Shown here: piece by piece, positions 1 through 64,000 of the stretch
How positions within the stretch are numbered: the first letter of the stretch is position 1
Layout of the letters: every line of letters starts with the position of its first letter
Origin: Terriglobia bacterium
Lineage (GTDB): Bacteria > Acidobacteriota > Terriglobia > 20CM-2-55-15
NCBI GenBank assembly: GCA_965198225.1
Contig: CBDAOY010000006.1
Span: 256,001-320,000, forward strand
Direction: 5' to 3'
DNA length: 64,000 nucleotides
Notes under the pieces: model-generated
Database searches by the model: none
What the model was told of the DNA's origin: nothing
What the model saw: the letters and a program-made list of their open reading frames with translations, nothing else
Program-made: the position numbers and the translations under genes

Positions 1-9
1 CGTTCACAC

Positions 10-573
10 ATGATTCAGGCGACACAGTTGCGGCGCGGCAACATCATCCTCCACAAGGACGAATTGTTCCGGGTCGTCGAGTTCCACCACCTGACCCCGG
101 GCAACAAGCGGGGGATGATGCAGACCAAGCTGAAGAACCTCCGGTCCGGAGCGACAATCGATCACAAGTTCCGGTCAGACGATTCGGTCGAGAAAGCGGT
201 GCTGGACAAGAGAGAGATGGAGTATCTCTACAGCGAGGGGGATATCCACACGTTCATGGACACCGAGACCTACGAACAGCTCCATTTCAGCTCCGAAGCG
301 CTCGGCGATGGCATGCAGTACCTGGTCGCGAACGCCCGGATCGAAGTGGAGTTCTACGACACCAGCCCCGTGGGGATCGAACTCCCCGCGACCGTCGATC
401 TCGAAGTTGTCGAGACCGAACCGGGATTGAAGACCGCCACGGTCAGCAATGTGCTCAAACCGGCGAAGACAGAAACCGGACTCGTTGTCGGGGTTCCCCA
501 TTTCATCCAGGAAGGCGAGATGATCCGCGTGGATACGAGCGAAGGGAAGTACGTCGAGCGGGCGCGCGGATAG
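10..573 (+). CDS. efp: Elongation factor P
   Basis: 187 aa; HLTPGNKRG loop, KNLRSGAT, YLYSEGD, FMDTETYEQ, KPAKTETG and VPHFIQEGEMIRVDT are typical EF-P motifs. Confidence 0.97.
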   Translation: MIQATQLRRGNIILHKDELFRVVEFHHLTPGNKRGMMQTKLKNLRSGATIDHKFRSDDSVEKAVLDKREMEYLYSEGDIHTFMDTETYEQLHFSSEALGDGMQYLVANARIEVEFYDTSPVGIELPATVDLEVVETEPGLKTATVSNVLKPAKTETGLVVGVPHFIQEGEMIRVDTSEGKYVERARG

Positions 574-591
574 CTTCTTCAGACTTCGGAA

Positions 592-689
592 AGCCACGGA
601 TTACACAGATTGCACGGATAGGAAGAAGCCTGTGGTCTCCTGTCCGAAAGACCCACTCCTAATCCGCTAAATCCGTGTAATCCGTGGCT
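592..689. repeat. REP-like inverted repeat between convergent efp and nrfA
   Basis: agccacggattacacagatt (592-611) pairs with aatccgtgtaatccgtggct (670-689), one mismatch. Confidence 0.8.
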
Positions 690-704
690 TTTCTCCCTGC
701 TTCC

Positions 705-2087
705 CTAGTCCCTCAAGGCCACCTGTCCTCGTCGAGCGAAATCGATCGATTCCAGAAGGATTCGGGTCGCTTCCTGTGGAGCGTGGAACCCGGTGGAGTT
801 TTCCGCTTCGACAAAGTCCAGGTAGAACTGTGACCGCCGCTGGAAGCCCCGCGCCGCGGACAATTGCTCTTCGGAAGCGCCGTCGACGACGGCTCCGCGA
901 ATGTCTGCAATCAAGTCCACAAGCGCATCCATCGCCAGGTCGCGGGAACTGAAAAGGCTCGTCTGGATGGTCTCCACTCGTGCGCGAAGCTCGTCCTCGG
1001 GCCATTTGTGACAGATCTGGCACGCACGACTGATGTTCAGGACGGGGCTTTGGAGGTGATGGTCGCTGATCTTCATGGCGCCCTCCCTGGTGTAGGGCAT
1101 GTGGCAGTCCGCGCACGTCACCCCGGAGCGGGCATGAATCCCCTGGTTCCACATCTCGAATTCGGGATGCTGGGCTTTGAGGACCCCGGCGCCGGACTCG
1201 GCATGTGACCAGTCGACGAAATCGGCTTCGTCGTAATAAGCGAGGATGTTCTCCACCCGAAGCCCGTTTGCCCAGGGATAGACCAGGCGCTTCTCGGCCC
1301 CCCGGAAGTGATACTCCACGTGACACTGACCACAGACGAAACTGCGCATCTCCTGTCGGGTTGCATCGGCGTTGACCGAGTAGTCGGGCATGTCCTCCCG
1401 CGCCTTCAGGGCCCGAATGCCCTCGATGAATGCCGGCCGCGTCACACGAAGCTGCATCGTTTCGGGATCGTGGCAATCGATGCAGCCGACGGGGTGCGAC
1501 ACCTGTTCGCGTGCCTCCGGGTAAGTCATCTGGTTCAGCCGCTCGAACCCCACGGTCATGTCCCCTTCACCAAGCCGACGGTAGGCAGCGTACGTGGATG
1601 CGTGGCAATGGATGCAGGTGCCGGGTTGCGGGGCTGCCTGCTGTCTCTGGGTGAAGGTCTGGTCGTCGAGCATGAACGCGTGTCCACGCTCTTCACGGAA
1701 ATCGACCGCGAACGAATAGCCTGCCCACATCGTTCGCAGACGCGGGTCTTCGTCGAGCTTCGACTGGGCCACGAGGGAACGCGGGTCCGCGTCGGTGGGT
1801 CTCCGAGGCATCGCTTCGCTGCCGCCGTAACGGGTTCGAACCTGGTCGACGCTCCGGAGATACGCATCATACTGCAGTGGAAAATTCTTACCCCAGGCAG
1901 CCGGATCTTCGGTTTCATCGGTCAATTCGACGACGCGAAAGAAGGGATTACGCGCTTCCTGACGCCGTTCGAAGATGTTCAACAGCAGGGCCACGCCGGC
2001 CACGGCCGCGATCACACTCACCAGGGAGGCAAGCAGTACCAGGCGAAGCGGATAGCCTGAAGCACCTGATCGATTCTGATCCGACAT
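705..2087 (-). CDS. nrfA: Ammonia-forming cytochrome c nitrite reductase (c552), CxxCH heme-1 variant
   Basis: Five heme motifs CIHCH, CIDCH, CGQCH, CADCH, CQICH; KAQHPEFE and AENSTGFHAP; start reassigned to MSDQNRS (ATG 2087) just after nrfH. Confidence 0.95.
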   Translation of the reverse strand: MSDQNRSGASGYPLRLVLLASLVSVIAAVAGVALLLNIFERRQEARNPFFRVVELTDETEDPAAWGKNFPLQYDAYLRSVDQVRTRYGGSEAMPRRPTDADPRSLVAQSKLDEDPRLRTMWAGYSFAVDFREERGHAFMLDDQTFTQRQQAAPQPGTCIHCHASTYAAYRRLGEGDMTVGFERLNQMTYPEAREQVSHPVGCIDCHDPETMQLRVTRPAFIEGIRALKAREDMPDYSVNADATRQEMRSFVCGQCHVEYHFRGAEKRLVYPWANGLRVENILAYYDEADFVDWSHAESGAGVLKAQHPEFEMWNQGIHARSGVTCADCHMPYTREGAMKISDHHLQSPVLNISRACQICHKWPEDELRARVETIQTSLFSSRDLAMDALVDLIADIRGAVVDGASEEQLSAARGFQRRSQFYLDFVEAENSTGFHAPQEATRILLESIDFARRGQVALRD

Positions 2088-2098
2088 GTTCGGCCTCT

Positions 2099-2551
2099 CT
2101 ATCGAAAGTGTCCGACGGAACCGTGGCATCGGACGCAGGACACGGATTCGCTCTGAGGGTGCGCCGCCCCGATGGATTCGACCATATCGGCGTGACACTT
2201 GGCGCAGGATCCTTCGGCGACCTCCCGGTTGTGCGATTTGATTTGGATCGGGTCGGGAAAGCGACCGGACGTGAACGCGAAAGAATGCCAGAACCCGTTT
2301 GAAACCTTCGTCGCGTACTTGGCGAAGAAGCCGGAGGGCGTATGGCAATCGTTGCATGTCGCCGCCGCTCGGTGGCTCGATTTCATCCATCCGTCATGCT
2401 GGGAGCGCATGACGTGACAGTTCGCGCACGCGGCTGGATCGTCTGTCAGGTATGCGTACCCCTCGGCGTAGACAAACGTAAAACCGGAGATCCCGGCCGC
2501 CAGCCCCGCGGATATTCCCAGAAAAACCGTGGTCCAGGTAGCCGTCCTCAC
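2099..2551 (-). CDS. nrfH: Cytochrome c nitrite reductase small subunit (tetraheme, NapC/NirT family)
   Basis: N-terminal TM helix, YLTDDPAACANCHVM, four CxxCH motifs, adjacent to nrfA. Confidence 0.95.
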   Translation of the reverse strand: MRTATWTTVFLGISAGLAAGISGFTFVYAEGYAYLTDDPAACANCHVMRSQHDGWMKSSHRAAATCNDCHTPSGFFAKYATKVSNGFWHSFAFTSGRFPDPIQIKSHNREVAEGSCAKCHADMVESIGAAHPQSESVSCVRCHGSVGHFR

Positions 2552-2699
2552 GTTCTGTCTCCCACGCTTCCCTTATCGCAGCACCGAGGGCGGTGCTTTC
2601 TCACGTGAACAGGTGTCGCGTTTGCCGTCAAAACCTTTCGTGTAATGGTGCGGACGCATTATGCAAAGAACCTATGGAGGATCAGCCTGGGCGCAATTC

Positions 2700-3644
2700 T
2701 CAGTGAACGGCGATCGGCGCAACCGTCGAGCCGGTACCGCCCTGGATTTTCAGCGGTTGCACAATCAGGGCGAACTCGTATACCTGTTTCGCTGCGAGTT
2801 CATCCAGCTTCATTCTCTCAAGCAGATGGATGCCGTTGATCGCGAGCATGATCTGGTGCACCGGTAGTGAGAGATCGGGATCCGGGTTGGGTGAGATCTC
2901 CACCGGCGTGTTATCGGATCCGATCAGCATTGGATCCTGGCCCACCAGCCATTCGGCTGCGGCGATCCCGATTCCCGGTCCGCCGCTCGAAAAGCGGCTG
3001 CTGTCCTGATACCAGAGTGTGCCCCATCCGGTGTGGATGATGACGGCATCGCCAGCCTGCAGCGACAGAGCCTGCCTCGCCAGCGCCTGCTCGAGATCCT
3101 CGACCGTGATCTCGTAAGTCGGTTCCAAGATGTCTACGCCTTTCAGAGCGGCCACGTCGATCAAGACACCCCGGGTCATCAACGCGCCCACATTCTCGAC
3201 GCCCAATCGCGTGAACCCGGTCCGGGTTAGTATCTCGTCGCGCCTGAAACAGTTGTACATGCTGTCACCGATGGTCTGGTGGCTGAAGGCGTCGAACTGG
3301 GTGCCCACCTGACCGATCTCCGACACGACGAGTTCCTCGTTGGAACCGCGCTGGTTCGACTGCGATCCGATCCTGGTGGGCTTGGTGTACAAGTCAAAAT
3401 GACGGCCGCCAAGCGGCATCGCCCCTGACAGGACGTGTCCGAGCTCGATCACCTCACCCTCGCGGATCAACCGCGTCGCGCGAAGGACAGTCTCGGCCCC
3501 CATGTGGTTCCCTGCGCCGCGCTCGTCGCCTTGGCCCCACTTCGACGGACACCGCTCTTCTTCACCGGGTGGAGTCCAGGATTGGGCGTTGAGGTTCTGC
3601 ATACTGAGCACGGCTACGAATATGATGGTCGCCGTAAATCTCAC
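2700..3644 (-). CDS. Secreted cyclase-family (kynurenine formamidase-like) metal hydrolase
   Basis: SKWGQGDERGAGN, GQVGTQFDAFSH, RGVLIDVA, GGTGSTVAPIAV; GTG start 3644 behind a GGAGG RBS, signal-like N-terminus. Confidence 0.85.
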   Translation of the reverse strand: MRFTATIIFVAVLSMQNLNAQSWTPPGEEERCPSKWGQGDERGAGNHMGAETVLRATRLIREGEVIELGHVLSGAMPLGGRHFDLYTKPTRIGSQSNQRGSNEELVVSEIGQVGTQFDAFSHQTIGDSMYNCFRRDEILTRTGFTRLGVENVGALMTRGVLIDVAALKGVDILEPTYEITVEDLEQALARQALSLQAGDAVIIHTGWGTLWYQDSSRFSSGGPGIGIAAAEWLVGQDPMLIGSDNTPVEISPNPDPDLSLPVHQIMLAINGIHLLERMKLDELAAKQVYEFALIVQPLKIQGGTGSTVAPIAVH

Positions 3645-3702
3645 CTTCCCTCCTTCTTGGCTTTTAAAAAAAGCTAAAGCGACGTTCTTCGAGGGACCGG
3701 CG

Positions 3703-5103
3703 TCAGCCGGAGACAACCCCACGCAAGACGGCCAGTAGTTCGTTCTCCTCCTCCGGCTGAACGGTGCGCAGGTCAAGCAACACGCTTTCATCTTCAACAC
3801 GGACGAGCACCGGCGGGGTCGCGTCGCGGAAACGCTTCTCGAGGTCCACCTCGGAGACACCGCCGGCCTTGACGGCGACGCCCCATGAGGGCAATTCGGC
3901 TCCGGGAGCGGATCCTCCACCGACGACGGAAATCATCGATACCACACCTGCGGCGCCATCCGAGCGCGCCGCAAACGTCTCGGCGCGCGCCTTGAGTTCC
4001 GATTCATCGAGCGTGAGCATGCGCGAAACCGGGACCTCGGCGGGACAGCCCCGCAGGTACGATCCCAGCACGACCTCCAGCACTGAAAGCGTCAGCTTGT
4101 CGACGCGCAACGCTCGGAACAACTGGTTCTTCCGGACGCGCTCGATCAGTTCCCTGCGACCGGCGATGATGCCGGCCTGCGGGCCACCGAGAAGCTTGTC
4201 TCCACTGAAGCAGACGATGTCGACTCCGGCACGGATACTTTCAGTCGCGAGCGGTTCATCGCGAACGCCCGAGCGAGTCAGATCCACGAGACATCCGCTG
4301 CCGAGGTCTTCAAACGTCGGAACTCCCGAACTTCGTCCCAGCGCCACGAACTCCTCCAGCGTGGGCTTCTCGGTAAAGCCGACGATATGAAAGTTGCTGG
4401 GGTGCACGCGGAGCATCAGGCGCGTGTCCGGTCCGATTGCCGCCTCGTAGTCCGCAATCCGCGTCCGGTTCGTCGTCCCGACCTCCCGCAGGCGGGCGCC
4501 GCTCTTGACCATCACTTCGGGGATGCGGAACGAACCGCCGATCTCGATCTGCTCGCCGCGGGAAGCGACAACCTCTCCTCCCTCGGAGCCGAGGACCAGG
4601 GCCTCTCCACCTTCGGCGAGCGTGTTCAGCACGAGCAGAACAGCCGCTGCGTTGTTGTTGACGACGATCGCGGCTTCCGAACCGAGAAGCTCGTCGATCA
4701 ACCGCGCCACGTGCACGTCACGACGCCCACGGGCTCCTTTCTCGAGGTCAAATTCCAGGTTCGAGTACCCGGTTGATACGTCCCTCAGGTGATCGATTGC
4801 AGCTTCCGGCAGAGGGGCACGGCCCAGGTTGGTGTGGACGACAACACCGGAGGCGTTGATGACTCGCCGGAGCGAATGCGACAGAAACGCGTCGATCCGC
4901 CGGCGCAGCTCGACGGCGATCTGACCTGTGAGTTCCTCGCGCTCGACTATCTCCGTGCCGGCCTTGAGACGCCGCCGGGTCTGGGCCAACACGTCATCGA
5001 GCAGGCTGGAAACGAATGGCTGAGACAGCACGGAGCCAAGGTCGGACAACTCCCGCTGCATCAAGATGTCGTTGACGGGAGGAATCTTCTTCAGCGCCTC
5101 CAT
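3703..5103 (-). CDS. selA: L-seryl-tRNA(Sec) selenium transferase
   Basis: RRVINASGVVVHTNLGRAP, VNNNAAAVLL, EVGTTNRT, FSGDKLLGGPQAG, RALRVDKL. Confidence 0.96.
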   Translation of the reverse strand: MEALKKIPPVNDILMQRELSDLGSVLSQPFVSSLLDDVLAQTRRRLKAGTEIVEREELTGQIAVELRRRIDAFLSHSLRRVINASGVVVHTNLGRAPLPEAAIDHLRDVSTGYSNLEFDLEKGARGRRDVHVARLIDELLGSEAAIVVNNNAAAVLLVLNTLAEGGEALVLGSEGGEVVASRGEQIEIGGSFRIPEVMVKSGARLREVGTTNRTRIADYEAAIGPDTRLMLRVHPSNFHIVGFTEKPTLEEFVALGRSSGVPTFEDLGSGCLVDLTRSGVRDEPLATESIRAGVDIVCFSGDKLLGGPQAGIIAGRRELIERVRKNQLFRALRVDKLTLSVLEVVLGSYLRGCPAEVPVSRMLTLDESELKARAETFAARSDGAAGVVSMISVVGGGSAPGAELPSWGVAVKAGGVSEVDLEKRFRDATPPVLVRVEDESVLLDLRTVQPEEENELLAVLRGVVSG

Positions 5104-5207
5104 GGCGCTATTTCAGCATAGGGGTCTCCCATTTACAATTCGGTTCGGAATTCTCGGCGGAGACCGAATTAGCTTGAAAACCGAGATCGGGGACGCGAAT
5201 CGGAATG

Positions 5208-5283
5208 CGGGGACGGAGACCGAATTCCCAGGATCCTGAAACCAACGGTTTAATTAGTATGGGTAATTCGGTCTCCGTCCCCG
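5208..5283. repeat. REP-like hairpin in divergent intergenic region
   Basis: cggggacggagaccgaatt (5208-5226) is the exact reverse complement of aattcggtctccgtccccg (5265-5283); extra half copy near 5158-5170. Confidence 0.8.
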
Positions 5284-5324
5284 AATTTGCCGGGTTAGAA
5301 TTGAGATGCGCCGCGCATCTCAAT

Positions 5325-5915
5325 ATGAAAAAGCGAATCGTGATTCTCTGCACGCTCTGGCTGGCACTGCCGGCGACTTCGGAAGGTTGGCCTTCATCCC
5401 ACTATCGGGAGATCTTCCTGAACGCTCACAGGGTATTGCCGCCGCCTCTTCGCCAGCTTCTCGTCGATATGGACGCCGTCTTCGAACAGCCCTGCGAACC
5501 GAAGGTCCTCGAGCAGTCGGTGGATCGCGCCATCGCGGAGTTCTCGAATCGCTACGGCAGTCTCCAGAGAGCTGGTGAAGCATTGAGAGACGCGGGTTGT
5601 GCCGCAGCGGCGATGAATGATCCACGAATGGATCGACTGGTTCAATCTCACGGCGGGAAGTTTCCCGTTGTTTTCTACGGCTATCATCCTTTCGTCCGCG
5701 ACGGGAACCTCGCCGGCTACCTCGCGATCAGACGCGAGGCGCAACAGCGGCTCGCAGGTCGCCTGGAGCGGTCGATCGAACTTCCGAGCCGGTCCGAGCA
5801 GGTCGAGCTGTCTCCGGAATTCGGTGTGGCATCGATCGCTTTCTCACACGCCGTGACCGACGTTGCCAATGTCTGGTTCTATGTCTGGACGAAGGTCAAC
5901 GGATCCGTCAATTAG
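5325..5915 (+). CDS. Secreted hypothetical protein (helical; weak zinc-dependent phospholipase C/S1-P1-like look)
   Basis: Start MKKRIVILC with signal peptide followed by W-x3-H; family assignment is only an impression. Confidence 0.6.
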   Translation: MKKRIVILCTLWLALPATSEGWPSSHYREIFLNAHRVLPPPLRQLLVDMDAVFEQPCEPKVLEQSVDRAIAEFSNRYGSLQRAGEALRDAGCAAAAMNDPRMDRLVQSHGGKFPVVFYGYHPFVRDGNLAGYLAIRREAQQRLAGRLERSIELPSRSEQVELSPEFGVASIAFSHAVTDVANVWFYVWTKVNGSVN

Positions 5916-5916
5916 A

Positions 5917-6004
5917 CAGCGGTCAGCTATTAGCTTCCAGCTCTCAGCCAGGAACCAAACGCTGGGGGTCGTCGCTCAGAAGCTGAACGCTGAGGGCTGA
6001 CTGC
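5917..6004. repeat. Inverted heptamer-repeat hairpin
   Basis: cagctat-tagcttc-cagctct-cagc on the left, gctgaac-gctgagg-gctgact on the right. Confidence 0.55.
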
Positions 6005-6052
6005 CAATCCAAAGAATTCAGAAATTCTCTGGATTGTCTAAGGAGTCAACAG

Positions 6053-7636
6053 TTGAACAGAATCGAGCGCGCTCTAATCAGCGTCTTCGACAAGCGCGGG
6101 GTGGTGGAGTTCGCGCGCGGCCTCATGGACTTGGGTGTCGAGATCCTCTCCACGGGCGGCACCGCCCGGCTTCTTGCCCGCGAAGCGATCGCCGTGCGGG
6201 AAGTGTCGGAGATGACAGGATTCCCCGAGATAATGGACGGGCGAGTCAAAACGCTGCATCCCCGAATCCACGCCGGGTTGCTAGCCGTTCGCGGCAACGC
6301 CGAGCACATGCAGGCCCTCGAGAGAAACTCCATTCAACCGATCGATCTGGTATGTGTCAACCTCTACCCTTTCGTCGAAACGACACTTAGGGAGGACGCA
6401 ACATTCGAAGAAATCATCGAGAACATCGACATCGGCGGACCCTCCATGATTCGCGCCGCCGCCAAGAACTTCCCTGATGTCGTTGTCGTGACCAGCCCGG
6501 ACGACTACGAGGAAGTTCTTGATGAACTGCGGCAGGGCGACGGCCGACTGTCTCGAACTCGCCTGTTCGCGCTCGCCCGGAAGGCCTTCGTCCATACCGG
6601 CCAGTACGATGGGCAGATCGCCCAGTTCCTGTCCGCCGTCCAGGCGGATGGAGAAACGTTGCAGTTGCCGTCGGGAGCGGGGTTTCCCGACCGACTGTTC
6701 CTGGACTTCGAGAGAGTTTCCGAGCTCCGCTACGGCGAAAACCCCCACCAGAAGGCCGCCTTCTACCAGTGGGGAGGCGGGCCGAGCCACGGTCTGGCGG
6801 CCGCCCGGCAGCTGCAGGGTAAGGAGCTCTCCTACAACAACCTGGTCGACCTGGAGGCTGCCTGGGGCCTCATCCACGAATTTGACGAACCCGCCTGCTG
6901 CATCATCAAACACACCAATCCGTGCGGTACCGCGATCGGGGACGATCTACGCGACGCATACCAGAAGGCCTACGACGCTGACCCGGTTTCGGCCTTCGGC
7001 TCCATCATCGCGGTCAACCGGGAACTGGACCCTGCGACGGCCGAGGAAATCTCCAAGATCTTCGTCGAGGCCATCATTGCGCCCGGGGTCGCAGCGGGTG
7101 CGCGCGAAGTGTTCTCGAAGAAGAAGAACCTCCGGCTGCTCGACGCATCGGCGTCCGGTTCGGCGAACGGCGTGAGAAGGTTGGAGATCAAAAGGGTGAC
7201 GGGCGGCATCCTTGTGCAGGAAGCCGACGAATCCGACGAACTGGACGGCTCCGCGACCCGGGTCGTGACGGCGCGCGAACCGAGCAGGGGCGAGTGGCGA
7301 GATCTGCGTTTCGCCTGGAAGGTCGCCGAGCACGTCAAGTCCAACGCGATCGTCCTGGCTCGAGGGGGAAGGACCACCGGGGTCGGAGCCGGACAGATGA
7401 GCCGGGTCGATTCGGTCAAGATCAGCGTGGAAAAAGCTCGACCGAGCACCAGCGGCACCGTGTTGGCATCGGATGCGTTTTTCCCGTTTCGGGACGGGAT
7501 CGACGAGGCGGCCAAGGCGGGGGTCACTGCAGTGATCCAACCAGGCGGATCGAAGCGGGACGATGAGGTTATCGCGGCCGCCGAAGAACACGGTATGGCG
7601 ATGGTATTCACCGGTACGAGACACTTCAAACACTGA
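6053..7636 (+). CDS. purH: Bifunctional AICAR transformylase/IMP cyclohydrolase
   Basis: RALISVFDK, GRVKTLHPRIH, IDIGGPSMIRAAAKN, LRYGENPHQ, ASDAFFPF, FTGTRHFKH. Confidence 0.98.
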   Translation: MNRIERALISVFDKRGVVEFARGLMDLGVEILSTGGTARLLAREAIAVREVSEMTGFPEIMDGRVKTLHPRIHAGLLAVRGNAEHMQALERNSIQPIDLVCVNLYPFVETTLREDATFEEIIENIDIGGPSMIRAAAKNFPDVVVVTSPDDYEEVLDELRQGDGRLSRTRLFALARKAFVHTGQYDGQIAQFLSAVQADGETLQLPSGAGFPDRLFLDFERVSELRYGENPHQKAAFYQWGGGPSHGLAAARQLQGKELSYNNLVDLEAAWGLIHEFDEPACCIIKHTNPCGTAIGDDLRDAYQKAYDADPVSAFGSIIAVNRELDPATAEEISKIFVEAIIAPGVAAGAREVFSKKKNLRLLDASASGSANGVRRLEIKRVTGGILVQEADESDELDGSATRVVTAREPSRGEWRDLRFAWKVAEHVKSNAIVLARGGRTTGVGAGQMSRVDSVKISVEKARPSTSGTVLASDAFFPFRDGIDEAAKAGVTAVIQPGGSKRDDEVIAAAEEHGMAMVFTGTRHFKH

Positions 7637-7748
7637 ATCTCACCCGGCTCCGTCTAAAAAAAAGCGGCCATTCGGAATCTACTCATGAACAATGGGCGAA
7701 TTCGACTTATAATGAACAAAACTCATAGCTTGTCTTAGTGGATCGATT

Positions 7749-9704
7749 ATGAAGAAGACGCTGATTGGACTCATTGTCGGAGCTCTCATGGGCGGAAACA
7801 GCCTCGCTCAAATCCCGGAGCAAGAGCAACAGGCCGAGGCCTATTACCACTTCAGCAGGGCGATGGCGCTGGAGGGCAGCGGCCAGTGGGAGGCAGCCCT
7901 CGAAGAATACGAGAAGGCGTTGGCGATCGACCCGACCAACTCCATGATCTATTCCGAGATGGCGGCAGCCTACTTCCGCAGACGCCAGGTCGACCAGGCC
8001 ACTGAGTATGCCGAAAGAGCGATTCGCGCCGGCGCGGACAACCTCGATGCCCATCAGCTGCTGAGCACCATCTACTCGAATATGCTCGGGCAGGCGAGCG
8101 CCCGCGGCGTGCCACCCGAGATCGTCGACAAGGCGATCGAAGAGTTCGAGCACATCGTCCGCCTGGACCCGAACGGGCGCGACGCCTACCTGATGCTGGG
8201 GCGACTGTACCGTTTCAAGAACGACCCTGAGAGAGCGACCGAGGTCTACCGGGATTTTCTGAAAATCGCGCCGGGATCGGAGGAGGGAGCCATCTCGTTG
8301 GCGGAACTGCAGATCGGCGCCGGCAATGTCGAAGAGGCCGTCGAGATCCTGAAGAAGTTCAACGAGGAACAGCCGGGCTCACTGAACGTCCTGACAACGC
8401 TTGGTGACGCCTACGCACAGTTGGAGGAGTTTGACAGCGCCGCCGATGCCTATTCCGGGGCGCTCCTGCTCGACGAAGACAACATCGACTTGATGCGCGC
8501 ATTGGCCCAGGCTCTCTTCTTCGCGGACCGCTTCGAGGAGGCCGTCGAGCTTTACGAACGGCTGATCGTCGAAGATCCGGAGGACGCCCTCGCGTACCTG
8601 CGGATCGGGCAGATCCACCGGGATCAGATGAAGTACGACGAGGCGCGCGAGCACCTGGCAAAGGCGGCTCGATTGGTCCCGGACAGCACGGAGATCCGAT
8701 TCAACCTGGCCCTAGTGAACAGGGACAGCGGCCGTTTCGATGAGGCACTCTCTCAGGTTCGGGAACTTCTCAGGGAAACCGAACAGTCGCGCTATACGGA
8801 TGGGGAACGCCGCAACCGGCGGGTCTTCCTGACGCATGTCGCGATACTGAATTCGATGATGGAACGTTTCGACCGCGCCATCGAGGCGTTCGGCGAGATC
8901 AAGACGATCGAAAGGGATTCGGACGGGACCGTCGATTCCTACATCGTCGACATGTACCGCTCGGCTGATGAAGTGGATCGTGCCCTCGAACACAGCAACT
9001 CTGCGCTCGAGGACTATCCTGAGAACCGTCAACTCCTCATTCAGAACGCCGACCTCATTGCTCTCGAGGGGCATGTGGAGCAAGGCGTTGCGGCGCTTCG
9101 CGAAATGACGACCGACGACGAGGAGGACCTGCAGATCTTCTCCTCGATAATCAACATCTACCAGCGGGAAAAGGACTTCGAGGCGGCTCAGAGCGTGCTC
9201 GATGATGCGATGGAACAATTCGCGGACGACGAGCAGGCACACTTCCTCCAGGGTGCGATCTTCGAACAGCAGAAGAACTACGAGGAAGCTGAAGCGGCGT
9301 TCCGAAAGGCGTTGGAGATCGAGGCCGACGACCCTGCGGTGCTGAACTACCTCGGCTACATGCTGGCGGACAACGGCGTCAAGCTCGAAGAAGCGCTGGA
9401 GATGATCCAGAAAGCGGTTGAAGCCGATCCGATCAACGGCGCCTACCTGGACAGTCTCGGATGGGTCTATTACCGGCTCGACCGGATGGATCTGGCCGAA
9501 CAGTACTTGAAGAGGGCGCTGCTTTTCGCCCGCAGCGACCCGACGATCCACGAACACATGGGCGATCTTTACCTGAAGACCGATCGGATCGATGAAGCCC
9601 GTGCGGAATACGAAAAGTCTATCGAGCTGGCGGAAGACGAGCAAGAGAGCGACAAGGTTCAGAAGAAGTTGAACGATCTCGGTTCCCGAAACAACCCGAA
9701 CTGA
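7749..9704 (+). CDS. Exported tetratricopeptide-repeat protein
   Basis: Signal peptide, many TPR units, VLNYLGYMLAD and AYLDSLGWVYY motifs. Confidence 0.9.
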   Translation: MKKTLIGLIVGALMGGNSLAQIPEQEQQAEAYYHFSRAMALEGSGQWEAALEEYEKALAIDPTNSMIYSEMAAAYFRRRQVDQATEYAERAIRAGADNLDAHQLLSTIYSNMLGQASARGVPPEIVDKAIEEFEHIVRLDPNGRDAYLMLGRLYRFKNDPERATEVYRDFLKIAPGSEEGAISLAELQIGAGNVEEAVEILKKFNEEQPGSLNVLTTLGDAYAQLEEFDSAADAYSGALLLDEDNIDLMRALAQALFFADRFEEAVELYERLIVEDPEDALAYLRIGQIHRDQMKYDEAREHLAKAARLVPDSTEIRFNLALVNRDSGRFDEALSQVRELLRETEQSRYTDGERRNRRVFLTHVAILNSMMERFDRAIEAFGEIKTIERDSDGTVDSYIVDMYRSADEVDRALEHSNSALEDYPENRQLLIQNADLIALEGHVEQGVAALREMTTDDEEDLQIFSSIINIYQREKDFEAAQSVLDDAMEQFADDEQAHFLQGAIFEQQKNYEEAEAAFRKALEIEADDPAVLNYLGYMLADNGVKLEEALEMIQKAVEADPINGAYLDSLGWVYYRLDRMDLAEQYLKRALLFARSDPTIHEHMGDLYLKTDRIDEARAEYEKSIELAEDEQESDKVQKKLNDLGSRNNPN

Positions 9705-9733
9705 GCCGCACCCGGCCTGATCACCCAGAAAAC

Positions 9734-10321
9734 GTGAACTCTTTGGCCCCCGACAGTGTCTTAAAAAACGACGAGAGGAAACCAGCCTCGTCTAAGACGG
9801 TCGGTTTCGAGGGCAATTTTGAGCTTGCCGCCACCGAACACCGCCCGTTCTTGATGCAGATCGCCGTCGCTTCGACCCGCAACGTCGACGACGCCGAGGA
9901 CATCGTCCAGGAAGCTCTGATGCGCGCTCACCGCGGCATCGGCAACTTCCGCGGTGACTGCCCGCTGCGCACATGGCTGGCGCGCATCGTGGTGCGTGTG
10001 TCGATCAATCACCGCCGCCGTTTCGTGCGCATGGTGAAGCGTTGGACGCTGTTCAGTGATCTGGAGCGCCGGGACTCGGAGGGCAAGACCAGTGCGTTCG
10101 ACGCCCCCGACCGGTCTAAGGACTTCGACCGGGAAGCCATGCTGGACGCGGGACGGCAAGTCGAAAAACTGCCCGATGAATTCCGCGTCCCTCTACTGAT
10201 GCTCGCGGTGAGGGGTATGACTATTCCCGAAATCGCAGCTGTCCTGGAAATACCGGAGGGAACGGTAAAGTCCAGGATCTTCTACGGGCGCAAGCGCCTC
10301 AAAGAGGCTTTGAAGCTATGA
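9734..10321 (+). CDS. ECF (sigma-70 group 4) sigma factor
   Basis: DAEDIVQEALMRA, FRGDCPLRTWL, EIAAVLEIPEGTVKSRI. Confidence 0.92.
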   Translation: MNSLAPDSVLKNDERKPASSKTVGFEGNFELAATEHRPFLMQIAVASTRNVDDAEDIVQEALMRAHRGIGNFRGDCPLRTWLARIVVRVSINHRRRFVRMVKRWTLFSDLERRDSEGKTSAFDAPDRSKDFDREAMLDAGRQVEKLPDEFRVPLLMLAVRGMTIPEIAAVLEIPEGTVKSRIFYGRKRLKEALKL

Positions 10322-11166
10322 ATGTCGACTGCCAATGGGTGGATTCCAACCTGGAGGCTGTACTTGCCGACCAGCTCGATCCGGATCAGAGGTCGGGTTT
10401 CGAAGCGCATCTGAGAGCCTGCGAGCACTGCCGGGGAGAAATCGAGGGCTATGCGAAGGTCGATCGACTGGTGGGCACGTACATGGACCAGCAGACCATC
10501 CGAGCGTATGCGGTCCCTCGACTGGGCTTCTCGAACTCAAAGCTGGCAGCCGCTGCGGTGGCCGCAGCCGCAGTGCTTGCGGTTGTGCTCTGGCAGCCTT
10601 CGGTAGCAGACCAGCCCGTCACCCAAGCGCCTCCGTTGGCCGAGGTGCCCGTGACCGACGCGTCAAACGCCGCGGTCGATATCGACAAGGCGGCCGATGC
10701 GCCCGGATCGGAAAGAGCAAAGCCCGGAGTGGATGCAGATGCAGCGGAAGGCGCTCCAGCCGCACCCGTGACCACCACGCCGGACCTCCCGGAATCGGCG
10801 GATCCCCGTTTCTACGTCACCGACACCGCGGGATATTCCTACTCGCTGGACGACTTCGCCGGTTCGGTGCTGGTCTTCGCCGTCTTCGATGAGTCTCACG
10901 GGGAAGCGGCGCGGTTCCAGGAGGTGTACGACTCCTACCCTCTGGCGGCGAACCTTCGTATCCTGGGCGTCTCGACCGTCGCGACTGCACGACCCCCGGG
11001 AATCACGTTTCCGATGATGACCAACCGCGGATCCTCGTTGCTGGACACGCCGGCCGGCGAGTTCGTCGTCGTCGGGACGGACGGCACGCCTCATCTCAGA
11101 GGCTCGCTGAGGGACGACGGACTGCTGGAAACGCTCGGTTCCGCCCTCCGAGAGCTCGGCCTGTAA
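10318..11166 (+). CDS. zf-HC2 anti-sigma factor with TM helix and C-terminal redoxin-like domain
   Basis: HLRACEHC (HxxxCxxC), Ala/Val TM segment, DTAGYSYSLDDFAGSVLV redoxin-like start; ATGA overlap with sigma gene. Confidence 0.82.
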   Translation: MNVDCQWVDSNLEAVLADQLDPDQRSGFEAHLRACEHCRGEIEGYAKVDRLVGTYMDQQTIRAYAVPRLGFSNSKLAAAAVAAAAVLAVVLWQPSVADQPVTQAPPLAEVPVTDASNAAVDIDKAADAPGSERAKPGVDADAAEGAPAAPVTTTPDLPESADPRFYVTDTAGYSYSLDDFAGSVLVFAVFDESHGEAARFQEVYDSYPLAANLRILGVSTVATARPPGITFPMMTNRGSSLLDTPAGEFVVVGTDGTPHLRGSLRDDGLLETLGSALRELGL

Positions 11167-11229
11167 AGGGAGGAAACCGTCTCTCCCGAACTTTTCTGCT
11201 TGAACCAACACCCAGAGGTCCGTGTACGG

Positions 11230-11387
11230 ATCGCAAATTGCGGTATTTGAACAATCCCCATTGCAGGTTGCTGATTGGAAATTGCTTCATTTCAAATCTT
11301 TCTGCTCGAAGTTCCGAGCGATAACAAATCGAGCAATTTCGAATCTCCAATTTCCAATGCGGATTTGTCCACTAACCAATTTGCGAT
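11230..11387. repeat. AT-rich long imperfect inverted repeat (REP/MITE-like)
   Basis: atcgcaaattg...gattggaaattgct pairs imperfectly over ~55 bp with agcaatttcgaatc...caatttgcgat. Confidence 0.65.
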
Positions 11388-11536
11388 AGATCGGTTTGAT
11401 CCCTGACGAAAGAAAGGTCCGGTCGATTTCCGCCAGCGTAACGAAACGCGCGGGAGCCACTGTGAGGGGGACAGGGGCCTGGCCCTGTCCCCGGGTGTTG
11501 GCTCAAGCTGAAGAGTCCGTGAGTGAGGAATCCCTC

Positions 11537-12772
11537 CTACCTTTCCAGACGTACCAGGTCCTCGTAAGTCTCCCGTTTTCTAACGACGGTAAACGTGTCG
11601 CCGTCAACGAGTACTTCCGCGGCTCTCGGGCGGGAATTGTAGTTGGACGACAGGCTGAAGCCGTAAGCTCCGGCGCTCATCACGGCGAGCAGGTCGTCGG
11701 CCTCGAGCCGCTCCATCTCCCGTTCCTGGGCGATGAAGTCTGATGACTCACAGATCGGACCGACGACATCGACGACCTCGCGGTCGGCTCGCCGACGAAC
11801 GGGCTGCAGCTGGTGGAACGATCTGTAGAGAGCGGGGCGGATCAGATCGTTCATGCCGGCGTCGACGACCGCGAACTGCTTGCCACCCTGCTGTTTCTTC
11901 AGAAGCACGCGACACAGCAGGATGCCGGCGTTGCCCACGATCACGCGCCCCGGTTCCAGCACCAGAGTCAGTCCGAGTTTCCCGGCCGAGCGGATCACAG
12001 TCTGTGCGTACTCATGCGGTGACGGCGGCTCTTCGCCGGCGTAGGGGATCCCCAATCCACCACCGAAATCGAGATACTTCAGCTCGAAGCCGTCATCGAG
12101 CAGCCTGGCGGTGAAGCGGGTGACGCTGGCGAGGGCATCCTCGAACGGCGTCAGTTCAGTGATCTGAGACCCGATGTGGCACCCGACGCCGGCAACCTCG
12201 ATGTCGGGAAGCCCTCGGGCATACCGGTACAACTCTTGCGCTTCCGACAGGGCGATCCCGAACTTGTGCTGTTGAAGTCCGGTCGAGATGTAGGGATGGG
12301 TGCGCGCATCGACATCGGGATTGGTCCGAAACACGACGGGCGCTCGCCGACCCGTCTCGGCGGCGACACTGGCGATCAGATCGAGCTCGGCTGACGACTC
12401 GACGCTCAGGAACAGAATCTCGGCCTCCAGCGCATACCGGATCTCGTCGCGTCTCTTGCCGACCCCCGAAAAGATGACGCGGTCAGCCGGCGCTCCGGCC
12501 TGGATGACCCGATAGAGCTCCCCGCCCGACACGGCTTCGAAGCTGACGCCCCAGTCCAGGAATCGCTTCAAAAGGGTCAGGTTCGAATTGGCCTTGACCG
12601 CGTAGCAGATCAGGTGGGGTGCGGCGCTGAACGCCTCCTCAAACACGCGTATATGCCGGGCCAGCGTTCGTTGACTGTAGACATACACCGGAGTCCCGAC
12701 TTCCTGTGCGATCCGGGCGAGGGGAACTTCCTCACAGCAGAGCTCGTCGTTCCTGTAATCGAAGTAGTGCAT
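11537..12772 (-). CDS. lysA: Diaminopimelate decarboxylase
   Basis: GTPVYVYS, CYAVKANSN, HIGSQIT, EPGRVIVGNAG, GPICESSD, SSNYNSRPR; start MHYFDY at 12772. Confidence 0.96.
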   Translation of the reverse strand: MHYFDYRNDELCCEEVPLARIAQEVGTPVYVYSQRTLARHIRVFEEAFSAAPHLICYAVKANSNLTLLKRFLDWGVSFEAVSGGELYRVIQAGAPADRVIFSGVGKRRDEIRYALEAEILFLSVESSAELDLIASVAAETGRRAPVVFRTNPDVDARTHPYISTGLQQHKFGIALSEAQELYRYARGLPDIEVAGVGCHIGSQITELTPFEDALASVTRFTARLLDDGFELKYLDFGGGLGIPYAGEEPPSPHEYAQTVIRSAGKLGLTLVLEPGRVIVGNAGILLCRVLLKKQQGGKQFAVVDAGMNDLIRPALYRSFHQLQPVRRRADREVVDVVGPICESSDFIAQEREMERLEADDLLAVMSAGAYGFSLSSNYNSRPRAAEVLVDGDTFTVVRKRETYEDLVRLER

Positions 12773-12871
12773 CCCTGTCGCCGGTTGATCGGCATCGATT
12801 ATATACGCAAGCAGCCACCGATCCGGAGCTAGTAGCCCCTGGTCGAAGGACGAAAAGACTCGCACACCGGA

Positions 12872-13146
12872 CTAGTGACCTGCAACAGTGCTATCGGTAC
12901 CAGCGTTCGGCTGAACGGCGTCGGATTCTAGGAGTGACCCCCGAGCCAATGCTGTTTCATTGCGAGGGCGTTACGACACCGAAGACGGCGCCGTTCCGCC
13001 GAACCCTTCGGGCCGATGGGGGTTGCGGGCGATCTCTTTGTCGGAAGCCGTCACCGATGAAAGAGCATCGCTTTCCGTCTCCCTCCTCGACCTCGCCCGC
13101 AAGACCCATCGGCGATGGTGCCGATAGCACTGTTACAGGCCACTAG
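12872..13146. mobile_element. MITE copy 1 (~275 bp, ~30-bp TIRs, CTAG at both ends)
   Basis: ctagtgacctgcaacagtgctatcggtacca ... tggtgccgatagcactgttacaggccactag; near-identical to 14708-14982. Confidence 0.88.
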
Positions 13147-13181
13147 ATGTATCATGGTGCATATCTGGGGGGAGGTTCTGG

Positions 13182-14711
13182 ATGATTCTTGGCAAACGGT
13201 GCGGGCGCTTGCTCCTTCTAACAATGCTGCTTGCCCTCGTTCTATCCGGGGCGGGTTCCGAAGCGATCGCCCTCACCGGCGCGACGGCCATGGCGCAGAC
13301 GGTTTCCGACGATGCAGGGGAAGCTCCCGCGGAGCCCGTGGGAGGCGGACACGTAGATCCCTTCGCTTTCATCATGCTCGAATTCGGACTGCTTATCGCC
13401 TTTGCGATGGGCGGCCGGTGGGTCGCCGGGCGATTGAATCAGGCTCCGGTCCTCGGCGAATTGCTGACCGGCGTCGTCGTCGGAAACGTCGGCTACTGGC
13501 TCGGCATACCCCTGTTCATCCTCGTCATGAACCTCGGTAGCGCCGGAGACTTGTTCGAACAGGTATGGGCTACAGGTCAATCGATCGCCGAAGCGGCTCC
13601 TCAGGTGTTTTCCGAAACAGAAATGGCCCTCGGCGGTAGGGGTCAGGAACTCATGGGCATTCTCAGCGGCTCCGAAGGAGGCAACCTGGTCCTGATGGGA
13701 ACCGCCTTGTGGATCTTCTCGAGCCTCGGCGTGATCATACTGCTGTTCTGTGTCGGCCTGGAATCGAGTGTCGCGGAAATGCTGCAAGTGGGACCGCGTG
13801 CGTTGATGGTCGCGACGTTGGGCATCATCGGCCCCTTTTTCCTGGGACTACTCGCAAGCACCTGGTTGCTTCCCGACGCCGGCATGCCGACCCACCTGTT
13901 CCTCGCGGCGACGTTGTGCGCCACCAGCGTCGGCATCACTGCGAGGGTTTTCAAGGATCTGAACAAGCTTCAAACGGGCGAAGCGAAGGTCATCCTGGGA
14001 GCAGCCGTGATCGACGACGTGCTGGGGCTGATCATTCTCGCCGTCGTCGTCGGCATAGTCGCGACCGGTCAATTCGATCCGTCGGCCCTCACGAGGATCA
14101 CGACACTCTCCCTCTTATTCCTGGGTTCGGTGATCTTCTTCGGCGAAAGGCTGATGCGACGCCTGGTCCGCGGGGTAAAGTACCTCGACCGGCCCCACGG
14201 CAAGCTCCTTTTCCCTCTCGTCGTCGCCTTCCTGATGTCCTGGCTCGCCAACATGATCGAACTCGCGGCCATCGTCGGCGCTTTTGCTGCCGGGCTTATC
14301 CTCAGCGACGAACACTTTGGGGACGAGTGGAATCCCTCCGCCCCATCGATGCAGGAGCTGATCGGACCCCTCGAAGCGATCTTCGCTCCAATCTTTTTCG
14401 TGATGATGGGTATGCAGGTCAACCTGGAGTCCTTCCTCGATACGAGCACACTGGTGCTGGCTTTCGTCCTGACCGTGGCCGCGGTCGTCGGAAAGGCCAT
14501 TGCGGGAACCGTGGCGGGGGCAAAGATGGACCGACTCTCGATCGGGCTCGGCATGGTCCCGAGAGGCGAAGTCGGGCTCATTTTCGCGAGCATCGGGAAG
14601 GGTCTCGGCGTCGTGACGGACCACGTGTTCTCGGCCCTGGTCGTCATGGTCATCGTAACGACGCTGATCACGCCGCCGGCATTGAGATGGTCCCTGTTCC
14701 GGGAGCGCTAG
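13182..14711 (+). CDS. Cation:proton antiporter (CPA2/Kef family)
   Basis: Multiple TM helices; LCATSVGITARV, ILGAAVIDDVLGL, GLGMVPRGEVGLIFA; exact start uncertain. Confidence 0.92.
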   Translation: MILGKRCGRLLLLTMLLALVLSGAGSEAIALTGATAMAQTVSDDAGEAPAEPVGGGHVDPFAFIMLEFGLLIAFAMGGRWVAGRLNQAPVLGELLTGVVVGNVGYWLGIPLFILVMNLGSAGDLFEQVWATGQSIAEAAPQVFSETEMALGGRGQELMGILSGSEGGNLVLMGTALWIFSSLGVIILLFCVGLESSVAEMLQVGPRALMVATLGIIGPFFLGLLASTWLLPDAGMPTHLFLAATLCATSVGITARVFKDLNKLQTGEAKVILGAAVIDDVLGLIILAVVVGIVATGQFDPSALTRITTLSLLFLGSVIFFGERLMRRLVRGVKYLDRPHGKLLFPLVVAFLMSWLANMIELAAIVGAFAAGLILSDEHFGDEWNPSAPSMQELIGPLEAIFAPIFFVMMGMQVNLESFLDTSTLVLAFVLTVAAVVGKAIAGTVAGAKMDRLSIGLGMVPRGEVGLIFASIGKGLGVVTDHVFSALVVMVIVTTLITPPALRWSLFRER

Positions 14712-14982
14712 TGACCTGTAACGGTGCTATCGGTACCAGCGTTCGGCGGAACGGCGTCGGATTCTAGGAGTGACGCTCGAGCCAATGCTGTTTCATTGCG
14801 AGGGCGTTACGACACCGAAGACGGCGCCGTTCCGCCGAACCCTTCGGGCCGATGGGGGTTGCGGGCGATCTCTTTGTCGGAAGCCGTCACCGATGAATGA
14901 GCATCGCTTTCCGTCTCCCTCCTCGACCTCGCCCGCAAGACCCATCGGCGATGGTACCGATAGCACTGCTACAGGCCACTGA
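14708..14982. mobile_element. MITE copy 2, direct repeat of copy 1
   Basis: Same body and TIRs as 12872-13146; its left CTAG contains the antiporter TAG stop. Confidence 0.88.
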
Positions 14983-15392
14983 GGCCTCGCATACCTGGAA
15001 GTCGATCCCAGTGAATCGAAAATTGCGCAGCTCTTGTTCAGGTTAGTCGACAGTGGCTCTCCGAAAAGAATCGTTACGTTTGGTCCACGGCGTTGTTCAG
15101 AATTTTTTTCGGTTTGCGTTGGCGCACCGTGAGGTCGGTTCACCACCGGATGCTTCGATCGGGTTCTTTGCCACTCGGCAGGAGATTGCAGCCGCCTGAT
15201 TCGCAGTGACCTCTCCACCCGAGCTGCATTCCGATTCAGTCAGACTGACAATGCCAGTTTCGAGCAGGTACTGGACAGGATCCTTGCGCACCCGACGGTT
15301 TGGCAAAAGAAGTTCAGCCAACTCCTTTCACCGTGTAGCATAAAGCGAAACGGGACCACGAACTCTCTTCGAGCGAGGGAGACCTCCGGAGC

Positions 15393-16466
15393 ATGGAATC
15401 CATGGGCAACGACAACCCACCCCCGAGTAGGACAGCCCGAATGTTCAAGGCTGTCGGGTATGCCACAGCGCTGCTGACACTGGCCTTCGGCGTGTCGCGT
15501 GTCTGGATCGCGGTCGCCGACTATGGCGAGCGGCAGCGGCAGGTCGAGGAACTACTGGCGACGGCGGAGGTGCAACTGATCGGCGCGGACTATCCGGACG
15601 CCTGGGAGAGCGTGAGCGCGGCCGACGCCATCCAACCGTCCGACCGCGTGCGCATGCGGCTCGAAGACGTGGCGATGGTCTGGCTTCGTGACCTGCGCGT
15701 GCCATCGGGCCAAACCTTCAGCGATGTCGTTTCCCCCCTGCTGCCGGTCGTCACGCGCGGCGTCGCCGAAAGCGAGGGGTCGCGGCAAGCTGACCTGCTG
15801 GCCCACGTGGGCTGGGCGGACTTTCAGCGCTCGCGCGACGGATTCGATTCAGACTTCGAGCGCTACTATGAGGAAGCACTCGCCATCGACCCCGGGAACC
15901 CTTTCGCCAACGCCTTCTTCGGTCACTGGATTCTCTGGCGCCACGGTTCCGCAGCCGAAGCGACGGCATACTTTGCCGCGGGCCTGGAAAGCCGTCGGGA
16001 GCAGAGCTTCATCCGGCGGCTACAGTTGGCGGGACTCACGAACGTCGGCTCGATCGAAAACGGCGTCGAGCTGGTGCGCATGGCCCTCGAGATAGCTCGC
16101 AGCGACGAATCGCCACCGGACGGTTTCGCGGAACGATCGTGGTCTTCCGTTTATCGCCGTGCCTGGAGCAACCGCCTCGAGCTGGTGCAGCAGTCGGTCC
16201 TGGATGCTGTGGCGCCCCAGGATCACGTCGCCGTTTTCGAGCGCTTCTTCGGACCCGACAGCGCCGCGTACCGTGTAAACCGGTGGGAGCGGGACCTGTG
16301 GCTCGCACATATCCTCGAGCGCGGCGGAGAAGCAGGGCGAGCGGCAACGCTATTGGGCCAGACACCGCGCACCGATGGGTCCGGGGCCGCCCTCAATTCA
16401 GCCTATCTCGAGCAGATCGACGCCGCGATGGCCCGGCTTTCCGGTGGCGTCGGAGCCATACGCTGA
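15393..16466 (+). CDS. Membrane-anchored hypothetical protein with a TPR-like segment
   Basis: N-terminal TM helix; YEEALAIDPGNPFANAFFG resembles a TPR; GGAG RBS. Confidence 0.7.
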   Translation: MESMGNDNPPPSRTARMFKAVGYATALLTLAFGVSRVWIAVADYGERQRQVEELLATAEVQLIGADYPDAWESVSAADAIQPSDRVRMRLEDVAMVWLRDLRVPSGQTFSDVVSPLLPVVTRGVAESEGSRQADLLAHVGWADFQRSRDGFDSDFERYYEEALAIDPGNPFANAFFGHWILWRHGSAAEATAYFAAGLESRREQSFIRRLQLAGLTNVGSIENGVELVRMALEIARSDESPPDGFAERSWSSVYRRAWSNRLELVQQSVLDAVAPQDHVAVFERFFGPDSAAYRVNRWERDLWLAHILERGGEAGRAATLLGQTPRTDGSGAALNSAYLEQIDAAMARLSGGVGAIR

Positions 16467-16590
16467 CCTTGGCCGGTTTGACGCCGCTGTCGCCCTGTCG
16501 ATAGCTGGGGGGGTCGGTTGCCGGCTCCTGCCGCGTCGAAATATCTCTCGACGCAGTCTTCAAAATGTTTGCCAACGCTGACATGGGGCC

Positions 16591-16762
16591 AAGTTCTGCC
16601 AGCCGGAAGAGTCGGCCGAGGGCCTTTTGCAGGCCGCCATGCGGCAGATGAACCTGTCGGCGCGTGGCTCCCACTGGATACTCAAGGTCGCCCGGACCAT
16701 CGCCGACTTCCGGCGAGCGCGACATCGGCCTCCCCCACGTCGCCGAGGCCCTCCAGTACCGC
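16591..16762 (+). pseudogene. comM: 3'-terminal remnant of a ComM/YifB-family ATPase gene
   Basis: LLQAAMRQMNLSARGSHWILKVARTIAD, then after a frameshift ERDIGLPHVAEALQYR, matching the ComM C-terminus. Confidence 0.8.
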
Positions 16763-16877
16763 TCCACCGGATTCAGCCAAGGGGCTGCTCGCACAGTTTG
16801 GAGGAACGGATTCGGGGGTGTATCCTCGGTGATCAGCCACGCAAACGTTTGCCAACATTCTGTTGCAGGAGGGGGCC

Positions 16878-17945
16878 ATGACCACCAGGAGAGTCTCGTC
16901 TCGCGTGAAGAAGAAGAGTACCGCCCGTAGGCAGACCACCAAGAAAGCACCGCCTCCGGCCAAAAAGAAGCCCGCGATCCCCGATGGGGCGGCATTGAGT
17001 ACGTCACGCGCGTTCGGCCTGCCAATGCTCAAGACCATACAGAGCCTTCAACTGCACACCGAGTGGGTCTCCCAGGACGGCACCGCCGCGGTGAAGAAGG
17101 CGTTGAAGGGCAGCGGGTTTGAGCTGGTTGGCTCGCTCATAAAAGGTCCCAAATTGAGCGGGTCCCAGGGCTACGTGGTGGCCGACGACAAGAACCTGGT
17201 CGTGGCCTTCCGGGGCACCAAGACAGTCGACTTCGACGACCCAGACACTCTGGATGTCGAAGCAGGGATGGACATGGTCTCGAACGTGATCACGGACGCG
17301 ATCGCATTCCAGGAAAAGATGGACTTCGTGGACCCGAAGGCGCGATACGCAAAGCAGTATCGCAAAATCAAGATTCATAGAGGGTTTCACAGGGAGTACG
17401 GGCGACTCCAAGACGCCGTCCTGAAGCGAGTGAACGCGAAGGAGCACCGCAAGAAGACCGTGTACGTGACGGGGCACAGTTTGGGAGGGACGCTGGCTCT
17501 GCTTGCGGCATTCGATATCGCCACCCGCACGAAACGCACAGTGCACCTGTACGTGAGCGGCTGCGCGCGCGTGGGCGGGAAGGACTTCCGTAAGGCGCTG
17601 GAAAAGGTGGTCCCGAATACCTGTCGGTTGACGGTGAACAAGGACCCGGTGCCGCGCGTGCCGCCTGGTTGGGCGTACGACTACACGCACGCCGGACGGC
17701 TCGTCCAGCTGTATCCGAACGGCGTGCAGGTGCCGCTGAACAAGATCAACGGCAAGCTCAACATAAAGCTGCGCTCATGGGAACTAGACCTGTTGAAGAT
17801 CAAGTCTGAATTCAAGTATCACGGCCGCGACGTATACAAAAAGGCCATCGACGCGCTGGTGAAGAAGGGAGCGGACAAGACTTACTTCACGACCAAGGGG
17901 GTGTCGCCAAGCAAGGCGGCGAACCGAGAGCGAGCCACCACCTAG
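16878..17945 (+). CDS. Class 3 lipase-family protein
   Basis: VVAFRGT, IHRGF, VTGHSLGG, GCARVGG, DPVPRVPP, YTHAG; Lys-rich N-terminal tail. Confidence 0.9.
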   Translation: MTTRRVSSRVKKKSTARRQTTKKAPPPAKKKPAIPDGAALSTSRAFGLPMLKTIQSLQLHTEWVSQDGTAAVKKALKGSGFELVGSLIKGPKLSGSQGYVVADDKNLVVAFRGTKTVDFDDPDTLDVEAGMDMVSNVITDAIAFQEKMDFVDPKARYAKQYRKIKIHRGFHREYGRLQDAVLKRVNAKEHRKKTVYVTGHSLGGTLALLAAFDIATRTKRTVHLYVSGCARVGGKDFRKALEKVVPNTCRLTVNKDPVPRVPPGWAYDYTHAGRLVQLYPNGVQVPLNKINGKLNIKLRSWELDLLKIKSEFKYHGRDVYKKAIDALVKKGADKTYFTTKGVSPSKAANRERATT

Positions 17946-17964
17946 CTGGGAGTGGGAGGCGAAC

Positions 17965-19269
17965 ATGACGAGCCGAAAGGTAGGGAAGGCAGCCAGGGAG
18001 AAGTCGACCGAGCGCCCGTACAACGTTCTGGCTATCGGGGATTCGGTGATGTGGGGGCAGGGCCACCTTGCGAAGGACACGTTCGCCGAGAAGGTGGCGA
18101 AGTACATTCAGGAGGACGCCGGCAAGCGCTCCGTGCAGGTGGCGAACCTGGCGCATTCCGGAGCGGTGATCGGGACTACGCGGGCCGAGAGCGCCTCGGC
18201 GCAGCCGTATCTGTATGGAGAGCTGCCTCGAACGTATCCCGACCTGTACACCCAGCTCCGAGCGTCGAAGTTTCAGTACAGATCCAGTGACACGCTCCCG
18301 AAGACCTACCTCACGGCACAGAGCTTCGACTCGACGCGTCAGTCGACGCACAAGAAGCGGATGAAGAAGACTCTGGATGCGATGAACTCGGGCGACCCGG
18401 ACCTGATCCTGCTGGACGGGGGCATCAACGACCTGGGCGCCACCCAGATTCTCAACCCCCTGGACCAGGACAAGAACGAAATCGACTTACCCGATTCGCT
18501 GCGGGACGTGCGGCGATTCGTGGCGGATTGGCGGCATGAGCCGAAGCAGTTCGAGCGGGAGATCAAGCAGTTCTGCTACGAGCGCATGCGAAGGTTGCTG
18601 GTGGCGGTACACAGGGCGCATCCCACGAGCAAGATGGTGGTGACGGGATATTACCCGATCTTCACGAAGGGATCGGCGCTCGGTGCGGTGGGCGGCGGCG
18701 GGACCCTGGCGGCGATGCTGCTGGTCCTGATGCGCAGGCCGAGACCTCTCAGGGTGGCGACTCTGACGGCGCTCACGGCCGCATACGCACTTTTGTCGAA
18801 ACTGGTTATCGAGCGGAACGACTACTGGTATAAACGCTCACGGCACTGGCTGGACGAGGCGGTGGATAACGCGAACGAGTCCATCGGGAGTCGGGCCTGC
18901 TTCTTCGCGCAGCCCAGGTTCGGGAAGGATAACGGCGGGTTCGCGAAGAAGTCGTACCTGTACGAGTTCACGCTCTCGTCGAAGTTTCCGAAGAAGAAGT
19001 CCGACCTGGAGAAGTGGGTAAAGGTGTCGGACCCTCAGAAGCGCTATCGCAAGACGGCCTGGGATAAGTTCTATAACTCGCGTAGCCACGATGGCGACAA
19101 GTCCGACGGCTCCAAGTTCAGCGATTACAGGGCATCGATCGCACATCCGAACGACGCCGGTGTACAGGAATACACACGCGCCATCATGAGCGTGATCCGA
19201 GGTAATTCGCGGGCGTTCGGGCTGAGGTTGGTTATGTTTCAGAGTTTCTGCAAAAAGGTCCTGAAATAG
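17965..19269 (+). CDS. SGNH/GDSL hydrolase-family protein
   Basis: GDSVMWGQG, AHSGA, DGGIND, VTGYYP, HPN; last ~13 codons run into the IS256 left end. Confidence 0.85.
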   Translation: MTSRKVGKAAREKSTERPYNVLAIGDSVMWGQGHLAKDTFAEKVAKYIQEDAGKRSVQVANLAHSGAVIGTTRAESASAQPYLYGELPRTYPDLYTQLRASKFQYRSSDTLPKTYLTAQSFDSTRQSTHKKRMKKTLDAMNSGDPDLILLDGGINDLGATQILNPLDQDKNEIDLPDSLRDVRRFVADWRHEPKQFEREIKQFCYERMRRLLVAVHRAHPTSKMVVTGYYPIFTKGSALGAVGGGGTLAAMLLVLMRRPRPLRVATLTALTAAYALLSKLVIERNDYWYKRSRHWLDEAVDNANESIGSRACFFAQPRFGKDNGGFAKKSYLYEFTLSSKFPKKKSDLEKWVKVSDPQKRYRKTAWDKFYNSRSHDGDKSDGSKFSDYRASIAHPNDAGVQEYTRAIMSVIRGNSRAFGLRLVMFQSFCKKVLK

Positions 19270-20851
19270 GAAAGGGCCAGGGTATCTCCGAAAAGTTGGT
19301 AACGAATCAACTTTGAAACGAAGGAGATGAACCGATGGCCCGACCTCAGATTAAGCGAAAGGGAGTGGATTGGAAAGAACTGTTAGGAGAGGAAAAGGAT
19401 TTGCTGAAAAGCGTCGTACAGGAGGTGGTTCAAGAGATTCTCGAGGCGGAGATGGACCAGGTCGTGGGCGCGGTCAAGAGTGAACGAACAGGGGGTCGCA
19501 CCGGATATCGGAGTGGCTATTACGGACGGGACCTGGTCACACGGGTGGGCAAGCTGGAGTTGCGCGTGCCGCAGGACCGGGCCGGCCGGTTCAGTACGGA
19601 GGTGTTTGAACGCTACCAACGCAGCGAGAAAGCCTTGGTGGCCAGCTTGGCCGAGATGTACGTGCAGGGCGTGTCAACGCGCAAGGTGAAAGCCATCACC
19701 GAAGAACTATGCGGACATTCGTTTTCGGCCAGCACGATCAGCCGGATTAATCAGACTCTGGACAAGGAGCTGAAAAAGTTTGCAACGCGACGATTGGAGG
19801 AAGAATACCCGTACCTAATTTTGGATGCGCGCTACGAGAAGGTGCGCGAAGACGGGGTCATCCGGAGCCGGGCGGTGCTGGTCGCGATCGGAATCAACTG
19901 GGACGGCCGGCGCGGTGTGTTGGCGGTGGAGCTGGCGGGACGGGAAAGCACGACCAGTTGGCGGCAACTGCTGCTGAGTTTAAAACAACGCGGCCTGTGC
20001 GGGGTGGAGTTCGTGGTGACCGACGATCATCCGGGGTTGAAGAAAGCCATCGCGGAAGTCCTGACCGAAGCGATCTGGCAGCGCTGCTACGTGCACTTTC
20101 TCCGAAACGCATTGGATTATCTGCCGCGCAAAGGCGATGACGATTGCCTCCAGGAACTGCGTTGGCTCTACGATCGGCGGAACCTCCAGGAAGCGCGGCA
20201 GGACCTCGCGGCGTGGTTGAGCAAGTGGGGGCAGAAATATCCCAAACTCTGCGACTGGGTCGAAGACAACATCGACGAGACGCTGAGCTTCTACACGCTG
20301 CCGCTTCAGCATCACAAGCACATGAAATCCACCAATATGCTGGAACGGCTCAACGAAGAGATCAAGCGGCGAACGCGTGTGGTGCGGATATTCCCCAACG
20401 CGGCCAGCTGTCTGCGTTTGATTCGGGCACTGACCACCGAGATGCACGAGAACTGGATCGAAGCGATCCGTTATTTGAACATGGATCTGTTGAAGGAACA
20501 CAAGAAGGACTGGCACCGTCAGACGCCTGCCGCGTGAACGCGTCAAAACGGACCGACCCAAGGATCGGCTCGGAAGCCGATCGTCGATTACAGCGCATCC
20601 TGGAGCGAGGAATCTCTGTGGAAAACTTTCAAAGGGCGAAAGAAAGAGAACCAAAAAAGAAAGAAAGGCAGAGGCCTGATGGAAATGACGCCTCAGAGGA
20701 AATCCGCAACAAGACGCGGATTCCCTCTGAGGCTTGGAAAAGCTTCGCCAAGAACGTTCAGCTTTCCCACATTCCCACAGGCCCGACGGCGATCAACACT
20801 CAAGAACTGACTTTTTCGGAAATACTTTTTGCAGAACTTGACGCACACAAC
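19231..20851 (+). mobile_element. IS256-family insertion sequence
   Basis: Imperfect TIRs gttatgtttcagagtttctgcaaaaag / ctttttgcagaacttgacgcacacaac; no clear target duplication, ends approximate. Confidence 0.75.
19335..20537 (+). CDS. IS256-family transposase
   Basis: RVPQDRAGRF, EMYVQGVSTRKV, WQRCYVHFLRN, STNMLERLNEEIKRR. Confidence 0.96.
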   Translation: MARPQIKRKGVDWKELLGEEKDLLKSVVQEVVQEILEAEMDQVVGAVKSERTGGRTGYRSGYYGRDLVTRVGKLELRVPQDRAGRFSTEVFERYQRSEKALVASLAEMYVQGVSTRKVKAITEELCGHSFSASTISRINQTLDKELKKFATRRLEEEYPYLILDARYEKVREDGVIRSRAVLVAIGINWDGRRGVLAVELAGRESTTSWRQLLLSLKQRGLCGVEFVVTDDHPGLKKAIAEVLTEAIWQRCYVHFLRNALDYLPRKGDDDCLQELRWLYDRRNLQEARQDLAAWLSKWGQKYPKLCDWVEDNIDETLSFYTLPLQHHKHMKSTNMLERLNEEIKRRTRVVRIFPNAASCLRLIRALTTEMHENWIEAIRYLNMDLLKEHKKDWHRQTPAA

Positions 20852-21349
20852 TTTCGACATGCGAAAGTTTCTTGCGGCTTGACGGAAGGGAGCGGGAGAA
20901 CCCTATGCCTAACTGGCGTCGCTACGGTCTCATCCTCCATCGAGAATCATCATGCGTGCGGCACCGACCGCGATCACCGATTCTCATGGACCTTAGACCA
21001 GACAGCCATCTCGCTTGATTGGTTCCCGCTCCCGTTCCGACCCGACTGGTGCTCTGCCCCTCACCCGAGCCTGGAGCTAACTGGCGGCACACGCCGACAC
21101 TTGAGTAGGACGGTACGAGGGTACTGATGAATTTCTAGGTCGCGGTTCGATCCTGAACCGCAGTGCTGAGTCTTGACAGCGCTTGAACCTCAATAGGTGT
21201 TTGGTGCAGCGCATCTCGGCTGCACCGGCAATCGAATCCAAGTCGGAGCACGTCTCTCAACTTCGAATTGGCTCACTGTCGTGAGCCATGAGGATTGGTG
21301 TCGCTCTTGACTCTACGGGGCCTTATAGGTGATAGGTGGCTCCCAGGGA

Positions 21350-21577
21350 CTATGCGAATGTCAGGCGGCCGCGAGGCTGAGGGATGTCTCGGCCGAGTTC
21401 CTTGGCGGTCTCGATCCACTCGCCGATTACGACTTCCGCCTGAGCGAGGGCTTCCTGATAGGTCTGGCCATCCGCGGCGCATCCAGGGAGTTCAGGCACT
21501 TCAGCGATGAAAGCGTTATCGTCGTCGCTCCAGTAGATGATGATCTCGTAGCGGTACTTACTCTTCACTGGGATCAC
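21350..21577 (-). CDS. hicB: HicB-family antitoxin
   Basis: YWSDDDNAFIAEVPELPGCAADGQTYQEAL...GRDIPQP. Confidence 0.9.
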   Translation of the reverse strand: MIPVKSKYRYEIIIYWSDDDNAFIAEVPELPGCAADGQTYQEALAQAEVVIGEWIETAKELGRDIPQPRGRLTFA

Positions 21578-21821
21578 CTCCGAGTCGGTACTTCAGGATA
21601 ACATCCCTGACCTGCTTTACCTGGTAGGGCTTTGCGTTCCGCCCACGGGGTTGCAGATTGAGAATCTCGCTCACTCCTTCCCGCGTAAATATATGGTGAT
21701 CCCCACGAATTCGTTTTTGGAATTCCAGGCGTTCCAAGACCCTACACAGCTCGCCGAAGTCGATTCCGGCGTCTGAAGTGCCCCGAAGGATTCGATCCAA
21801 CGCCTTCCGGAACGAGGTCAT
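21558..21821 (-). CDS. hicA: HicA-family toxin
   Basis: RIRGDHHIF, ILNLQP, AKPYQVKQV; overlaps hicB. Confidence 0.88.
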   Translation of the reverse strand: MTSFRKALDRILRGTSDAGIDFGELCRVLERLEFQKRIRGDHHIFTREGVSEILNLQPRGRNAKPYQVKQVRDVILKYRLGGDPSEE

Positions 21822-22021
21822 ATGGACACTTTACCGCACCTCTCGCCGTCGACTCCCTGAGCTCTGGGAAAATGCGGGTCAAACTTCCGAACCCTTTCGG
21901 ATTCTCAGGTGGAACGCTCGCCGTTCCTTTTCCAGAATCGACAGTCATGTGGATTGATACGCCCTGACCGACCGGAGTCAGGACCTCGATCGCTGCCGAG
22001 TGGATTGTCGGGGTATTCCTG

Positions 22022-24745
22022 CTAATTGTCCGTCGGAACCAGACGCTTCAACTCTTCGAAGAAGTTCAGGACGAGGATCACGGAGGTCGCGGCGGTTTCG
22101 GTGTCGACTGGTCGGGTCGTCAGGAAGCTCTGGTCGTCCAGTGCGACGTCGTACACTCTCGGCCTACCCCCACTGTAGAAAATGCCCGGCATCCGGAACA
22201 GGGGCGTGACAGAGCCAAGCTCGAACGAGTTCTCCGTTGTCGAGAACGTCGCCACCGCGATCTCATTCGTGGCACGGTTCCGGAAGAACAACTCCCGCCC
22301 GTTATGCGCCCAGACGGGTTCGACACCACCGCCGTTTGAAATCGGCCACTTCCCATCGTTGACGTTCGGGAACGGCCGCACGAAGACCTCATTACGGCCC
22401 GTCTCGTTGGACACGTACGCCAGCCAGCGGCCGTCCCGCGAGACTGCGGGGTACGCCTCAAAAAACCTGTCGCTCACGACCAGCGGCTCCGCTTCGCCGT
22501 CCTCGCCGGGTCGCAGCCCGATGATGTCTGAGGTGGGGTGTTCGGGTGGGGCGGGGTTCCTGCGGACCACCAGCCACCCGTCCGGGCTCCAGACACCCTC
22601 CCCACTCGGGGAGTCCGAGTCTCCGTAGACCAACTCGGCCTCCGCCGTGCCGTTGGCCGGCCGCTGCCACACGCGATAAAATTGGCCGGGACCGACAGAA
22701 TTCGAGTTCCCCCGCCTCGACGCGAACGTGATCTCCCGGCCATCGGGCGTCCAGGCCGGGAGCTGTTCCAGAGCATCATCGAAGGTGAGACGGGACATCG
22801 GGCCATCCGGCAGTACCTTGGTCCAGATGTCCACATTCCCGTCCGTTTCGTTCGTGAACACCACCCGGCCGCCATCCGGAGACAGCCGCAGTCCATTGTG
22901 CTGCCCCTCATTTGTCCAACGGAGCGTTTCGCCCGGGCTGACCGGGCTCGCCTCACCCGAACGGGTCACCCACACGAACTCGCGCACGCCAGAAACCCCG
23001 CCCGCAGCATAGACGAGACTGCCGTCCTCCGACACGGCAAAGGCCATGTCACCGAAGAGGCCGATCGTCAGGCCGTCCACAACAGGAACGGCATTCCCTG
23101 TGAACGCCGCACGCGCCACATCGAACGGCGCGGCCATGAGCTGCCCGTCCGGGGTACCGAACAGCAAGTGCCCTGACGCCGCGTAACGCGCCCATCCTCC
23201 CGGTTTCAGCATCTTCCGCTCGCCCGTCTCCAGGTCCATCGACCAAATGGCTGCGTCACTGCTGGATGAATCGCGCAGCACTGTATGCAGCAAGACCTTC
23301 CCACCGGGCATGGGATGGGGGACGTGGGCGAGGTCTCCCTCCGAACGCTGGGTCACCGTTTCGATCTCGCCGCCGGTATCCGGCACGCGGCTGATGGCGA
23401 AGTCCAGGCCCATGAAGTAGAGCCATCCATCGTCGGACCAGGACGCAGTGCGAGCATTTTCTGCCAGTGTCCGGCCCGGTCCCCCGGCAACCGGCACCAC
23501 CCGCAGCGGGCCCGGATTGCCCTGGACGAACGCCACTTCTCTCCCGTCCGGTGAAACCGCAAAGACAGCGCCTCCTCCGACTCCTGCAGTTCCCGGAATC
23601 GGCCGTGCCTCCAGTCCGTTCCAGTTCCGCATCCACAGCTGCGACCCTCCGCTCGTCTCTGCAGGACCCACATAGATGAGAGCCGAACCATCCCGGGTCA
23701 GCTCAAGCCAGCCGGTCGGGGTCTGCCCGTCCTGGAACGGCGTATCGAATCGGGCGATCGAACGCAAAGGTTCGGTCACAGGACGAAGCAGCGACCAACT
23801 GGCGACGACGGCGAACATCGCGGCTAAGACCGTCATCGCGACCGTCAGCCGATTCCAGCGCCCCACCTCCGGTGTCGAGGCCGACAGCTCGCCGCCCGTG
23901 TCGAACGCGCCTTCCAGGGCCAGCCGCATGTCGGCCATGTCGGAGACCCGCTGCTTCGGCTCTCTCTCGAGGCACCGCGTGAGAAACACACGGAGCGTGG
24001 GCGACAGATCGGACGGCAGTGCCTTCCAGGGGACCTCCCCCCGTAGCACCGCTGCCAGAGTGAGCGACACATCTTCGGCCTCGAAGGCACGTTGTCCAGT
24101 GAACATTTCGTAGACCACGCACCCGAAAGCCCAGATGTCGGTGCGCTTGTCGACCGCCTTCCCCCGGGCTTGCTCGGGGCTCATGTAGGCAGCGGTTCCG
24201 AGGATGATCCCCTGCTGCGTCGCCGCCAGGCTCAGCGTGGGAGATTGCGACAAGCTCTCATCCGTCCCATCGCCCGCAAATGCCTTCGCCAACCCGAAGT
24301 CCAGCACCTTCACTTTGCCGTCGGGAGTGACCTTGATGTTGGCGGGTTTCAGGTCCCGGTGGATCACTCCTTTTTCATGGGCCGCTTCGAGAGCCTCGGC
24401 GATCTGGAGTGCGAGCTGGAGGGATTCTTCGACAGGGATCGCACCACGCTTGAGCCGGTCGGCCAGGGTGTCGCCTTCTACGAGTTCGAGGACCAGGAAC
24501 CGCGTGCCTTCGTGTTCCTCTAGGCCGTGGATGGTTGCGATGTTCGGATGGTTCAGGGACGCCAGCAGCTTTGCTTCACGCTCAAACCGGGCCAGCCGTT
24601 CTTCATCTTTGGCGAATTCCTCGGGTAGAGTCTTGATCGCAACCTGCCGCCCCAGCTTCGAGTCCTGCGCCAGCCATACCGATCCCATGCCGCCCTGCCC
24701 GAGCTTGTCGGTGATCTCGTAGTGGCCCAGAGTCTTCCCGATCAT
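22022..24745 (-). CDS. K1: Ser/Thr kinase - TM - TolB/PD40-like beta-propeller receptor
   Basis: 907 aa; GQGGMG, VAIK, HRDLKPAN, DFG, GTAAYMSPEQ; TM helix; SPDG-type repeats; ends VLNFFEELKRLVP. Confidence 0.93.
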   Translation of the reverse strand: MIGKTLGHYEITDKLGQGGMGSVWLAQDSKLGRQVAIKTLPEEFAKDEERLARFEREAKLLASLNHPNIATIHGLEEHEGTRFLVLELVEGDTLADRLKRGAIPVEESLQLALQIAEALEAAHEKGVIHRDLKPANIKVTPDGKVKVLDFGLAKAFAGDGTDESLSQSPTLSLAATQQGIILGTAAYMSPEQARGKAVDKRTDIWAFGCVVYEMFTGQRAFEAEDVSLTLAAVLRGEVPWKALPSDLSPTLRVFLTRCLEREPKQRVSDMADMRLALEGAFDTGGELSASTPEVGRWNRLTVAMTVLAAMFAVVASWSLLRPVTEPLRSIARFDTPFQDGQTPTGWLELTRDGSALIYVGPAETSGGSQLWMRNWNGLEARPIPGTAGVGGGAVFAVSPDGREVAFVQGNPGPLRVVPVAGGPGRTLAENARTASWSDDGWLYFMGLDFAISRVPDTGGEIETVTQRSEGDLAHVPHPMPGGKVLLHTVLRDSSSSDAAIWSMDLETGERKMLKPGGWARYAASGHLLFGTPDGQLMAAPFDVARAAFTGNAVPVVDGLTIGLFGDMAFAVSEDGSLVYAAGGVSGVREFVWVTRSGEASPVSPGETLRWTNEGQHNGLRLSPDGGRVVFTNETDGNVDIWTKVLPDGPMSRLTFDDALEQLPAWTPDGREITFASRRGNSNSVGPGQFYRVWQRPANGTAEAELVYGDSDSPSGEGVWSPDGWLVVRRNPAPPEHPTSDIIGLRPGEDGEAEPLVVSDRFFEAYPAVSRDGRWLAYVSNETGRNEVFVRPFPNVNDGKWPISNGGGVEPVWAHNGRELFFRNRATNEIAVATFSTTENSFELGSVTPLFRMPGIFYSGGRPRVYDVALDDQSFLTTRPVDTETAATSVILVLNFFEELKRLVPTDN

Positions 24746-27463
24746 GGCACCGGTACCCGTTCCTTGAGTTCTTCGAAGAAGTTCTCGACCACGATGACCT
24801 CGGTCGCGGCCGCCTCGCCCTCGCCCTCGTAGGGGCGGACCATCAGGAACCGCTGATCATCTGACGTGATATCGTAGAAGTTGTCGCCCCGGTTCACGTA
24901 GTATTCCGCCGGTACGGTGAACAGCGTCTCCTGCGCCAGCACCTGCCCCGAGCCTGCATCGAACTGGGCAGCCACCAGCCCACGGTCCTCGTCCACGAAG
25001 AACAGCTCACGCCCGCTGTGCGCCCAGAGCGGCCCGAGCCCCCCGTCCCTCGAGATCCGCACCCTGGCCGAGTTCACATCGGGGAGCGGACGCAGGAACA
25101 CCTCGCGGCGGCCCGTTTCGTCGGAACTGTACGCCAGCCATCTCTCGTCCGGCGACAATGCCGGTTCACCCTCGGCAAACTCCGGTGTCGCCACCAGCGG
25201 TATGGCCGCGCTGTCCTCGCCCGGACGGAAAGCCAGGATGTCGCGCAGGCCCAGACCTACAGCCTCGTTTGCCGCGGCGCGGAGCACGAGCCACTCGCCA
25301 TCGGGACTCCACGACCCTTGGGCGAAGGGCCGCTCTTCGTCGAGCACCAGCACCGCTTCTCCCGTTCCGTCAGCACTCTTAGACCATACGTTCCTGTCAC
25401 CCACGGGACCCGAGAAGTACGTCACGGTCTGACCATCGGGCGTCCAGAATGGCCTGAAGTCCTCATCCTCGGCGAACGTGAGCCGCTCCAGCGGACCGTC
25501 GGGCAGGTGCTTGATCCAGATGTCCTGGTTGCGCTCAACCACGGTGGCGAACGCCATCCGCGTCCCGTCCGGTGAAAGCCTCGGCCCGGAGAAGTTAGAC
25601 CTACCGAATGACCATCCGCGATCGACGGATGTCGCCTGGCCCGAGCGCGTTACCCAGACGAACTCGGAGTCGCCGCTCCCACCGCCAGCCTGATACACAA
25701 GCGTGCTGTCGTCCGACAGCGCGAGGTGGACCGAACCGAGGGAGCGCACACCTACACCCTCGGCCAGCGCCACTGGGTCTCCCGCCAGCTGCAGCGCGTC
25801 CTGGTCGAACGAAGCGGCCAGGAGCCTCCCGTCCGCCGTCACGTTGACCAGATGCCCCGACGCTGCGTAGCGGGCGAACACGCCGCGCACGAGGACCTCG
25901 TGCTCCCCGGTCTCCATGTCCGCCACCGCGATGTCGTACTGGCTAAGGTCGCCAATGGGCTCGTGGGCCACCGTGAACAGCACGCCGCGACCGTTGGGGA
26001 GCGCCTGCGGCCAGAGGTGACCCGTCTCGTTTTGTGCTGTGTCGAGCACGGTGAACGGCTCCACCTCGCCGCTCGCCTCCGGCACGCGGAAAAGAGCACT
26101 CCCCCCAGGAGCCGAGAAGTAGATGTAGCCGTCGGGACCCCAGGCGAGCCCCGCAAGTCCAACGCCGCTCTCCACGATCGCCAACGGGGGCCCACCGCTC
26201 AGTGAGACCGCGCGGACCCCGCCACCTGCGTAGAAGGCCACCCTCCGGCCGTCGGCAGAGAAGACGGGGTTCAGCGCTCCTTCGGAGCCCGCGATGGGCG
26301 TCGCCTGGAGTTGATCACGTCGGCGTAGCCAGAGCTGTCGGCCCTGTTCCCCCGGACCCACGTAGACCATCCGAGTCCCGTCCGGTGAGACTGCGACGTT
26401 CGAGCCGAAGCCGTCGCCCCGCTGAGTGACAGGTAACTCGATGCTGTAGCGGCTGACGGGCCTCGCTTCCGGGGCCGAGGGACGGAGGAGCGCCAAGGCG
26501 AGGGTCCCCGCCAGGACGGCGGCGACTGCCGCTAACGCAACCGAGAGCCGGTTCCACCCACCGACGCCCGCAGGGACTCCAGTCCCATCGGCGGTCCCAT
26601 GTCTGGACCCCGGATCAGCCAGTACTTTCTGAATATCCACCCGGACGTCCGCGATGTCGTGGTACCTGTCCTTGGCCTCCTTCTCCAGGCAACGTTCAAG
26701 GAGCAGCCGAATGCGCGGATGCAGGTTCGGTGGCAGGCTTTTCCAGTCCGGTTCTCTCGCAAGCACCCAGGCGAGAACGTCGGACGCAGTGGGGCCTTCA
26801 TAGACTTGCCGCCCGGTCAGCACCTCGAACAAGACGCATCCGAACGCCCAAATATCCGCACGCTTGTCGACTTCCTGCCCTCTCGCCTGCTCCGGGGACA
26901 TGTACGCGGCGGTTCCGAGGATGATCCCCTGCTGCGTCGCCGCCATGCTCAACGTTGGTGAGTTTGAGAGGCTGGCATCGGCACCGTCCCCTATGAATGC
27001 CTTTGCTAACCCGAAGTCCAGCACCTTCACGTTGCCGTCCGGCGTGACCTTGATGTTCGCAGGCTTCAGAATCCCGATGGATGACACCCTTCTCGTGTGC
27101 GGCTTCTAACGCCTCGGCAATCTGCAGGGCGAGTTTGAGGGATTCTTCGACCGGGATGGCACCACGCTTCAGCCGATCCGCCAGCGTGTCGCCTTCGACC
27201 AGTTCCAAGACGAGGAAACGGGTGCCTTCGTGTTCTTCGAGGCCGTGGATCGTGGCGATATTCGGGTGGTTCAACGAAGCAAGCAGTTTCGCTTCGCGTT
27301 CAAACCGGGCAAGGCGCTCTTCGTCCTTGGCGAACTCCTCGGGAAGCGTCTTGATAGCCACCTGCCGGCCCAACTTCACATCCTGCGCCAGCCACACGGA
27401 TCCCATACCGCCCTGGCCGAGCTTGTCGGTGATCTCGTAGTGGCCGAGCGTCTTGCCGATCAT
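24742..27463 (-). pseudogene. K2: kinase-propeller receptor with a +1 frameshift in the HRDLK motif
   Basis: ORFs 26798-27463 and 24742-27087 join if one T is removed from cgggattctgaag (~27071); could be a sequencing error. Confidence 0.85.
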
Positions 27464-29905
27464 GGCACCGGCACCCGTTCCTTCAGTTCTTCGAACCAGT
27501 TGAGGACGATGTTGATTTGGGGCCGTGCGGATTCCGAGGTTTCGGTTTGGTCCGCAGGTATGATGACCACGAATTGTTCCCCATCAGGCATGATGTCGTA
27601 GCTTCGGTAAGTGCCGAATGCCAGGAACCCCTGGATAGGAAGCGCCTGCTCGTTCGTGACTGTGACGGCACCGTTAGTTGAAACGTCGATGCCAATTATT
27701 CTCCGTGCCCCAGCCCCAGCCTGGAAAACCCGTCGGTAAAACAACTCACTTCCGTCTGGCGACCAGAGCGGAAACACCCCGCCGTTCTGTGTGAGCTGAT
27801 ATTTCACACCTGTCGCCGGAACTGGCTGGACGTAAACTTGGTTGGGCCCACTTTCGCTGGAATAGTACGCCAGCCAGTTCCCGTCAGGGGAGAACACCGA
27901 ACCGGCCGGGAGGGAACCGGGCATGGAGTAAAACACTTCCGGTGCGGCCTCACCATCTAGCGATAACGTCCAGATCTCCCTTTCTCCGTCGCTACCAATC
28001 GCCTGAAAGGAAAGAGTGCGTCCATCCGGTGACCAGGACTCCGGCCAATGCCGGACACCTTCTTCGGCATTCGTTAAGGGTTCGGCGACCCCGCTTCCAT
28101 CTGCGGATTGCCACCAAATGCCCGTGGTTCCATCTCTGTCTGAGGCGAAGGTCAAGCGTTCACCATCAGGCGTCCATATGGGTCGGCTGTTGGTGCCTTC
28201 CCTCGTTAGCTGCCGAATAGCTGAGTTACCAGACAGATCGTAAACCCAGACTTGCCCCTCGCCTTCAGGTGTCTGTACCGCAAGCTGCGTTCCATCCGGC
28301 GAAATGCGGGGCGTCAAATATTGAGCGGGCGGGACGTTGAGCGGTTCCACGCCGCCGTTACGGTCTGCCAATGTGAGAGTACCGTTGGCAGTTGATGTGC
28401 CCGCCCCGACAACGTAAACAAGCGAACCATCGGTAGAGAAACTGAAATGTCCCGTGCCGGTTTGGGCTCCTGGTGCTCTTGCCATACCCTCCACAATCGA
28501 AACCGGTCCACCCGTCACTTCCAGACTCGCCAAATCAAACGGAACTGCGAACAGTCCATCCTCAAGCGCATAGGCGAGATGTCCGGTCGGCACGTAGCGG
28601 GCGTCGCTGCCGCCGCTCAGCAACTCTTTCTGCTCGCCCGTGTCCAGTGACTGCACCACAATCTGTGCTTCGTCCCAACGACCGAGCCCTGTTGCGCTTG
28701 TCAGTGTGAACAGCACCGATTTCCCATCCGGCAATGCTTGTGGTCCATGGACTTGCCCTTCCTCGTTCAATACGAGCGTTTCTGGAGTTCCACCGTTGGC
28801 CGAAACCCACATGACGCCGCCGGGTTCACCCCACACGATCATGTCGTCCTCACTCCAACTCACCCCGAAAGGATTGGTCGCCACATCGCATAGCTTCACA
28901 GGTGCTCCGCCGCTGATGGCAATCGTCTTCAACTGTTGGTCCGTCTGGGACCAGTAGCCAACCGACTGACCATCCGGCGAGAAGAACGGGTTGGTCGGGG
29001 TTTCATCAGTCCCCGGTATGGGATGCGCTTCCAACTCGTCCATCGAACGCAAGTACAGTTGCGTGTTGGCAACATAGACGATGTTGGACCCATCGGGGGA
29101 TACCGCTACAAGAGGACGGCCTGCGTTTGTGAAATCCTGATCGCCGGGTAGCACATGGGAGAACCGGCTGATGGGACGGGGTTCGGGCGGTTTCAGGTAC
29201 CAGCCTGCCACCCCAGCGACGATTACGCTGAGAACGACCGCAAGTGCGATCCATCGCAGTATCGGTCTCGGCGGTGCCTGAATGACATCGGCAACCGGCT
29301 GGACCAGCAGACCTTTGGATCGCTCAACGACTGTTCAATCTCAATCCGCACATCCCCAGCAGCCTGCCACCGGTCCTTCGGTTCCTTGTTCAGACACCGT
29401 CGGAGTAGATGCTGAATACTCGGGTGCAGGCTCGTCTGCAATGCCGTGTACTCAGGGTCGCGGGCAAGAACGGATGCCATCACATCCGACACCAATTCAC
29501 CCTGGAACGCTTGCCGCCCGGTCAGCATCTCGAACAGAACGCAGCCGAATGCCCAAATGTCCGCCCGTTTGTCCACTGGCACACCACGTGCTTGCTCTGG
29601 ACTCATGTAAGCCGCGGTGCCGAGAATGATCCCTTGCTGCGTTGCCGCCAGACTCAATGTCGGCGACTGCGACAAGTTCACATCAGCGCCATCTCCGGCG
29701 AATGCTTTGGCCAGCCCGAAGTCCAGCACCTTGACTTTGCCGTCGGGTGTGACCTTGATATTGGCGGGCTTTAGGTCTCGATGAATCACACCCTTCTCAT
29801 GGGCTGCTTCAAGAGCCTCGGCAATCTGGAGTGCGAGCTTCAGGGATTCTTCGACGGGTATAGCCCCACGCCTCAACCGATCGGCCAGCGTGTCGCCTTC
29901 AACTA

Positions 29906-30719
29906 GGGCGTGTTAACACTAATGAGCATGAATGTTTTATAATCAGGCATGGAGATCACACAGGAGCAGTATTGTCGCATCGAGCCGGAACTGCCGCGTC
30001 AGCGGGGCAACGTCAGTCTTTCGAACCTGACGGTCTTGAACGCCATTTTGTATGTGGCTGAGCAGGGCTGCAAGTGGCGCGGTCTGCCCAAGCGCTTTGG
30101 CAACTGGCACACCATCTACACCCGGATGAACCGCTGGTCCAAGAACGGGGTGCTCGACGCCGTCTTCGAAAAACTCCAGCGCGAGCAACTGGTGCGCATC
30201 CGGGTGGAAGCCGTTTCGATGGACTCGACCATTGTGAAGGTGCATCCCGACGGCACAGGAGCGTTAAAAAAAACGGTCCGCAAGCGATCGGCAAATCCCG
30301 CGGTGGATGGACCACCAAGATTCATCTGGTTGCCGCGAATGCTCGAACGGCGATAACGTTTGCGCTCTCGCCCGGCCAAGCGCACGACGCCCCGCAGGGC
30401 CGCGAGCTGCTCGCCGGCCTGGGGCCGTTGCCCGCGCCGCTGCCGCTGCTGATGGACCGTGCCTACCAGGACGACCAGACCCGCCAATTGGCTCTGGATT
30501 TTGGGTGGATTCCCGTCGTGCCGCCCAAGCGCAACCGCTTGGAGCCGTGGGAATACGACCGCGTTCTCTACCGCCGCAGGAACGAAGTCGAGAGGCTCTT
30601 CCGCCGACTCAAAGGTTTCCGGCGTATATTCTCCCGCTTCGATAAACTCGACGTCATGTTCCTCGCCTTCCTTCACTTCGCTCTCATCGTCGAGGCACTA
30701 CGTTAGTGTTAACACGCCC
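29906..30719 (+). mobile_element. IS5-family element (two-ORF type), copy 1
   Basis: TIRs gggcgtgttaacactaa / ttagtgttaacacgccc, TA duplicated within a CTAG target, 814 bp. Confidence 0.93.
29949..30706 (+). CDS. IS5-family transposase, two overlapping ORFs likely joined by -1 frameshift at an A run (~30266-30273)
   Basis: GCKWRGLPKRFGNWHTIYTR, MDSTIVKVH; second frame IGKSRGGWTTKIH, DRAY, RNEVERLFRRLKGFRR. Confidence 0.9.
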
Positions 30720-30979
30720 TAGTTCGAGGACGAGGAACCGCGTGCCGCTGTCTTCTTCCAAGCCGTGGATCGTGGCAATGTTCGGGTGGTTTAGCGAAGC
30801 GAGTAGCTTGGCTTCACGTTCAAACCGCGCCAACCGCTCCTCGTCCTTCGCGAACTCCTCGGGTAGAGTCTTGATCGCAACCTGCCGACCCAGCTTCGAG
30901 TCCTGCGCCAGCCACACCGATCCCATGCCTCCCTGACCGAGCTTGTCGGTGATCTCGTAGTGGCCCAGCGTCTTGCCGA

Positions 30980-33703
30980 TCATGGCACCGGCACCCGTTC
31001 CTTCAGTTCTTCGAAGAAGTTCTCGACCACGATGACCTCGGTCGCAGCCGCCTCGCCCTCGCCCTCGTAGGGGCGGACCATCAGGAACCGCTGATCATCT
31101 GACGTGATGTCGTAGAAGTTGTCGCCCGGGCTCACCTGATATCCCGCCGGTATGGTGAACAGCGTCTCCTGCGCCAGCACCTGCCCCGAGCCTGGATCGA
31201 ACTGGGCAGCCACCAGCCCACGGTCCTCATCCACGAAGAACAGCTCACGCCCGCTGTGCGCCCAGAGCGGCCCGAGCCCCCCGTCCCTCGAGACCCGCAC
31301 CCTGGCCGAGTTCACATCGGGGAGCGGACGCACGAACACCTCGTAGCTGCCTGTTTCGTTCGAACTGTACGCCAGCCATCTGCCGTCCGGCGACAATGCC
31401 GGCGCTCCCTCGGCAAACTCGGGTGTCGCCACCAGCGGTATGGCCGCGCTGTCCTCGCCCGGACGGAAAGCCAGGATGTCGCGCAGGCCAAGACCCACTG
31501 CCACGGTTGCCGCGGCGCGGAGCACGAGCCACTCCCCATCGGGACTCCACGACCCTTGGGCGAAGCCGCGCTCTTCGTCGAGCACCAGCACCGCTTCTCC
31601 CGTTCCGTCCGCACGCTTAGACCATACGGTCCCTTCGTTCAGGGGACCCGAAAAGTACGTCACGGTCTGACCATCGGGCGTCCAGAATGGCCTGATGTCA
31701 TCATCCTCGGAGAACGTGAGACGCTCCCGCGGTCCGTCGGGCAGGTGCTTGATCCAGATGTCCCGGTTGCCCTCAACCTCGGCGTTGAACGCCATCCGCG
31801 TCCCGTCCGGTGATAGCCTCGACCCGAAGTTGGTAGGGCTAACGAATGTCCATCCACGATCGACGGACGTCGCCTGGCCCGAGCGCGTTACCCAGACGAA
31901 CTCGGACTGGAGGGCCCCGCCTCCGGCCTGATACACGAGCGTGCCGTCGTCCGACAGCGCGAGGTGGACCGAACCGAGGGAGCGCACACCTACACCCTCG
32001 GTCAGCGCCACTGGGTCTCCCGCCAACTGCAGCCCGTCGTGGTCGAACGGAGCGGCCAGGAGCGTCCCGTCCGCCGTCACGTAGACCAGATGCCCCGACG
32101 CCGCGTAGCGGGCGAACACGCCGCGCACGAGGATCTCGTGCTCCCCGGTCTCCATGTCCGCTACCGCAATGTCGTGCTGGCTGACGTCGCCACTGGGCTC
32201 GTGGGCCACCGTGAGCAGCACGCCGCGACCGTTGGGGAGCGCCTGCGGCCAGATGTGACCCGTCTCGCTCTGTGCCGGGTCGAGCACGGTGAACGGCTCC
32301 ACCTCGCCGCTCGTCTCCGGCACGCGGACAAGAGCACTACTCCCTTGAGCCCGGAAGTAGATGTAGCCATCGGGACCCCAGGCGAGCCCCCCAACTCCAA
32401 CGCCACTCTCCACGATCGCCAACGGTGGCCCACCGCTCAGTGAGACCACGCGGACCCCGCCACCTTCGTGGAAGGCCACCCTCTGGCCGTCGGGAGACAA
32501 TACGGGGTTCTCCGCTCCCTCGGTGCCCGCGATGGGCGTCGCCTGAAGTTGATCACGTCGGCGTAGCCAGAGCTGTATGCCGCTCTGTTCCCCCGGACCC
32601 ACATAGACCATCTGAGTCCCGTCCGGTGAGACCGCGACGCTCGAGCCTCTGCCGTTGGCCCGCTGAGTGACAGGTAACTCGATGCTGTAGCGGCTGACGG
32701 GCCTCGCTTCCGGGGCCGAGGGACGGAGGAGCGACCAGGCGAGGGTCCCCGTCAGGACGGCGGCGACTGCAGCGAACGCAACCGCCAGCCGTTTCCACCG
32801 ACCGACGCCCGCAGGGACTCCAGTCCCATCGGCGGTCCCATGTCTGAACCCCGGATCAGCCATTACTTTCTGAATATCCACCCGAGCATCGGAAATGTCA
32901 CCGTATCGGTCTCTCGACTCCTTCTCCAAGCAACGATCCAGGAGCAGCCGAATGCGTGGATGCACGTTCGGCGGCAGGCTCTTCCAATCCGGTTCTCTCG
33001 CAAGCACTCCGGCAAGAACGTCGGACGCGGTGGGGCCTTCATAGACTTGCCGCCCGGTTACCATCTCGAACAAGACGCAGCCGAACGCCCAGATGTCGGC
33101 ACGCTTGTCCACTTCCTGCCCTCTCGCTTGCTCCGGAGACATGTACGCGGCCGTCCCGAGGATCACTCCCTTCTGCGTCGCCGCCATGCTCAGGGTCGGG
33201 GAGTTCGACAGGCTGGCATCGGCACCGTCGCCTATGAAGGCCTTCGCCAAACCAAAGTCCAGCACCTTGACCTTACCGTCGGGCGTCACCTTTATGTTGC
33301 CGGGTTTCAGATCCCGGTGAATCACACCCTTTTCATGCGCTGCTTCTAACGCCTCGGCAATCTGCAGGGCGAGTCTGAGGGATTCTTCGACCGGGATGGC
33401 CCCGCGCTTCAGCCGGTCCGCCAGCGTGTCGCCTTCGACCAATTCGAGGACAAGGAACCGGGTACCGTCGTGTTCTTCGAGGCCGTGGATCGTGGCGATA
33501 TTCGGGTGGTTCAACGAAGCAAGCAGTTTCGCTTCGCGTTCAAACCGGGCAAGGCGCTCTTCGTCCTTGGCGAACTCCTCGGGAAGCGTCTTGATAGCCA
33601 CCTGCCGGCCCAACTTCACATCCTGCGCCAGCCACACGGACCCCATGCCGCCCTGCCCGAGCTTGTCGGTGATCTCGTAGTGGCCGAGCGTCTTGCCGAT
33701 CAT
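30980..33703 (-). CDS. K4: Ser/Thr kinase - TM - beta-propeller receptor (recent paralog of K2)
   Basis: 907 aa intact ORF; all kinase motifs; ends ENFFEELKERVPVP. Confidence 0.93.
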   Translation of the reverse strand: MIGKTLGHYEITDKLGQGGMGSVWLAQDVKLGRQVAIKTLPEEFAKDEERLARFEREAKLLASLNHPNIATIHGLEEHDGTRFLVLELVEGDTLADRLKRGAIPVEESLRLALQIAEALEAAHEKGVIHRDLKPGNIKVTPDGKVKVLDFGLAKAFIGDGADASLSNSPTLSMAATQKGVILGTAAYMSPEQARGQEVDKRADIWAFGCVLFEMVTGRQVYEGPTASDVLAGVLAREPDWKSLPPNVHPRIRLLLDRCLEKESRDRYGDISDARVDIQKVMADPGFRHGTADGTGVPAGVGRWKRLAVAFAAVAAVLTGTLAWSLLRPSAPEARPVSRYSIELPVTQRANGRGSSVAVSPDGTQMVYVGPGEQSGIQLWLRRRDQLQATPIAGTEGAENPVLSPDGQRVAFHEGGGVRVVSLSGGPPLAIVESGVGVGGLAWGPDGYIYFRAQGSSALVRVPETSGEVEPFTVLDPAQSETGHIWPQALPNGRGVLLTVAHEPSGDVSQHDIAVADMETGEHEILVRGVFARYAASGHLVYVTADGTLLAAPFDHDGLQLAGDPVALTEGVGVRSLGSVHLALSDDGTLVYQAGGGALQSEFVWVTRSGQATSVDRGWTFVSPTNFGSRLSPDGTRMAFNAEVEGNRDIWIKHLPDGPRERLTFSEDDDIRPFWTPDGQTVTYFSGPLNEGTVWSKRADGTGEAVLVLDEERGFAQGSWSPDGEWLVLRAAATVAVGLGLRDILAFRPGEDSAAIPLVATPEFAEGAPALSPDGRWLAYSSNETGSYEVFVRPLPDVNSARVRVSRDGGLGPLWAHSGRELFFVDEDRGLVAAQFDPGSGQVLAQETLFTIPAGYQVSPGDNFYDITSDDQRFLMVRPYEGEGEAAATEVIVVENFFEELKERVPVP

Positions 33704-36330
33704 GGCACCGGCACCCGTTCCTTCAGTTCTTCGAACCAGTTGAGGACGATGTTGATAGGATTTGGTGAACCAGCTTCGATCAGCTGGCGGAAAAGGAAAC
33801 GATTGCCGTCCGGATGAACTGAGGGATAAGGAGAGGGCGGCATATCGAGCACCTCAGACGCGGAACCCAGCCGGCCATCTGCTCCGACGGGCACTGACAT
33901 CAGGGCTAGCTGAAGCTGGTCACTGTAGTACAAGGAATCGCCATCTGGTGACCAGGCTGGATTAGAGCCGCGTCCTCCAACCTGCAACGGACGACTTCGT
34001 CTGGGAAATTCGGAGAGAAAAATGGTCGCGCCAGTTTCGAGCCCAGCGCGATATGCGATCCGGTTTCCATCTGGCGAAAACTGCGCTTGGTACTCAGGAA
34101 ACGGCTGATCGGCAAACGCGGTGACCTGCCCCGTCTCGCGATCCAGAATCCAGAGATCACGCGATCCCGGATCACTCACCGTGTATGCGAGGTAACGGCC
34201 GCTGGGCGACCAGGACTCGGGTATAGGCGAGTTGGCGTTTTCGGGGAGCAGTTTCTCAGGAGGGACCAGGCTTTCAATGGACTGAGAATAGAGGCTATCG
34301 CCGTCCGTGATGGTAATCCGTTGTCCACCTGGCTCCCAGATTGGTCTCAAGGCAAATCCTGTTCGGAGGCCGGGTATTCGCAGCTGACTCTGAATACCCC
34401 TTTCCAGATCCATGAGATAGACCCCGTCTTGATTGGCGAGCTCGTAGAGTAGGGAATCCCCATTCGGAGAGAGCCGCGGTCTTGCCGCCGGAACCTCCAG
34501 CACGGCCGCAGACGTGACTCCGCTTTGGTCTGTCCAGACAAATCTCGGCTCGCCCCCAGAACCTGGAGTTCGCGCGTAGGCCAGGACACCGTCACGCGAT
34601 ACCGAAAAAGCCGCTCGACCGTTCGCGGCGAGAACGACATCGCCTGCCACCGCGATCGCATCTCCAGCCAACAGTTCTCCCCGCGTCGCGTCGAAAGCTT
34701 GCGCCAACAGGAACGAGTCTCGGACAAACAGCAGATGCCCTGGCTCGGAATATTGAGCCATCGACGCGGACGGCATAATGGCCCGCGGCGGCTGATCATC
34801 CAAGCTTCCGACGTAGAGGGTCCAGTCTGTGAGACCGTCAGTTCTCGACAGGTAGACGAATCGCCGACCGTCGGGAAGAAAGGAGGGCCATGTCTGAAGT
34901 ATTTCGCCCGGCGTCTCACCAAGATTCGTAACCGGCGTCGGCGCGCCGCCTGAAGCGGGAACACGCATGATCGGACCGCTCGGGTTCCGACCCCCGAAGA
35001 TGATCGTGCCTTGGTTATTCCACGAACCGCCCTGATCGCCCCTTGGTGCCTCGCTTATCGTGAACGCCGGGCCGCCTTCAAGATCCACCCTGCGAAGCTC
35101 CCCATCTGCAAAGAAACCCACCTGTTGGCTGTCGGGTGACCAGAAGGGCATGGTGGCGTTCTCCGTGCCCGGTATCGGAGCGGATTCGAGCGAATCCATC
35201 CGCCGCACCCACAGTTGGATGATGCCATCGGTCGTACCTTGGTAAACCAGGCGAGAGCCATCCGGCGATATGGCCATTCGGGGAGCGCCACCCCGACCGG
35301 CAAGGACTGTCTCGTCCGGCGGAAAGACCGAGAACTTCACTACGTTGTGCGCCGCTTCGGACTGATTGAGATAGAAATAGACGAGTCCAACCGCAAGGAC
35401 CACAGACAGGGTGGCAAAGGCCAGAGTAGCGGCGAACAACGGTCGCTCCCTGCCGGGGGTAGCGACTGAAACTTGTACTCCGCTTTCAATGTGGGACAGT
35501 TCGATCCTCAGGTCTCCCACATCGCGCCACCGATCACGCGGATCCTTTTCCAAGCACCGCAGAATCAGCTCCCGAACTCGAGGGTGCAGTTGGCTATGAA
35601 GTGTTGAGTAGTCCGGTTCCCGAGCCAAGACCGAGGCCATCACGTCCGACATCAACTCGCCCCGGAACGCCTGACGGCCTGTCAGCATCTCGTACAGCAC
35701 ACATCCGAATGCCCACACGTCAGCCCGCTTGTCGACTTCCTGTCCACGCGCTTGCTCCGGTGACATGTAAGCGGCAGTGCCAAGAATCACACCCTGCTGG
35801 GTTGCCGCCAGACTCAAGGTCGGTGACTGCGACAGGTTCGCGTCCGACCCGTCCCCCAAGAAAGCCTTCGCCAGCCCGAAGTCCAGCACCTTCACCTTCC
35901 CGTCGGGTGTGACCTTGATGTTCCCTGGTTTCAGATCACGGTGAATCACACCCTTCTCATGTGCTGCTTCGAGAGCTTCGGCGATCTGGAGGGCAAGTTT
36001 GAGGGATTCCTCGACGGGGATGACACCGTGTTTCAGCCGATCCGCGAGCGTGTCGCCCTCGACGAGTTCAAGGACGAGGAACCGAATGCCGTTGTCTTCT
36101 TCCAGACCGTGGATGGTGGCGATGTTCGGGTGGTTCAGGGAGGCGAGAAGTTTGGCTTCACGCTCAAACCGGGCCAGACGTTCTTCGTTCTGCGCGAACT
36201 CTTCAGGAAGTGTCTTGATGGCGACTTCCCGTCCGAGTTTGGAATCCCGCGCACGCCACACCTCGCCCATGCCTCCCTTTCCGAGCGGGGAGAGAACTTC
36301 GTAGCTGCCGAGTTGGGTGCCGGGGGTCAT
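33700..36330 (-). CDS. K5: Ser/Thr kinase - TM - beta-propeller receptor
   Basis: 876 aa intact; starts MTPGTQLGSYE, ends LNWFEELKERVPVP. Confidence 0.93.
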   Translation of the reverse strand: MTPGTQLGSYEVLSPLGKGGMGEVWRARDSKLGREVAIKTLPEEFAQNEERLARFEREAKLLASLNHPNIATIHGLEEDNGIRFLVLELVEGDTLADRLKHGVIPVEESLKLALQIAEALEAAHEKGVIHRDLKPGNIKVTPDGKVKVLDFGLAKAFLGDGSDANLSQSPTLSLAATQQGVILGTAAYMSPEQARGQEVDKRADVWAFGCVLYEMLTGRQAFRGELMSDVMASVLAREPDYSTLHSQLHPRVRELILRCLEKDPRDRWRDVGDLRIELSHIESGVQVSVATPGRERPLFAATLAFATLSVVLAVGLVYFYLNQSEAAHNVVKFSVFPPDETVLAGRGGAPRMAISPDGSRLVYQGTTDGIIQLWVRRMDSLESAPIPGTENATMPFWSPDSQQVGFFADGELRRVDLEGGPAFTISEAPRGDQGGSWNNQGTIIFGGRNPSGPIMRVPASGGAPTPVTNLGETPGEILQTWPSFLPDGRRFVYLSRTDGLTDWTLYVGSLDDQPPRAIMPSASMAQYSEPGHLLFVRDSFLLAQAFDATRGELLAGDAIAVAGDVVLAANGRAAFSVSRDGVLAYARTPGSGGEPRFVWTDQSGVTSAAVLEVPAARPRLSPNGDSLLYELANQDGVYLMDLERGIQSQLRIPGLRTGFALRPIWEPGGQRITITDGDSLYSQSIESLVPPEKLLPENANSPIPESWSPSGRYLAYTVSDPGSRDLWILDRETGQVTAFADQPFPEYQAQFSPDGNRIAYRAGLETGATIFLSEFPRRSRPLQVGGRGSNPAWSPDGDSLYYSDQLQLALMSVPVGADGRLGSASEVLDMPPSPYPSVHPDGNRFLFRQLIEAGSPNPINIVLNWFEELKERVPVP

Positions 36331-38965
36331 TGGTTAGCGAGTTCAGCGGTCCAGTTGACGATGATCGTGACCGGTGGTGGGTCCAGGCTCGGGCGGCGCA
36401 GCAGGAAACTGGCCCCGTCGCCGGTCACGGCATAGTGATGCCGACTGTCTATCAGCCCTGACGCCGCCGGATTAAAAACCGGTGCCACTGTGCCAAACTC
36501 CAGACCCGAGGAACCAGCATCCATACGGACCGCCATGAGGTTTGCGTCCCCACTGCCGCCCTTGTAGAACAGCTCCCTGCTGTCGTCCCTCCACCTGGGA
36601 TGGCTGCCTGGACCGTCGGAGACGCGTTGGCGGTCGGTCACGTCCGGGAACCGCGCCACGTAGATGCTATCCTCGCCGGATTCTCTCGAAGAGTAGGCGA
36701 CCCACTCCTCGTTCGGCGAAAAGTGAGCGGCACGCTCGGTATAATTCGGATCGTTGAAAAGCGGCCAGGGTTCGTCCCCGGAAACGGGCAACACCCAAAC
36801 GTCGCCGCTTTGATTGAACAGAATGAACTGTCCGTCCTGCGACCAGTCCGTGGGAAGCAGTGATCCGGTCCCCTCGGCAGCTTCCCAGAGAGGCTCGTCC
36901 TGGTCCGTACGGATGTTCTTCTTCCAGATACCCCACTTCCCGTTCCGGTAGGACTGATAGGCGATTTCCTGGCTGTTGGGTGACCAGACCGGGTCGGCAT
37001 CGAACGAAGGCGTTGACGCGAACCGCGAGGGAACACCCGTTCCCACATCGATCAACCAGATATCGACATTCCCGGTCGCTGGATCCTTGCGGTTCACCCC
37101 GATTTGTTGCCCGTCCGGTGACAGGGACGGGTTCAGATATTCGCCCGTCTGTGGCTGCTGAACCCGTCGGGTTTCGTTTCCGTCACGATCGAACCACACG
37201 AGTTGTCCGTCCACACGGTTCCCGGACCGAAACGCGAGAATACCGTTATTCGAAACCGAAAGCGGCATGTCATCCCCGGCATTGATCCCAGGAGTAGACA
37301 CCTGGGGACCGATTCGGCGGGCTTCTCCGTTGAGCTCCAGGCGATCGACGTCAAACGGCTGCGCCATCAAGACGCCCCCGCTCACGAACAGGATATGAGC
37401 GCTACCGAACACGGCCTTGGTGTTGCGGTCGGCGTTCAACAGAAGACGCGTTTCTGGGGATTCCAGAGACGCCAGGTAAATCGAAGACGGCTGAAGGCGA
37501 CCCCCGCCCCTCGAATAGAGGAAATGAATTCCGTCGGGAAGGAAGTGCGGGCGCCCGCCCTGCACTTCCAGCGTCAGCGGGACGGGTTGGCCGCCCGTCG
37601 CCGATACGCGGTGCAGGATCCCACTGCCACGGAAAACAATTTCCCCATCGGCGTTCCATGTACCGCCTCCAGCCGTGACCACAGGACAGACAATCCGGGG
37701 AGCCGCGCCGGAGAGATCCGCAACCCGGAGGTCTGTCGACGTGAAGAATCCTATGGACTGCCCATTCGGCTCCCAGAACAAAGATCTGACGGCACCCTCC
37801 GTACCCGCCAGCATCCGCATTTCACCCGACCCGCGTTCGCGGACCCAGACCGCCGGCCGACCGGTGGGTTCTGGCGCGAGGAATGCAATTCGTTCGCCGT
37901 CGGGTGAAATGGCCAGCACTTGTGCACGGGCCTCGAAGGGTTGGGGGAAGGAAAATCGGAAAGCCGTCTGCTCCGGGGGTGCGACGGAAAAATAAGCCAC
38001 GGCCAGGATCAGCGTTGCAATCAGAAGGACTCCAATTGCGGACCACAAGACAAGTTCACGGCCTTTTGATCGGGTTTCAACGGGGGCTGTTCCAACTTGT
38101 GCACTGCCATCTGTGATCCACTGCAACTCGCGCATCAGGTCGGCGGCGTTTTGACACCGATCTTCGGGATTCTTGGCGAGGCATGCCTTGATGACGTGAT
38201 TGAGCATGGGCGGCGAGACCGGCTGAACCTCAGTGACCGGCGCGGGCTGGTGGTTCATGATCGCCCCGACCAGACTTGCCTGACTCGCACCCTCAAACGC
38301 CTTCTTCCCGGTCACCATTTCGTACACGACCGCCCCGAACGCGAAGATGTCTGTCCGGGCGTCGGCTTCCTTGCCCTCCAACTGTTCGGGTGCCATGTAC
38401 TGGAGCGTGCCGATGATCGTTCCTTCGGCTGTGAGGGGTGCGGACGGATCTTGCGTGGGCATCTGCGAGAGTGGTGAGACCTCACCCGCTTCGCCCTTGA
38501 GCTTCGCCAGCCCGAAGTCGAGCAGCTTCACACCCGCCGACTTCGTCAGCATGATGTTGCCGGGTTTGAGGTCCCGATGCACGACGCCCTGCCGGTGCGC
38601 CTTGTCCAGCGCGTCGGCGATCTGGATGGCGTATTCGAGGGCCTGGTCGAGCGGGAGGCGTCCCTTCTCCAACCGCTGCTGCAGCGTGTCGCCCTCCACC
38701 AGTTCCATGACGAGGTAGTGAACGCCGTCCTGTTCCCCCACGTCGTGCAGATGTGCGGGTGGTTCAGACTGCTGACGGCCTTGGCTTCGCGCTCGAAGCG
38801 TTCCCGGCGTTGCGGGTCGGAGGCGAGGTGTTCGGGCAGGACTTTGATGGCGACCGTGCGCTCCAGGCGGGTGTCGGTAGCGCGATACACCTCTCCCATA
38901 CCGCCGGCACCGAGTTGGTCGGCGATTTCGTATGGACCCAGACGTGTGCCTGCTGCGAGCGACAC
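36327..38965 (-). pseudogene. K6: kinase-propeller receptor with a frameshift at HPHICT
   Basis: True start [14 protein letters not shown] (GTG 38965); frame changes at ~38745 where paralog K8 reads CTLHDIG; ends VNWTAELANQ. Confidence 0.87.
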
Positions 38966-39046
38966 GGGTTGCCTCCAAGTAAAGGCCGGCGGTCATAGAC
39001 CGCCGCTACAGAGCATCACTTCGCCAATTTGCTGAAACTTGCGTAA

Positions 39047-39075
39047 ATACTACGGCAGGAAGGGGTTGGTAGCAA
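39047..39075 (-). promoter_or_regulatory. Putative sigma-70 promoter for the K6-K1 sub-operon
   Basis: TTGCTA-N17-TAGTAT on the minus strand inside a ~50-bp block repeated at 50514-50563. Confidence 0.65.
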
Positions 39076-39393
39076 TCAAACAGCCGCATGGATGGATCAC
39101 CGCCTGGTCGGAAGAGTGGAAAAACCGAGGTAAGACGGGGCTTTTCGACGAGATCCACATGGAAGTATCGACGATAGGGAATGTGGTTCGCCCTTCGCCT
39201 TCAGGCCGGGCCGATTTGATGGACATAGGTGGTCGGATCGGTCAGCATAGCGCTCAGACTGACTCGTTCATGAAAACACCACTTTCTATTGGACCATCCT
39301 CAAACTGCGAGGGCGTTATACGGAAACAGGCGATCGAGCCGCTTGCTGAACGACACTTCTGAATGTATTATTAACAGTACGTTTGGAGGTGAT

Positions 39394-39669
39394 ATGCGGA
39401 AAATCCCGAGGATTGTACCTGTGACCGATCTCCGCCAGGATGCGGCATCGGTACTGGAGGAACTTCAGAAGGCTGACGAGCCCTGGATCATTACCCAAAG
39501 GGGGAGGGCCACGGCCGTCCTGCTCAACGTCGAGGCCTACGAGCGCTCGCAACAGGAAAACGAACTGCTTCGGCTCCTGGCGGTCGGTGAGAAGGAGATC
39601 GCCCAGGGGAAAGGGCACTCTCTTGATAGCGTGATGAAAGATGCAGACCGGCTGCTTCGGACAGACTGA
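39394..39669 (+). CDS. Phd/YefM-family antitoxin
   Basis: IVPVTDLRQDAASVL, IITQRGRATAVLLNVEAYE; GGAGGT RBS before ATG 39394. Confidence 0.9.
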   Translation: MRKIPRIVPVTDLRQDAASVLEELQKADEPWIITQRGRATAVLLNVEAYERSQQENELLRLLAVGEKEIAQGKGHSLDSVMKDADRLLRTD

Positions 39670-39672
39670 TCC

Positions 39673-39969
39673 GTGAGGGTTCGCTTCACCCCGTCAGCGC
39701 GGGAGCAATTCCTCGAAGGCCTAGAATACATCAGGAGGGACAATCCAGCAGCGGCCAGAAGATTTCGCGATCATGCCGAACGGATCCTCAAACGGCTGCG
39801 GGACTATCCAGAGTCGGGTCGTACGATTCCAGAGTTTCCGGAGCTACCACATCGGGAGCTCATTGTCCGGCCCTATCGCTTCTTCTATCGCGTAGAGAAA
39901 AAAACGGTTTGGATCGTTGCCGTCTGGCACGGCGCACAAGAAGTTGATCAACCCGAAAGTACCGTATAA
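39673..39969 (+). CDS. RelE/ParE-family toxin
   Basis: VRFTPSAREQ, YIRRDNPAAA, YPESGR, YRFFYRV, IVAVWHG. Confidence 0.9.
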   Translation: MRVRFTPSAREQFLEGLEYIRRDNPAAARRFRDHAERILKRLRDYPESGRTIPEFPELPHRELIVRPYRFFYRVEKKTVWIVAVWHGAQEVDQPESTV

Positions 39970-40062
39970 CAAGGCAATGAAGCTGCCAGTCCCGCGGTTT
40001 CACGGTCCGTGCGTGCGCACGTCTCACGCCACCTCGGCCTGCAGCTTATTGCCGATCCGTTA
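39964..40062 (+). other. attC site 1 (R' core split by the intron)
   Basis: R'' GTATAAC; L'' ggcaatgaagctgc pairs with L' gcagcttattgcc with one extrahelical base; R' GTTA|GAT restored when 40063-40868 is removed. Confidence 0.85.
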
Positions 40063-40868
40063 GTGCGCCAAGCGAAGCTTGGCGCTTCTTGCAGGGTGCG
40101 AGTCCCTGCGGAGAAAGGGTTAACCACCCACTCCTACCGAGTGTTGCAACTGCGACTGCGGAGGTGAAAGCCGAACAAGTCAGTTGAAGCGTACACAGGG
40201 AAGCATGCAGGCCGCAGGAGGGACCGCGACCTCCAAGGCTTGATACAGCCCCGTCATGGCGTTTGATGCAGACGGCGACGGTGTTAACGGTACCGGAAGC
40301 CAACACAGACGAACCGTTGTGGTGAGGTTCGCGAGGGTCTGCCGGGGTCCACCTTAGAGCGTGGCATGTATGCAGAGAAGCGTCAGGAACTTGGGAGACC
40401 CTGCGGGTTCCCGAGCTGAGACGCGATCGGAAACGACAGATCGCAGGGCATACGGCTAGTGAGCCCACACACGGGGAAACCCAGACCCAGGTAGGCCGGA
40501 GCCTAAACGAACTGGACGCCTGATCGACGACGGCCACGGGTAGACAGGCTCGACCAAAAGAAGAGCCATCGATGATTCGCAGGGAGTCAGATCCGCTCAT
40601 ACTACTCGGAGACGGTAGCGCCGATCACATGGGGAAGGGGCGGACAGAAGTACGTAGCTGGTACAGGAAACATTGTCCGGCGATGAAGGGCCGGAACAAA
40701 ACAATGCCAACCTCACTGCTGGCGATAGCAAAGAAGGCTGAGGAAAGGAAACATCCCTTTCTTGATGCTGGACGCGGAAGCGAGTACTTCTGAGGAGCCC
40801 GGTGCTGGAAAACGGCACGCCGGGATCTGTGCGGGGGCGGTTCGGGAAACTGGCCGTTCTACCGCGAT
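40063..40868 (+). ncRNA. Group II intron with internally deleted RT ORF
   Basis: 5' GTGCG; domain V gagcccggtgctggaaaacggcacgccgggatc (~40795-40827); domain VI ending ctaccgcgAT; only a stub MPTSLLAIAKKA of the intron-encoded protein remains. Confidence 0.88.
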
Positions 40869-40923
40869 GATTGCAGTCGCATTATCGTAAGAAGCAGGTT
40901 TGCCGTCTGTTAGACTTGGCGCA

Positions 40924-41152
40924 ATGACATCCGACGTCAAGAAACTCCTGGACGAAGCATTAAGGCTTCCAACGAGATGAAGCCCGGGCAGCACTGGCTG
41001 GGTCACTCATCGAAAGCTTGGATGAAGTCGTTGACGACGATGCCGAGTCGGCCTGGGCAGAAGAGATCCAGCGTCGAATTAGGGAGATCGAGTCGGGACA
41101 AGTCAAGACCGTGCCCTGGTCTGAAGCTCGCCGAATGATCATCGGGCAGTGA
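40924..41152 (+). pseudogene. Addiction-module antitoxin (TIGR02574-like), frameshifted
   Basis: MTSDVKKLLDEALRLP then, in another frame, EARAALAGSLIESLD...AWAEEIQRRIREIESGQVKTVPWSEA. Confidence 0.8.
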
Positions 41153-41448
41153 TGCCTGCTCAGCTCCGCCTTCATCCAGAGGCCGTCATCGAAGCACGGG
41201 CGGCCAGAGAATGGTACGAACATCGCAACCCGATTGCTGCCGAGTCCTTCATGCAGGAACTGGACCACGCTGTTGAGCAAGTCGGCCAATCTCCGAATCG
41301 TTGGCCGCGCCACCTGTACGGAACCAGGCGTTACCTACTGCATCGGTTTCCATTCTCAGTTGTTTACCGGAAGTCTGATGGCGTCATCGAAGTGCTAGCC
41401 GTGGCGCACGGACACCGACGCCCCGGATATTGGAAAGCTCGAACCTAA
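41152..41448 (+). CDS. RelE/ParE-family toxin
   Basis: LHPEAVIEARAAREWY, RRYLLHRFPFSVVY, VLAVAHGHRRPGYW. Confidence 0.88.
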   Translation: MPAQLRLHPEAVIEARAAREWYEHRNPIAAESFMQELDHAVEQVGQSPNRWPRHLYGTRRYLLHRFPFSVVYRKSDGVIEVLAVAHGHRRPGYWKART

Positions 41449-41455
41449 AGAAGCA

Positions 41456-41544
41456 ATCTAAGTGGCTTCACCAGACGGCGGCAACGTTGTTTTGGTTGAA
41501 GTGAAACCTTAGTGGCGCCGCAGGTAAGCCACAAACCGTCTGGC
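41456..41544 (+). other. Degenerate attC site 2
   Basis: ATCTAA (complement of the upstream core TTAGAT); gtggcttcaccagacggcg pairs with cgccgcaggtaagccac with extrahelical bases; R' degraded to GTCTGGC. Confidence 0.7.
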
Positions 41545-41639
41545 ACTTCTCCGCGAAGGCGATCTTTACAGTCAGGTCGATTTGAAACGTGTGCCGTATC
41601 GGAGAGTTTGGGGGGATCAGAAGGCTCGATGAACGGGAG

Positions 41640-44348
41640 CTACGGCACCGGGACGAGGCGTTCGAGTTCGGTGAACCAGTTCTGGACGACGATGATTTCA
41701 GCTGACGGAGCCGCGCTGTCGCCGTCGATTGGCGCATCCTTAATCGCAAGGAACCGCAGACCGTCGAATGACACGTCATAGTTTCGCCCGACAGCAGCTG
41801 CAATGTTCTCCATGTACGGCCAGTCCATGAGCGACCTGCGGGCGTTCACGGAGAAGCCAGCCCCACCATCGTCTAGTGTGACGGCAATCAGTCTGCGAAC
41901 ACCACCAGCACCAGCAGGTTCAATATAGAAGAGTTCCCGCCCATCCCGTGACCAGAGAGGCTCGAGTCCCCCGGCGTTCGACACCAGGACGCGGTCGTCA
42001 TCCACGTTCGGAAACGGGCGGACGTAAATCTCGTATCGCCCGGACTCATCCGAGTCGTATGCCATCCAGCGGCCATTCGGCGACAACTCACCGTTCCGCT
42101 CGTTGAATGGCTCGCGCAAGAGCCACACAGGCTCCGCCTTGGCGTCCACCGAAATCATGCCGATGTTGTGACGAGTCTCCGGGTTGCTTTGCTCTCGGAA
42201 CACCAGTTCTGCGTCCGTCGGGGTGAAAAAATACGGATTGGCATCGGTGCTACCCGGTGCCCCGGGGTGCTCCGCAAGTCGTTCTGGACTGCCGGTGTTG
42301 TTCGCGGCCTTCCAATAGATGTCTCCACGGCTGCTGGAATACGCAATGCGTTGGTTGTCCCGCGTCCATGTTGGGTACCTCGCGCCAACCTCACCTACCG
42401 TCAGACGCGTCCGTGTTTCCAGCGTGAAGTCCCATATCCATAAGTCACTCACCTCGTTTCGGTTATCGAGGGCGACGCGGCGACCATCATGCGAGACGCG
42501 TGGATAGACGTACAGGCCCGGTTCGATGCCAACAACCTCTTCGCGACCCTCCCGGTCCACCCACACCAAAGTGCGGGGCGCAGCCTGCCCACCGTCCGCC
42601 GCCCGGTACACCAGCGAACCGTCCTCAGACATCCCGTAGTTCGCACTATCACCAACGAATGTCGCCCTCGCCAGTCCCTGTTCTAATGACACCGCTGTCC
42701 CGGAGGTTTCCAGCGTGTCTGGATCAAATGCGATCGCAAACAGGTCATTGCCCAGGGCGTAGATCAAATGTCCGGTCGGTGCGTAGCTGGCCGCGCTTCC
42801 GTTCCACACCACCGTTCGATCCTCGGTTGCGTCCAACGACGCGACGACGATTTCGCCGTTGTCCCACTGACCACCGGGAACTGCGGTGAACAGGATTTCC
42901 CGTCCGCTGGGCAGGAACGTGGGTCTGCCCAACTGTTCACCGTCCCGGGCGTCAATGATCCGTTCCGGCGTGCCGCCGTTGGCCGAGACGCTATAGATCC
43001 CGTCGAGTTGGGAAAAGAGAACGATGTCGTCCGCCCCCCAGCTAATTCCTATTGGATTCTCGGGGACAGGACCGATCGGAACCGGCGTGCCGCCATTGAT
43101 GGCGATCTTTTGGATCCGGCCCTCCCGGTTCCAGAAACCCACCCACTGGCTGTCGTGGGAGAAAAACGGGTTGGCCACACCAGGACCTTCGGTTCCTGCG
43201 ATCACGCGGGCTTCCAGATCGTTCCTGGATCGCAGATAGAGTCCACCGGTGCCGTTGTAGACATAGTATTGGCCATCCGGTGACACGGCGATGGTGTTTA
43301 CTCCGGCATATCTGAAGGCGATCCCCTCGGGGAGGTCATGCCCGTGGCGACTCACCGGACGGGGCGCTTCAGGTTTCAGGGTCCAGACGGCCACGCTGGC
43401 GATGACCAATCCAAGGACGAATGTTGCCACCCACGGCAGTTTCGATTGCGTTGCCACCTGAGCGATCTCGGCAACCGGCTGAACGATCACGCCACCGGCA
43501 TCGGCCAGCACCTTCTGAACATCCACGCGGGCGTCGGAAATGTCACCGTACCGGTCTTTCGATTCCTTTTCCAGGCAGCGTTCAAGGAGCAATCGGATTC
43601 TGGGATGGAGATGAAGGGGAAGGTTGTTCCAGCCGGGGTCCGCCCGGAGGACGCCGGCCAGCACATCCGACACCGTGCCTCCGTCGAACGTTCCCCGACC
43701 GGTCAACATTTCAAACAGCACGACACCGAACGCCCATACGTCAGCTCTCTTATCGACCTCCTGTCCCCTTGCCTGCTCGGGGGACATGTACGCTGCCGTG
43801 CCGAGAATCACGCCCTGCCGTGTGGCAGCCACACTCAACGTTGGGGACTGCGACAGATTCACGTCCGCCCCGTCACCCGCGAATGCTTTCGCCAGCCCGA
43901 AGTCCAGTACCTTGACCTTGCCCTCGGGCGTGACCTTGATGTTGGCCGGTTTCAGATCCCGGTGGATGACGCCCTTCTCATGTGCGGCTTCCAAGGCTTC
44001 GGCGATCTGGAGGGCGAGCTTGAGAGATTCTTCGACGGAGATCGCGCCACCTTTCAGTCGATCCGCCAGCGTGTCGCCTTCGACGAGTTCGAGGACGAGA
44101 AAGCGCGTGCCGTTGTCTTCTTCGAGGCCGTGGATGGTGGCGATGTTCGGGTGGTTCAATGACGCCAGCAGCTTCGCCTCACGTTCAAACCGGGCGAGTC
44201 GTTCTTCGTCCTGCGCGAACTCCTCAGGCAGCGTCTTGATCGCAACCTGACGCCCCAACTTGGCGTCCTGCGCCTGCCACACCGATCCCATCCCGCCCTG
44301 ACCGAGCTTGTCAGTGATCTCGTAGTGGCCCAGTGTTTTGCCGATCAT
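41640..44348 (-). CDS. K7: Ser/Thr kinase - TM - beta-propeller receptor
   Basis: 902 aa intact; MIGKTLGHYEI start, ends QNWFTELERLVPVP. Confidence 0.93.
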   Translation of the reverse strand: MIGKTLGHYEITDKLGQGGMGSVWQAQDAKLGRQVAIKTLPEEFAQDEERLARFEREAKLLASLNHPNIATIHGLEEDNGTRFLVLELVEGDTLADRLKGGAISVEESLKLALQIAEALEAAHEKGVIHRDLKPANIKVTPEGKVKVLDFGLAKAFAGDGADVNLSQSPTLSVAATRQGVILGTAAYMSPEQARGQEVDKRADVWAFGVVLFEMLTGRGTFDGGTVSDVLAGVLRADPGWNNLPLHLHPRIRLLLERCLEKESKDRYGDISDARVDVQKVLADAGGVIVQPVAEIAQVATQSKLPWVATFVLGLVIASVAVWTLKPEAPRPVSRHGHDLPEGIAFRYAGVNTIAVSPDGQYYVYNGTGGLYLRSRNDLEARVIAGTEGPGVANPFFSHDSQWVGFWNREGRIQKIAINGGTPVPIGPVPENPIGISWGADDIVLFSQLDGIYSVSANGGTPERIIDARDGEQLGRPTFLPSGREILFTAVPGGQWDNGEIVVASLDATEDRTVVWNGSAASYAPTGHLIYALGNDLFAIAFDPDTLETSGTAVSLEQGLARATFVGDSANYGMSEDGSLVYRAADGGQAAPRTLVWVDREGREEVVGIEPGLYVYPRVSHDGRRVALDNRNEVSDLWIWDFTLETRTRLTVGEVGARYPTWTRDNQRIAYSSSRGDIYWKAANNTGSPERLAEHPGAPGSTDANPYFFTPTDAELVFREQSNPETRHNIGMISVDAKAEPVWLLREPFNERNGELSPNGRWMAYDSDESGRYEIYVRPFPNVDDDRVLVSNAGGLEPLWSRDGRELFYIEPAGAGGVRRLIAVTLDDGGAGFSVNARRSLMDWPYMENIAAAVGRNYDVSFDGLRFLAIKDAPIDGDSAAPSAEIIVVQNWFTELERLVPVP

Positions 44349-44375
44349 CCAGTAGCTCCCGACCTCGCCGTTCCC

Positions 44376-45953
44376 TTATACAGTGGGATGTTTCGTGTGC
44401 CAGTCCGTACCCTCTTCATAAGCGTGACCGATGCGACAGATTGTCGCTTCATCCAGCCGATTGCCGACGAACTGGATGCTGTAGGGCAAACCATCGTGCG
44501 AAAAACCGCACGGGACCGATAGCGTGGGGCTTCCAGAGAAATTGAATGGCTTTGTGAAAACATCATTACGAAGAAATTCAGACGATCCATAGGTTTCCAC
44601 CAAAATTGCATCCCGAGTTTCCCGGGAAGTGGGGAATGCAGGGCCACCAAGAGAAGGACACACGAGGGCATCGAACGTCGAAAGTAGTGCGTTCAAGCGC
44701 CCGGTGAACTCTGCCCGGACTTTATCCGCCTTTGCGTACTCGGCTCCCGTGATCTGGGCACCCTGTTCGAGACGGCCTCTGAAGCCGTCTCCGTACTCAA
44801 GGGCGCGGGAAGGATAGGTCGCCTCATGGGCCGCGACCGCTTCCGCGAGGCAGAGAGTGAACCACGCTGCGCCAACTTCGCCAACGTCCGGCATCTCGAC
44901 TTCGACGATTTCGGTTCCCATGGATGTCAGTTCGGCTACCGCCTTCTCAATCGCTGCGGCAAGCCCGGACTCGACCTGTTCGGTGGCGTATCGCCGGTCG
45001 TATCCAAGGCGTAGTCCGCCAACACCCCTGTCCAACTCGTCCTGGATTCTAGGAACGGGTTCCCTCAATGAAGTCGGATCGTTCGGGTCAACCCCGGCGA
45101 TCGCTTCGAACATGAGTGCGGCATCAACCACGCGCCGGGTCATGGGACCAACATGGTCCATGGATTCTGCCAGGGGCAGGACTCCATATCGGCTGACTCG
45201 TCCGTATGTGGGCTTGAGGCCGACGGTTCCATTCGCAGCGGCTGGGTAGCGGATCGATCCCCCTGTGTCGGTGCCGAGCGATCCAAAGCAAAGTCCGGCA
45301 GCCGTTGCGACTCCGGATCCGCTGGACGAGACACCACTCCATCGGCTGGCATCCCAAGGGTTCAAGGGAACGTCAAAATCCGGATGGTAGGGTCCGAACG
45401 CCCCTTCGGATAGGTTCAACTTGCCGAGGATGACCGCTCCGGCCTCTTCGAGTCTCACCACGACCGTCGCGTCAAAATCGGGCACGAAATCTGCGAGAAC
45501 ACCCGTGCCCCCCATCGTGCGGACACCGTCTGTGTAGCAGAGATCCTTGACGGCTATGGGCACGCCATGCAACGGGCCTCGGTAGTTTCCAGCCTGTATC
45601 TCTGTTTCGGCCTGACGGGCGGCGGTCATTGCATGATCGCCCATTACGGTTGCGTAGCTCAGCAGCCGGGTATCGACAGCATCGATGCGATCGAGCATCA
45701 AGCGGGTGAGTTCAACGGGGGAAAGTTGCCGTGATTCTATCAATCTCGCAACTTCCTTCAGGCTCAGGTAATGCAGCGGCTGGTCGCCTGGGATGCCCGA
45801 TGCGGGTTCCTGATTCGGTGATTCGCGAAAAGAGGAAGCACCCAACGGCAGGGCAACTCCGGCGGCACAGAAACCGATGAATTGCCGCCGTGACATACCC
45901 TCTGCTTGCGATGCGTCATGCTCAACGTCGTTCGCGGACGACTGCTTGATCAT
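44376..45953 (-). CDS. Amidase-signature family enzyme with Tat-like signal
   Basis: SRRQFIG twin-arginine motif; GPLHGVPIAVKD, GVSSSGSG, LGTDTGGSIRYPA; start 45953 or 45896. Confidence 0.9.
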   Translation of the reverse strand: MIKQSSANDVEHDASQAEGMSRRQFIGFCAAGVALPLGASSFRESPNQEPASGIPGDQPLHYLSLKEVARLIESRQLSPVELTRLMLDRIDAVDTRLLSYATVMGDHAMTAARQAETEIQAGNYRGPLHGVPIAVKDLCYTDGVRTMGGTGVLADFVPDFDATVVVRLEEAGAVILGKLNLSEGAFGPYHPDFDVPLNPWDASRWSGVSSSGSGVATAAGLCFGSLGTDTGGSIRYPAAANGTVGLKPTYGRVSRYGVLPLAESMDHVGPMTRRVVDAALMFEAIAGVDPNDPTSLREPVPRIQDELDRGVGGLRLGYDRRYATEQVESGLAAAIEKAVAELTSMGTEIVEVEMPDVGEVGAAWFTLCLAEAVAAHEATYPSRALEYGDGFRGRLEQGAQITGAEYAKADKVRAEFTGRLNALLSTFDALVCPSLGGPAFPTSRETRDAILVETYGSSEFLRNDVFTKPFNFSGSPTLSVPCGFSHDGLPYSIQFVGNRLDEATICRIGHAYEEGTDWHTKHPTV

Positions 45954-46021
45954 CCTGTCAATCCCCCCTGGTGGTTGGCTGCACTGAGGTTGACCGTGCA
46001 AATCCGTACAATCGGTTCAAA

Positions 46022-46057
46022 GAGTTCGTAGCTGCCGAGTTGGGTGCCGGGGGTCAT
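46022..46057 (-). pseudogene. Kinase 5' stub (MTPGTQLGSYE)
   Basis: Identical to the first ~11 codons of K5 and K9 and coupled to the K8 stop by ATGA. Confidence 0.8.
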
Positions 46058-48747
46058 TGGTTTTCTTCGAGCAGAGAAATCCAGTTGAGGACGACCGTGA
46101 GTGAGGCCATCTCTCTCGACGTCGGACTCTCTTCGTCAGAAGCCGCGACGATCAGGAAACGCTGGCCATCGGTCGTGACAGCGTAATCAGCACTATTCGG
46201 GGTGTCAGTTGTACCAATGGGCATTTCGAATAGCGCGGTCGAAACGCCAGGTTCAAAGGTCCTATCCGCCCGGACCTCTACTGCCATCAATCTGCCGTCG
46301 AGTGTGAGATAAAACAGCTCTCTTCCATCCCCGCGCCACCGAGGGTGCCTCCCACCATTAATCGAAATCTGCCATTTGCCACCAGTTGCGGGAAATGGCT
46401 GCACGTACACTTCATCACGGCCGGATTCGTTAGAGGCGTAAGCGATCCAACGTGCGTCGGGCGAGAATCGCGCCTGAAATTCGTTGAATTCGGTTCGCAG
46501 GAAGACATAAGGCTCCGGATCCCTCTCCAGCGGCAACACCCATATATCGGCCCGGTTAGTGGCGTTGCCACGCTGATAGGCAAGGAAACGGCCGTCGGAA
46601 GACCAATCCATCGCAGAGAGAACGTTATCCTGCGAAAAGCCACTGGCATCCGCTTGAAGGAGCAGTTCGTCGTTGCCAGAACCAAAGGAGGTCTTCCGAT
46701 AAAGGCTTAACGGCCCATCCCGATTCGAGCTGAACACGATCCGGATCCCATCGTGGGACCAGATCGGCCGAGTTTCTCGTGCGGCGTCGAACGTGAAACG
46801 CGATGAAGCACCACGGTCCAAGTCCATCGTCCAGATGTCCCGATTTCCGGTCAGCGGATCTACTGACTCGAAAGCCAGTCGCTTCCCCTCGGGCGACAGT
46901 TCAGGGTTCGCGTAGGCACCCGGCGCACCGACTCTTGCGAGTTGCGTACCACTTCGATCGAACCAAACGAATTCTTCTAGGCCGGTATCGAACCCACCCA
47001 AATACACGAGAATTCCGTTCTCGGACGTCGAGAAATCTGCAACTCCGTTGGGACGGTTGACCACCTGTTCCGCGACAAGCGTCGGCTCGCCGGAAACCTG
47101 CATCTGCTCGACATCAAATGACTGGGCCATAAGTGTTCCGCCTCGAACAAACAGAAGGTATCCTGGGGGTGAGTACTCCGCTCTAGAAGCTGACCGAAGA
47201 AGCAATCTGGACTCCTGCGAATCCAGCGACGCCACGTAGACTCCCGAATTTTCCGAATCACTACTTCTTGCACGGTAAAGGAAGTGGCGACCGCCCGGTA
47301 AGAAGTGCGGGCCGACGTGGAGCAACTCCCCCCTGGAGGTGTCGAGATCCGTCACCGGAGTTGCCTGTCCACCCGATGAGGAGATTCGGTACAGGCGACT
47401 CTGATTCGTGAAGACGATGATCTCATTCCCGTTCCAGGTACCACCATAGAAAGGGTTCGCATCGGAAAGCGTTTGTGGTGGCCCGCCGGAGATCGCGATT
47501 TTTTTGAGTTTGCCTTGAGCGAAAAATCCGATGGAGCGGCTGTCGGGTGACCAAAAAGGGTAGGAGGCTCCCTCAGTTCCAGACAACACCTGAGCGGTAA
47601 CGGAATCGAGCGGGCGAATCCAGAGAAGGGTTCTGCCCTCAGATTGAGCCAGAAGAGCAACTAACCGTCCATCAGGTGACACGGCCGGACAAGTTCGGCA
47701 GGCGCCTGGCGCCCTTAATATCGCTCCTTCGGGCGCAGCAACGCTAAAGCGTACTGCCCTTGGTTCTTCCCAACTGCCAAGCACCACGACCAAGACAACC
47801 AGCACAGCGGTTGCCGCAATCCATGCGATCCGCTCTCGGCTTTTCAAACCAGTCTCGACGGGGCCGGTCTCGACAGACGCGCTGCCCTCGGTGACCCATT
47901 TCAACTCGTCCAGGAGATCACCTGTACTCTGCCAACGGCCGTCAGGATCCTTTGCCAAACACTTCTTCACTGTGCGATCCAGAGTAGTTGGGGAAATTGG
48001 CTGGAAATCGCTCACGAGTGGGGGCACGTCCTTGAGGATCGCCCCGATCAGGCTCGCCGGACTCGCTCCCTCAAACGCTTTCTTGCCCGTGACCATCTCG
48101 TAGACGACGGCACCGAACGCGAAGATGTCCGTCCGGGCATCGGCTTCCTTGCCTTCCAACTGTTCTGGGGCCATGTACTGGAGCGTGCCGATGATCGTGC
48201 CTTCAGCGGTCAGGGGCGCTGAGGGGTCCTGGGTGGGCATTTGGGACAGTGGCGAAACCGCACCCGCATCGCCCTTCAGTTTCGCCAACCCGAAGTCCAG
48301 CAACTTCGTCCCCGACTTCGTGATCATGACGTTACCGGGCTTAAGGTCGCGGTGTACGACACCCTGCCGGTGGGCTTTATCTAATGCGTCGGCGATCTGG
48401 ACGGCGTATTCCAACGCTTGGTCGAGCGGAAGCCGTTTCTTCTCCAACCGTTGTTGAAGCGTCTCGCCTTCCACCAACTCCATAACGAGGTAGTGCGTCC
48501 CGTCCTGTTCCCCGATGTCGTGGAGCGTGCAGATGTGCGGGTGGTTCAGGCTGCTAACGGCTTTGGCTTCACGCTCGAAGCGTTCCCGGCGCTGCGGATC
48601 GGAAGCGAGGTGCTCGGGAAGGACCTTAATCGCGACGGTACGCTTCAGGCGGGTATCAGTGGCGCGATACACCTCTCCCATACCACCGGCGCCGAGTTGA
48701 TCGCCGATTTCGTATGGGCCTAAGCGTGTTCCTGCCGTGAGAGCCAT
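46054..48747 (-). CDS. K8: Ser/Thr kinase - TM - beta-propeller receptor
   Basis: 897 aa intact; [24 protein letters not shown] kinase subtype, ends LNWISLLEENQ. Confidence 0.93.
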   Translation of the reverse strand: MALTAGTRLGPYEIGDQLGAGGMGEVYRATDTRLKRTVAIKVLPEHLASDPQRRERFEREAKAVSSLNHPHICTLHDIGEQDGTHYLVMELVEGETLQQRLEKKRLPLDQALEYAVQIADALDKAHRQGVVHRDLKPGNVMITKSGTKLLDFGLAKLKGDAGAVSPLSQMPTQDPSAPLTAEGTIIGTLQYMAPEQLEGKEADARTDIFAFGAVVYEMVTGKKAFEGASPASLIGAILKDVPPLVSDFQPISPTTLDRTVKKCLAKDPDGRWQSTGDLLDELKWVTEGSASVETGPVETGLKSRERIAWIAATAVLVVLVVVLGSWEEPRAVRFSVAAPEGAILRAPGACRTCPAVSPDGRLVALLAQSEGRTLLWIRPLDSVTAQVLSGTEGASYPFWSPDSRSIGFFAQGKLKKIAISGGPPQTLSDANPFYGGTWNGNEIIVFTNQSRLYRISSSGGQATPVTDLDTSRGELLHVGPHFLPGGRHFLYRARSSDSENSGVYVASLDSQESRLLLRSASRAEYSPPGYLLFVRGGTLMAQSFDVEQMQVSGEPTLVAEQVVNRPNGVADFSTSENGILVYLGGFDTGLEEFVWFDRSGTQLARVGAPGAYANPELSPEGKRLAFESVDPLTGNRDIWTMDLDRGASSRFTFDAARETRPIWSHDGIRIVFSSNRDGPLSLYRKTSFGSGNDELLLQADASGFSQDNVLSAMDWSSDGRFLAYQRGNATNRADIWVLPLERDPEPYVFLRTEFNEFQARFSPDARWIAYASNESGRDEVYVQPFPATGGKWQISINGGRHPRWRGDGRELFYLTLDGRLMAVEVRADRTFEPGVSTALFEMPIGTTDTPNSADYAVTTDGQRFLIVAASDEESPTSREMASLTVVLNWISLLEENQ

Positions 48748-48775
48748 AGGCTGCGATCCTGTCTCTCAAGCGTTC

Positions 48776-50492
48776 CAGACTGTGTGAAAAGTCGGCGACA
48801 GCCGGGCGGGAGTCGGTGAACTGGCATCAGGTTCCCCATGGCGGTTGGTAAAATGTGTCATGGCACATATCACCGGTGAAGACCGTTCCCAGCTTCTGCT
48901 TCTGCCCGATACTGTGGACGACTACGTGGGACCGGACAACCCGGTCCGTTTCATTGATGCATTCGTCGACGGTCTCGACCTTGAGGCGGCTGGATTCCAG
49001 CGCGTTCGGCCCAACGACAAGGGCCGTCCAGGCTACGATCCCGCGGATCTGCTGAAGCTGTATATCTACGGGTATCTGAATCGTATTCGGTCGAGCCGCA
49101 GGCTGGAGACAGAGACGCATGCGCAACCTCGAGGCGATCTGGCTGCTACGCCAGCTGAAGCCCGACTTCAAGACGATCGCCGACTTCCGGCGCGACAATC
49201 GGCATGCGTTCCGGGCGGTGTTTCGGCGGTTCGTGCGGTTGTGCCGGGAACTCGACCTGTACGGGCGGGAGTTGATCGCCGTGGACGGCACGCGCATCAA
49301 GGCGGTGAACCACCGGGACCGCAACTTCACGCGGGCCAAGCTGAAGACGGACCTGCAGCGTATCGACGACCGACTCGACCGCTACCTCGACCAGGTGAAC
49401 GAGGCCGACGCGGATGATGCCGGCGGCAGAGCGGCTGCCGTGGCGGATCTTCAGGAGAAGATCGCATCGATCCGTAAGAGAAAGGAGACCTTGGAGGGGC
49501 ATCGGCAGACGCTGGACGATACCGGAGAAGCCCAGCTGTCGCTTACGGATCCGGACTCCCGGTCAATGCATTCCGGGACACGGGTCGGAGTCGGCTACAA
49601 CGTCCAGATCGCTGTCGACACTGAGCACAACCTGATCGCCGAACAGCAGGTCCATAGCAAGGTCTCGGACCTCGGTCTGCTCGCGGAGACGGCCACAGCG
49701 GCTCGGGAGAACTTGGCTGTCGACGAGATCGACGCGGTCGCGGACCGAGGCTACTACAAGATCGAAGACATTGAGGACTGCGAAGCCGCCGGGATCACGC
49801 CCTACGTTCCGAAGCCCGATCGGAGCACGGCCAGACGCAGTGGCCACTTTCCGAAGTCCGATTTCCAATACGACGACTCCACGGACACCTACCGGTGCCC
49901 CGCTGGTGAGCGCCTGGTGCCGTTGTATCGCGGAAGCGTCGGTAAGTCGCGCACAGGCACGTATCTTGTCAGTTACGCCAACCGCGCCGCATGCAGAGGC
50001 TGCGGTCTACGCGAACGATGTACCAAGAACACCTATCGGCGCATCACGCGCTTCGAGAACGAAGCAACGATGGAGCGCATGGCGAACCGTCTCGCCGCCC
50101 GGCCCGAGGTGATGGATCGTCGCCGGGAGTCGGTCGAGCATCCCTTCGGTTCGATCAAGCAGTGGATGGGCCAAGGCGCGTTCCTGACGCGCCGACTCGG
50201 CAATGTCCGCGGGGAGTTCAGCCTCACCGCCTTGGCCTACAACATGCGCCGCGCAATCAACCTCGTAGGAATTCCCGCCTTGATTGCCGTCGCAGCGGTT
50301 TGACCGGGTAATCCGCCCGTTTTTGGCGCAACAATCCGCCTCCATCCCGCGTTTCCCAGTCACAGCAACACCTCACGCCACCGAAAAGGCTGGCAGCCCC
50401 GAGTGATCTGCGTCGCCACGGGTCCGTCATCGTGCTTGCCCTTCGGTGTTGCCGGATCAGCGATCCACGACTTGGACTTTTCACACAGTCTG
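48776..50492 (+). mobile_element. IS1182-family insertion sequence
   Basis: 18-bp perfect TIRs cagactgtgtgaaaagtc / gacttttcacacagtctg; 4-bp target duplication GTTC. Confidence 0.92.
48860..50303 (+). pseudogene. IS1182 transposase with a +1 frameshift near 49120
   Basis: MAHITGEDRSQ, GRPGYDP, LYIYGYLN; then PDFKTIADFR, AVDGT, TDPDSR, VEHPFGSIK. Confidence 0.88.
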
Positions 50493-50525
50493 GTTCCTTC
50501 GCCGGGTTTGGGTAAACTTGCGTAA

Positions 50526-50554
50526 ATACTACGGCAGGCAGGAGTTGGTGGCAA
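50526..50554 (-). promoter_or_regulatory. Putative sigma-70 promoter of K8, now separated from it by IS1182
   Basis: TTGCCA-N17-TAGTAT; homologous to 39047-39075. Confidence 0.62.
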
Positions 50555-50652
50555 TCAAACAGTCAAGTTGCGCGAACAGCGCTCTTCCGGTGTGATTCCA
50601 CTTTTGGAGCACAGGCGACTTATACGGGAGTTGAGAATACGAATCCTGCCGC

Positions 50653-53600
50653 CTATGGCACCGGCACCCGTTCCTTCAGTTCTTCAAACCAGTTGAGAAT
50701 GATGTTGATCTTTGGCGCCGGGGCCTGCTCGCCCTCGGTTCCCCCATCGGCCACCGGTACGGTCGCCACGAATCGTTCCCCGTTGGGCATGGTGTCAAGA
50801 TTCCTACCACTACCGGGGGAGTTACCTATGGGGATAGGCTGTGGGTTACCAAATGTCACGGCTGGACTAGGGCGTGTTAACACTAACGTAGTGCCTCGAC
50901 GATGAGTGCGAAGTGAAGGAAGGCGAGGAACATGACGTCGAGTTTATCGAAACGGGAGAAGATACGCCGAAAACCCTTGAGTCGGCGGAAGAGCCTCTCG
51001 ACTTCGTTCCTGCGGCGGTAGAGCACGCGGTCGTATTCCCACGGCTCCAGGCGGTTGCGCTTGGGCGGCACGACGGGAATCCACCCAAAATCCAGAGCCA
51101 ATTGGCGGGTCTGGTCGTCTTGGTAGGCACGGTCCATCAGCAGCGGCAGCGGCGCGGGCAACGGCCCCAGGCCGGCGAGCAGCTCGCGGCCCTGCGGGGC
51201 GTCGTGCGCTTGGCCGGGCGAGAGCGCAAACGTTATCGCCGTTCGAGCATTCGCGGCAACCAGATGAATCTTGGTGGTCCATCCACCGCGGGATTTGCCG
51301 ATCGCTTGCGGACCGTTTTTTTTAACGCTCCCGTGCCGTCGGGATGCACCTTCACAATGGTCGAGTCCATCGAAACGGCTTCCACCCGGATGCGCACCAG
51401 TTGCTCGCGCTGGAGTTTTTCGAAGACGGCGTCGAGCACCCCGTTCTTGGACCAGCGGTTCATCCGGGTGTAGATGGTGTGCCAGTTGCCAAAGCGCTTG
51501 GGCAGACCGCGCCACTTGCAGCCCTGCTCAGCCACATACAAAATGGCGTTCAAGACCGTCAGGTTCGAAAGACTGACGTTGCCCCGCTGTCGCGGCAGTT
51601 CCGGCTCGATGCGACGATACTGCTCCTGTGTGATCTCCATGCCTGATTATAAAACATTCATGCTCATTAGTGTTAACACGCCCTAGTTTCGATGTCGCCG
51701 GCGATCAGTTGCTGTGGACTGACCCTAAAGAATAACTCGCTGCCCTCAGGAGACCACAAAGGGAATCTCCCTCCTGTCTGAGTAATTTGACTCTTTTGTC
51801 CCGTCGGGGGGAATGGCTGCACATAGATCTCACGTCGCCCAGATTCGTTGGACTGGTAGGCGATCCAGTTCCCGTCCGGTGAGAATACAGACGCCTCCTG
51901 AGCGGTTTCTGGCAGGTCTATGACAACCTCGGGTGCCAGCCCCATCTTCACCCGACAGGGTCCAGATGCCGAGCTATACCGCCTTCGTTGGAACGGAAAG
52001 ACAGCCGTCCGTCGCCGGAATAGGACTCTGGAAAATGTATGTGCCCCTCTTCTGCTGTCGTCAGGCGTTCGGCCACCCCGGTTCCGTCTGCATGCCTCCG
52101 ATAAATGCTAAACGTGGTAAAGGTATCGGGCTGTTCTGCGTCTCTAGTTGACGCAAACGTGATCCACTCTCCATCCGGTGTCCATATGGCCGCCAAGTTT
52201 TGACCGTCAAACGTCATTTGCCGTATGGCGGTTTCGCCGGAAAGGTCGTATATCCAGATGAACCTTCGGTCATCGTCAAATGACGTAACCACCACCTGAG
52301 TTCCATCTGGAGACACGCGGGGACGGCGGTAATCTGCTGGAGGCACGTTCAGGCGTTCTACCACACCGTCGCGGTCTATTAGTGCAAGACCTTGTAAGGC
52401 AGCCGAGCCAGTACCCACAACATAGACAAGCGAACCGTTGCTGGAAAGGCCGAATTGGGTTGCACCGGGAGGAACTGTCGAAACGTCTTCAAGAACGGGC
52501 ACCGGATCGCCCAGAACGGTCAACTCGTCGGCATCAAATGGGACTGCATGAAGTGTATTTTCAACTCCGTAAACAATGTGTCCGCTGGCGGCATAGATCG
52601 GATGGCTACCGAGCGAAATCAGCACACGTTCTTCTCCGGTCTCGAGATTCAGCATCGCAATCTGATAGTTCACCGCTTGTGAGCGGATGGTGTAAAGAAC
52701 GGCCCTACCATTCGGGAGGATATGCGGCCAGAAATGCTGCGTACCCTCCGCCGGCTTGGTGATCACCTCTGGATCGCCCCCAACCGCAGGGACACGCATC
52801 AAACCGGACACGGCACCGCTTGCAAAGATGATGTCCTCGTCAGGGCCCCAGCTCGCGCCGCGAAACTGATAGGTGTCAGGCATGTTGGTAATTGTTTCCG
52901 CCGGACCACCATAGATCGAGATTTTCTTCAGGCTTAAATCGCTTGGGACTCCAAAACCCAACGAGAGGCCGTCAGGTGAGAAGAACGGATTGTCCATTCT
53001 CTCCCCGATGGTTAGAGCGGTTCCTTCAAGCAGATCCACTGGTCTCTGGTAGAAGCCCGGTCCTTCCTCCAAGTCTGCGTTGTAGACGATATGACGACCA
53101 TCCGGTGAGATCGCCAGATGCGTGTACGACAACGACCCAAGAACCACGGAGGGCACGCTCGGCGAACCCGAAATGACGAAGTGTGAAGGATCTCCTGGAG
53201 GCGGTTCCGGCCTTGCGTACCAGACCGCAAGACCCACTACGATGGCCGTGACAACAGACATCACAATCGAAACAGAAAGACGCGACCGGGGCGTTTCTGA
53301 AACACGATCAGCAACCGGCTGCACGATGACGCCGTCGGGGTCAGCAAGAACCTTCTGAATATCCACCCGGACGTCCGCGATGTCGTGGCCCCGGTCCTTG
53401 GCCTCCTTCTCCAGGCAACGCTCGAGGAGCAGCCGAATGCGTGGATGCAGGTTCGGTGGCAGGCTTTTCCAGTCCGGTTCCCTCGCAAGCACCCCGGCGA
53501 GAGTGTCGGACGCGGTGGGGCCTTCATAGACCTGACGCCCGATCAGCATCTCGAACAGGACGCACCCAAACGCCCAGATGTCGGCCCGCTTATCGACTTC

Positions 53601-54190
53601 CTGCCCTCTCGCCTGTTCAGGAGACATATAGGCGGCGGTTCCGAGGATGATCCCCTGTTGCGTCGCAGCCATGCTCAACGTTGGTGAGTTTGAGAGGCTG
53701 GCATCGGCACCGTCGCCGATGAAGGCCTTCGCCAACCCGAAGTCCAGCACCTTGACCTTGCCGTCGGGTGTGACCTTGATGTTTGCGGGCTTCAGATCCC
53801 GGTGGATGACGCCTTTTTTGTGTGCCGCTTCCAGCGCTTCGGCTATCTGGAGAGCCAGCTTGAGGGCTTCTTCGACCGGGATGGCACCGCGCTTCGCCGG
53901 TCCGCCAGCGTGTCGCCTTCGACGAGTTCGAGGACGAGGAAGCGGGTGCCTTCGTGTTCTTCGAGTCCGTATATTGCGGCGATGTTCGGATGATTCAATG
54001 ACGCCAGCAGCTTCGCTTCACGCTCGAACCGGGCCAGCCGCTCTTCATCCTTGGCGAACTCGTCGGGCAACGTCTTGATGGCAACTTCACGCCCGAGCTT
54101 GGAATCCTTCGCACGCCAAACCTCGCCCATACCGCCCTTTCCGAGGGCGGAGAGGATCTCGTAGCTGCCGAGTTGGGTGCCGGGGGTCAT
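50653..54190 (-). pseudogene. K9: kinase-propeller receptor with several frameshifts and an IS5 insertion
   Basis: Start MTPGTQLGSYE at 54190; frameshifts near 53895 and 51940-51975; IS at 50870-51683; ends LNWFEELKERVPVP. Confidence 0.87.
50870..51683 (-). mobile_element. IS5-family element, copy 2 (inverted relative to copy 1)
   Basis: Same TIRs, 814 bp, TA duplication in CTAG; ORFs 51233-51640 and 50883-51515 nearly identical to copy 1. Confidence 0.93.
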
Positions 54191-55581
54191 TGGTTTTCTA
54201 GTTCCGCGGTCCAGTTGACGATGATCGTGACGGGAGGAGGGTCCAGGCTCAATATGATCACATCGTCTTGACTCCAACTCCCACCGGATGGCCGTGGCGG
54301 AGTTTCGGTGATCGTCTGGACCGCCCCTCCGCTGGCCGGGACTCGCTTGAGCAATCCGCCAGCAAAGAACCCTATGGATTCCCCATCCGGCGCCCAGAAT
54401 GGATACAGGGCCCCCTCGGTTCCTGCTAGCAGACGGGGAACCTCTTGATCCAGCCCCTGGATCCACAATTGTGGTGTCCTTGCACCACCGTCAAGAGGCA
54501 CACCGCCATATACGAAACGGCGACCATCAGGAGATAGGGCAAAGCCGAAACGCATGGATTTGGTATCGGGGACGACGGACAGCCGCGTCGGCTGAGCGGT
54601 AGGTTCTGAAGGTCCCGTAAACTGCTGTCCCACAACAGCGACAACTAACAGCAGTAGTGCAAGGGCCCACACCATTCGTTCTTTACGAAGGTTTCCGGGA
54701 ACAGTCGGTGCAGTTTCATCGACCACGGGTGGCGAAAATGCTCCCCCTAGTGCCAGGCGAACATCGCCAACGTCACGAATACGCTGCTTCTGATTCTTCT
54801 GTAGGCATCGCTGAATTGTGTTCGCGACTGCTGGCGGGGCGGAAGCGATTGCCTCCCAATCGGGTTCCTTCATCAGGATCGCAGCTAACGTCTCCGACAC
54901 ATCCGCGGCCTGAAACGCTAATTTGCCCGTCAGCAATTCATACAAGACGCATCCGAACGCCCAGACGTCGGTGCGTTTGTCGACGGTGCGGCCCTTCGCC
55001 TGTTCCGGCGACATGTAGGCCGCCGTTCCGAGGATTACGCCCTGTTGGGTTGCGGTCATGCTCAGGGTCGGGGAGTTCGATAGGTTCAAGTCTGAACCAT
55101 CCTCGGTAAAAGCTTTGGCGAGTCCGAAGTCAAGGACCTTCACTTTGCCTTCGGGTGTGACCTTGATGTTCAACGGCTTGAGATCGCGGTGGATGACACC
55201 TTTCTCGTGGGCGGCTTCGAGTGCCTCTGCAATCTGGAGGGCGAGCTTCAGCGATTCTTCGACAGGGATAGCGCCGCTCTTCAGCCGATCCGCCAGCGTG
55301 TCGCCTTCGACGAGTTCGAGGACCAGGAACCGTGTGCCGTGGTCTTCCTCGAGTCCGTGAATGGTCGCTATGTTCGGGTGATTCAGGGAAGCGAGTAATT
55401 TGGCTTCACGCTCAAACCGTGCCAGGCGTTCTCCGTCCTGTGCGAACTCTTCAGGGAGGGTCTTGATCGCTACTTCACGCCCGAGCTTGGAGTCCCGCGC
55501 ACGCCACACTTCGCCCATGCCACCCTTGCCGAGGGCAGAAACGACTTCATAGTGCGCGAGCTTTGAACCGGCCTGAATCAC
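54187..55581 (-). CDS. K10: kinase-TM receptor with most of the propeller deleted in frame
   Basis: 464 aa; complete kinase and TM, about two blades, then SLDPPPVTIIVNWTAELENQ as in the K6 terminus. Confidence 0.85.
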   Translation of the reverse strand: MIQAGSKLAHYEVVSALGKGGMGEVWRARDSKLGREVAIKTLPEEFAQDGERLARFEREAKLLASLNHPNIATIHGLEEDHGTRFLVLELVEGDTLADRLKSGAIPVEESLKLALQIAEALEAAHEKGVIHRDLKPLNIKVTPEGKVKVLDFGLAKAFTEDGSDLNLSNSPTLSMTATQQGVILGTAAYMSPEQAKGRTVDKRTDVWAFGCVLYELLTGKLAFQAADVSETLAAILMKEPDWEAIASAPPAVANTIQRCLQKNQKQRIRDVGDVRLALGGAFSPPVVDETAPTVPGNLRKERMVWALALLLLVVAVVGQQFTGPSEPTAQPTRLSVVPDTKSMRFGFALSPDGRRFVYGGVPLDGGARTPQLWIQGLDQEVPRLLAGTEGALYPFWAPDGESIGFFAGGLLKRVPASGGAVQTITETPPRPSGGSWSQDDVIILSLDPPPVTIIVNWTAELENQ

Positions 55582-55711
55582 CCGTACATATAACTACAGT
55601 CACGGGTTAACAGCAATCAACAGTCACATGGTCGTGAAACGCCTTCGGGGTAAGTAGGAAACCTCCGAAAAACGGCCCTCGCTCGAAGAATCCAAGTTAC
55701 CGCGATGGCGA

Positions 55712-55810
55712 CTATACATTCTTGTGGAAGCGCTCGACCAGAGCCTGGCGTTCGCCGTCCTTGAGAAGAGCCCACTCTTCTGCGTCAACCGGACTCTCAG
55801 AGTCGTAGCG
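55712..55810 (-). pseudogene. Possible DUF1841-like gene fragment
   Basis: Reads RYDSESPVDAEEWALLKDGERQALVERFHKNV*; resemblance from memory only. Confidence 0.3.
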
Positions 55811-55857
55811 CTTGCGGTGTAGGTGGCTCGGTCGCGCGTGCGGACTCGGCGTGCGCT

Positions 55858-55970
55858 CTAGTGTCCCGTAACCCGAGTATCGCTACACCTACCGATGGGG
55901 CTTGCGAGCCGAGATCGCGGAGTGAGCGAGGACTGATGCTCTCTCATCATGACGAGTGAACGACAAAGAT
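55858..55970 (-). mobile_element. Diverged partial relative of the 12872/14708 MITE
   Basis: ctagtg..gtaac..tatcg..ccgatggg..cttgcg..gatgctct.tcatc..cgacaaaga is collinear with the reverse complement of the MITE right half. Confidence 0.6.
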
Positions 55971-56070
55971 GTCGGCCCCGTTCTGTCCTATAATAGGCCC
56001 GTCTTCACACCACACGAGCGGTTGCGGGGCGGGTCGCGCACGCCCGCCTCCTCCGACACGGAGGTCTATA

Positions 56071-57267
56071 ATGGCGAATCCCTTCATCGGCCGGGCGCTG
56101 TCGGCGATTGCCGGCTTCTTGCTCCTGGCAACATCAGCCGCGACACAGCAGGTCCCTCAGCTCGATTCCTACGATGGAGTTGCCGTGCGGATCCTCCAGA
56201 GTAACAACGCCGGCGACATCCATCACATCATCGATCCGACGACCAACGAGGTAGTCGGGCTCATCAGGGGTTGCCCGAACCCCCATAACCTGACCGTCCA
56301 CCCGGATGGGCTCTATTACTACTGTTCGAACGAAATGGACCAGACCGTCGACGTCTTCGATACGAGGACGCTCGAGCTGGTTCTGCAGATTCCACTGTCT
56401 GCACGGCCGAACAAGATCCTGGTCCACAAGAAGCACCGGAAGATCTACGCCGGCATCGTGAGCCGCTCAGCCAATCCGCTCGGGCCCGGCTTCCAGGCCG
56501 ACGACCCGGACGGCCCGCTGCCTGCGGTGCTCGACGTGATCGACATCGACACCCACACGCTCATCAAGAGCATCGAGGTCCACCAACGGATCCACAACGT
56601 CTTCGCCACTCCGGACGAGAACTACGTGGTGGTCGGCATGAGGGGGACCGTGCGGCCCGGCGAGCCGACGATTCAGGTGATCGACCCGGTCACCGACACC
56701 GTGGCCTGGGGAATCGAGATGTCCGGGTACGAACAGTACGGCAGGACGCATCACGAGGTGCGCCCGATGGCCTTCGAGGCAGCCGATGATGGCTCGACCC
56801 GGCGCATTTTTGCGCAGGCGACGGGCATCAACGCCGTATGGGTGATCGATTGGAACACCCGCCAGGTGGTCGACATGCTGTGGCCGCCGCCGCTGCCGCT
56901 GTGGGAGAAGAACGCCGATGGGATCCAAAGCGGCGACATGCACGGCCTCGAGGTGCTCCCCGACCGGTCGGCGGTGTGGGCGTCGAGCCGCCTCGACAGC
57001 CGGATCTACGGCTGGAGCCTGCCGGATCTGAACTACATCGGCGCCGTGAAGGTTGGCCCGAGCGCCAACTGGATGACCGCGACGCCAGACAGCCGGTACA
57101 TGTACGTGGCGGTCTCTGGCAGCGACCACACGCTGGCCGTGGACCTCGAGAGCCTGGAGGTCGTCGCCACCATCAAGACCGGTGCGCGGCCGGCGCGCAT
57201 CAGCACGGCGATTCTGCCACCCGACCGCGTGAATCCCCCGGGAACCGGCATGCGATTACAGGAGTAG
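56071..57267 (+). CDS. Exported YncE/YVTN-type beta-propeller protein
   Basis: GGAGG RBS, signal peptide, NPHNLTVHPDG, TVDVFDT, ATPDSRYMYVA, VVATIKTGARP. Confidence 0.8.
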   Translation: MANPFIGRALSAIAGFLLLATSAATQQVPQLDSYDGVAVRILQSNNAGDIHHIIDPTTNEVVGLIRGCPNPHNLTVHPDGLYYYCSNEMDQTVDVFDTRTLELVLQIPLSARPNKILVHKKHRKIYAGIVSRSANPLGPGFQADDPDGPLPAVLDVIDIDTHTLIKSIEVHQRIHNVFATPDENYVVVGMRGTVRPGEPTIQVIDPVTDTVAWGIEMSGYEQYGRTHHEVRPMAFEAADDGSTRRIFAQATGINAVWVIDWNTRQVVDMLWPPPLPLWEKNADGIQSGDMHGLEVLPDRSAVWASSRLDSRIYGWSLPDLNYIGAVKVGPSANWMTATPDSRYMYVAVSGSDHTLAVDLESLEVVATIKTGARPARISTAILPPDRVNPPGTGMRLQE

Positions 57268-57273
57268 CGAGCC

Positions 57274-58125
57274 ATGAGTGCCAAACATTTCATCCTCACG
57301 CTCGGCCTCTTCCTGGCGCTGTCCACGTCTGCGGATTCGTTTGGGTTGCTTTCGTCCGCCGCCGCACAGTCGCCTGCGTTCCCGGGCCCATCGGATATCG
57401 AGACTTACCGGAACACCGTCGAGAGCGTCTTCATGGCCGATCGCGGTGGCACCATCGCCGGCTACGCGTCGTGCGTGATGTGCCACACCTGGCAGACGAG
57501 CGTGCGCTTCAGCCTGGAGACGCCCACCACCGAAGCCGGTTGGACCACCGAGCAGTCGCGGCGGAACTTCGACGTGGTGACCCAACTGGTGAACACGGCC
57601 AAGCCCGAGACCAGCCGGCTCCTGCTGAAGCCGCTCGCCGCCAACGCGGGGGGCCTCGGACACACCGGGGGGACCTACTGGACGTCGACGAGCGATCCCG
57701 AGTACCTATCTCTGCTCGGGTGGATCGAGAGCCTGCCCGCAGACCGGTACGTTTCCGGGCCCGAGCCAGAGCTTGATTTCGAGTTCTTTCGCGCGTGCGT
57801 GCAGCAGGTCTTCGCCAACCCCCGGGAGGGCCAGCTCCGCTGCAGCCGCTGCCATTCGGGGGGGCTCATGGGCTTTGCACCCGCTCCTCAGAGCGGCGAT
57901 GCGTGGAGCGACGAAGAGGCGCGGCGGGCCTACCGGGCGATCTCGCGCGTGATCATTCCGGGCAACCCCGAGCAGAGCCGTTTCCTGCTCAAGCCGCTCC
58001 ATCCCGACGGCGGAGGCGGCTACACGCACAATGGACCGCGACGCTGGCAGTCGCGTGACGACCCGGAATGGCAGATGCTGGCTGGATGGGTGCGGGGCGA
58101 ACGGACCGGCCAAAGCTGTCCATGA
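57274..58125 (+). CDS. Exported protein with two CxxCH motifs in an internally duplicated domain (putative diheme cytochrome c)
   Basis: CVMCH and CSRCH, each followed by P-E-x-SR-x-LLKPL...H-x-G...W...DPE...L-x-GW. Confidence 0.75.
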   Translation: MSAKHFILTLGLFLALSTSADSFGLLSSAAAQSPAFPGPSDIETYRNTVESVFMADRGGTIAGYASCVMCHTWQTSVRFSLETPTTEAGWTTEQSRRNFDVVTQLVNTAKPETSRLLLKPLAANAGGLGHTGGTYWTSTSDPEYLSLLGWIESLPADRYVSGPEPELDFEFFRACVQQVFANPREGQLRCSRCHSGGLMGFAPAPQSGDAWSDEEARRAYRAISRVIIPGNPEQSRFLLKPLHPDGGGGYTHNGPRRWQSRDDPEWQMLAGWVRGERTGQSCP

Positions 58126-58337
58126 TCAACTGGGGCTCTGCCCCGGACCCTGTCCCTACCAGACTCTCCATCGCATTCGAAGTTGAGCCTGTGTGTAGCG
58201 AATTCCTCGCGGATCGAAAGAACCTCCTCGCCGACTTGTCCCTGGCGAATTACTATCTGATCAACGATCCTGACCTGGTCGTTGCGCGGCTGTGGATCGT
58301 CAACGAGTCATTCGTCGGTATGTCGATGGGAAGTGCG

Positions 58338-58468
58338 AGGACAATGAAGCGAGAGTTGTCGTGTTCTTCGAGTCCGTAGATCGCAGCGATGGCCGGGTGG
58401 TTGAGCGAAGCCAGGAGTTTGGCTTCACGTTCGAATCCGAGCAACGCGTTCGGCATCTGGGGAAAAAT
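58338..58468 (-). pseudogene. Kinase gene fragment
   Basis: DAERVAR / FEREAKLLASLNHPAIAAIYGLEEHDNSRFIVL. Confidence 0.75.
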
Positions 58469-58511
58469 CCACCTTTCCGAGTCGGCGACTCCCGAGAACG
58501 GAGTCATGAGT

Positions 58512-59560
58512 TCACGCGGGAGTGAGATCGAAGCCCATTCGTTTCGCATGTTGACGAAGACGGGCTTCGTCTCGATCGCGATGCTGTTGTTCGTGTCGTC
58601 GGAAGACAGTTTCGTCGAAGGGATCTTTCGTGTCGAGCAGGTGAAACACGATACGCGCGATCTTGTGCGCAGTCGCGGTGATGGCTTGTGGTCGACCCAG
58701 ACGGCGGGACACGCGTCGGAAGAACTCTCCGAGATAGTTGTCGGCGTGATGAAGCGAATGAGCACCCAGACGGAGTGCGAGAGACAGGCGGTTGCGGACA
58801 CGTCGAGTCTTGGTGAAGAGGACCTTCCCACCAGTGATCTGGCGTTCCGGACACAAGCCGAGCCAGGATGCGAAAGCTGAAGCGTTTCGGAACTGAGATA
58901 CGTCGGTCCCGACCTCACACAGGATCGTGTGTGCAGTGACCGCACTGATGCCAGGGACATCGGTCAGGTCGACTCCGAAAACCCGGTATAACTCTCCACG
59001 CAAATCAAACGTTGTCGGTTCGTAGTGTCGGCGTTGATAGTACCTGTTCTTTGTCTGGGGCGGAGGTGTCGATTCCGACGCTTCGGTTTTCAAGTCGGCC
59101 ATCCGACGCTCGATCTCACCATCGACTTCCTGAACCAGCTGTTGGTAGTACCGGTAACCGCTCAGCGATTGCCGGAGTTGAACACGTGCTCGGAACTAGT
59201 CGCCTTCCAGGGATCGGGCTACCGTGTCTTGACTACTCCGGACTCGCGCGTGACACAGTTTGGCCAGTTTGACCGGGTCGCGATCGCCAGCAAGGATGGC
59301 GTCGATAATGCGCAGTCCGCTGACACCGGGATCGCTCAAGAACCTGCAGATTCATCTGATCCGACTTCTGCATGTGCAGCACGTGCTCTGCTGCCATCTG
59401 GATCAGTCGCCACAGCGCGTATGGCACAGATTTCACCGGGTGGTCTGAAGCTGGCTCGCAACGAATGGAGGTACTGGATCCACTGGCAGTCCGACACATC
59501 GCTTTTTCGGCCCGGGACATTCTTTACATACTGGGCATTGACCAAGCACACCTCAAATCG
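58512..59560 (-). pseudogene. IS110-family transposase remnant
   Basis: LVNAQYVKNVPGRKSDVSDCQWIQYLHS (N-terminal part) and LTDVPGIS...FASWLGLCP...TGGKVL...AITATAHKIARI (C-terminal part), with broken frames. Confidence 0.85.
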
Positions 59561-60003
59561 GGTCCAGGATCTTACACCTTCGACGCTGGTCGTCCGTATT
59601 TTGATCAAGCCAATCGGCCGCTCATGGCCGCTGCGTACCGGGTTGATCCGCGAAGCCAGGATAGTTCCCGCGGCGTCGGGCTTCACGATTCGAATCGAAA
59701 CGAGCAACGCGTTCGGGTCATCATCTGGCAACCCCGGACCCATGCTCCCAAGCGGGCTACTTCAAGCACCAATGTCGATTCGGGCTGTAACTGCCATCCG
59801 ACCGGTATGCCCACACCCTTTCCGACCTGTCGGCGACTGCTCCCAAGGAATAGAACCCTAAGGTATTGATAAATCACGGCAGGCCAAAAACCGGGAAAAC
59901 CGGTCAATCTGCCGCTCGACGGGAAATTCCCTGGCAACCTGTCGAGCTGGCGCAGCCGGCTAGTCTGCGGCTTATCGGGAGTTGGAATGCAAATCCGGGC
60001 CAC

Positions 60004-61619
60004 CTACGGCACCGGCACCTTTTCCTTCAACTCTTCATCCCAGTTCAGGATCACCCGGATCTCATCGTCCGACGGGTCGCTGATCATCAGGAAGCGGTCC
60101 CCGTCGGGATGGAGGTCGTATGAACGGAAGGTGGAGTCCGGATACCGGAACGGGCCATCGAAAAGCCGAACCCTTTCGCCGAAGGTCATCGTTGACGGGT
60201 CCGTGATCTCTGTCGCCCAGATCTGGTTTCCGTTGCGGTAGAACAACTCCCGGCCATCGGGCGACCACAGCGGTTCGATCCCGAAATCAACCGTGTGCAG
60301 GTCCCCGACGCAATCGAGCAAAGCGCATACGAATACCTGGTCGCGACCGCTTTCATCGGATGTGTAAGCCACCCAGTTGCCGTCGGGAGAAAACTGGGCG
60401 AAACGGTCGGAACCCGCGGTTTGGACAAGGAGTTCGGTCTTGTCGTCGTCGACCGACAACAGCCAGATGTCGGCGCCCGTGTCCGGGTGGACATTCCCGT
60501 ATGCGAGCAGACGCTTCTCCGGAAGCCAGGATTCCGGTTGTTGACTGAACTCCTGGTTCAGGATTTCCTGGGCCTGACCGCCCCCGGTCGCATCAATGGA
60601 GTAGAGGTTCATGCTCCCGGACGTGTTCTGGGCAAACACGAGACTCCTGCTGTCCATCCAGAGAAAGCTTAAAATTCGATCCGCTATCTTTGTCGGGACC
60701 CCGCTCGCAATGTCGGTCACGAGGAGCGCCCGGTCCTCCCTCCTCACGGCGACGCGATCGCCACCTGGGGACAGCCGGGGTATTCGGTAATGGCCGGCCG
60801 GTATACCCAGTGGCTCCACGTCTCCCTCTCGATCCACCCACACCAATGCTTCCCGCAGCGGGCGCGGGACATAAGAAAGGGTTCCATTACTCGCGATCGA
60901 ATAGACAAAACCGGTAACCGGGCCGCCCAAAACGTCCGTCAGGATACCGACGTTATTACCAACCGTTGACAGACTCTCCAGATCGAAGGGTGTCGCTGTA
61001 ACTTGTGCGGTCTGGGTGAAGATCAGATGGCCAGTCGGGATGTAGGAAACATCATAGCCAAAGCCTGGGACTAGTACACTCTCCCACTGCATCGTGTCGA
61101 ACGAAAGGACCCCGACGCTGTTCGAGGAAGACACCACGGTAAAAACGACGCCGCCCCCGTCGGGCAAGTAGTGGGGCAAGATGTGTCTTGCCGTCGGGAG
61201 TGACCTTGATGTTCGCAGGTTTCAGATCCCGGTGGATGACGCCTTTCTCATGCGCGGCTTCTAACGCCTCGGCAATCTGGAGTGACAGCCTGAGGGACTC
61301 TTCGACAGGCATCGCACCACGCTTCACCCGATCCGCGAGCGTGTCCCCTTCGACGAGTTCGAGGACGAGGAAGCGGGTGCCGCTGTCTTCTTCAAGGCCG
61401 TAGATGGCGGCAATGTTGGGATGGTTCAACGATGCGAGAAGCTTGGCTTCGCGTTCAAACCGGGCGAGTCGCTCTTCCTCTCGGGCAAACTCTTCGGGAA
61501 GGGTCTTGATCGCCACCTGGCGTCCCAGCTTCTGGTCGGTCGCCTGATACACCTCGCCCATTCCGCCACGGCCGAGCTCAGAAGTAAATTTCGTAATGTC
61601 CCAGCGTCTTTCCGATCAT
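60004..61619 (-). pseudogene. K11: kinase-propeller receptor with a 5' frameshift and a large internal deletion
   Basis: MIGKTLGHYEI at 61619, extra T near 61588; kinase stops at KVTPDGK (~61185) and fuses out of frame to mid-propeller PHYLPDG; ends LNWDEELKEKVPVP. Confidence 0.85.
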
Positions 61620-61629
61620 TTACTCTTCG

Positions 61630-64000
61630 TCACGGCACCCGTTCCCTCAGTTCTTCAATCCAGTTGATGATGACGTTGACTTGCAGGGATTGCGTGGCGG
61701 CGGCACTACCGGTTGTCAGTCTTACGACGAACTTCTGGCCATCCTCAGTGACATCGTAGCTTCTCCGACCAAACATATTCGGAGGCGCAACGCTCGCGTC
61801 GCGGGGAAACAACTCCACGGGATTGCCACGGTCGAAGGTCGGCTCGGTCTCGACCTCGATAACCTGAAACGAATCACGAGCGCCAGTGTCCGCGTATACG
61901 AGTTCCTGTCCGTTCCGGATCCACACGGGAGCCGACGCAGCGTCGGTCGAGATGGATATCGGACCCGCATCACCCTCGACCGGATACGGCTGCACGTAAA
62001 GCTGCCCCTCGCCCAGCTCATAGACGAAGAAGCGGCCGTCCGGCGAAAAATCGGCATCGCGACCTCTCGGTACGATGACTCCCGCGGGAGCAGAGTCATC
62101 GTACCGGGTGCCTCTTTCCCAGGCATGAATCCCCTCACCGGAAACGAACAGCAGGACATCTCCGTCCGGCGACCAGGCGAAGGGTCCGAAGGGTTCATCC
62201 ACCTCGGTTCCGGGGAGCAACGTCGGAGTCCCGCCTGGAGCCGATGGAGTTGTCCACAGCGCTTTGCCACTTAGAAACGTGATGTCGGCCCCGTCATGTG
62301 ACCATAAAGGGCGTGTTCCACGCGCAATCCGATTCCATTGGTCATCTTGAATGTTGTAGATCCAAATGTTCGATCCGTCGTCGTCGTCAACTTGTACAGC
62401 GACGCGCAAATCGTCTGGAGAGAATCTCGGAAAGATGTAAAGCTGGGGGTCAGCCGTGAGCACTTCAGGCGTTCCGTCGCGGTCCAGGAATGCGAGGCCC
62501 CGCTCCGCACTGGCACCACCCGGAATGTGGACGAGAGTTCCCTGGGCAGAGACATCGTACTGCCCACTCCCGGTGGCGAAATCCATACCATTCGCTCGCT
62601 GGGTTCCGGCAACGATGGGCACCGGCCCTCCGGTAGTCGTGAGTGTTTGCGGATCGAATCGAAGTGCGACCAGGTCACTCTCCAGCGCGAACACAAGATG
62701 TCCGGTCTCAATGTAACGAGCGTCGCTGCCCCCGTCCCAGATGACCGTTCGATTTCCGGTTCCGGGAGTTTCAGCCACGATCTGGGCTTCGTCCCATCGG
62801 GCAATACCGGTTACCGACGTCAGAGAGAACAGGACCGTCTCGCCGTCGGGTAGCATCTGGGGTCCGTCGGCTTGTTCGCCGGGTTCGGTTGCGATCAGCA
62901 TCGTCGCCGTACCGCCGTCTGCCGGAACCGTCATGATCCCTCCGGGCTGTCCGTAAAGGATCCTGCCGTCGGGTCCCCAACTTGCACCAAACAGATTAGT
63001 GGCCGGTGTAATGGGCACTGGAATACCACCCTCCACCGAGACCCTCTTGATCTGGTTGTCCCTGGCGGAAAAGAACCCAATCGAGTTGCCGTCGGGCGAG
63101 AAGAACGGCATCGCCAGGACCTCGTTTGTACCCGCAATGGGACGGGCTTGCTGCTCATCCAGTTTCTTAAGGTACAACTGGTCGTTGGCAACGTAGACGA
63201 ATTGCGATCCGTCGGGCGCAACGGCCAACACCGGACGCCCCTGGCGGGTGAAAACCTGGTTTGCGGGCAGGACAAACGGGAAGCGGACTACGCGCTTTTC
63301 TTCCGGCAACGGTTCGGGCTTCAGGTTCCACGTGGCGATGACGGCTACGACTGCAACGAAGACAAGGGCGGCAACCCACGGAAGAATCGGTCGCTGTCCA
63401 AGCTCGCCTGAAGCCAGCATGACCTGGCTACCGCCCGGGTCTGCCAGAACCTGCTCCAACTCCACACGCACGTCCCCAATGTCATGCCATCGCTGCTTCG
63501 GCTCCTTCTCCAGACACCTCCGGAGCAGATCCCGCAACTTCGGATGAATCGTCGGGGGCAATCCCTTGTAGTCGGGATCGGATTTCAACACCGACGCCAT
63601 CACGTCCGACATCAACTCACCCCGGAACACCTGGCGGCCCGAAAGCATTTCGTAGAGGACACAGCCGAAGGCCCAGATATCGGCGCGCTTGTCGACCGTC
63701 ACGCCCCGTGCCTGCTCGGGGGACATGTATGCGGCTGTTCCCAGGATCACGCCTTGTTGGGTTGCGGCCATGCTGAGCGTGGGGGACTGCGACAGGCTCA
63801 CGTCCACACCATCCCCGGCAAACGCCTTTGCCAGTCCGAAGTCCAGGACCTTGATCTTCCCGTCGGGCGTGACCTTGATGTTCTCGGGCTTCAGGTCGCG
63901 GTGGATGACACCCTTCTCGTGTGCGGCTTCCAACGCTTCAGCGATCTGGAGCGCGAGTTCGAGGGATTCTTCCACAGCGACGGCGCCGCGCTTCAACCGG
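61630..64000 (-). CDS. K12: Ser/Thr kinase - TM - beta-propeller receptor (5' end outside window)
   Basis: HRDLKPEN, DFG, TM, propeller repeats, ends INWIEELRERVP. Confidence 0.9.
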   Translation of the reverse strand, partial: RLKRGAVAVEESLELALQIAEALEAAHEKGVIHRDLKPENIKVTPDGKIKVLDFGLAKAFAGDGVDVSLSQSPTLSMAATQQGVILGTAAYMSPEQARGVTVDKRADIWAFGCVLYEMLSGRQVFRGELMSDVMASVLKSDPDYKGLPPTIHPKLRDLLRRCLEKEPKQRWHDIGDVRVELEQVLADPGGSQVMLASGELGQRPILPWVAALVFVAVVAVIATWNLKPEPLPEEKRVVRFPFVLPANQVFTRQGRPVLAVAPDGSQFVYVANDQLYLKKLDEQQARPIAGTNEVLAMPFFSPDGNSIGFFSARDNQIKRVSVEGGIPVPITPATNLFGASWGPDGRILYGQPGGIMTVPADGGTATMLIATEPGEQADGPQMLPDGETVLFSLTSVTGIARWDEAQIVAETPGTGNRTVIWDGGSDARYIETGHLVFALESDLVALRFDPQTLTTTGGPVPIVAGTQRANGMDFATGSGQYDVSAQGTLVHIPGGASAERGLAFLDRDGTPEVLTADPQLYIFPRFSPDDLRVAVQVDDDDGSNIWIYNIQDDQWNRIARGTRPLWSHDGADITFLSGKALWTTPSAPGGTPTLLPGTEVDEPFGPFAWSPDGDVLLFVSGEGIHAWERGTRYDDSAPAGVIVPRGRDADFSPDGRFFVYELGEGQLYVQPYPVEGDAGPISISTDAASAPVWIRNGQELVYADTGARDSFQVIEVETEPTFDRGNPVELFPRDASVAPPNMFGRRSYDVTEDGQKFVVRLTTGSAAATQSLQVNVIINWIEELRERVP

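Follow-up and report, generated by a model that had tools for sequence, protein, structure and literature searches.

A tandem cluster of receptor Ser/Thr kinase genes with a conserved kinase core and mosaic propeller sensors in a Terriglobia genome

The stretch of DNA analysed here (64,000 nt, called the window for simplicity) lies on a 1.06 Mb contig of a 6.4 Mb Terriglobia (Acidobacteriota) genome assembled into nine contigs. ORF listing, Pfam searches and family HMMs identified between positions 22022 and 64000 12 genes or gene remnants, all on the minus strand, with a Hanks-type kinase, a TM helix and a double propeller, plus one small fragment. Six of the 12 (A, D, E, H, J and Q) are intact, in agreement with the initial annotation, which had counted 12 same-strand paralogs and considered about half of them broken. 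It had also described the array as running off the window edge; indeed, the open frame of copy Q ends at C6:320305, and the array ends shortly beyond the edge. The copies and some of the neighboring genes are:

19335-20537: Mutator-type transposase gene, the fifth transposase, just beyond the 3' end of the array
22022..24745, minus strand: copy A, intact, 907 aa (kinase, TM helix, two propellers); Pkinase 1.5e-53, PD40 6.6e-18
24742..27463, minus strand: copy B, split into ORFs of 221 and 781 aa by an additional T in the HRD region (near 27071)
27460..30983, minus strand: copy C, IS after about codon 91 and a frameshift at 29313
29903..30718, plus strand: IS of the IS4/IS5 type (DUF4096 + DDE_Tnp_1 in Pfam), 816 nt, inside copy C
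30980..33703, minus strand: copy D, intact, 907 aa; its full-length protein was modelled
33700..36330, minus strand: copy E, intact, 876 aa, with an MTPGTQ-type N-terminus
36327..38965, minus strand: copy F, J-type kinase with a single frameshift in the N-lobe; opens a six-gene chain
41640..44348, minus strand: copy H, intact, 902 aa
44376..46001, minus strand: amidase gene between J and H (Pfam Amidase 2e-111)
46054..48747, minus strand: copy J, intact, 897 aa, of the second, deep kinase type; sensor modelled by itself
~50656..54190, minus strand: copy M, several frameshifts and a second IS copy near the 3' end
~50883-51640: second IS4/IS5-type copy, inverted relative to the first
54187..55581, minus strand: copy N, open frame of 464 aa in which an internal deletion has fused the early sensor with a C-terminal tail of the F/J type
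58331..58447 (C6:314331-314447), minus strand: fragment O, a short N-lobe piece with 74% identity to D residues 50-88
60004..61621, minus strand: copy P, early frameshift; C-lobe, TM helix and initial part of the sensor deleted
61630 to past 64000, minus strand: copy Q, intact, 891-aa open frame (stop to stop)

According to Pfam, the array is interrupted by the amidase gene, a Phd/YefM antitoxin gene, a group II intron piece and a YncE-like propeller accompanied by a cytochrome c gene, and it contains four transposase genes or pieces. Fragment O adjoins a piece of an IS110-family transposase. The amidase gene is separated from J and H by gaps of 52 and 27 nt on the same strand and may, because these gaps are so short, be co-transcribed.

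Six junctions between copies in the window consist of 4-nt ATGA stop/start overlaps embedded in about 75 nt of near-identical DNA and belong to two types:

24712..24787, minus strand: junction B>A, type I, FEELKERVPVP stop / ATG (ATGA), then MIGKT
27430-27505, 30950-31025 and 33670-33745: further type I junction blocks, the same block as B>A
36297-36372 and 54157-54232: type II junction blocks, ELxNQ stop / MTPGTQ, the latter being N>M

Nucleotide identity at the junctions is 0.78-0.98 from -45 to +30 and 0.27-0.48 farther upstream. Genome-wide, ATGA overlaps were found at 14 of 22 tandem junctions of this family. Copy A is the final gene in the chain F-E-D-C-B-A. The ATGA overlaps suggest that the genes chained within a cluster are probably co-transcribed and translationally coupled; promoter and terminator scans remained at chance level (4 versus 3.3 expected and 20 versus 15.6 expected, respectively).

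An assembly artefact, in which strain variants or paralogs from dispersed loci were joined into a spurious tandem array, has to be considered. Short-read contigs end at the repeated kinase and junction parts and thus leave the gene junctions unbridged: these repeats break the contigs of three public runs, none of the contigs listed bridging a junction by 31 nt on each side. Support for the tandem order therefore comes from the assembly itself and from comparable arrays in relatives. Against an artefact, however, the genome is assembled into few contigs with the array on a long one, the unique sensor parts recur, with 0-2 differences, in contigs from three studies, and two congeners with single-contig genomes also carry adjacent copies in series, joined by ATGA junctions of the same types. 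We therefore regard a false array as exceedingly improbable. Contig "joints" between copies, with sides of 20-26 nt, most likely derive from other paralogs or organisms and were discarded.

The same public runs are informative on the lesions. A contig of run X1 joins 29902 to 30719 and thus carries copy C without the IS; the limits of the element (29903-30718) were set from this contig, which skips 816 nt, 4 nt being common to both sides. In contigs of X1 and X3 an extra G behind 29313 restores the frame of copy C. Since both lesions are missing there, the broken state of at least copy C belongs to this assembly or strain. No indel at B (~27071) or at the frameshift in F is listed for contigs of the other runs, which is not proof that those runs share these lesions. 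The RNA run X19 yielded five contigs, all on the IS (29904-30723), and is uninformative on kinase expression or habitat.

Each intact protein consists of a PknA/PknB-like Hanks kinase, a membrane helix and two tandem TolB/PD40-type β-propellers. All intact copies have Pfam matches to Pkinase, at E values from 1e-50 to 1e-54, and to PD40, and PF00069 scored 172-184 bits against a cut-off of 31.7 in full-length A, D, E, H and J and also in N. The glycine loop, the VAIK lysine, HRD..N, DFG and (A/S)PE, i.e. the Hanks-type motifs, are all present. In an alignment of 46 sequences G16, G18, G19, K38, H129, R130, N136, D149, F150, G151 and P190 are invariant, and D131 and E191, residues of the HRD and APE motifs, are nearly so. 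The conserved C-terminal NW tail reported in the initial annotation is likewise found in these 46 sequences as NW(F/I)EEL, with N895 and W896 nearly invariant. The kinase matches PknA with E 3e-52, and its activation-loop threonine lines up with a threonine of PknA. In the AlphaFold model of full-length D (pLDDT 83) a helix at residues 302-325 separates the kinase from an all-β part; the helix is hydrophobic in sequence, as expected for a single membrane helix in a receptor-kinase layout, and the propellers would be extracytoplasmic and the kinase cytoplasmic. Foldseek aligned the D model with PknA/PknB (TMt 0.84-0.89, E ~1e-20), in line with a bilobal kinase fold; with the full-length model only kinase matches and no propeller match were returned. 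The model of the J sensor alone (pLDDT 87) matched tandem double propellers, with TolB (2ojh) covering one propeller at TMt 0.80. The D and J models and the Foldseek matches correct the assumption of a single propeller per sensor to two in tandem. Three narrower assignments were rejected: the PASTA kinase model NF033483 (PknB_PASTA_kin; 288-305 bits, cut-off 450) covers the kinase part only, the sensor being PD40; the TolB ortholog model TIGR02800 (73-104 bits, cut-off 343) reflects a shared propeller fold only; and the NCBIfam PknD model reached 136-161 bits against a cut-off of 839. Homologs carry the precomputed domains PF26549 and PF26550.

The window holds one part of a much larger family. 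The genome has 84 Pkinase matches, and the family HMMs detected 29 strictly intact family copies spread over at least eight clusters including the window array. A family match at E 1e-50 or better was found in 35 of 40 related genomes, and at E 1e-20 or better the family comprises at least 6708 protein clusters, the majority of which come from uncultured Acidobacteriota and Gemmatimonadota. The number of strictly intact copies is unequal, with 29 in this genome, 16 among the 19 fetched from one congener and 7 among the 11 fetched from another. The left flank of the array is syntenic in two congeners, but no array adjoins it in either, i.e. gene order in the relatives is not fixed. The window copies are scattered over the family, with six label changes for six copies on the sensor tree and a scattered placement on the kinase tree as well. 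Copies are born by duplication and are lost by frameshift, deletion and IS insertion. The birth-and-death process proposed in the initial annotation is thus supported by the pseudogenes, the IS insertions, the recent duplicate pair B-D (91% nucleotide identity) and the unequal copy numbers in the congeners.

The first 130 codons had been described as near-invariant and the sensors as strongly differing, and both descriptions hold: protein identity over these codons is 98% between A and D and 94% between A and H, and the sensors of the window copies share 27-45% identity. A concerted mode of evolution could produce such a pattern if recent local tandem duplication were followed by ongoing gene conversion that keeps the kinase halves alike while the sensors drift. 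The genome-wide median N-lobe dS of 1.38 is indeed below that of the sensors (2.57-3.06), B and D agree at 98% over their first and last 150 nt and at 86-93% in between, the junction blocks are 90-98% identical, and two copies elsewhere in the genome (C6_985k and C9_1193k) have a young N-lobe in common (dS 0.36) while the rest is saturated. However, N-lobes that are 94-98% identical in protein have dS values of 0.9-1.8 and omega values of 0.02-0.1, i.e. most synonymous sites differ. For the pair A-D the N-lobe dS is 1.12 and omega 0.02, and the sensors have omega values of 0.30-0.44. Because N-lobes that are 98% identical have a dS of about 1.1, the constancy of the kinase is due to purifying selection on old paralogs and not to homogenization or recent gene conversion. 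The window copies moreover form no single clade, and B-D is the sole recent whole-gene duplicate. Old N-lobes, scattered copies and a single recent duplicate confine conversion to short tracts at the gene ends, and concerted evolution as the main cause is largely refuted, which leaves it very little probability.

The constant part is restricted to residues ~1-220, where mean pairwise identity in 20-residue windows is 0.60-0.82, the activation loop excepted. Two stretches are as variable as the sensors, namely the αG-αI region of the C-lobe, at 0.35-0.41, and the juxtamembrane linker, at 0.14. The proposal that many sensors feed one signalling output thus stays a hypothesis.

Purifying selection on the kinases also bears on the possibility that the cluster is a gene graveyard, decaying in a transposon-rich region and devoid of a present role. 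Breaks or truncations affect half of the 12 copies, and the array encloses four transposase genes or pieces, the group II intron piece and the toxin-antitoxin gene, with the fifth transposase flanking it. Nevertheless, six copies retain open frames of about 900 codons with the low kinase omega values given above, ATGA coupling is kept at six junctions, and the lesions of copy C are absent from the contigs of other runs, so that the breaks appear young or polymorphic. A graveyard is thus improbable. With half of its copies broken, the window cluster may be less active than other clusters.

Kinase and sensor do not share one history. AU tests (IQ-TREE, LG+G4, fast searches) rejected a shared history in five of six tests, with p down to 1e-6: the kinase data rejected two of three sensor-tree clades, and the sensor data rejected all three kinase-tree clades. 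In the one test without rejection the kinase data allowed the clade D+A+L080+L081 (p 0.29; L080 and L081 are copies in the congener G003). The separate trees are thus incongruent, so the combination of congruent trees and fixed gene order that would argue against the birth-and-death reading is not what was observed. Of 52 genes, only 13 show agreement among the C-lobe, propeller 1 and propeller 2 as to the nearest relative, and among the eight pairs in which any module has a dS below 0.4 all are heterogeneous except L086/L087. Recent sensor pairs have dS values of 0.10-0.16, with 0.26-1.8 in their kinase halves. Between J and C6_985k, dS is 0.90 in the N-lobe, 0.64 in the C-lobe and 0.15-0.16 in the propellers; between L080 and L081 it is 0.51 in the N-lobe and 0 in both the C-lobe and the propellers. 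Propeller 1 of copy H is a recently shared module (dS 0.10-0.15 to C9_781k, 92% nucleotide identity to a G003 locus), and its propeller 2 is old, with dS saturated versus C9_781k. The sensor of A has a dS of 0.10 to L080/L081, and four syntenic housekeeping genes have dS values of at least 1.57. Even across phyla, the D and B sensors are 79-80% identical at the nucleotide level over 1.7-1.8 kb (80% over 1.8 kb for D) to loci on Longimicrobiales contigs of 0.6 and 1.3 Mb. Three kinds of unit act as separate cassettes that are swapped among paralogs, congeners and even phyla: the N-lobe, single propellers, and the C-lobe together with the sensor.

Recently diverged sensors change amino acids fast, with omega values of 0.6-1.2. 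In recent pairs of intact genes (A versus the G003 copies, J versus C6_985k) the range is 0.59-1.16 for the sensors and 0.05-0.12 for the kinase halves, these values being pairwise averages and not site-wise estimates. A sensor omega near 1 could reflect relaxed constraint instead of diversifying selection, and B, which is among the pairs, is a pseudogene. The array might serve as a repertoire for biotic recognition, in which the propellers bind variable molecules of phages, competitors or a host and an arms race drives the turnover. The fast-changing sensors of intact pairs would fit, as would the different copy numbers of the congeners, the passage of cassettes across species and phyla and the IS-rich, non-syntenic setting. 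On the other side, Pfam scans revealed no known defence gene beside the array, omega values of at most 1 are no proof of positive selection, and niche-specific abiotic or polymer-derived ligands would also fit; an arms race is therefore rather unlikely as the driver. With similar reserve, we tentatively suggest that the junction blocks and the invariant 5' kinase DNA may provide fixed slots between which recombination moves single propellers and cassettes of C-lobe plus sensor among paralogs, genomes and phyla, so that a population would keep and reshuffle a common sensor pool selected for recognition of variable, probably biotic ligands; we would not expect this proposal to hold in full.

We consider it likely that the window represents one cluster of a large, old receptor Ser/Thr kinase family with a frozen core, shuffled sensors and ATGA-chained genes, in which signalling would follow the scheme of its homologs. 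PknB-type kinases dimerize, as seen in solved dimers, and binding by FHA domains needs phosphothreonine. By homology, ligand binding to the propellers would bring two receptors together, the paired kinase domains would activate each other and phosphorylate the activation-loop threonine, and FHA-domain proteins would read the phosphothreonines. Dimerization and FHA read-out are proposed because of the PknB-type homology and the gene neighborhood at two other clusters in the genome: on contig C1 an FHA-SpoIIE gene overlaps the stop of a family kinase by ATGA, and FHA and SpoIIE genes are located 3.3 kb upstream of the C7 cluster. The window contains no FHA or phosphatase gene. The PP2C families PF13672 and PF00481 have no match in the genome, and SpoIIE-type phosphatase matches are present.

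Several known systems share part of this plan. The window kinase is 31-37% identical to PknA/PknB-type kinases (M. tuberculosis, Staphylococcus Stk1) and shares their fold, the layout of N-terminal kinase, membrane helix and outside sensor, and the conserved activation-loop threonine. Its activation loop is, however, about nine residues longer, the sensor consists of two PD40/TolB-type propellers instead of PASTA repeats, and a genome holds tens of paralogs, compared with one or a few for the PknA/PknB-type kinases. PknD of M. tuberculosis combines a kinase, a membrane helix and an extracytoplasmic propeller in the same manner, but its sensor is an NHL six-blade propeller and it is encoded by a single gene, whereas the repeats here are PD40/TolB-like and form two tandem propellers encoded in an array. 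TolB of the Tol-Pal system shares the propeller fold and the PD40 repeats; in the window the propellers are fused to a kinase and are found without the context of the TolB N-terminal domain.

Two further systems are analogous. Plant receptor-like kinase and immune-receptor clusters are tandem, with a conserved kinase, a fast-evolving ectodomain, unequal copy numbers, pseudogenes and exchange among paralogs. These features are also seen here, as an analogy that implies no common descent of the clusters; the window genes differ in being chained by stop/start overlaps, in the horizontal transfer of sensor cassettes and in having no known immune role. In Rhs/CdiA loci a constant 5' part provides the homology for swapping variable 3' cassettes, and full and partial copies are arrayed. 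The constant-5'/variable-3' plan and the mixed arrays are alike, again by analogy, but the products here are receptors and not toxins, immunity genes are absent, and the genes are mostly full-length instead of promoter-less orphans.

Receptor architecture and kinase expansions as such are already known. In the same phylum, groups of Ser/Thr kinase paralogs are described for Candidatus Solibacter usitatus Ellin6076 (PMC3174227), and another paper names PD40 among the domains commonly attached to prokaryotic kinases (PMC2877116). The paralog expansion of S. usitatus is large, with members mostly less than 50% identical; the absence of positive selection averaged across whole genes and the many mobile elements reported there are alike here (PMC3174227). 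Outside its supplement, the passages of that account that bear on the kinases describe no ATGA-coupled tandem arrays, module mosaics, junction blocks or interspecies transfer (PMC3174227). Full-text literature searches returned no description of such arrays as a system, and cassette-like shuffling, conserved junctions and cross-species exchange were not found in print.

Expansions of bacterial Ser/Thr kinases are usually reported as counts; here the sequence reveals how a repertoire is built up and turned over. If the sensors were matched to ligands, the family would constitute a naturally occurring collection of propeller receptors that share one signalling chassis and would offer a handle on what the abundant, poorly known Acidobacteriota and Gemmatimonadota perceive. 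Should selection turn out to favor the shuffling, this would add a new case of bacterial repertoire diversification, and the exchange of cassettes between fixed slots would, if true, be a bacterial counterpart of the diversification of receptor repertoires in eukaryotes.

ORF listing, Pfam and family HMMs identified twelve copies, whole or remnant, of one gene family on the minus strand from position 22022 to the window end: Hanks-type receptor Ser/Thr kinases with a PD40/TolB-type propeller sensor (the predicted extracytoplasmic part after the membrane helix). The window corresponds to C6:256001-320000 of a source genome that comprises 6.41 Mb in 9 contigs and is 97% complete. The initial annotation had counted 12 same-strand paralogs, about half of them broken, and both statements were borne out, with six of the 12 copies (A, D, E, H, J and Q) intact.

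Kinase gene copies and other features of the array and its edge (strand in brackets)
19335-20537, Mutator-type transposase gene, just outside the array 3' end
22022-24745 (-), copy A, intact
24742-27463 (-), copy B, broken by one extra T in the HRD region
27460-30983 (-), copy C, broken twice: 816-nt IS following about codon 91, frameshift at 29313
29903-30718 (in copy C) and about 50883-51640 (in copy M), IS4/IS5-type element, two near-identical inverted copies
30980-33703 (-), copy D, intact
33700-36330 (-), copy E, intact
36327-38965 (-), copy F, broken by one N-lobe frameshift
39289-39669 (+), Phd/YefM-type antitoxin gene inside the array
40099-40361 (+), group II intron piece, domains D1-D4 (Rfam 118 bits, cut-off 49), between F and H
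41640-44348 (-), copy H, intact
44376-46001 (-), amidase gene between J and H, on their strand
46054-48747 (-), copy J, intact
about 50656-54190 (-), copy M, broken by several frameshifts and the second copy of copy C's IS
54187-55581 (-), copy N, open 464-aa frame in which an internal deletion fuses early sensor with an F/J-type tail
55969-58125 (+), YncE-like beta-propeller gene plus a gene weakly matching cytochrome c, between N and P
58331-58447 (-), short N-lobe fragment, in addition to the 12 copies
60004-61621 (-), copy P, broken by a frameshift and a large deletion
61630 to contig C6 position 320305, past the window end (-), copy Q, intact

Copies A, D, E, H and J encode 876-907 aa and Q has an open frame of 891 aa (stop to stop). 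The array is neither uninterrupted nor unique. Besides the IS in copy C, its transposase genes or pieces are IS1182-like, the second IS5-like copy and an IS110-like piece, and the IS4/IS5-type element showed very high depth in all four public runs compared, one of them RNA. The amidase N-terminus carries SRRQFI, which resembles a twin-arginine export signal; if exported, the enzyme would be a periplasmic amidase next to periplasmic sensors. Left of the array, a ~275-bp element with long terminal inverted repeats occurs at 12873-13147 and 14708-14980 (92% identical), with a Na+/H+ exchanger gene between the two copies; since many copies of 71-90% identity are present in related genomes, it resembles a MITE (miniature transposable element).

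Three public runs, each from a different study, supplied contigs that reproduced the unique sensor parts with 0-2 differences; gene order was not confirmed by these contigs because they end at the repeated kinase and junction parts. Two single-contig congeners have arrays joined by the same junctions, which argues against an assembly artefact. One public-run contig joins 29902 to 30719, i.e. contains copy C without the IS, and in contigs of two runs an additional G follows 29313, the very site of the copy C frameshift; both lesions of this copy therefore appear to be polymorphic, or the frameshift alone an assembly error. M, N and P carry lesions of a different kind, large deletions and IS insertions.

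Each intact copy contains a Pkinase domain (172-184 bits) and PD40 repeats in Pfam, and no NCBIfam equivalog reached its cut-off (PknB_PASTA 288-305 versus 450, TolB 73-104 versus 343). Catalytic residues are invariant or nearly so among 46 aligned family members. The kinase matches M. tuberculosis PknA (E 3e-52), one threonine of which aligns with the activation-loop threonine of the family; the loop is about 9 residues longer in the family. An AlphaFold model of D (46-row alignment, pLDDT 83) consists of a kinase superimposable on PknA/PknB (TMt 0.84-0.89), followed by a disordered linker, then a helix (302-325) and finally an all-beta portion (337-894). A sensor-only model of J (pLDDT 87) matched tandem double-propeller proteins over its full length and the single TolB-like propeller 2ojh over half of the sensor (TMt 0.80), so the sensor is predicted to comprise two TolB/PD40-type propellers in tandem rather than the one first described.

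The first ~130 codons had been described as nearly invariant, and A and D indeed share 98% aa identity over codons 1-130, at dS 1.12 and omega 0.02. N-lobe DNA identity was only 76-82%. The sensors of the window copies showed 27-45% aa identity and omega 0.30-0.44. The N-lobe values show that the paralogs are old and that purifying selection, rather than recent homogenisation, keeps the kinase constant. This constancy spans residues about 1-220 (identity 0.60-0.82 in 20-residue windows, the activation loop excepted at 0.40); alphaG-alphaI (0.35-0.41), the juxtamembrane linker (0.14) and the membrane helix (0.25) are as variable as the sensors (0.24-0.39). PknB-type kinases dock partners at regions matching these variable parts, and the proposal that many sensors feed one signalling output is therefore not established.

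Of the 22 tandem junctions in the genome, 14 are stop/start overlaps of 4 nt (ATGA). In the window, five of them (F>E, E>D, D>C, C>B and B>A, upstream stop to downstream start) link a six-gene chain of 17 kb, N>M is a sixth, and Q>P has a 12-nt spacer. We infer that overlapping genes would be co-transcribed and translationally coupled; promoter and terminator scans stayed at chance level. Two junction types were distinguished, the tail type always being paired with the N-terminus type of the next gene, and both recur in the congeners.

Junction types
Type I, ...FEELKERVPVP stop / MIGKT (n=7)
Type II, ...EL.NQ stop / MTPGTQ (n=7)

Nucleotide identity among type I junctions is 0.78-0.98 from -45 to +30, 0.27-0.48 further upstream and 0.75-0.84 in the N-lobe; the junction block is likely an anchor for recombination.

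For 52 intact copies (29 from the source genome, 16 and 7 from the two congeners), the kinase tree and the sensor tree conflict at well-supported nodes. In AU tests, kinase data rejected the sensor clades {C6_32k, C9_778k, C7_214k} (p 5e-5) and {H, C9_781k} (p 8e-7), the C-labelled members being copies elsewhere in the source genome, and did not reject {D, A, L080, L081} (p 0.29), L080 and L081 belonging to congener G003; sensor data rejected three of three kinase clades (p 1.8e-5 or less). The incongruence looked for by separate trees was thus found. C-lobe, propeller 1 and propeller 2 agree on the nearest relative in only 13 of 52 genes. The signal was clearest when dS was compared by module in eight pairs, each young in some module: only L086/L087 was uniform.

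Module dS of selected pairs
J vs C6_985k: N-lobe 0.90, C-lobe 0.64, propeller 1 0.15, propeller 2 0.16
A vs G003 L080/L081: N-lobe 1.4-1.8, C-lobe 0.26, propeller 1 0.10, propeller 2 0.11
G003 L080 vs L081: N-lobe 0.51, C-lobe 0, propeller 1 0, propeller 2 0
H vs C9_781k: N-lobe old, C-lobe old, propeller 1 0.10, propeller 2 saturated
C6_985k vs C9_1193k: N-lobe 0.36, C-lobe old, propellers 1 and 2 saturated

D and B differ by dS 0.77 in the C-lobe and 0.06-0.12 in linker plus sensor. Because module dS is uneven within young pairs, the N-lobe, the C-lobe plus sensor, and single propellers have separate histories, and recombination between paralogs is the rule. Recent intact-gene pairs gave omega 0.59-1.16 for sensors and 0.05-0.12 for kinases, which amounts to fast protein change of the sensors and is compatible with diversifying selection, without proving it.

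Synteny with both congeners extends over the left flank (window 1-12773) at ~70% nt identity, and four genes of this flank have dS from 1.57 to saturated and 67-73% protein identity. A family array adjoins this block in neither congener (0/2); gene order is thus not fixed among relatives. Within this conserved flank, 9734-11166 (+) holds a small ORF and, after it, a zf-HC2 anti-sigma-like gene, which together resemble an ECF sigma/anti-sigma pair. The right flank gave scattered 86-96% matches, a pattern typical of mobile elements. Against flank genes at dS of at least 1.57, the A sensor differs from G003 copies by dS 0.10, and a G003 locus shares 92% nt identity with the first propeller of H. 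Contigs labelled Longimicrobiales (0.6 and 1.3 Mb), which is a different phylum, match the D and B sensors at 79-80% nt identity along 1.7-1.8 kb. The simplest reading is that sensor cassettes were transferred horizontally.

The source genome has 84 Pkinase matches and 29 strictly intact family members, and the family forms at least eight clusters, on contigs C4, C6 (three), C7 (two), C8 and C9 (two), plus singletons. A copy on C9 (G000:C9:755802-758498), recovered by genome search, is 82% identical to D and has 4 in-frame TGA codons, which may be frameshifts or genuine stops. Matches at E 1e-50 or better occurred in 35 of 40 related genomes, per-genome counts being lower bounds in 12 of the 40. 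The two complete congeners had 49 and 32 matches at E 1e-60, and 16/19 and 7/11 of their retrieved copies were strictly intact, i.e. full kinase and full sensor in one frame. The sensor alone retrieved at least 6708 protein clusters at E 1e-20 among 8000 scored, named at most 'serine/threonine-protein kinase' or 'PD40 domain-containing protein'; many family members come from Gemmatimonadota. The source genome also has 6 FHA and 8 SpoIIE-type phosphatase matches, and none to two other PP2C families. On C1 (L130, 7494-11347) the start of an FHA-SpoIIE phosphatase gene overlaps a family kinase stop (4-nt ATGA), with a GGDEF gene upstream on the other strand, and a family cluster on C7 has FHA and SpoIIE genes 3.3 kb upstream of it. 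These genes are candidate readers or resetters of phosphorylated kinases; none lies within the window.

Two published papers already describe prokaryotic kinases tethered to PD40 repeats (PMC2877116) and kinase paralog groups of Solibacter usitatus (PMC3174227). The initial annotation knew of no description of such an array, and full-text literature searches likewise found none of such arrays, junctions, module-wise mosaics or cross-species exchange. The genes themselves are therefore receptor Hanks kinases of an already known kind, and the array with its proposed slot-and-cassette evolution appears to be the new part.

Follow-up and report, generated by a model that had tools for sequence, protein, structure and literature searches.

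Seams between tandem kinase-sensor genes of a Terriglobia bacterium as probable passive substrates of recombination among paralogs

Unequal crossing-over and gene conversion shape the evolution of tandem multigene families, a mode described as partial concerted evolution or birth-and-death. Cassette variation by gene conversion is known from pilE/pilS of Neisseria and vlsE of Borrelia, and integron cassettes are likewise arrayed. Polymorphic toxins of the Rhs/CDI type, according to the available part of their description, diversify their C-terminal domains by recombination with stand-alone cassettes (PMC3482391). For the family treated here, literature searches on the family, the propeller, Acidobacteria, paralogs and gene conversion returned no description of the junctions analyzed below and only one paper that bears on it: in Candidatus Solibacter usitatus Ellin6076, Ser/Thr kinases likewise form a large paralog group, among the notable expansions and with "little substitution saturation," and the available portion of that text contains neither "gene conversion" nor "WD40" and describes no junctions, coupling, or mosaics (PMC3174227).

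We analyzed a 64,000-nt stretch of a Terriglobia genome (assembly GCA_965198225.1, contig CBDAOY010000006.1, positions 256,001 to 320,000; hereafter the window) in which paralogous kinase-sensor genes stand in tandem, all on the minus strand, with neighbors overlapping by ATGA. Like tandem multigene families, the array consists of direct paralogs whose conserved part is homogenized while the divergent part escapes, and it holds mosaic tracts, duplicated units ending in homology, pseudogenes, and scraps. It differs from them in that the homogenized part straddles a gene boundary, taking in one gene's tail and the start of its neighbor, and in that the pool seems common to genomes whose housekeeping genes are ~70% identical. 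As in pilE/pilS, vlsE, and integrons, related units are arrayed with conserved borders that would serve recombination, but the array shows no split into silent and expressed copies, and its units are whole genes with their own starts. An integron cassette array does not match, since the repeats are direct rather than inverted and no integrase or attC pair was found, and neither does a shufflon or other invertible-segment system, since the direct repeats lie on one strand and no recombinase was found; the 26 window ORFs scanned against Pfam include transposases but no site-specific recombinase or integrase. Polymorphic toxins, as far as the available text goes, share with the array a conserved stretch beside a variable module, which permits exchange, and orphan scraps downstream, but are toxins with immunity genes at a single expressed locus (PMC3482391), whereas array units are complete kinase-sensor genes with no sign of toxicity, and their conserved stretch spans two genes.

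The array proteins are ~900-aa Ser/Thr kinases continued by a membrane helix and a PD40/TolB-like propeller. Pfam Pkinase (PF00069) scored 168.9-180.1 bits for K4, K5, Ke, and Kf (172.9 for K4; cut-off 31.7), PD40 scored 38.4-103.1 bits (103.1 for K4; cut-off 20.9), and TolB chains matched K4 with an E value of 3.6e-10. The translations contain the catalytic motifs that we take to be the glycine loop, the VAIK lysine, HRDLKPxN, DFG, and SPE (YMSPEQ), and residues K38, D131, K133, N136, D149, and G151 are invariant across 73 sequences. In K4 (30980..33703), an intact 907-aa gene, the kinase occupies residues 1-285, the membrane helix 308-325, and the all-beta sensor 338-893; the AlphaFold2 model (mean pLDDT 83.1) includes a confidently modeled tail, made of a strand (889-893) and a helix (896-903). 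The propeller sensor is likely to face outward. Searched by tblastn with the K4 kinase, the genome returned 46 HSPs that reach 60% identity and 80 aa; it holds some 40-50 paralogs in total. The family occurs in 20 of 20 related genomes (2-57 matches each), and databases hold at least 8000 relatives. Tight pairing in tandem is a general trait of the family: in other species, where 80 loci were compared, a family kinase came within 160 nt after 11 of 41 gene tails, five of them with the same 4-nt overlap.

Read along the minus strand, the array begins with Ka (61630..64000), whose start lies beyond the window at ~C6:320290 and whose tail reads …ELRERVP before the stop. Of Kb (60004..61632, spaced junction included), only kinase residues ~10-147 and sensor residues ~528-907 are left, and a kinase scrap follows at 58331-58465. 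Kc (54187..55581; 464 aa) keeps the kinase, the membrane helix, and ~130 residues from the sensor's beginning; an in-frame fusion joins these to a leader-type tail block of 64 nt, which is 89% identical to the last 64 nt of Kg, with which it has nothing else in common. Kd (50644..54190), of the MTPGT type, is broken by frameshifts and by a copy of an 823-nt insertion sequence (50866-51688), while its tail survives at 50644-50796; another copy of this element (29901-30723), inverted relative to the one in Kd, splits the MIGKT gene K3 (27460..30983) at kinase codon ~88. Ke (46054..48747), an intact 897-aa leader-type gene ending in …LLEENQ, is followed by an 11-codon MTPGT stub (46025..46057, including the junction; homology to paralogous loci ends after codon 11 of the alignment), a minus-strand amidase gene (44376..46001; Pfam Amidase, 373.6 bits), and Kf (41640..44348), an intact, mosaic 902-aa MIGKT gene that is terminal and ends in …LVPVP and TAG. 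The sole sign of a retroelement in the window is a group II intron piece at 40099-40361 (Rfam); no reverse transcriptase with a template/variable repeat pair, as a diversity-generating retroelement would need, was noticed there. Kg (36327..38996) is of the leader type, with the tail …NWTAELANQ and an N-terminal frameshift near 38750, and K5 (33700..36330) is an intact 876-aa gene of the MTPGT type. Beyond K4 and K3 lie K2 (24742..27463), a K4-like copy with junctions at both ends and a 1-nt frameshift near 27070 inside the HRDLKP codons, and K1 (22022..24745), an intact 907-aa ORF with a MIGKT start and the tail …LVPTDN, the last gene of the first sub-array. Pseudogene calls rest on frameshifts that may be assembly errors; the apparent frameshift of K3 near 29313 is probably one, and contigs of runs X3 and X5 (Logan contigs of public reads) carry an extra G behind 29313.

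Two stereotyped junctions recur between these genes. Direct reading of the minus strand confirmed the positions listed in a first-pass annotation of this DNA. In junction A, …ELKERVPVP ends in a TGA that overlaps the ATG of MIGKTLGHYEI (24742-24745, 27460-27463, 30980-30983, and 33700-33703), with a spaced variant at 61619-61632 (…ELRERVP, TGA, 10 nt, then ATG with MIGKTLGHYEIYF and a stop). In junction B, found also by repeat search, …NQ and TGA overlap the start of MTPGTQLGSYE (36327-36330, 46054-46057, and 54187-54190). The window thus holds seven ATGA stop/start overlaps, which suggest that the array genes are translationally coupled. Reversed control patterns gave no match in 20 genomes, so the likeness of the junctions reflects paralogy and not chance. 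The proposed gene order (a leader ending in NQ, then an MTPGT gene, then MIGKT genes) holds for Kg-K5-K4-K3-K2-K1, but after Ke and Kc it persists only as remnants; across the genome, eight of nine regex-found NQ tails precede an M[TN]PG[TS] start. The repeated block, put at ~400 bp in the first-pass annotation, instead consists of a ~50-nt tail and ~600-870 nt of kinase at 72-86% nucleotide identity. The tail is not specific to junctions, as most of the 29 regex-matched tails in the genome have no MIGKT gene after them. An Rfam scan found no known RNA family at the seams. A scan of 21300-41200 cannot define sub-operons, since its 4 promoter-like sites compare with 3.8±2.1 in shuffled sequence and its 20 terminator-like sites with 15.4±5.3.

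The four copies of junction A are not independent. Positions 24483-27516 and 30721-33756 are 91% identical over 3037 nt (K2 and K4), so that a single duplication of ~2.9 kb explains two of the four copies, which fall into two pairs. The duplicated unit begins 53 nt ahead of the start codon and reaches ~100 nt into the following gene; identity is 96-100% at both seams, with the sensor at ~91% and the kinase core at ~86%. The expected duplication of a gene-length unit was thus found once, with both ends inside conserved blocks. The 50-nt identity reported earlier (27464-27515 and 33704-33755) is exact and belongs to a longer repeat of 100 nt on the minus strand (27417..27516 and its twin 33657-33756), whose first copy comprises the last 53 nt of the K3 tail and the first 47 nt of K2. 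The 300-nt tract that holds this repeat has 294/300 matches, compared with 2341/2577 in the remaining duplicate (Fisher p 1.6e-6). The K3 and K5 sensors upstream of the two copies, at first thought unrelated, are homologous and collinear over the whole sensor (189/570 identical, 33%; E 1e-62).

To quantify conservation at synonymous sites, we determined same-codon matches in excess over codon usage in 188 of the 190 pairs formed by 20 non-leader paralogs, after setting aside the two whose sensor identity reached 0.45 or more. The excess was +0.264 [0.17, 0.36] for residues 1-20, +0.142 for kinase residues 21-160, +0.050 for kinase residues 161-280, +0.015 for the linker, +0.018 for the sensor, and +0.184 for the tail. 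The tail window had the lowest synonymous mismatch of 95 scanned (0.10 per codon; next best, 0.21). In this comparison, which the first-pass annotation had proposed, tail and gene start therefore proved far from saturated, with an excess above that of the sensor. Between genomes, with one or two genes per genome, single genes of the same genus gave an excess for kinase residues 21-160 of +0.15 to +0.17, those of other genera and of a draft same-genus genome (G001) +0.04 to +0.08, and those of another family +0.02. Because this excess drops with genome distance, it does not reflect universal codon selection. In recent duplicates the gradient is reversed: sensor dS is 0.11 in K2/K4, against 0.18 over residues 132-907, and 0.15 in Ke and its paralog C6:985563, against 0.29 over the whole gene. 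Hypermutation of the sensor was ruled out, since in these duplicates sensor dS lies below kinase dS, which argues against targeted mutagenesis of the sensor; sensor dN/dS in recent duplicates is 0.6-0.7.

Kinase and sensor parts have had different histories, as anticipated, according to trees, AU tests, and mosaic tracts. Four of five AU tests reject the clade of the other module (p ≤ 0.0009), and the fifth, {K4,K1} on kinase data, gave p 0.38; the K1 sensor is sister to the K4 sensor (SH-aLRT 100), and the kinase tree is poorly resolved, with 4 of 24 inner branches starred. For 35 kinase 5′ regions (468 nt), the PHI test gave p 0.002 on all sites and a non-significant p 0.69 on third positions alone. 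Ke is a recent duplicate of C6:985563 from residue ~221 onward only, with codon identity of 0.86-0.95 over residues 221-880 and 0.42-0.73 before residue 221. Likeness between Kf and C9:781466 is confined to residues ~281-600 (codon identity 0.70-0.96), with flanks at 0.30-0.61 and the 27-codon tail at 0.73. Tracts thus end near residues 220, 290, and 600, inside kinase and sensor too, so that sensors were not exchanged as whole units only, contrary to the original proposal. Among the 1653 paralog pairs, those with less than 86% core identity yielded 424 exact stretches of 23 nt or more. These lie throughout the first 430 nt of the kinase and are densest at its start and at conserved motifs, so that places long enough for RecA-type pairing exist outside the seam as well. 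Logan contigs of public reads break at the conserved kinase and tail blocks, and the listed joints have sides of 20-30 nt and 90% likeness; within the reach of such contigs, nothing pointed to excision, whether programmed or still in progress, or to present-day switching.

Exchange also appears to reach beyond this genome (G000). At the purH locus, G000 and the related genome G003 are 66.7-71.8% identical (4-fold identity 0.43), while identity rises to 90.0% across 2552 nt for the G003 counterpart of K4, to 91.1% across 1576 nt for a second family gene, and to 98.2% for an insertion sequence. Alternative neighbors, which the first-pass annotation had suggested looking for, do occur: a K4-type gene precedes a MIGKT gene both in the window and on contig C9, and is terminal in G003 and at locus L065. 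Likewise, Ke is followed by the 11-codon stub and the amidase gene, and its paralog C6:985563 by a whole MTPGT gene. Two ORFs were considered as synteny anchors: that at 19335-20537 was dropped as a multicopy IS256-type transposase with dozens of copies in relatives, and that at 17965-19269 had no match in four genomes. The synonymous excess at the seams, the conflict between trees, and the identity across genomes together indicate that the conserved ends do recombine.

Gene conversion does not easily account for how uniform the 30-nt tail core is. Among 17 rows classed by eye from printed DNA, seven terminal tails depart from the consensus in 0.7 of 10 codons on average and six junction tails in 0.8, where codon usage would, by our own arithmetic, lead one to expect ~5.8. 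It is unlikely that a re-initiation region, made up of ~30 nt at the upstream gene's end and the first ~20 codons of the coupled gene, fixes synonymous sites by its constraint alone. Such a signal would account for the peaks of the excess at the seam (+0.26 and +0.18), for the persistence of +0.25 each in tail and first 20 codons against a gene of G005, a genome of another genus, where the kinase falls to +0.05, and for junction B, whose 13 copies from three genomes are letter-identical at 26 of 28 positions. However, terminal tails with no kinase gene downstream are as uniform as junction tails, G005 has 44 nearly invariant tail cores and no junction A match, the tail as read has no clear Shine-Dalgarno match at the usual spacing, and the excess over 160 kinase codons, the mosaics, and the tree conflict are left unexplained. 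Short-tract conversion without flanking homology is itself a weak explanation of the uniform core in G005, where nucleotide-level selection or dispersal along with mobile DNA may play a part. A mobile element that spreads, or targets, short units of tail plus conserved downstream piece would fit the 14 tail units found beside one whole family gene in 80 kb of G005, several of them with stop codons a few codons upstream of the tail; the unit common to G000 (C6:643003) and G005 (L032), down to its 25 upstream codons and its downstream piece; the ~90-nt downstream piece that terminal tails of G000 and L065 have in common; and the near-identical insertion sequences of G000 and G003. Yet the units keep no fixed distance or orientation to a transposase gene, their left ends in G005 are ragged rather than sharp, as in decayed gene remnants, and since they were located by a tail search, scraps of other gene parts, such as the kinase scrap in the window, are under-counted, and we rate such an element as very unlikely to be the cause. 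The ends of the G005 units loosely resemble attC core sites in our own reading.

Protein-level conservation and shared descent, with no recombination, could explain why MIGKTLGHYEI and NWFEEL… are old enough to be present in distant Acidobacteriota and Gemmatimonadota genomes, why the tail folds into a confidently modeled strand plus helix, and why old pairs reach a 4-fold identity of only 0.37-0.46 in the kinase. As a full account it is scarcely credible against a seam synonymous excess well above that of the sensor, the reversed pattern in recent duplicates, the AU tests, and the closer likeness of the first 300 nt of the K2/K4 duplicate. The first-pass annotation had seen the seams as handles for swapping, duplicating, or looping out whole sensors while the frame is preserved. 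On this reading selection would keep the seams identical, and the cell or the population would gain a sensor repertoire that can be shuffled. The seams are indeed the most nucleotide-conserved parts of the genes, an exact match of 100 nt crosses two of them, the gene-length duplication terminates in them, one sensor type has different neighbors in other genomes, sensor dN/dS is as given above, and terminal tails retain ATGA or longer scraps of a lost MIGKT start. Against selection of this kind stand the tract ends inside kinase and sensor, the lack of a recombinase gene among the scanned ORFs, the equal uniformity of tails with no following gene and in a genus that lacks junction A, and the many destructive rearrangements (K3 and Kd split by insertion sequences, Kb and Kc truncated, the 11-codon stub), and selected handles seem improbable. 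Nothing separates a frame- and coupling-preserving design from the passive behavior of any tandem paralog array, and the term handle is partly supported, for passive recombination substrates only. We are similarly doubtful of a further version, in which the seam (~30-54-nt tail core, ATGA, and first ~20 codons) would be the letter-perfect boundary of a gene cassette, related bacteria would share a pool of cassettes that enter, leave, and re-pair by homologous recombination, in frame and coupled, and the uniform tail core would reflect selection for exchangeability.

We therefore favor, as the probable explanation, that the seams are boundaries of tandem, translationally coupled paralogs in a mosaic birth-and-death family, whose ends recombine passively with no dedicated shuffling device; both recombination as the cause and the absence of any programme are what we infer from the patterns above. 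Seam likeness would then have three sources: protein constraint on the C-terminal strand-plus-helix tail and the kinase N-terminus, retention of the 4-nt ATGA stop/start overlap, and recurrent gene conversion and homologous recombination between paralogs of this genome, with exchange between related genomes through horizontal transfer, all in a genome rich in insertion sequences. Recombination would keep even synonymous sites alike across the tail and the first ~160-220 kinase codons, and the fast-diverging sensors would have dropped below the identity needed to recombine. Because the conserved blocks are kept alike in this way, they would have served as substrates for unequal crossing-over, giving the one-gene-length duplication, and for the exchange of kinase and sensor modules.

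On this explanation the array is a clean bacterial example of partial concerted evolution, in which signaling modules are kept alike while ligand-facing propellers diverge. Annotators should be warned that such arrays are mosaic, collapse in short-read assemblies, and hold many scraps. Were the cassette reading true, the seams would define a recombination-based "sensor repertoire," akin to toxin-tip displacement, for signaling genes. Exchange appears to cross genomes that are otherwise ~70% identical, and if the sensors recognize varied outside cues, this would give such bacteria a route to build and trade a large sensor repertoire.

The window spans 256001-320000 of contig C6, and from ∼22 kb to its end lies an array in which 12 or more genes and gene remnants, all on the minus strand, belong to the kinase-sensor family. 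In intact members (∼880-910 aa), a Hanks-type kinase (Pkinase profile scores of 169-180 bits) is joined through a membrane helix to a PD40/TolB-like sensor that is all-beta; in an AlphaFold2 model of K4 (mean pLDDT 83.1), the helix is predicted at residues 308-325, strands run from 338 to 893, and the tail forms a predicted strand (889-893) and helix (896-903). From 5′ to 3′ along the minus strand come Ka, the remnant Kb, a kinase scrap, the truncated and fused Kc, Kd, which an insertion sequence (IS) interrupts, a further IS, Ke, an 11-codon stub, an amidase gene, Kf, a group II intron piece, Kg, K5, K4, the IS-split K3, the frameshifted K2, and K1. Contigs from two public runs carry, at full depth, an extra G at position 29313 that would abolish the K3 frameshift. 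The assembly therefore probably contains small indel errors, and pseudogene calls that depend on a frameshift only (K2, Kg, and Kd) are uncertain. Upstream of the array are ordinary metabolism genes, cytochrome c552 (nrfA-like, 435 bits) and selA (440 bits), at 705-5103. A Na+/H+ exchanger gene (13182-14711) is flanked by a 273-nt direct repeat (12872-13144 and 14708-14980, 97% identical).

The first-pass annotation had described two stereotyped seams, each comprising a gene tail and the next gene's start: junction A, in which a tail ending ELKERVPVP overlaps an MIGKTLGHYEI start through ATGA, and junction B, in which a tail ending NQ overlaps MTPGTQLGSYE. All were found at the positions assigned to them, and a repeat search of the window grouped the junctions in a single repeat family, spaced 2718, 3520, and 2720 nt apart. 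The reported identity of 27464-27515 and 33704-33755 is likewise correct (52 nt, inside a 100-nt exact match). Because 24483-27516 and 30721-33756 form a 3-kb duplicate with 91% identity, the four junction-A copies represent two pairs. The K3 and K5 sensors, described as unrelated, are instead homologs along their entire length (33% identity, E = 1e-62), and the proposed repeat block of ∼400 bp was too short, as paralog kinases match over ∼600-870 nt at 72-86%. Matching positions in the K2/K4 duplicate numbered 294 over the initial 300 nt, a stretch that takes in the tail of the preceding gene, versus 2341 of 2577 in the remainder (p = 1.6e-6), and identity was high again (96-98%) at the next seam.

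We then compared synonymous sites, which the annotation had proposed as a check for saturation, using the share of same-amino-acid codons with the same codon relative to codon usage. Among 188 of the 190 pairs from 20 non-leader paralogs (lacking the NQ tail; two pairs with sensor identity of ≥0.45 were left out), seam sites proved unsaturated: the excess was +0.264 at residues 1-20 and +0.184 in the tail versus +0.018 in the sensor, with +0.142 at kinase residues 21-160, +0.050 at 161-280, and +0.015 in the linker. A scan of the 28 intact paralogs (29 extracted ORFs minus one without a true tail) yielded 95 10-residue windows with an identical amino acid string in at least 8 genes. Synonymous mismatch was lowest in the tail window (0.10 per codon), followed by kinase motifs (0.21-0.36), and was close to expectation (0.41-0.47) at residues 175-215. 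A universal codon preference is not the source of the excess: against single genes of other genomes, the kinase excess was +0.15 to +0.17 within the genus, +0.04 to +0.08 when the draft same-genus genome G001 or genomes from other genera were used, and +0.02 with a genome from another taxonomic family.

Recent duplicates reverse this gradient, with sensors more alike than kinase-containing stretches, which we take as a sign of exchange: dS was 0.11 in the K2/K4 sensor versus 0.18 over a longer stretch including the kinase, and 0.15 versus 0.29 for Ke and its paralog C6:985563. Codon identity of the latter pair was 0.86-0.95 over residues 221 to 880 but only 0.42-0.73 before 221. Kf is a mosaic gene that has only residues ∼281-600 in common with the paralog C9:781466, to whose sensor its own is sister. 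In trees, the K4 sensor is sister to that of K1 and its kinase groups with Kf, while the kinase of C6:32720 groups with that gene's own array neighbors and its sensor with a leader-type (NQ-tailed) gene. AU tests rejected the other module's clade in four of five cases (p ≤ 0.0009); the exception was the {K4,K1} clade, with which the kinase data were compatible (p = 0.38). A PHI test on 35 kinase 5′ regions gave p = 0.002 with all sites and p = 0.69 with third positions alone. One chimeric N-terminus on contig C9 reads MNPGTQLG-HYEITDKLGQGGMG-EVWKARD.

The source genome (G000) contains 46 kinase HSPs ≥60% identical to K4. By regular expression, it has 29 VP-type and 9 NQ tails, 8 of the latter followed by an M[TN]PG[TS] start. 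A pattern search at the DNA level located junction A at 8 sites in G000, 2 in G002, and 4 in G003 (the latter two of the same genus) but in none of 17 other related genomes; junction B (9, 1, and 3 copies) is confined to that genus. Close tandem pairing is a general trait of the family: in 80 loci from other species, a family kinase lies within 160 nt after 11 of 41 gene tails, with a 4-nt overlap in 5. Two of these come from Acidobacteriota-type genomes whose starts read MIG[KT]T. Among named relatives, those closest to the K4 sensor are from Gemmatimonadota (≤50% aa identity), followed by Acidobacteriota. Databases list family members as [quoted passage not shown] A decayed paralogous array at C9:750500-765000 comprises a leader, a K3-like gene with a chimeric N-terminus, K2′, and K1′; it carries an inserted ORF as well as several in-frame stops, and matches the Kg/K5 start and K2-K1 of the window at 82-87% identity.

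Between G000 and G003, the purH locus is collinear but just 66.7-71.8% identical (4-fold identity 0.43), whereas the K4 counterpart is 90.0% identical over 2552 nt, a second family gene 91.1% over 1576 nt, and an IS 98.2%. Kinase-sensor genes appear to have been exchanged horizontally. Across G003 loci L009, L010, and L013, family genes are 88-92% identical to G000 at the nucleotide level, against 67-72% for purH. The G003 counterpart ends in a TAG stop followed by unrelated DNA, and its 5′ end is cut at the start of an adjacent minus-strand ORF and of unrelated DNA, taken to be an IS. At locus L065, a 93%-identical copy has another piece downstream, so one sensor type occurs in differing contexts, and the family behaves as if it belonged to a common, mobile pool of genes. 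G005, which represents another genus, carries a copy of the IS256-type transposase at 19335-20537 (Transposase_mut, 491 bits) with 94% aa identity, although its purH is just 71% identical (4-fold identity 0.36); this suggests that mobile elements recently passed between genera. K3 (29901-30723) and Kd (50866-51688) each contain, in opposite orientations, an 823-nt element whose DDE_Tnp_1 ORF is partial; the two are 98.7% identical, with several further genome copies at ∼98%. At least 7 more copies of the 1.7-kb IS at 48758-50499 (DDE_Tnp_1_6 transposase) exist, at 97-99.6% identity. The 815-nt repeat at 40057-40871, with 98% identical copies on C5 and C8, matches group II intron D1-D4 (RF02005, 118.2 bits, 40099-40361, plus strand) and resembles an intron piece without an ORF more than an IS.

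Tails of the EELKERVPVP type hardly vary in nucleotide sequence over their final ten codons. In 17 tails sorted by eye, synonymous mismatches to the consensus averaged 0.8 at junctions (n = 6; 0, 0, 0, 2, 3, 0), 0.7 in terminal genes, which no family gene follows (n = 7; 3, 1, 0, 0, 0, 1, 0), and 2.75 in short or solo tails (n = 4; 3, 4, 0, 4); by arithmetic, codon usage alone predicts about 5.8 in 10. G005 holds 44 nearly invariant copies of the tail core and, by DNA pattern search, no junction A. Many of these are short units in which stop codons lie only a few codons before the tail, and 14 tail units versus one whole gene were found in 80 kb. Solo tails occur in G000 as well. Such units (G005 loci L020-L043; G000 C6:341571, C6:632851, C6:643003, and C9:786069) comprise the last ∼18 family codons and a conserved downstream piece, without an attached gene; one is common to both genomes, with the same 25 codons upstream. 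A ∼90-nt piece (…GTTCGAGCC…CTCTCGAT…CAATCCA…TAGTCGCC), located downstream of Kf at ∼41540-41639 and 3′ of terminal tails on C4, C6, C9, and L065, had no Rfam match and could be a common 3′ region or IS target. Tails of differing amino acid sequence show synonymous differences as well, which fits a tail variant that is young and has spread widely better than a universal nucleotide requirement. Short-tract conversion, lacking flanking homology, would be a weak explanation of the tail core's spread.

Taken together, these data suggest that the conserved seams and kinase 5′ halves recombine, and that duplication and module exchange resulted. The proposal that the tail-plus-kinase block lets sensors be swapped or duplicated holds to that extent. 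Seams designed for sensor shuffling fit less well: exchange tracts end not only at seams but also within the kinase and within the sensor, exact matches of pairing length are spread across the kinase 5′ half, the only mobility genes found among the window ORFs scanned were transposases, with the group II intron piece besides, and IS insertion, truncation, or replacement has destroyed several members. A passive mosaic family evolving by birth and death suits the evidence better than a designed handle, and the features of the array that deserve attention are its sharing across genomes and its unusually uniform tail core.

What the first reader, a model, noticed from the sequence alone, without database searches (positions are those of the whole stretch)
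24742..33755. Recent duplicate pair K2/K4 differs in short hypervariable patches of the sensor
Seen: ~24500-27515 and ~30740-33755 are a ~3-kb duplication offset by ~6.24 kb. The sensors are mostly identical but differ in clustered amino-acid patches: QRGDGFGSN/QRANGRGSS, SAPGGS/RAQGSS, PIGDLSQY/PSGDVSQH, GSGDSE/GALQSE, SFGRSNFSGP/TFVSPTNFGS, ATVVERNQ/NAEVEGNR, PVGDRN/PLNEGT, EYYVNRG/GYQVSPG. Inference: these are inter-blade loops on a ligand-binding face under diversifying selection, akin to antibody CDRs.
Basis: partly seen in the sequence, partly recalled or inferred. Interest (0 to 1): 0.82.

Follow-up and report, generated by a model that had tools for sequence, protein, structure and literature searches.

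The report
Receptor kinases with variable propeller face
Two neighbouring copies of a bacterial membrane receptor kinase differ mainly in loops on one face of their outer beta-propeller sensor, the usual way a large receptor family acquires new binding specificities.

Summary
The duplication and all eight patch pairs are real. K2 (24742-27463) and K4 (30980-33703) are minus-strand genes in a tandem array. Each encodes a Hanks Ser/Thr kinase, one membrane helix and a predicted tandem 6+6-bladed PD40/TolB-like propeller.

They are not a simple recent pair.
- At least 10 sensors, in several genomes, are 73-91% identical in a star-like pattern.
- The kinase core is far older than the sensor: dS 0.4-1.5 against about 0.1.
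- K2 has a +1 frameshift in the catalytic HRD loop.

K2/K4 amino-acid differences cluster on one propeller face:
- B-C and D-A loops: 43 of 168 residues.
- Opposite-face loops: 8 of 127.

Synonymous divergence in the patches equals the background. No donor sequence for the patches exists elsewhere in the genome.

My own codon site models favour about 5% of codons with omega about 9. The LRT is 28-77 depending on controls. Those sites are also hypervariable in other subfamily members. Taken as a class, however, the variable loops have omega about 0.9.

Verdict: ordinary receptor-family diversification with a focused signal of positive selection. Ligand binding is untested.

The parts
30980..33703 (-). 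K4: intact 907-aa receptor Ser/Thr kinase gene (kinase, one TM helix, tandem propeller sensor)
   Evidence: ORF; translation shows VAIK, HRDLKP and DFG; Pkinase 172.9 bits and PD40 103.1 bits
32900..33679 (-). K4 kinase domain (residues 9-268)
   Evidence: Pfam PF00069 match to residues 9-268
32729..32794 (-). K4 hydrophobic segment (about residues 304-325), the presumed single membrane helix
   Evidence: Read from the translation: hydrophobic stretch between kinase and sensor. The topology is inferred
30983..32728 (-). K4 sensor (residues 326-907): predicted tandem 6+6-bladed PD40/TolB-like beta-propeller
   Evidence: AF2 model pLDDT 93.9, pTM 0.89; 12 blades read from DSSP; Foldseek top hits are double propellers such as 2ymu, LRP6 and tricorn; TolB by sequence, E 4e-10, for sensor residues 301-458
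24742..27463 (-). K2: paralogue of K4 with a +1 frameshift in the kinase catalytic loop; split into ORFs 26798-27463 and 24742-27087
27070..27071 (-). Extra T in K2 directly after the HRD aspartate codon (GGGATTCTG against GGGATCTG in K4)
   Evidence: alignment; sequence
24745..26487 (-). K2 sensor, open reading frame, 86-87% identical in protein to the K4 sensor
32639..32665 (-). Variable patch, K4 residues 347-355 (loop before blade 1; sites 349 and 352 in the omega>1 class)
32336..32353 (-). Variable patch, K4 residues 451-456 (B-C loop of blade 3; site 451)
32174..32197 (-). Variable patch, K4 residues 503-510 (B-C loop of blade 4; site 504)
31901..31918 (-). Variable patch, K4 residues 596-601 (B-C loop of blade 6)
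31820..31849 (-). Variable patch, K4 residues 619-628 (D-A link between the two propellers; site 623)
31763..31786 (-). Variable patch, K4 residues 640-647 (end of strand B and B-C loop of blade 7; site 642)
31628..31645 (-). Variable patch, K4 residues 687-692 (B-C loop of blade 8; C9a has a 12-nt insertion here)
31124..31144 (-). Variable patch, K4 residues 854-860 (D-A loop between blades 11 and 12; sites 856 and 858)
   Evidence: a contig of run X1 carries the G003-type residues here
24483..24741 (-). Start of K1, the part of the duplicated unit downstream of K2; its counterpart is 30721-30979, the start of K3
   Evidence: (family D1)
27460..30983 (-). K3: array member between K2 and K4, broken by an IS and by a 1-nt frame break near 29313
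29903..30718 (+). 816-bp IS (DDE_Tnp_1 transposase, inverted ends, CTAG on both sides) inserted in K3
   Evidence: depth 300-2500 against about 10-20, and one contig joins 29902 to 30719
22022..24745 (-). K1: intact 907-aa array member; its sensor is 45% identical to K4's
33700..38996 (-). K5 (33700-36330) and K6 (36327-38996): further array members, joined by ATGA stop/start overlaps

Best explanation
K2 and K4 are two members of a young, recombining and horizontally spreading subfamily. It belongs to a very large family of bacterial receptor-type Hanks Ser/Thr kinases. The architecture is a cytoplasmic kinase, one membrane helix, and a tandem six-plus-six-bladed PD40/TolB-like beta-propeller outside the cytoplasmic membrane.

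New copies arise by recombination between the conserved kinase and gene-junction sequences of array neighbours, and by transfer together with insertion sequences. After copying, most of the sensor stays under purifying selection. A few dozen residues change fast and repeatedly. They all lie in the B-C and D-A loops, on the face of each propeller opposite the conserved SPDG turns, and about ten codons change faster than synonymous sites.

The most likely meaning (inferred, not shown) is that this face recognises the ligand and the copies are being selected for different specificities, as in other expanded receptor families. K4 looks functional. K2 as assembled has a frameshift in the catalytic loop, so it is probably a recently disabled kinase.
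For: Architecture:
- Pkinase and PD40 score above the Pfam cut-offs in 6 of 6 full-length array genes tested.
- The AF2 model has pLDDT 93.9, 12 blades and double-propeller Foldseek hits.

Family size:
- 112 tblastn matches to K4 in this genome.
- 16,404 representatives at E<=1e-30 in the 1.84-billion library.
- 33 of 40 genomes searched (39 relatives plus G000) have a match.

Mosaic origin:
- dS is 0.4-1.5 in the kinase core against about 0.1 in the sensor.
- Topology-mixture weights are 0.48, 0.19 and 0.33.
- The same sensor type is joined to different kinase N-termini in P0157, P0160 and P0162.

Horizontal spread:
- The G003 copy is 90.0% identical to K4 over 2552 nt. Two single-copy genes of the window are only 70-72% identical to their G001-G003 counterparts.
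- A 1.5-kb IS that is 98% identical in both genomes lies about 2.3 kb upstream of the G003 copy.

One-face variation:
- K2/K4 differences: 43/168 top loops, 8/127 bottom loops, 29/263 strands.
- Sites with three or more residues among 4 copies: 19/168, 0/127, 11/263.
- The same holds in 8 further subfamily proteins: 51/168, 5/127, 33/263.
- Family-wide entropy is 2.82, 1.73 and 2.16 bits.

Selection:
- M2a against M1a gives LRT 70.3-76.9 on three topologies.
- LRT is 71.8 after masking 56 indel-adjacent codons.
- LRT is 34.7 and 35.5 with double- and triple-nucleotide rates added.
- LRT is 28.5 (p 7e-7; omega2 8.7, 5% of codons) with those rates plus a per-site topology mixture.
- 14 null simulations gave LRTs of 0-9.0.
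- About 60% of codons have omega near 0.
- dS in the eight patches is 0.104 against 0.112 elsewhere.
- Synonymous-only codons are no nearer to replacements than random (6.18 against 6.15 codons).
- The ten best sites (349, 352, 437, 451, 504, 575, 623, 642, 856, 858) carry 4.9 distinct residues among 8 other subfamily proteins, against 1.63 at other positions.
Against: - The variable-face loops taken as a class have omega 0.88 (NG86) and 0.91 (ML). The LRT against 1 is 0.20, p 0.65. This is what relaxed constraint alone would give.
- The site-model signal vanishes (LRT 0.0) when the 47 codons with two or more nucleotide differences between any two copies are removed. It therefore rests wholly on multiply changed codons.
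- The models are my own code, fitted to four sequences. In the null simulations 2 of 14 LRTs exceeded 5.99, so the test may be somewhat liberal.
- Three of the four DNA sequences (K2, C9a, G003) have broken kinase domains. The branch counts for K2 (33 N: 19 S, p 0.08) and C9a (21: 10, p 0.41) are not clearly below the neutral ratio.
- Pure synonymous differences are somewhat more frequent in the variable loops for K4-K2 (15/125 against 24/377, p 0.053) and K2-C9a (p 0.009). They are not more frequent in 3 of the 6 pairs.
- I had no 3D coordinates. The faces are inferred from strand order, not measured.
- No ligand, expression or kinase activity was tested.
- The background divergence between genomes rests on one 3.6-kb stretch.
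Confidence: 0.6

Rival explanations
1. Neutral drift under relaxed constraint. The loops on that face simply tolerate change, several copies are decaying pseudogenes, and there is no selection for new specificities.
For: - Omega of the variable-face loops as a class is 0.88-0.91 and does not differ from 1.
- K2, C9a and the G003 copy have frame breaks or truncations in the kinase.
- 7 of the 11 subfamily proteins whose start is on record begin inside or after the kinase domain.
- The same loops are the most variable and most indel-rich across 146 homologues, as expected of unconstrained loops.
- The positive-selection signal disappears without the multiply changed codons.
Against: - The nearly-neutral model is rejected in every variant fitted that kept those codons (LRT 28.5-76.9).
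- Eight codons carry four different residues in four copies, although pairwise dS is only about 0.1.
- Those same codons are again the most variable in other members, including full-length ones (P0157, P0160, P0162).
- About 60% of sensor codons have omega near 0, so the sensors were constrained during most of their divergence.
- No stop codon or frameshift occurs in any of the four sensors.
Confidence: 0.25
2. Patch-wise gene conversion or templated replacement. Short tracts copied from other, more distant paralogues or from other strains create the clustered multi-nucleotide differences, which codon models misread as selection.
For: - The genes are clearly mosaic. The kinase core and the sensor have very different dS.
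- No single tree fits.
- Patch variants are shared in conflicting patterns. K2 equals the G003 copy at 689-692, and K2 equals C9a at 597-599.
- All of the site-model signal sits in codons with two or more nucleotide differences.
Against: - No 14-mer of the K2 or K4 sensor patches occurs in any other paralogue of this genome. Only the conserved C-terminal junction (codons about 894-904) is shared.
- dS inside the patches equals the background (0.104 against 0.112), whereas tracts from diverged donors should carry extra synonymous changes.
- Synonymous changes do not cluster near replacements.
- The LRT stays at 28.5 with multi-nucleotide rates and a per-site choice of topology.
- Donors in other genomes were not searched at the DNA level.
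Confidence: 0.1
3. Targeted hypermutation, such as a diversity-generating retroelement or another programmed mutator acting on the sensor.
For: - Short hypervariable patches sit in an otherwise conserved frame.
- The genome holds 34 reverse-transcriptase matches.
Against: - None of the 34 RVT_1 matches lies in the window. The nearest on this contig are about 22 kb past its end (C6:342594 and 344286), and many are identical multi-copy elements.
- K2/K4 sensor differences involve all base pairs (AG 36, CG 31, CT 28, AC 16, AT 15, GT 12) with no adenine bias.
- The variable sites are spread over at least 12 loops across 1.6 kb. They do not form one template-sized region.
- Synonymous sites in the patches are not elevated.
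Confidence: 0.02

Closest known systems
Mycobacterium tuberculosis PknD (receptor Ser/Thr kinase with an extracellular six-bladed beta-propeller sensor)
   Same: Same overall plan: an N-terminal Hanks kinase, one membrane span, and a C-terminal beta-propeller proposed as the ligand sensor. This description of PknD comes from passages of PMC2877116, which cite Good et al. 2004. I did not read that paper.
   Different: The NCBIfam PknD model scores 136 bits against a cut-off of 839, and it matches the kinase part only. PknD's propeller is a single one of NHL repeats (recalled, from no call). Here there are two six-bladed PD40/TolB-like propellers. PknD is a single gene; here there are more than 100 matches per genome.
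TolB (Tol-Pal system periplasmic beta-propeller protein)
   Same: The second propeller (sensor residues 301-458) matches TolB chains by sequence (E 4e-10). The PD40 repeats score 103 bits.
   Different: The TolB equivalog model TIGR02800 scores 88 bits against a cut-off of 343. Here the propeller is doubled and fused to a kinase through a membrane helix. It is not part of a Tol-Pal operon.
Expanded Ser/Thr kinase paralogue families of soil Acidobacteria (Candidatus Solibacter usitatus Ellin6076)
   Same: A large genome has many Ser/Thr kinase paralogues next to many mobile elements (passages of PMC3174227). PD40 repeats are among the domains most often tethered to prokaryotic Ser/Thr kinases (passages of PMC2877116). 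One same-genus record is titled 'uncultured Solibacteraceae bacterium' (L080).
   Different: That paper reports paralogues mostly below 50% identity. Its whole-gene dN-dS test found no positive selection among them (statistic -6.478, P 1.0). Here a young subfamily (73-91% identity) allows a site-level test, which does point to a few fast codons.
Plant receptor-like kinases and other expanded receptor repertoires (analogy only)
   Same: A conserved kinase and scaffold, with replacement changes focused on exposed residues of a repeat-domain ectodomain; tandem arrays; frequent pseudogenes. This comparison is recalled, not tested. only listed a paper on LRR-RLK duplication (PMC5179525), which I did not read.
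   Different: The repeat fold differs (propeller, not LRR), the host is bacterial, and no ligand is known.

Membership tests
Hanks-type (eukaryotic-like) Ser/Thr protein kinase, Pfam PF00069 | Kinase domain match above the curated cut-off | tested here: met
   K4 scores 172.9 bits against a cut-off of 31.7, residues 9-268
Hanks-type (eukaryotic-like) Ser/Thr protein kinase, Pfam PF00069 | Catalytic motifs present in one open frame (VAIK lysine, HRD, DFG); the motif names are recalled | tested here: met
   K4's translation shows [12 protein letters not shown] and DFG. In K2 the frame breaks directly after HRD, so K2 does not meet this feature as assembled
PD40 / TolB-like beta-propeller repeat proteins, Pfam PF07676 | PD40 repeat matches above the cut-off and a propeller fold | tested here: met
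   PD40 scores 103.1 bits against a cut-off of 20.9. The AF2 model has 12 four-stranded blades. Foldseek finds double propellers with E down to 2e-16
TolB proper (TIGR02800 equivalog) | Score above the equivalog cut-off | tested here: not met
   88 bits against a cut-off of 343.15
PknD (NF009651 equivalog) | Score above the equivalog cut-off | tested here: not met
   136.3 bits against a cut-off of 839; only the kinase part matches
Diversity-generating retroelement target | Reverse transcriptase and template repeat next to the variable region | tested here: not met
   None of the 34 RVT_1 matches is in the window; the nearest is about 22 kb beyond its end. I did not search separately for a template repeat, apart from the repeat scan of 18000-40000
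Diversity-generating retroelement target | Differences confined to adenine positions of a template | tested here: not met
   All six classes of base difference occur, with no adenine bias
Anti-phage defence kinases (PADLOC PD-T4-6, MADS mad6) | Full-length match or system context, not only the kinase domain | tested here: not met
   The PADLOC hits cover K4 residues 1-318 only, which is the kinase. NCBIfam MAD6 scores 146 bits against a cut-off of 460. I did not look for partner genes

The most novel reading that the evidence does not exclude
The subfamily may be a conflict-driven receptor repertoire. One intact receptor kinase (K4) would be accompanied by a set of kinase-dead copies that keep perfectly open, constrained sensor frames (K2, C9a, the G003 copy and several truncated members elsewhere). 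These copies would serve as a recombination reservoir, or as decoy sensors. They exchange loop variants and move between species with insertion sequences. The fast codons would then track an antagonist that acts in the periplasm (a bacteriocin, a phage protein or a competitor's effector) rather than a nutrient or an environmental cue. The repeated frame breaks at the same HRD|LKP codon in K2, in C9a and at the called start of P0005 would then be a sign of recurrent, perhaps selected, switching-off of the kinase.
Probability: 0.1. Interest if true: 0.8.

Novelty: new member of a known kind. Interest (0 to 1): 0.45.

Why it matters
Receptor-type Ser/Thr kinases with PD40 propellers are very common in soil and sediment bacteria (16,404 representatives at E<=1e-30). 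I know of no assigned ligand for any of them, and the four literature searches that ran listed none. This young subfamily shows where specificity is likely to reside: about a dozen loops on one face of each propeller and about ten fast codons. That gives a concrete target for loop-swap and ligand-screening experiments. It also shows how such families grow: recombination inside conserved kinase and junction sequences, IS-associated transfer between species whose core genes are only about 70% identical, and frequent loss of the kinase half. In those four searches I found no report of site-level positive selection in such sensors. The one paper that tested Ser/Thr kinase paralogues used whole-gene averages and found none (PMC3174227, passages).

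Tried and rejected
- The structure tool returns no coordinates (one search found no model file). I could not measure exposure or the relative position of the two variable faces. Faces were inferred from the strand order in the DSSP string.
- Allelic variation in reads: only Logan contigs were available, not raw reads.
  - The contigs are short.
  - At 95% likeness they can come from sister copies. The X1 contig on K4 31014-31439 carries exactly the G003-type codons at 856 and 858, so it reflects the related organism, not an allele.
  - Differences at 25258-25265 in K2 (patch 733-736; X5 and X8, one contig each) could likewise be cross-mapped copies.
  - I draw no conclusion on within-population variation.
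- K2 frameshift check: no contig shows removal of the extra T. Cover of that exact place by K2-specific contigs cannot be shown, so it remains open whether the frameshift is real or an assembly error.
- Donor search: exact 14-mers of the K2 and K4 sensors found nothing outside the subfamily except the conserved C-terminal junction. Gapped or shorter donors, and donors in other genomes, were not searched.
- DGR reading: rejected.
- Defence-system reading: the PADLOC and NCBIfam hits are generic kinase-domain similarity below the cut-offs.
- The search for related loci in genome contigs returned only distant relatives (50% identity or less), apart from one 142-residue fragment at 93% (L080). It added no DNA for the subfamily.
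- Pfam accessions PF26549 and PF26550 are precomputed for these proteins. They did not appear in my local Pfam scan, so I do not know their names.
I replaced it.
- The scripts stopped on my own assertions. I corrected them.
Full report
WHAT IS THERE

The window is contig C6:256001-320000 of a 6.4-Mb genome in nine contigs. Its minus strand carries a tandem array of about 2.7-kb genes:
- K1, 22022-24745
- K2, 24742-27463
- K3, 27460-30983
- K4, 30980-33703
- K5, 33700-36330
- K6, 36327-38996
- two more full-length members at 41640-44348 and 46054-48747

Consecutive genes overlap by four bases (ATGA). All six full-length members I tested have a Pkinase domain at the N-terminus and PD40 repeats in the C-terminal 580 residues. 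A hydrophobic stretch of about 22 residues lies between them.

An AlphaFold2 model of the K4 sensor (residues 326-907, built on 146 homologues) has pLDDT 93.9 and pTM 0.89. Its DSSP string resolves into 12 four-stranded blades. Each blade has an SPDG-like tight turn between its first two strands. Foldseek's best PDB matches are double propellers: 2ymu, LRP6 E1E2 and tricorn protease. By sequence only TolB is found, at E 4e-10 for sensor residues 301-458. These genes are therefore receptor-type Hanks kinases with a tandem TolB-like propeller outside the membrane. Placing the sensor in the periplasm is an inference from the single hydrophobic segment.

THE OBSERVATION

The 6241-nt offset repeat is real. 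It runs from the start codons of K2 and K4, through their stops, and about 260 nt into K1 and K3. K2 and K4 share 91.4% of nucleotides and 88.6% of residues. Together they hold 35 of the 80 sensor amino-acid differences in 60 of 567 codons. Adjacent differing residues number 21 against 11.2 expected (P 0.001).

1. K2 has an extra T right after the HRD aspartate codon (27070/27071). This splits it into a 221-aa ORF and a 781-aa ORF.

2. The pair is a mosaic. Nei-Gojobori dS in 60-codon windows:
   - 0.08-0.20 over codons 1-90
   - 0.4-1.5 over kinase codons 91-270
   - about 0.1 over the sensor

   The sensor and the next gene's first 85 codons thus share a much more recent origin than the kinase core.

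3. K2 and K4 are not a closed pair. A third full copy lies on contig C9 (C9a, 755767-758501). It has four out-of-frame indels confined to the kinase: -2, -1, -5, and an 8-nt tandem duplication at the same HRD|LKP position as K2's extra T. Its sensor frame is an open 793 aa. A fourth, chimeric copy (C9b) is similar only up to codon 590. A same-genus genome, G003, holds a 5'-truncated copy with a 1-nt deletion in the kinase and an open 708-aa frame. A near-identical copy sits in G021.

4. Protein searches add P0155, P0157, P0160, P0161, P0162, P0163 and P0005. P0158 is identical to the G003 copy over the part compared. The twelve sensors are 73-91% identical to one another in a star-like pattern. 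K2-K4 is 87%, K4-G003 89%, and G003-P0157 91%.

5. Codon-model trees prefer (K4, G003),(K2, C9a), with a very short internal branch. In a per-site topology mixture the K2+K4 grouping receives the least weight, 0.19.

HORIZONTAL SPREAD

The G003 copy is 90.0% identical to K4 over 2552 nt. Two adjacent single-copy genes of the window (6053-9704) are only 70-72% identical to their syntenic counterparts in G001, G002 and G003. In G003 the copy sits among mobile DNA. A 1.5-kb element 2.3 kb upstream is 98% identical to three copies in this genome, one of them right next to the C9 array. The subfamily is therefore younger than the species and has moved between them. The background figure rests on a single stretch.

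WHERE THE DIFFERENCES LIE

I classed the 582 sensor residues from the DSSP string:

| Class | Residues | K2/K4 differences | Sites with 3+ residues among 4 copies |
|---|---|---|---|
| B-C and D-A loops (one face) | 168 | 43 | 19 |
| A-B and C-D loops (other face, with the SPDG turns) | 127 | 8 | 0 |
| Strands | 263 | 29 | 11 |
| Termini | 24 | 0 | 0 |

Fisher's test for top against bottom gives 9e-6 for the K2/K4 differences and 1.6e-5 for the sites with three or more residues. Many of the strand differences sit at strand ends that border the variable loops.

In a four-stranded up-and-down blade, alternate loops must lie on opposite faces. The one-face conclusion therefore does not depend on which strand is innermost. 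Calling that face the 'top' follows the WD40 convention, which I recall and did not test.

The same bias appears in eight other subfamily proteins (51/168, 5/127 and 33/263 sites with three or more residues). It also appears across 146 homologues of 36-84% identity: entropy 2.82, 1.73 and 2.16 bits, and inserted alignment columns 240, 29 and 64. The variable face is thus a property of the whole family. K2 and K4 show its earliest stage.

SELECTION OR TOLERANCE?

For the pair, sensor dN/dS is 0.69, and the highest 60-codon window reaches 1.6.

The useful number there is dS: 0.104 inside against 0.112 outside. The patches are therefore neither older, nor foreign, nor hypermutated.

With the structural partition, which does not use the differences, omega is as follows:

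| Class | NG86 omega | ML omega | ML test against 1 |
|---|---|---|---|
| Variable-face loops | 0.88 | 0.91 | p 0.65 |
| Other-face loops | 0.38 | 0.39 | p 0.006 |
| Strands | 0.69 | 0.49 | p 0.002 |

As a class, the variable loops look neutral.

I then wrote a Goldman-Yang codon likelihood for K4, K2, C9a and G003 (564 codons) and compared M1a with M2a:

| Variant | LRT |
|---|---|
| Three topologies | 70.3, 70.3, 76.9 |
| 56 indel-adjacent codons masked | 71.8 |
| Double- and triple-nucleotide rates added (two topologies) | 34.7, 35.5 |
| Those rates plus a per-site mixture of the three topologies | 28.5 (p 7e-7) |
| 47 codons with two or more nucleotide differences removed | 0.0 |
| 14 simulations under M1a | 0-9.0 (2 of 14 above 5.99) |

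In the last full model omega2 is 8.7 for 5% of codons, and 61% of codons have omega 0.07. The signal lies entirely in the multiply changed codons.

The ten sites with posterior above 0.8 in the most conservative model are 349, 352, 437, 451, 504, 575, 623, 642, 856 and 858. Seven are in D-A or B-C loops. Three are in A or B strands; by the strand boundaries these lie at strand ends next to those loops. Among eight other subfamily proteins (seven independent of the fitted set), these ten sites carry 4.9 distinct residues on average, against 1.63 elsewhere (p 2e-9).

My reading: most of the variable face is merely tolerant, and a small set of positions on it has been driven to change. I put this at about 0.6. 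The reasons for caution are the four-sequence data set, the home-made code and the reticulate history.

OTHER MECHANISMS

- Patch donors: no 14-mer of either sensor recurs in another paralogue, except at the conserved C-terminal junction. Synonymous changes do not gather near replacements.
- DGR-type mutagenesis: differences involve all base pairs. None of the genome's 34 reverse-transcriptase matches is in the window.
- Defence-system models match only the kinase domain and score below the cut-offs.

STATE OF THE COPIES

K4 has the kinase motifs in one frame. K2, C9a and the G003 copy do not. Of the 11 subfamily proteins whose start is on record, 7 begin inside or after the kinase domain: at about residues 94, 132 (twice), 145 and 147, and further downstream in P0158 and P0163. 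Three (P0157, P0160, P0162) are full-length, with kinase N-termini different from K4's. Yet no sensor has a stop or a frameshift. Either the breaks are recent, or the sensor half has a use of its own. I cannot tell which.

Public contigs add three points:
- K3's 816-bp IS is a high-copy element, and one contig of run X3 joins 29902 to 30719, showing an empty site.
- One contig each in X3 and X5 carries an extra G behind 29313, which would restore K3's frame.
- The contigs cannot settle whether K2's frameshift is real.

COMPARISON WITH WHAT IS KNOWN

The kinase-plus-PD40 architecture is listed among the commonest for prokaryotic Ser/Thr kinases, and PknD is the studied propeller-sensor example (passages of PMC2877116). 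Large Ser/Thr kinase paralogue families beside many mobile elements are described for Candidatus Solibacter usitatus. A whole-gene test there found no positive selection (passages of PMC3174227). The genes here are new members of that known kind.

Three things are not in the papers my four successful searches returned:
- the one-face pattern of variation
- the site-level selection signal
- the spread of sensor-bearing copies between species

VERDICT

The 'recent pair' framing is too simple. The CDR analogy holds for the geometry (loops on one face) and, with moderate support, for selection at about ten codons. It does not hold for any programmed mutation mechanism. This is an instructive but largely expected case of receptor-family diversification.

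Noticed in passing
window 29903-30718 (inside K3): An 816-bp insertion sequence with inverted ends (GGCGTGTTAACAC...), CTAG on both sides, a DDE_Tnp_1 ORF (30074-30706) and a run of eight A near 30265. In public contigs its depth is 300-2500 against about 10-20 for the flanks. One contig of run X3 joins 29902 to 30719, an empty site.
   Followed up: partly
window 29313 (K3): One contig each in runs X3 and X5 has an extra G behind 29313. This lies where K3's reading frame breaks between ORFs 29223-29876 and 27460-29211. K3's frameshift is therefore either a strain difference or an assembly error.
   Followed up: partly
window 27070-27071; G000:C9 about 756160 (C9a); protein P0005: Three subfamily members are broken at the same codon boundary, directly after the kinase HRD motif. 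K2 has +1 T. C9a has an 8-nt tandem duplication. The gene call of P0005 starts exactly at the following LKP. Other paralogues in the genome break at other positions. I have no explanation. An excision footprint or a recombination joint is possible.
   Followed up: partly
L126 (G003:C1:2879000-2898900) 7550-9075; G000 C9:34595-36119, C8:694050-695575, C9:750541-751733: A 1.5-kb mobile element is 98% identical between two genomes whose single-copy genes are about 70% identical. In G000 one copy abuts the C9 kinase array, and in G003 it lies 2.3 kb upstream of the K-type copy.
   Followed up: partly
L032 (G003) and L033 (G021): The K-type copies in a genome of the same genus and in one assigned to another genus differ at only 5 of about 2945 aligned columns. 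This means either very recent transfer or a mis-binned contig.
   Followed up: no
window 24742-24745, 27460-27463, 33700-33703, 36327-36330: Array genes overlap by ATGA (the stop of one and the start of the next). The last 40 nt or so (ENFFEELKERVP) and the first 240 nt or so are nearly identical among K1-K4. The C-terminal motif is shared at the DNA level with paralogues on other contigs. This suggests co-transcription and repeated homogenisation of the junctions.
   Followed up: partly
window 19335-20537, 49119-50303, 51948-53750, 54187-55581, 61630-63996: A Mutator/IS256-family transposase, another DDE transposase, and three further truncated or split kinase-propeller genes. An amidase gene (44376-46001) sits between two array members.
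   Followed up: no
whole genome G000: There are 34 reverse-transcriptase (RVT_1) matches, many with identical scores, as expected of multi-copy group II intron-like elements. None is in the window.
   Followed up: no
proteins: Precomputed Pfam accessions PF26549 and PF26550 are attached to nearly all family members. They did not appear in my local Pfam scan of K4. They may be recent models of this sensor.
   Followed up: no

Follow-up and report, generated by a model that had tools for sequence, protein, structure and literature searches.

A class E-like group II intron without its ORF, inserted in sense orientation into the R' core of an attC-like site

In the 64-kb stretch of DNA analysed here (the window), an 806-nt group II intron with only a remnant of its IEP gene sits inside the R' core of an attC-like site, in the same orientation as the neighbouring cassette genes. 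We consider it likely that this intron is non-autonomous and derives, by deletion, from a class E-like group II intron of IIB type whose IEP has no endonuclease, with the homing route and history proposed below. A complete ORF-less class E-like intron in a sense-strand attC core is a variant of the known association between introns and attC sites. Invasion of integron cassette sites had been ascribed to a single intron lineage, IIC-attC, and to the antisense strand; the sense-strand cases in print are only an oddity or broken fragments. The locus and its relatives add an exact insertion point (GTTR^RRY, where the caret marks the intron junction), a pairing rule in which a UAACGN-type EBS1 (UAACGG in the window) faces NCGTTA, and evidence for the origin and movement of ORF-less derivatives. 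Gene callers overlook this element, and annotators can now recognise it by a simple signature; a natural and compact predicted ribozyme with a defined 6-nt DNA target comes to light, and the effect of such introns on the excision and expression of cassettes in chromosomal arrays becomes testable.

The intron begins with GTGCG at 40063 and ends with ...CGAT. At the 5' junction (40062/40063) the + strand reads ...CCGTTA^GTGCGCC..., or in a longer view ...GCCGATCCGTTA^GTGCGCCAAGCG..., and at the 3' junction (40868/40869) it reads ...CTACCGCGAT^GATTGC..., or in a longer view ...GTTCTACCGCGAT^GATTGCAG.... Within these ends the Rfam model RF02005 (group-II-D1D4-6) matches 40099-40361 at 118.2 bits against a gathering score of 49, which is the sole gathering-level Rfam match across the 64-kb window. 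A permissive Rfam scan of 39900-41000 adds RF00029 (DV-DVI; 41.6 bits, gathering score 40), whose match covers 40793-40868 and stops exactly at the proposed 3' end of the intron. The original prediction had placed the intron at 40063-40868 and had it retain its 5' end, domain V and domain VI; the sequence and the two models, both above their gathering scores, bear this out. The hallmarks of a group II ribozyme are all present, namely the GTGCG start, domain I, the domain V triad, the bulged A and the GAT end (Table 1). In domain V the G of the triad faces an A in the lower helix. Every one of the 19 relatives in the alignment, the presumed class E intron L173 of S. meliloti among them, has this arrangement, which is therefore a trait of the lineage rather than damage. 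Both junctions of the window copy are spanned without differences by contigs from three public runs, each of a different study, and in public contigs from other insertion sites only CCGTTA is common upstream of the intron. No contig joining 40062 to 40869 was present among four public runs, although these are contigs only and so are uninformative on splicing or rare empty sites. Among public RNA runs, the share of matching sequence words was only 0.06-0.08. Taken together, the window element is confirmed as a complete group II ribozyme, predicted from its sequence to be self-splicing.

Table 1 Features of the intron, the attC-like site and the flanking TA genes (positions in the window)
Feature	Position	Strand	Evidence
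phd/yefM-type antitoxin gene, upstream cassette	39403..39669	+	Pfam PF02604, 57.6 bits
parE-type toxin gene; TAA stop 39967-39969 inside R''	39673..39969	+	Pfam PF05016, 64 bits; sequence
attC-like site, 5' part: R'' GTATAAC 39964-39970, L''/L' stem, 5-nt spacer, R' GTTA 40059-40062	39964..40062	+	Folds, random-site control
Extrahelical bases G and C in the R''-L'' arm of attC	39979 (G), 39987 (C)		Constrained fold
Possible IBS2 TGCCG	40050-40054	+	IBS pairing search
IBS1 CCGTTA	40057-40062	+	EBS1-IBS1 pairing
ORF-less group II intron, 806 nt, class E-like (IIB-type)	40063..40868	+	Sequence, Rfam, other copies, public contigs
Domain I core; EBS1 loop UAACGG 40285-40290, candidate EBS2 AUGGCG 40256-40261	40099..40361	+	RF02005, EBS1-IBS1 covariation; EBS2 only suggestive
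IEP gene remnant in domain IV, 29 codons + stop	40704..40793 (ATG to TGA)	+	Sequence, relative's IEP
Domain V (AGC triad)	40795..40827	+	RF00029, alignment of relatives
Domain VI, bulged branch-point A at 40861	40830..40868	+	Sequence, RF00029, alignment
Last three R' bases GAT; G 40869 = IBS3	40869..40871	+	Sequence, junction comparison
Downstream TA pair: Unstab_antitox antitoxin, frameshifted near 40974; parE-type toxin 41149-41448	40924..41448	+	Pfam

What had been described as an RT stub of ~30 codons is an open reading frame of 29 codons, whose first 12 residues, MPTSLLAIAKKA, also open the 436-aa IEP that a full-length relative encodes. By comparison with a full-length relative, ~1.27 kb of the ORF is missing between the first IEP codons and the last ~105 nt of the intron. 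In G059, a related genome from a different family, a full-length copy is found together with an ORF-less copy whose break points are nearly those of the window copy. The ORF-less copy of G059 matches the full-length copy of the same genome at 92.5% identity but the window copy at only 74%, which indicates that the two deletions arose independently. The G026 copy was rejected as an ORF-less candidate, as its sequence continues into the ORF.

With the intron removed, 39964-40062 and 40869-40871 form a 102-nt imperfect palindrome with R'' GTATAAC, which has one mismatch to the RYYYAAC consensus, and R' GTTAGAT. The perfect GTTRRRY core (GTTA^GAT) expected on rejoining the exons is thus the R' box of an attC-like hairpin. 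Folded under an R''/R' constraint in which AAC pairs with GTT, the top strand gives -19.5 kcal/mol, and only 17 of 600 random CGTTR sites of the genome reach -19 kcal/mol or lower under the same constraint. Free folds give -23.3 kcal/mol for the bottom strand and -20.5 kcal/mol for the top strand (z = -3.3 and -2.6, 300 shuffles). The hairpin has two single-base bulges, 7 nt apart and both in the R''-L'' arm, and the one farther from the R box is a G on the bottom strand. In PMC3053210, the folded bottom strand of attCs is described as carrying a pair of extrahelical bases, both on the same side; in the VCR structure they are T12'' and G20''. The site therefore resembles attCs in its R''/R' cores, in a palindrome that lies directly behind a cassette ORF and in its two same-side extrahelical bases. 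Three features mark the + strand as the top strand of attC: where the bulges lie, the presence of phd/parE on that strand, and a stop codon within R''. The intron is accordingly inserted in the gene-sense (top) strand, at R' GTTA^GAT, and its proposed co-orientation with the cassette genes stands.

The locus is one attC with a TA operon on either side rather than a demonstrated array; in a heuristic scan, neither the sequence behind the downstream TA pair nor the surroundings of both TA pairs gave a second convincing attC. On the other strand, paralogous Ser/Thr-kinase/PD40 genes (Pfam) flank the locus. The only integron integrase gene of the genome (446.5 bits against TIGR02249) is located ~193 kb from the intron, its ORF ends just past the catalytic tyrosine, and the heuristic scan of the region near it (contig C6, 486000-520000) returned one attC candidate only. 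Across the genome the heuristic gave 285 scattered matches and is too permissive for counting attCs: 186 of 600 random sites pass its threshold of -9 kcal/mol, so that this threshold is non-discriminating.

The loop of a domain I hairpin, UAACGG, is complementary to the exon CCGUUA, which identifies it as the candidate EBS1. We assembled junctions from the intron's own genome, from 60 related genomes (16 with matches, G000 included) and from the best 80 of 551 IEP-match loci, with the intron ends placed by nhmmer. This gave 56 junctions for which 8 nt or more of exon were available. The loop could be aligned in 51 of them; four short contig-end fragments and one locus (L143) were dropped. The exon end pairs with its own EBS1 loop over at least six bases in 37 of the 51 cognate combinations versus 318 of 2408 non-cognate ones (the best 80 of 551 loci included), and different loops are found with different sites, CAAUUU with AGATTG and UAGUGU with ACACTA. 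This covariation of loop and exon confirms both the intron boundaries and the EBS1-IBS1 mechanism.

GTTR ends 29 of the 56 junctions, drawn from the genome itself, its relatives and the best 80 of 551 loci, and from many phyla. Where it is known, the first base of the 3' exon is G in 17 of 23 cases and T in 6 of 23, and the full GTTRRRY core is restored in 12 of the 22 junctions with three known 3' exon bases, the best 80 of 551 loci being included in both counts. The exons of many relatives are textbook attC hairpins (L079, L070, L121, L130, L134, L141 and a Catenovulum plasmid), and among the best 80 of 551 loci such palindromes are often placed directly behind cassette-like genes in many phyla. 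On the Catenovulum plasmid the intron stands behind a BrnT/CopG pair, beside further TA pairs. For EBS2-IBS2, runs of at least five pairs are seen at 7 of the 24 sites that end in GTTR and at 8 of the 22 that do not, versus 240 of 2044 non-cognate pairs. The candidate EBS2 matches exon positions -9 to -13 in runs of 5, 8 and 6 in the genome's own copies, with a change of the loop in the decayed copy (below). An EBS2-IBS2 pairing, weakly enriched, is only suggested by these comparisons. A reading without any IBS2, which drew on the unconserved exon positions -7 to -13, was dropped, as closer comparison shows the weak enrichment.

The genome contains two further ORF-less copies with 98% identity, on contigs C8 (78632-79436) and C5 (569679-570483), both inside a 5-kb duplicated segment that is itself 97.6% identical. 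A 2291-nt decayed copy is present on contig C6 (1003531-1005821), with its IEP reduced to the YADD-to-X half. GC skew around the four intron copies showed no consistent strand bias. Mobilisation in trans had been suggested for this intron from the window copy. The same deletion derivative at two unrelated sites, at 98% identity, implies that it moved after the ORF was lost and that an IEP was needed in trans, and we infer that the ORF-less intron was mobilised by an IEP supplied in this way. The assembly, which is 97% complete, contains no intact cognate IEP. Within this genome, P0001 (the IEP of full-length relatives) is matched best by a C-terminal remnant, 76% identical over residues 239-424, and by six intact IEPs that belong to a different family and are 37% identical. 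The helper IEP appears to have been lost, or to reside in the unassembled 3%, and because no intact cognate IEP is present in the assembly the window copy is probably stranded today. According to a review (PMC4424553), an ORF-less intron of a bacterium is almost always accompanied by an intact IEP related to it. The ORF-less introns described there resemble the window intron in the absence of the IEP gene, the intact ribozyme and the presence of several copies, whereas the cognate IEP of the window intron is a C-terminal remnant only and its nearest intact IEP is 37% identical.

We propose that the intron enters between bases 4 and 5 of the R' core (GTTR^RRY). The site would be chosen mainly by the 6-bp pairing of EBS1 5'-UAACGG with the exon 5'-CCGTTA, with a contribution from IBS3 (the first exon base, G) and perhaps with the aid of a weak EBS2-IBS2 pairing with the L' arm. 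Since the IEP is without an endonuclease, cDNA synthesis would be primed by the host, by analogy with other En-minus introns. The intron has lost ~1.27 kb of its RT/maturase gene but has kept the complete ribozyme and the start of domain IV, and the ORF-less form probably then spread to at least one more site by means of an IEP acting in trans. As the intron reads in the same direction as the two TA operons on either side of it, and leaves every ORF intact, it could still be transcribed with the cassette genes.

The insertion sites within the genome are CCGTTA^GAT twice and CCGTTG^GGC once. The site of the decayed copy is a good attC, with R'' GCCCAAC, R' GTTGGGC and -20.7 kcal/mol. The site in the duplicated segment (site B/C) is a poor attC, which at -7.6 kcal/mol folds no better than random CGTTR sites, so that the intron may follow the 6-nt motif rather than attC as such. 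It would then home to any CCGTTR DNA through IBS1, and perhaps IBS2; the attC structure would be irrelevant and GTTRRRY cores would merely be common there. Such a preference is consistent with the interleaving of GTTR- and otherwise-targeting introns in the IEP tree (below), with retargeting that tracks EBS1 changes alone and with the presence in the genome of unoccupied attC-like sites ending in CCGTTA/G (single sites from the heuristic scan). However, the genome has a total of 21,776 CGTTR sites, and yet two of the three independent insertions are in hairpins within the top 3% of constrained fold energy as set by random CGTTR sites. Furthermore, most GTTR junctions of other phyla end clear R''...R' palindromes directly behind cassette-like ORFs. 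We regard homing to the motif irrespective of attC as doubtful, though far from negligible.

The history of attC targeting was followed in a quick maximum-likelihood tree of IEPs with 64 rows, 61 from the best 80 of 551 loci and three from the genome's other intron families; it comprises non-identical IEPs of at least 400 aa. A single clade of 44 rows (SH-aLRT 94) contains every GTTR-targeting intron, and within it these alternate with introns that target other sequences. Nine changes of the target label are most parsimonious on this tree and at least six are forced by well-supported branches, and attC targeting would be either old in the clade and often lost, or gained several times. The clade is seen in Acidobacteriota, Chloroflexota, Bacillota, Pseudomonadota, Planctomycetota and other phyla. 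A wider reading, which we put forward as possible but short of probable, is that the sense-strand attC R' core is the ancestral homing site of the clade, which retargets by EBS1 changes, repeatedly sheds its ORF to give trans-mobilised mini-introns, and is a tolerated and undescribed passenger of chromosomal cassette arrays. If this were true, the clade would be the mirror image of the IIC-attC lineage, and its introns, sense-oriented and just 3' of the crossover, would travel as the 5' leaders of downstream cassettes and could be spliced out of cassette transcripts.

The intron had also been predicted to serve its host, by blocking IntI recombination at attC and thereby fixing the TA cassettes in place; it might equally insulate or drive the downstream TA operon. 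The insertion does split the R' heptamer and is fixed at the locus in the contigs of three runs from three studies, and IIC-attC introns are reported to affect cassette expression in the portion of PMC3001079 consulted. However, the intron entered 3 nt to the 3' side of the crossover point, which falls between G and TT, and leaves both this point and the GTT triplet untouched, while GTTA with the first G of the intron keeps GTTAG, and the four R-box pairs TAAC/GTTA are unchanged. The integrase gene is 193 kb away, and the downstream antitoxin is frameshifted in the assembly. As the heuristic scan found no second convincing attC delimiting the downstream TA pair, there would be no array to lock. 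The other copies are at unrelated loci, as expected of a selfish element. A host function of this kind, and in particular the locking of the TA cassettes, is unlikely on this evidence. If IntI acted at the locus, the intron would leave with the downstream cassette as its 5' leader.

As the window copy is without an IEP, the tests of intron class that rely on this protein used P0001. It is 436 aa long, has RVT_1 and GIIM only (Pfam) with no endonuclease domain, and ends ~35 aa past domain X. Its matches to the GsI-IIC RT, 7uim, LtrA and 6me0, a set that spans IIC, IIA and IIB RT structures, are about equidistant (127, 154, 142 and 131 bits). Chain 7uim is a group II RT/maturase, that of the E. 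rectale IIC retroelement. The IEP of the reference intron Kl.pn.I3 (L172) scores 418 and 389 bits against the GsI-IIC RT and 7uim, and 137 and 116 bits against LtrA and 6me0. That the window intron is a group IIC or IIC-attC member in an unusual top-strand orientation, like the Enterobacter cloacae case discussed below, is very improbable, for although 7uim is the best PDB match of the relatives' IEP (154 bits) and the short IBS1, the hairpin upstream and an IEP without an endonuclease domain would suit a IIC intron, P0001 reaches only 127-154 bits where Kl.pn.I3 reaches 389-418 against the IIC structures, the two IEPs are 31% identical, the Kl.pn.I3 ribozyme matches RF02001 and RF01998 and not RF02005, and the sequence before the ORF is ~640 nt in the window intron versus ~455 nt in Kl.pn.I3. 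Kl.pn.I3 of pIMP-1495 is labelled as a IIC-attC intron in the text of PMC5027574 available to us, and these labelled-reference tests (identity, RT bit scores and Rfam families) rule out class C for the window intron and set it apart from the IIC-attC lineage, as had been proposed.

Exactly two introns are present on the pRmeGR4b record, and they gave further labelled references. One is of the RmInt1 type, with an intact IEP that carries the exact class D motif LRKLARENPGLFVHW and a ribozyme that matches RF01999; P0001 is 35% identical to this class D IEP (172 bits). The other is disrupted by frameshifts and is called class E in the excerpted inventory of this S. meliloti plasmid (PMC5894124). 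P0001 is 41% identical to it (242 bits), and its ribozyme matches RF02005 at 145.4 bits, the same model as the window intron. The C-terminal motif of class D, LX3AX3PXLF[V/A]HW (PMC4615759), is found in none of the 80 relatives' IEPs (best 80 of 551), even with two substitutions allowed. An intron on S. meliloti pSymA (L173) was dropped as a class D reference, its IEP being without the class D motif, and a second pSymA match (L182) is 5'-truncated and likewise unlabelled. The ribozyme of the S. meliloti pSymA copy matches RF02005 at 194.8 bits. By ribozyme type and nearest labelled IEP, the window intron is probably class E-like, a label that is based on the inventory of one plasmid and on elimination, with a reference identity of only 41%. 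Bacterial group II introns also include classes F and g1-g4 (PMC3552965); the comparison covered labelled sequences of classes C, D and E. The tentative guess of class E made in the original prediction is upheld at this strength.

IIC-attC introns insert in the bottom strand at R'' (TTGT/T), antisense to the cassettes, as described in the consulted parts of PMC3001079 and PMC7923331, so that the window intron, at R' in the top strand, does occupy the different position claimed for it. According to the sections consulted of PMC3001079 and PMC5027574, the IIC-attC introns S.ma.I2 and Kl.pn.I3 are like the window intron in homing to integron attCs beside a DNA hairpin with a short IBS1; they have a class C IEP and a IIC ribozyme, whereas the window intron is class E-like and inserts in the top strand, in sense, at R' GTTR^RRY. 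One top-strand IIC intron in an attC was reported from Enterobacter cloacae in 2012, as cited in the part of PMC7923331 consulted. Its top-strand, sense insertion in attC is as in the window, but it was reported as class C. Among 72,556 plasmids, a search for similar ribozyme DNA gave only two weak matches, neither of them enterobacterial.

The same text (PMC7923331, in part) describes UHB.I2, a IIB1/CL1 intron just downstream of an attC. It is like the window intron in being non-IIC, in cassette orientation and beside an attC, and unlike it in its CL1 IEP class, in its odd termini (UUGCG..GU) and in lying after the core rather than inside it. Full-text literature searches found no further sense-strand, non-IIC attC introns. 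The closest report in print, as judged from its main text, concerns a TA-rich CALIN of Halorhodospira halochloris that contains two 5'-truncated fragments of class E (IIB), H.ha.F1 and H.ha.F2 (Sonbol and Siam 2021, PMC7923331). Like the window intron these fragments are of class E type and endonuclease-less, with decayed IEP genes, and they lie on the cassette strand behind attC or attC-like hairpins. Being 5'-truncated, they are described in that text with neither the insertion point nor the EBS-IBS pairing, whereas the window intron has a complete ribozyme, a GTTA^GAT junction, a pairing rule that extends across its clade, and a clean ORF deletion that appears to have moved in trans.

The source genome carries intron-related sequences, with 31 GIIM, 34 RVT_1 and 23 RF02005 matches in total, and some of these introns lie inside others. 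Domain IV of the decayed 2291-nt copy of the intron is interrupted by an insert of ~905 nt, which starts with GTGCG, ends with CTCTAC and has a domain V-like hairpin close to its 3' end. The insert is an ORF-less group II intron in its own right; Rfam gave no hit for it at E ≤ 0.01. The genome holds at least 11 copies of nearly full length, which are 92-100% identical, together with partial copies, and the many other places that it occupies are spread over contigs C4, C5, C6, C7, C8 and C9. The introns that house these copies in their domain IV belong to several different families, and these arrangements are therefore twintrons. A second intron family, with an IEP ORF of ~450 aa that is 37% identical to P0001 (the 436-aa IEP of a full-length relative of the intron), begins a few bases past domain V of yet another intron and is thus nested in the domain VI of its host in four places. 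An ORF-less intron copy also sits in the middle of each copy of a duplicated 5-kb segment (97.6% identity).

Target-like sites are found unoccupied as well. A repeated palindrome of ~90 nt (GCCGAACGGCG...CGGCGCCGTTGGGC) terminates in CCGTTG|GGC, which is preferred by the intron, yet its copies in this genome are intron-free. On C6, at a distance of ~2.5 kb from the decayed copy, there is another attC-like site, with CCGTTAGGC at its end. In a Catenovulum adriaticum plasmid (locus L169), a related intron is represented by its 5' part, which follows GGCGTTA, the last bases of an attC-like hairpin located behind a BrnT/CopG pair. This 5' part is separated from a downstream Phd/RelE pair by an IS30 element, and on its upstream side there is a separate fragment that is maturase-only. 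The integron integrase ORF of the source genome ends directly past the catalytic tyrosine, ~11 model positions early, and scanning within 30 kb of the gene gave a single attC-like candidate.

Features of the source genome, the window and the Catenovulum plasmid
Feature	Sequence	Coordinates	Strand	Remarks
ORF-less intron in decayed copy	C6	1004372-1005286		domain IV
Second intron family, nested	C5	606877-606955; 812424-812502; 760132-760210
Second intron family, nested	C6	839719-839797
5-kb segment	C8; C5	76519-81514; 567602-572597		approximate
Palindrome	C1; C4; C5; C6; C7	16052; 432932; 44340; 190383; 703200
L169	NZ_CP109966.1	176141-183225
Integron integrase gene	C6	488798-489706	-	446.5 bits against TIGR02249
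Six ORFs, ~880-910 aa	window	22022-24745; 30980-38996; 41640-44348; 46054-48747	-
Unstab_antitox antitoxin gene	window	40924-41152		downstream of intron; frameshifted near 40974

Within the window, three of the six large ORFs are arranged head to tail. The two adjoining the intron, which were those covered by the domain scan, encode Ser/Thr protein kinases with PD40/beta-propeller C-termini, and the islet of toxin-antitoxin pairs and intron is placed between them. At the frameshift in the Unstab_antitox gene, contigs from three public runs have 4 bases fewer than the assembly, and without these bases both halves of the gene would fall into one frame. The 4 extra bases are therefore either a true insertion or an error of the assembly.
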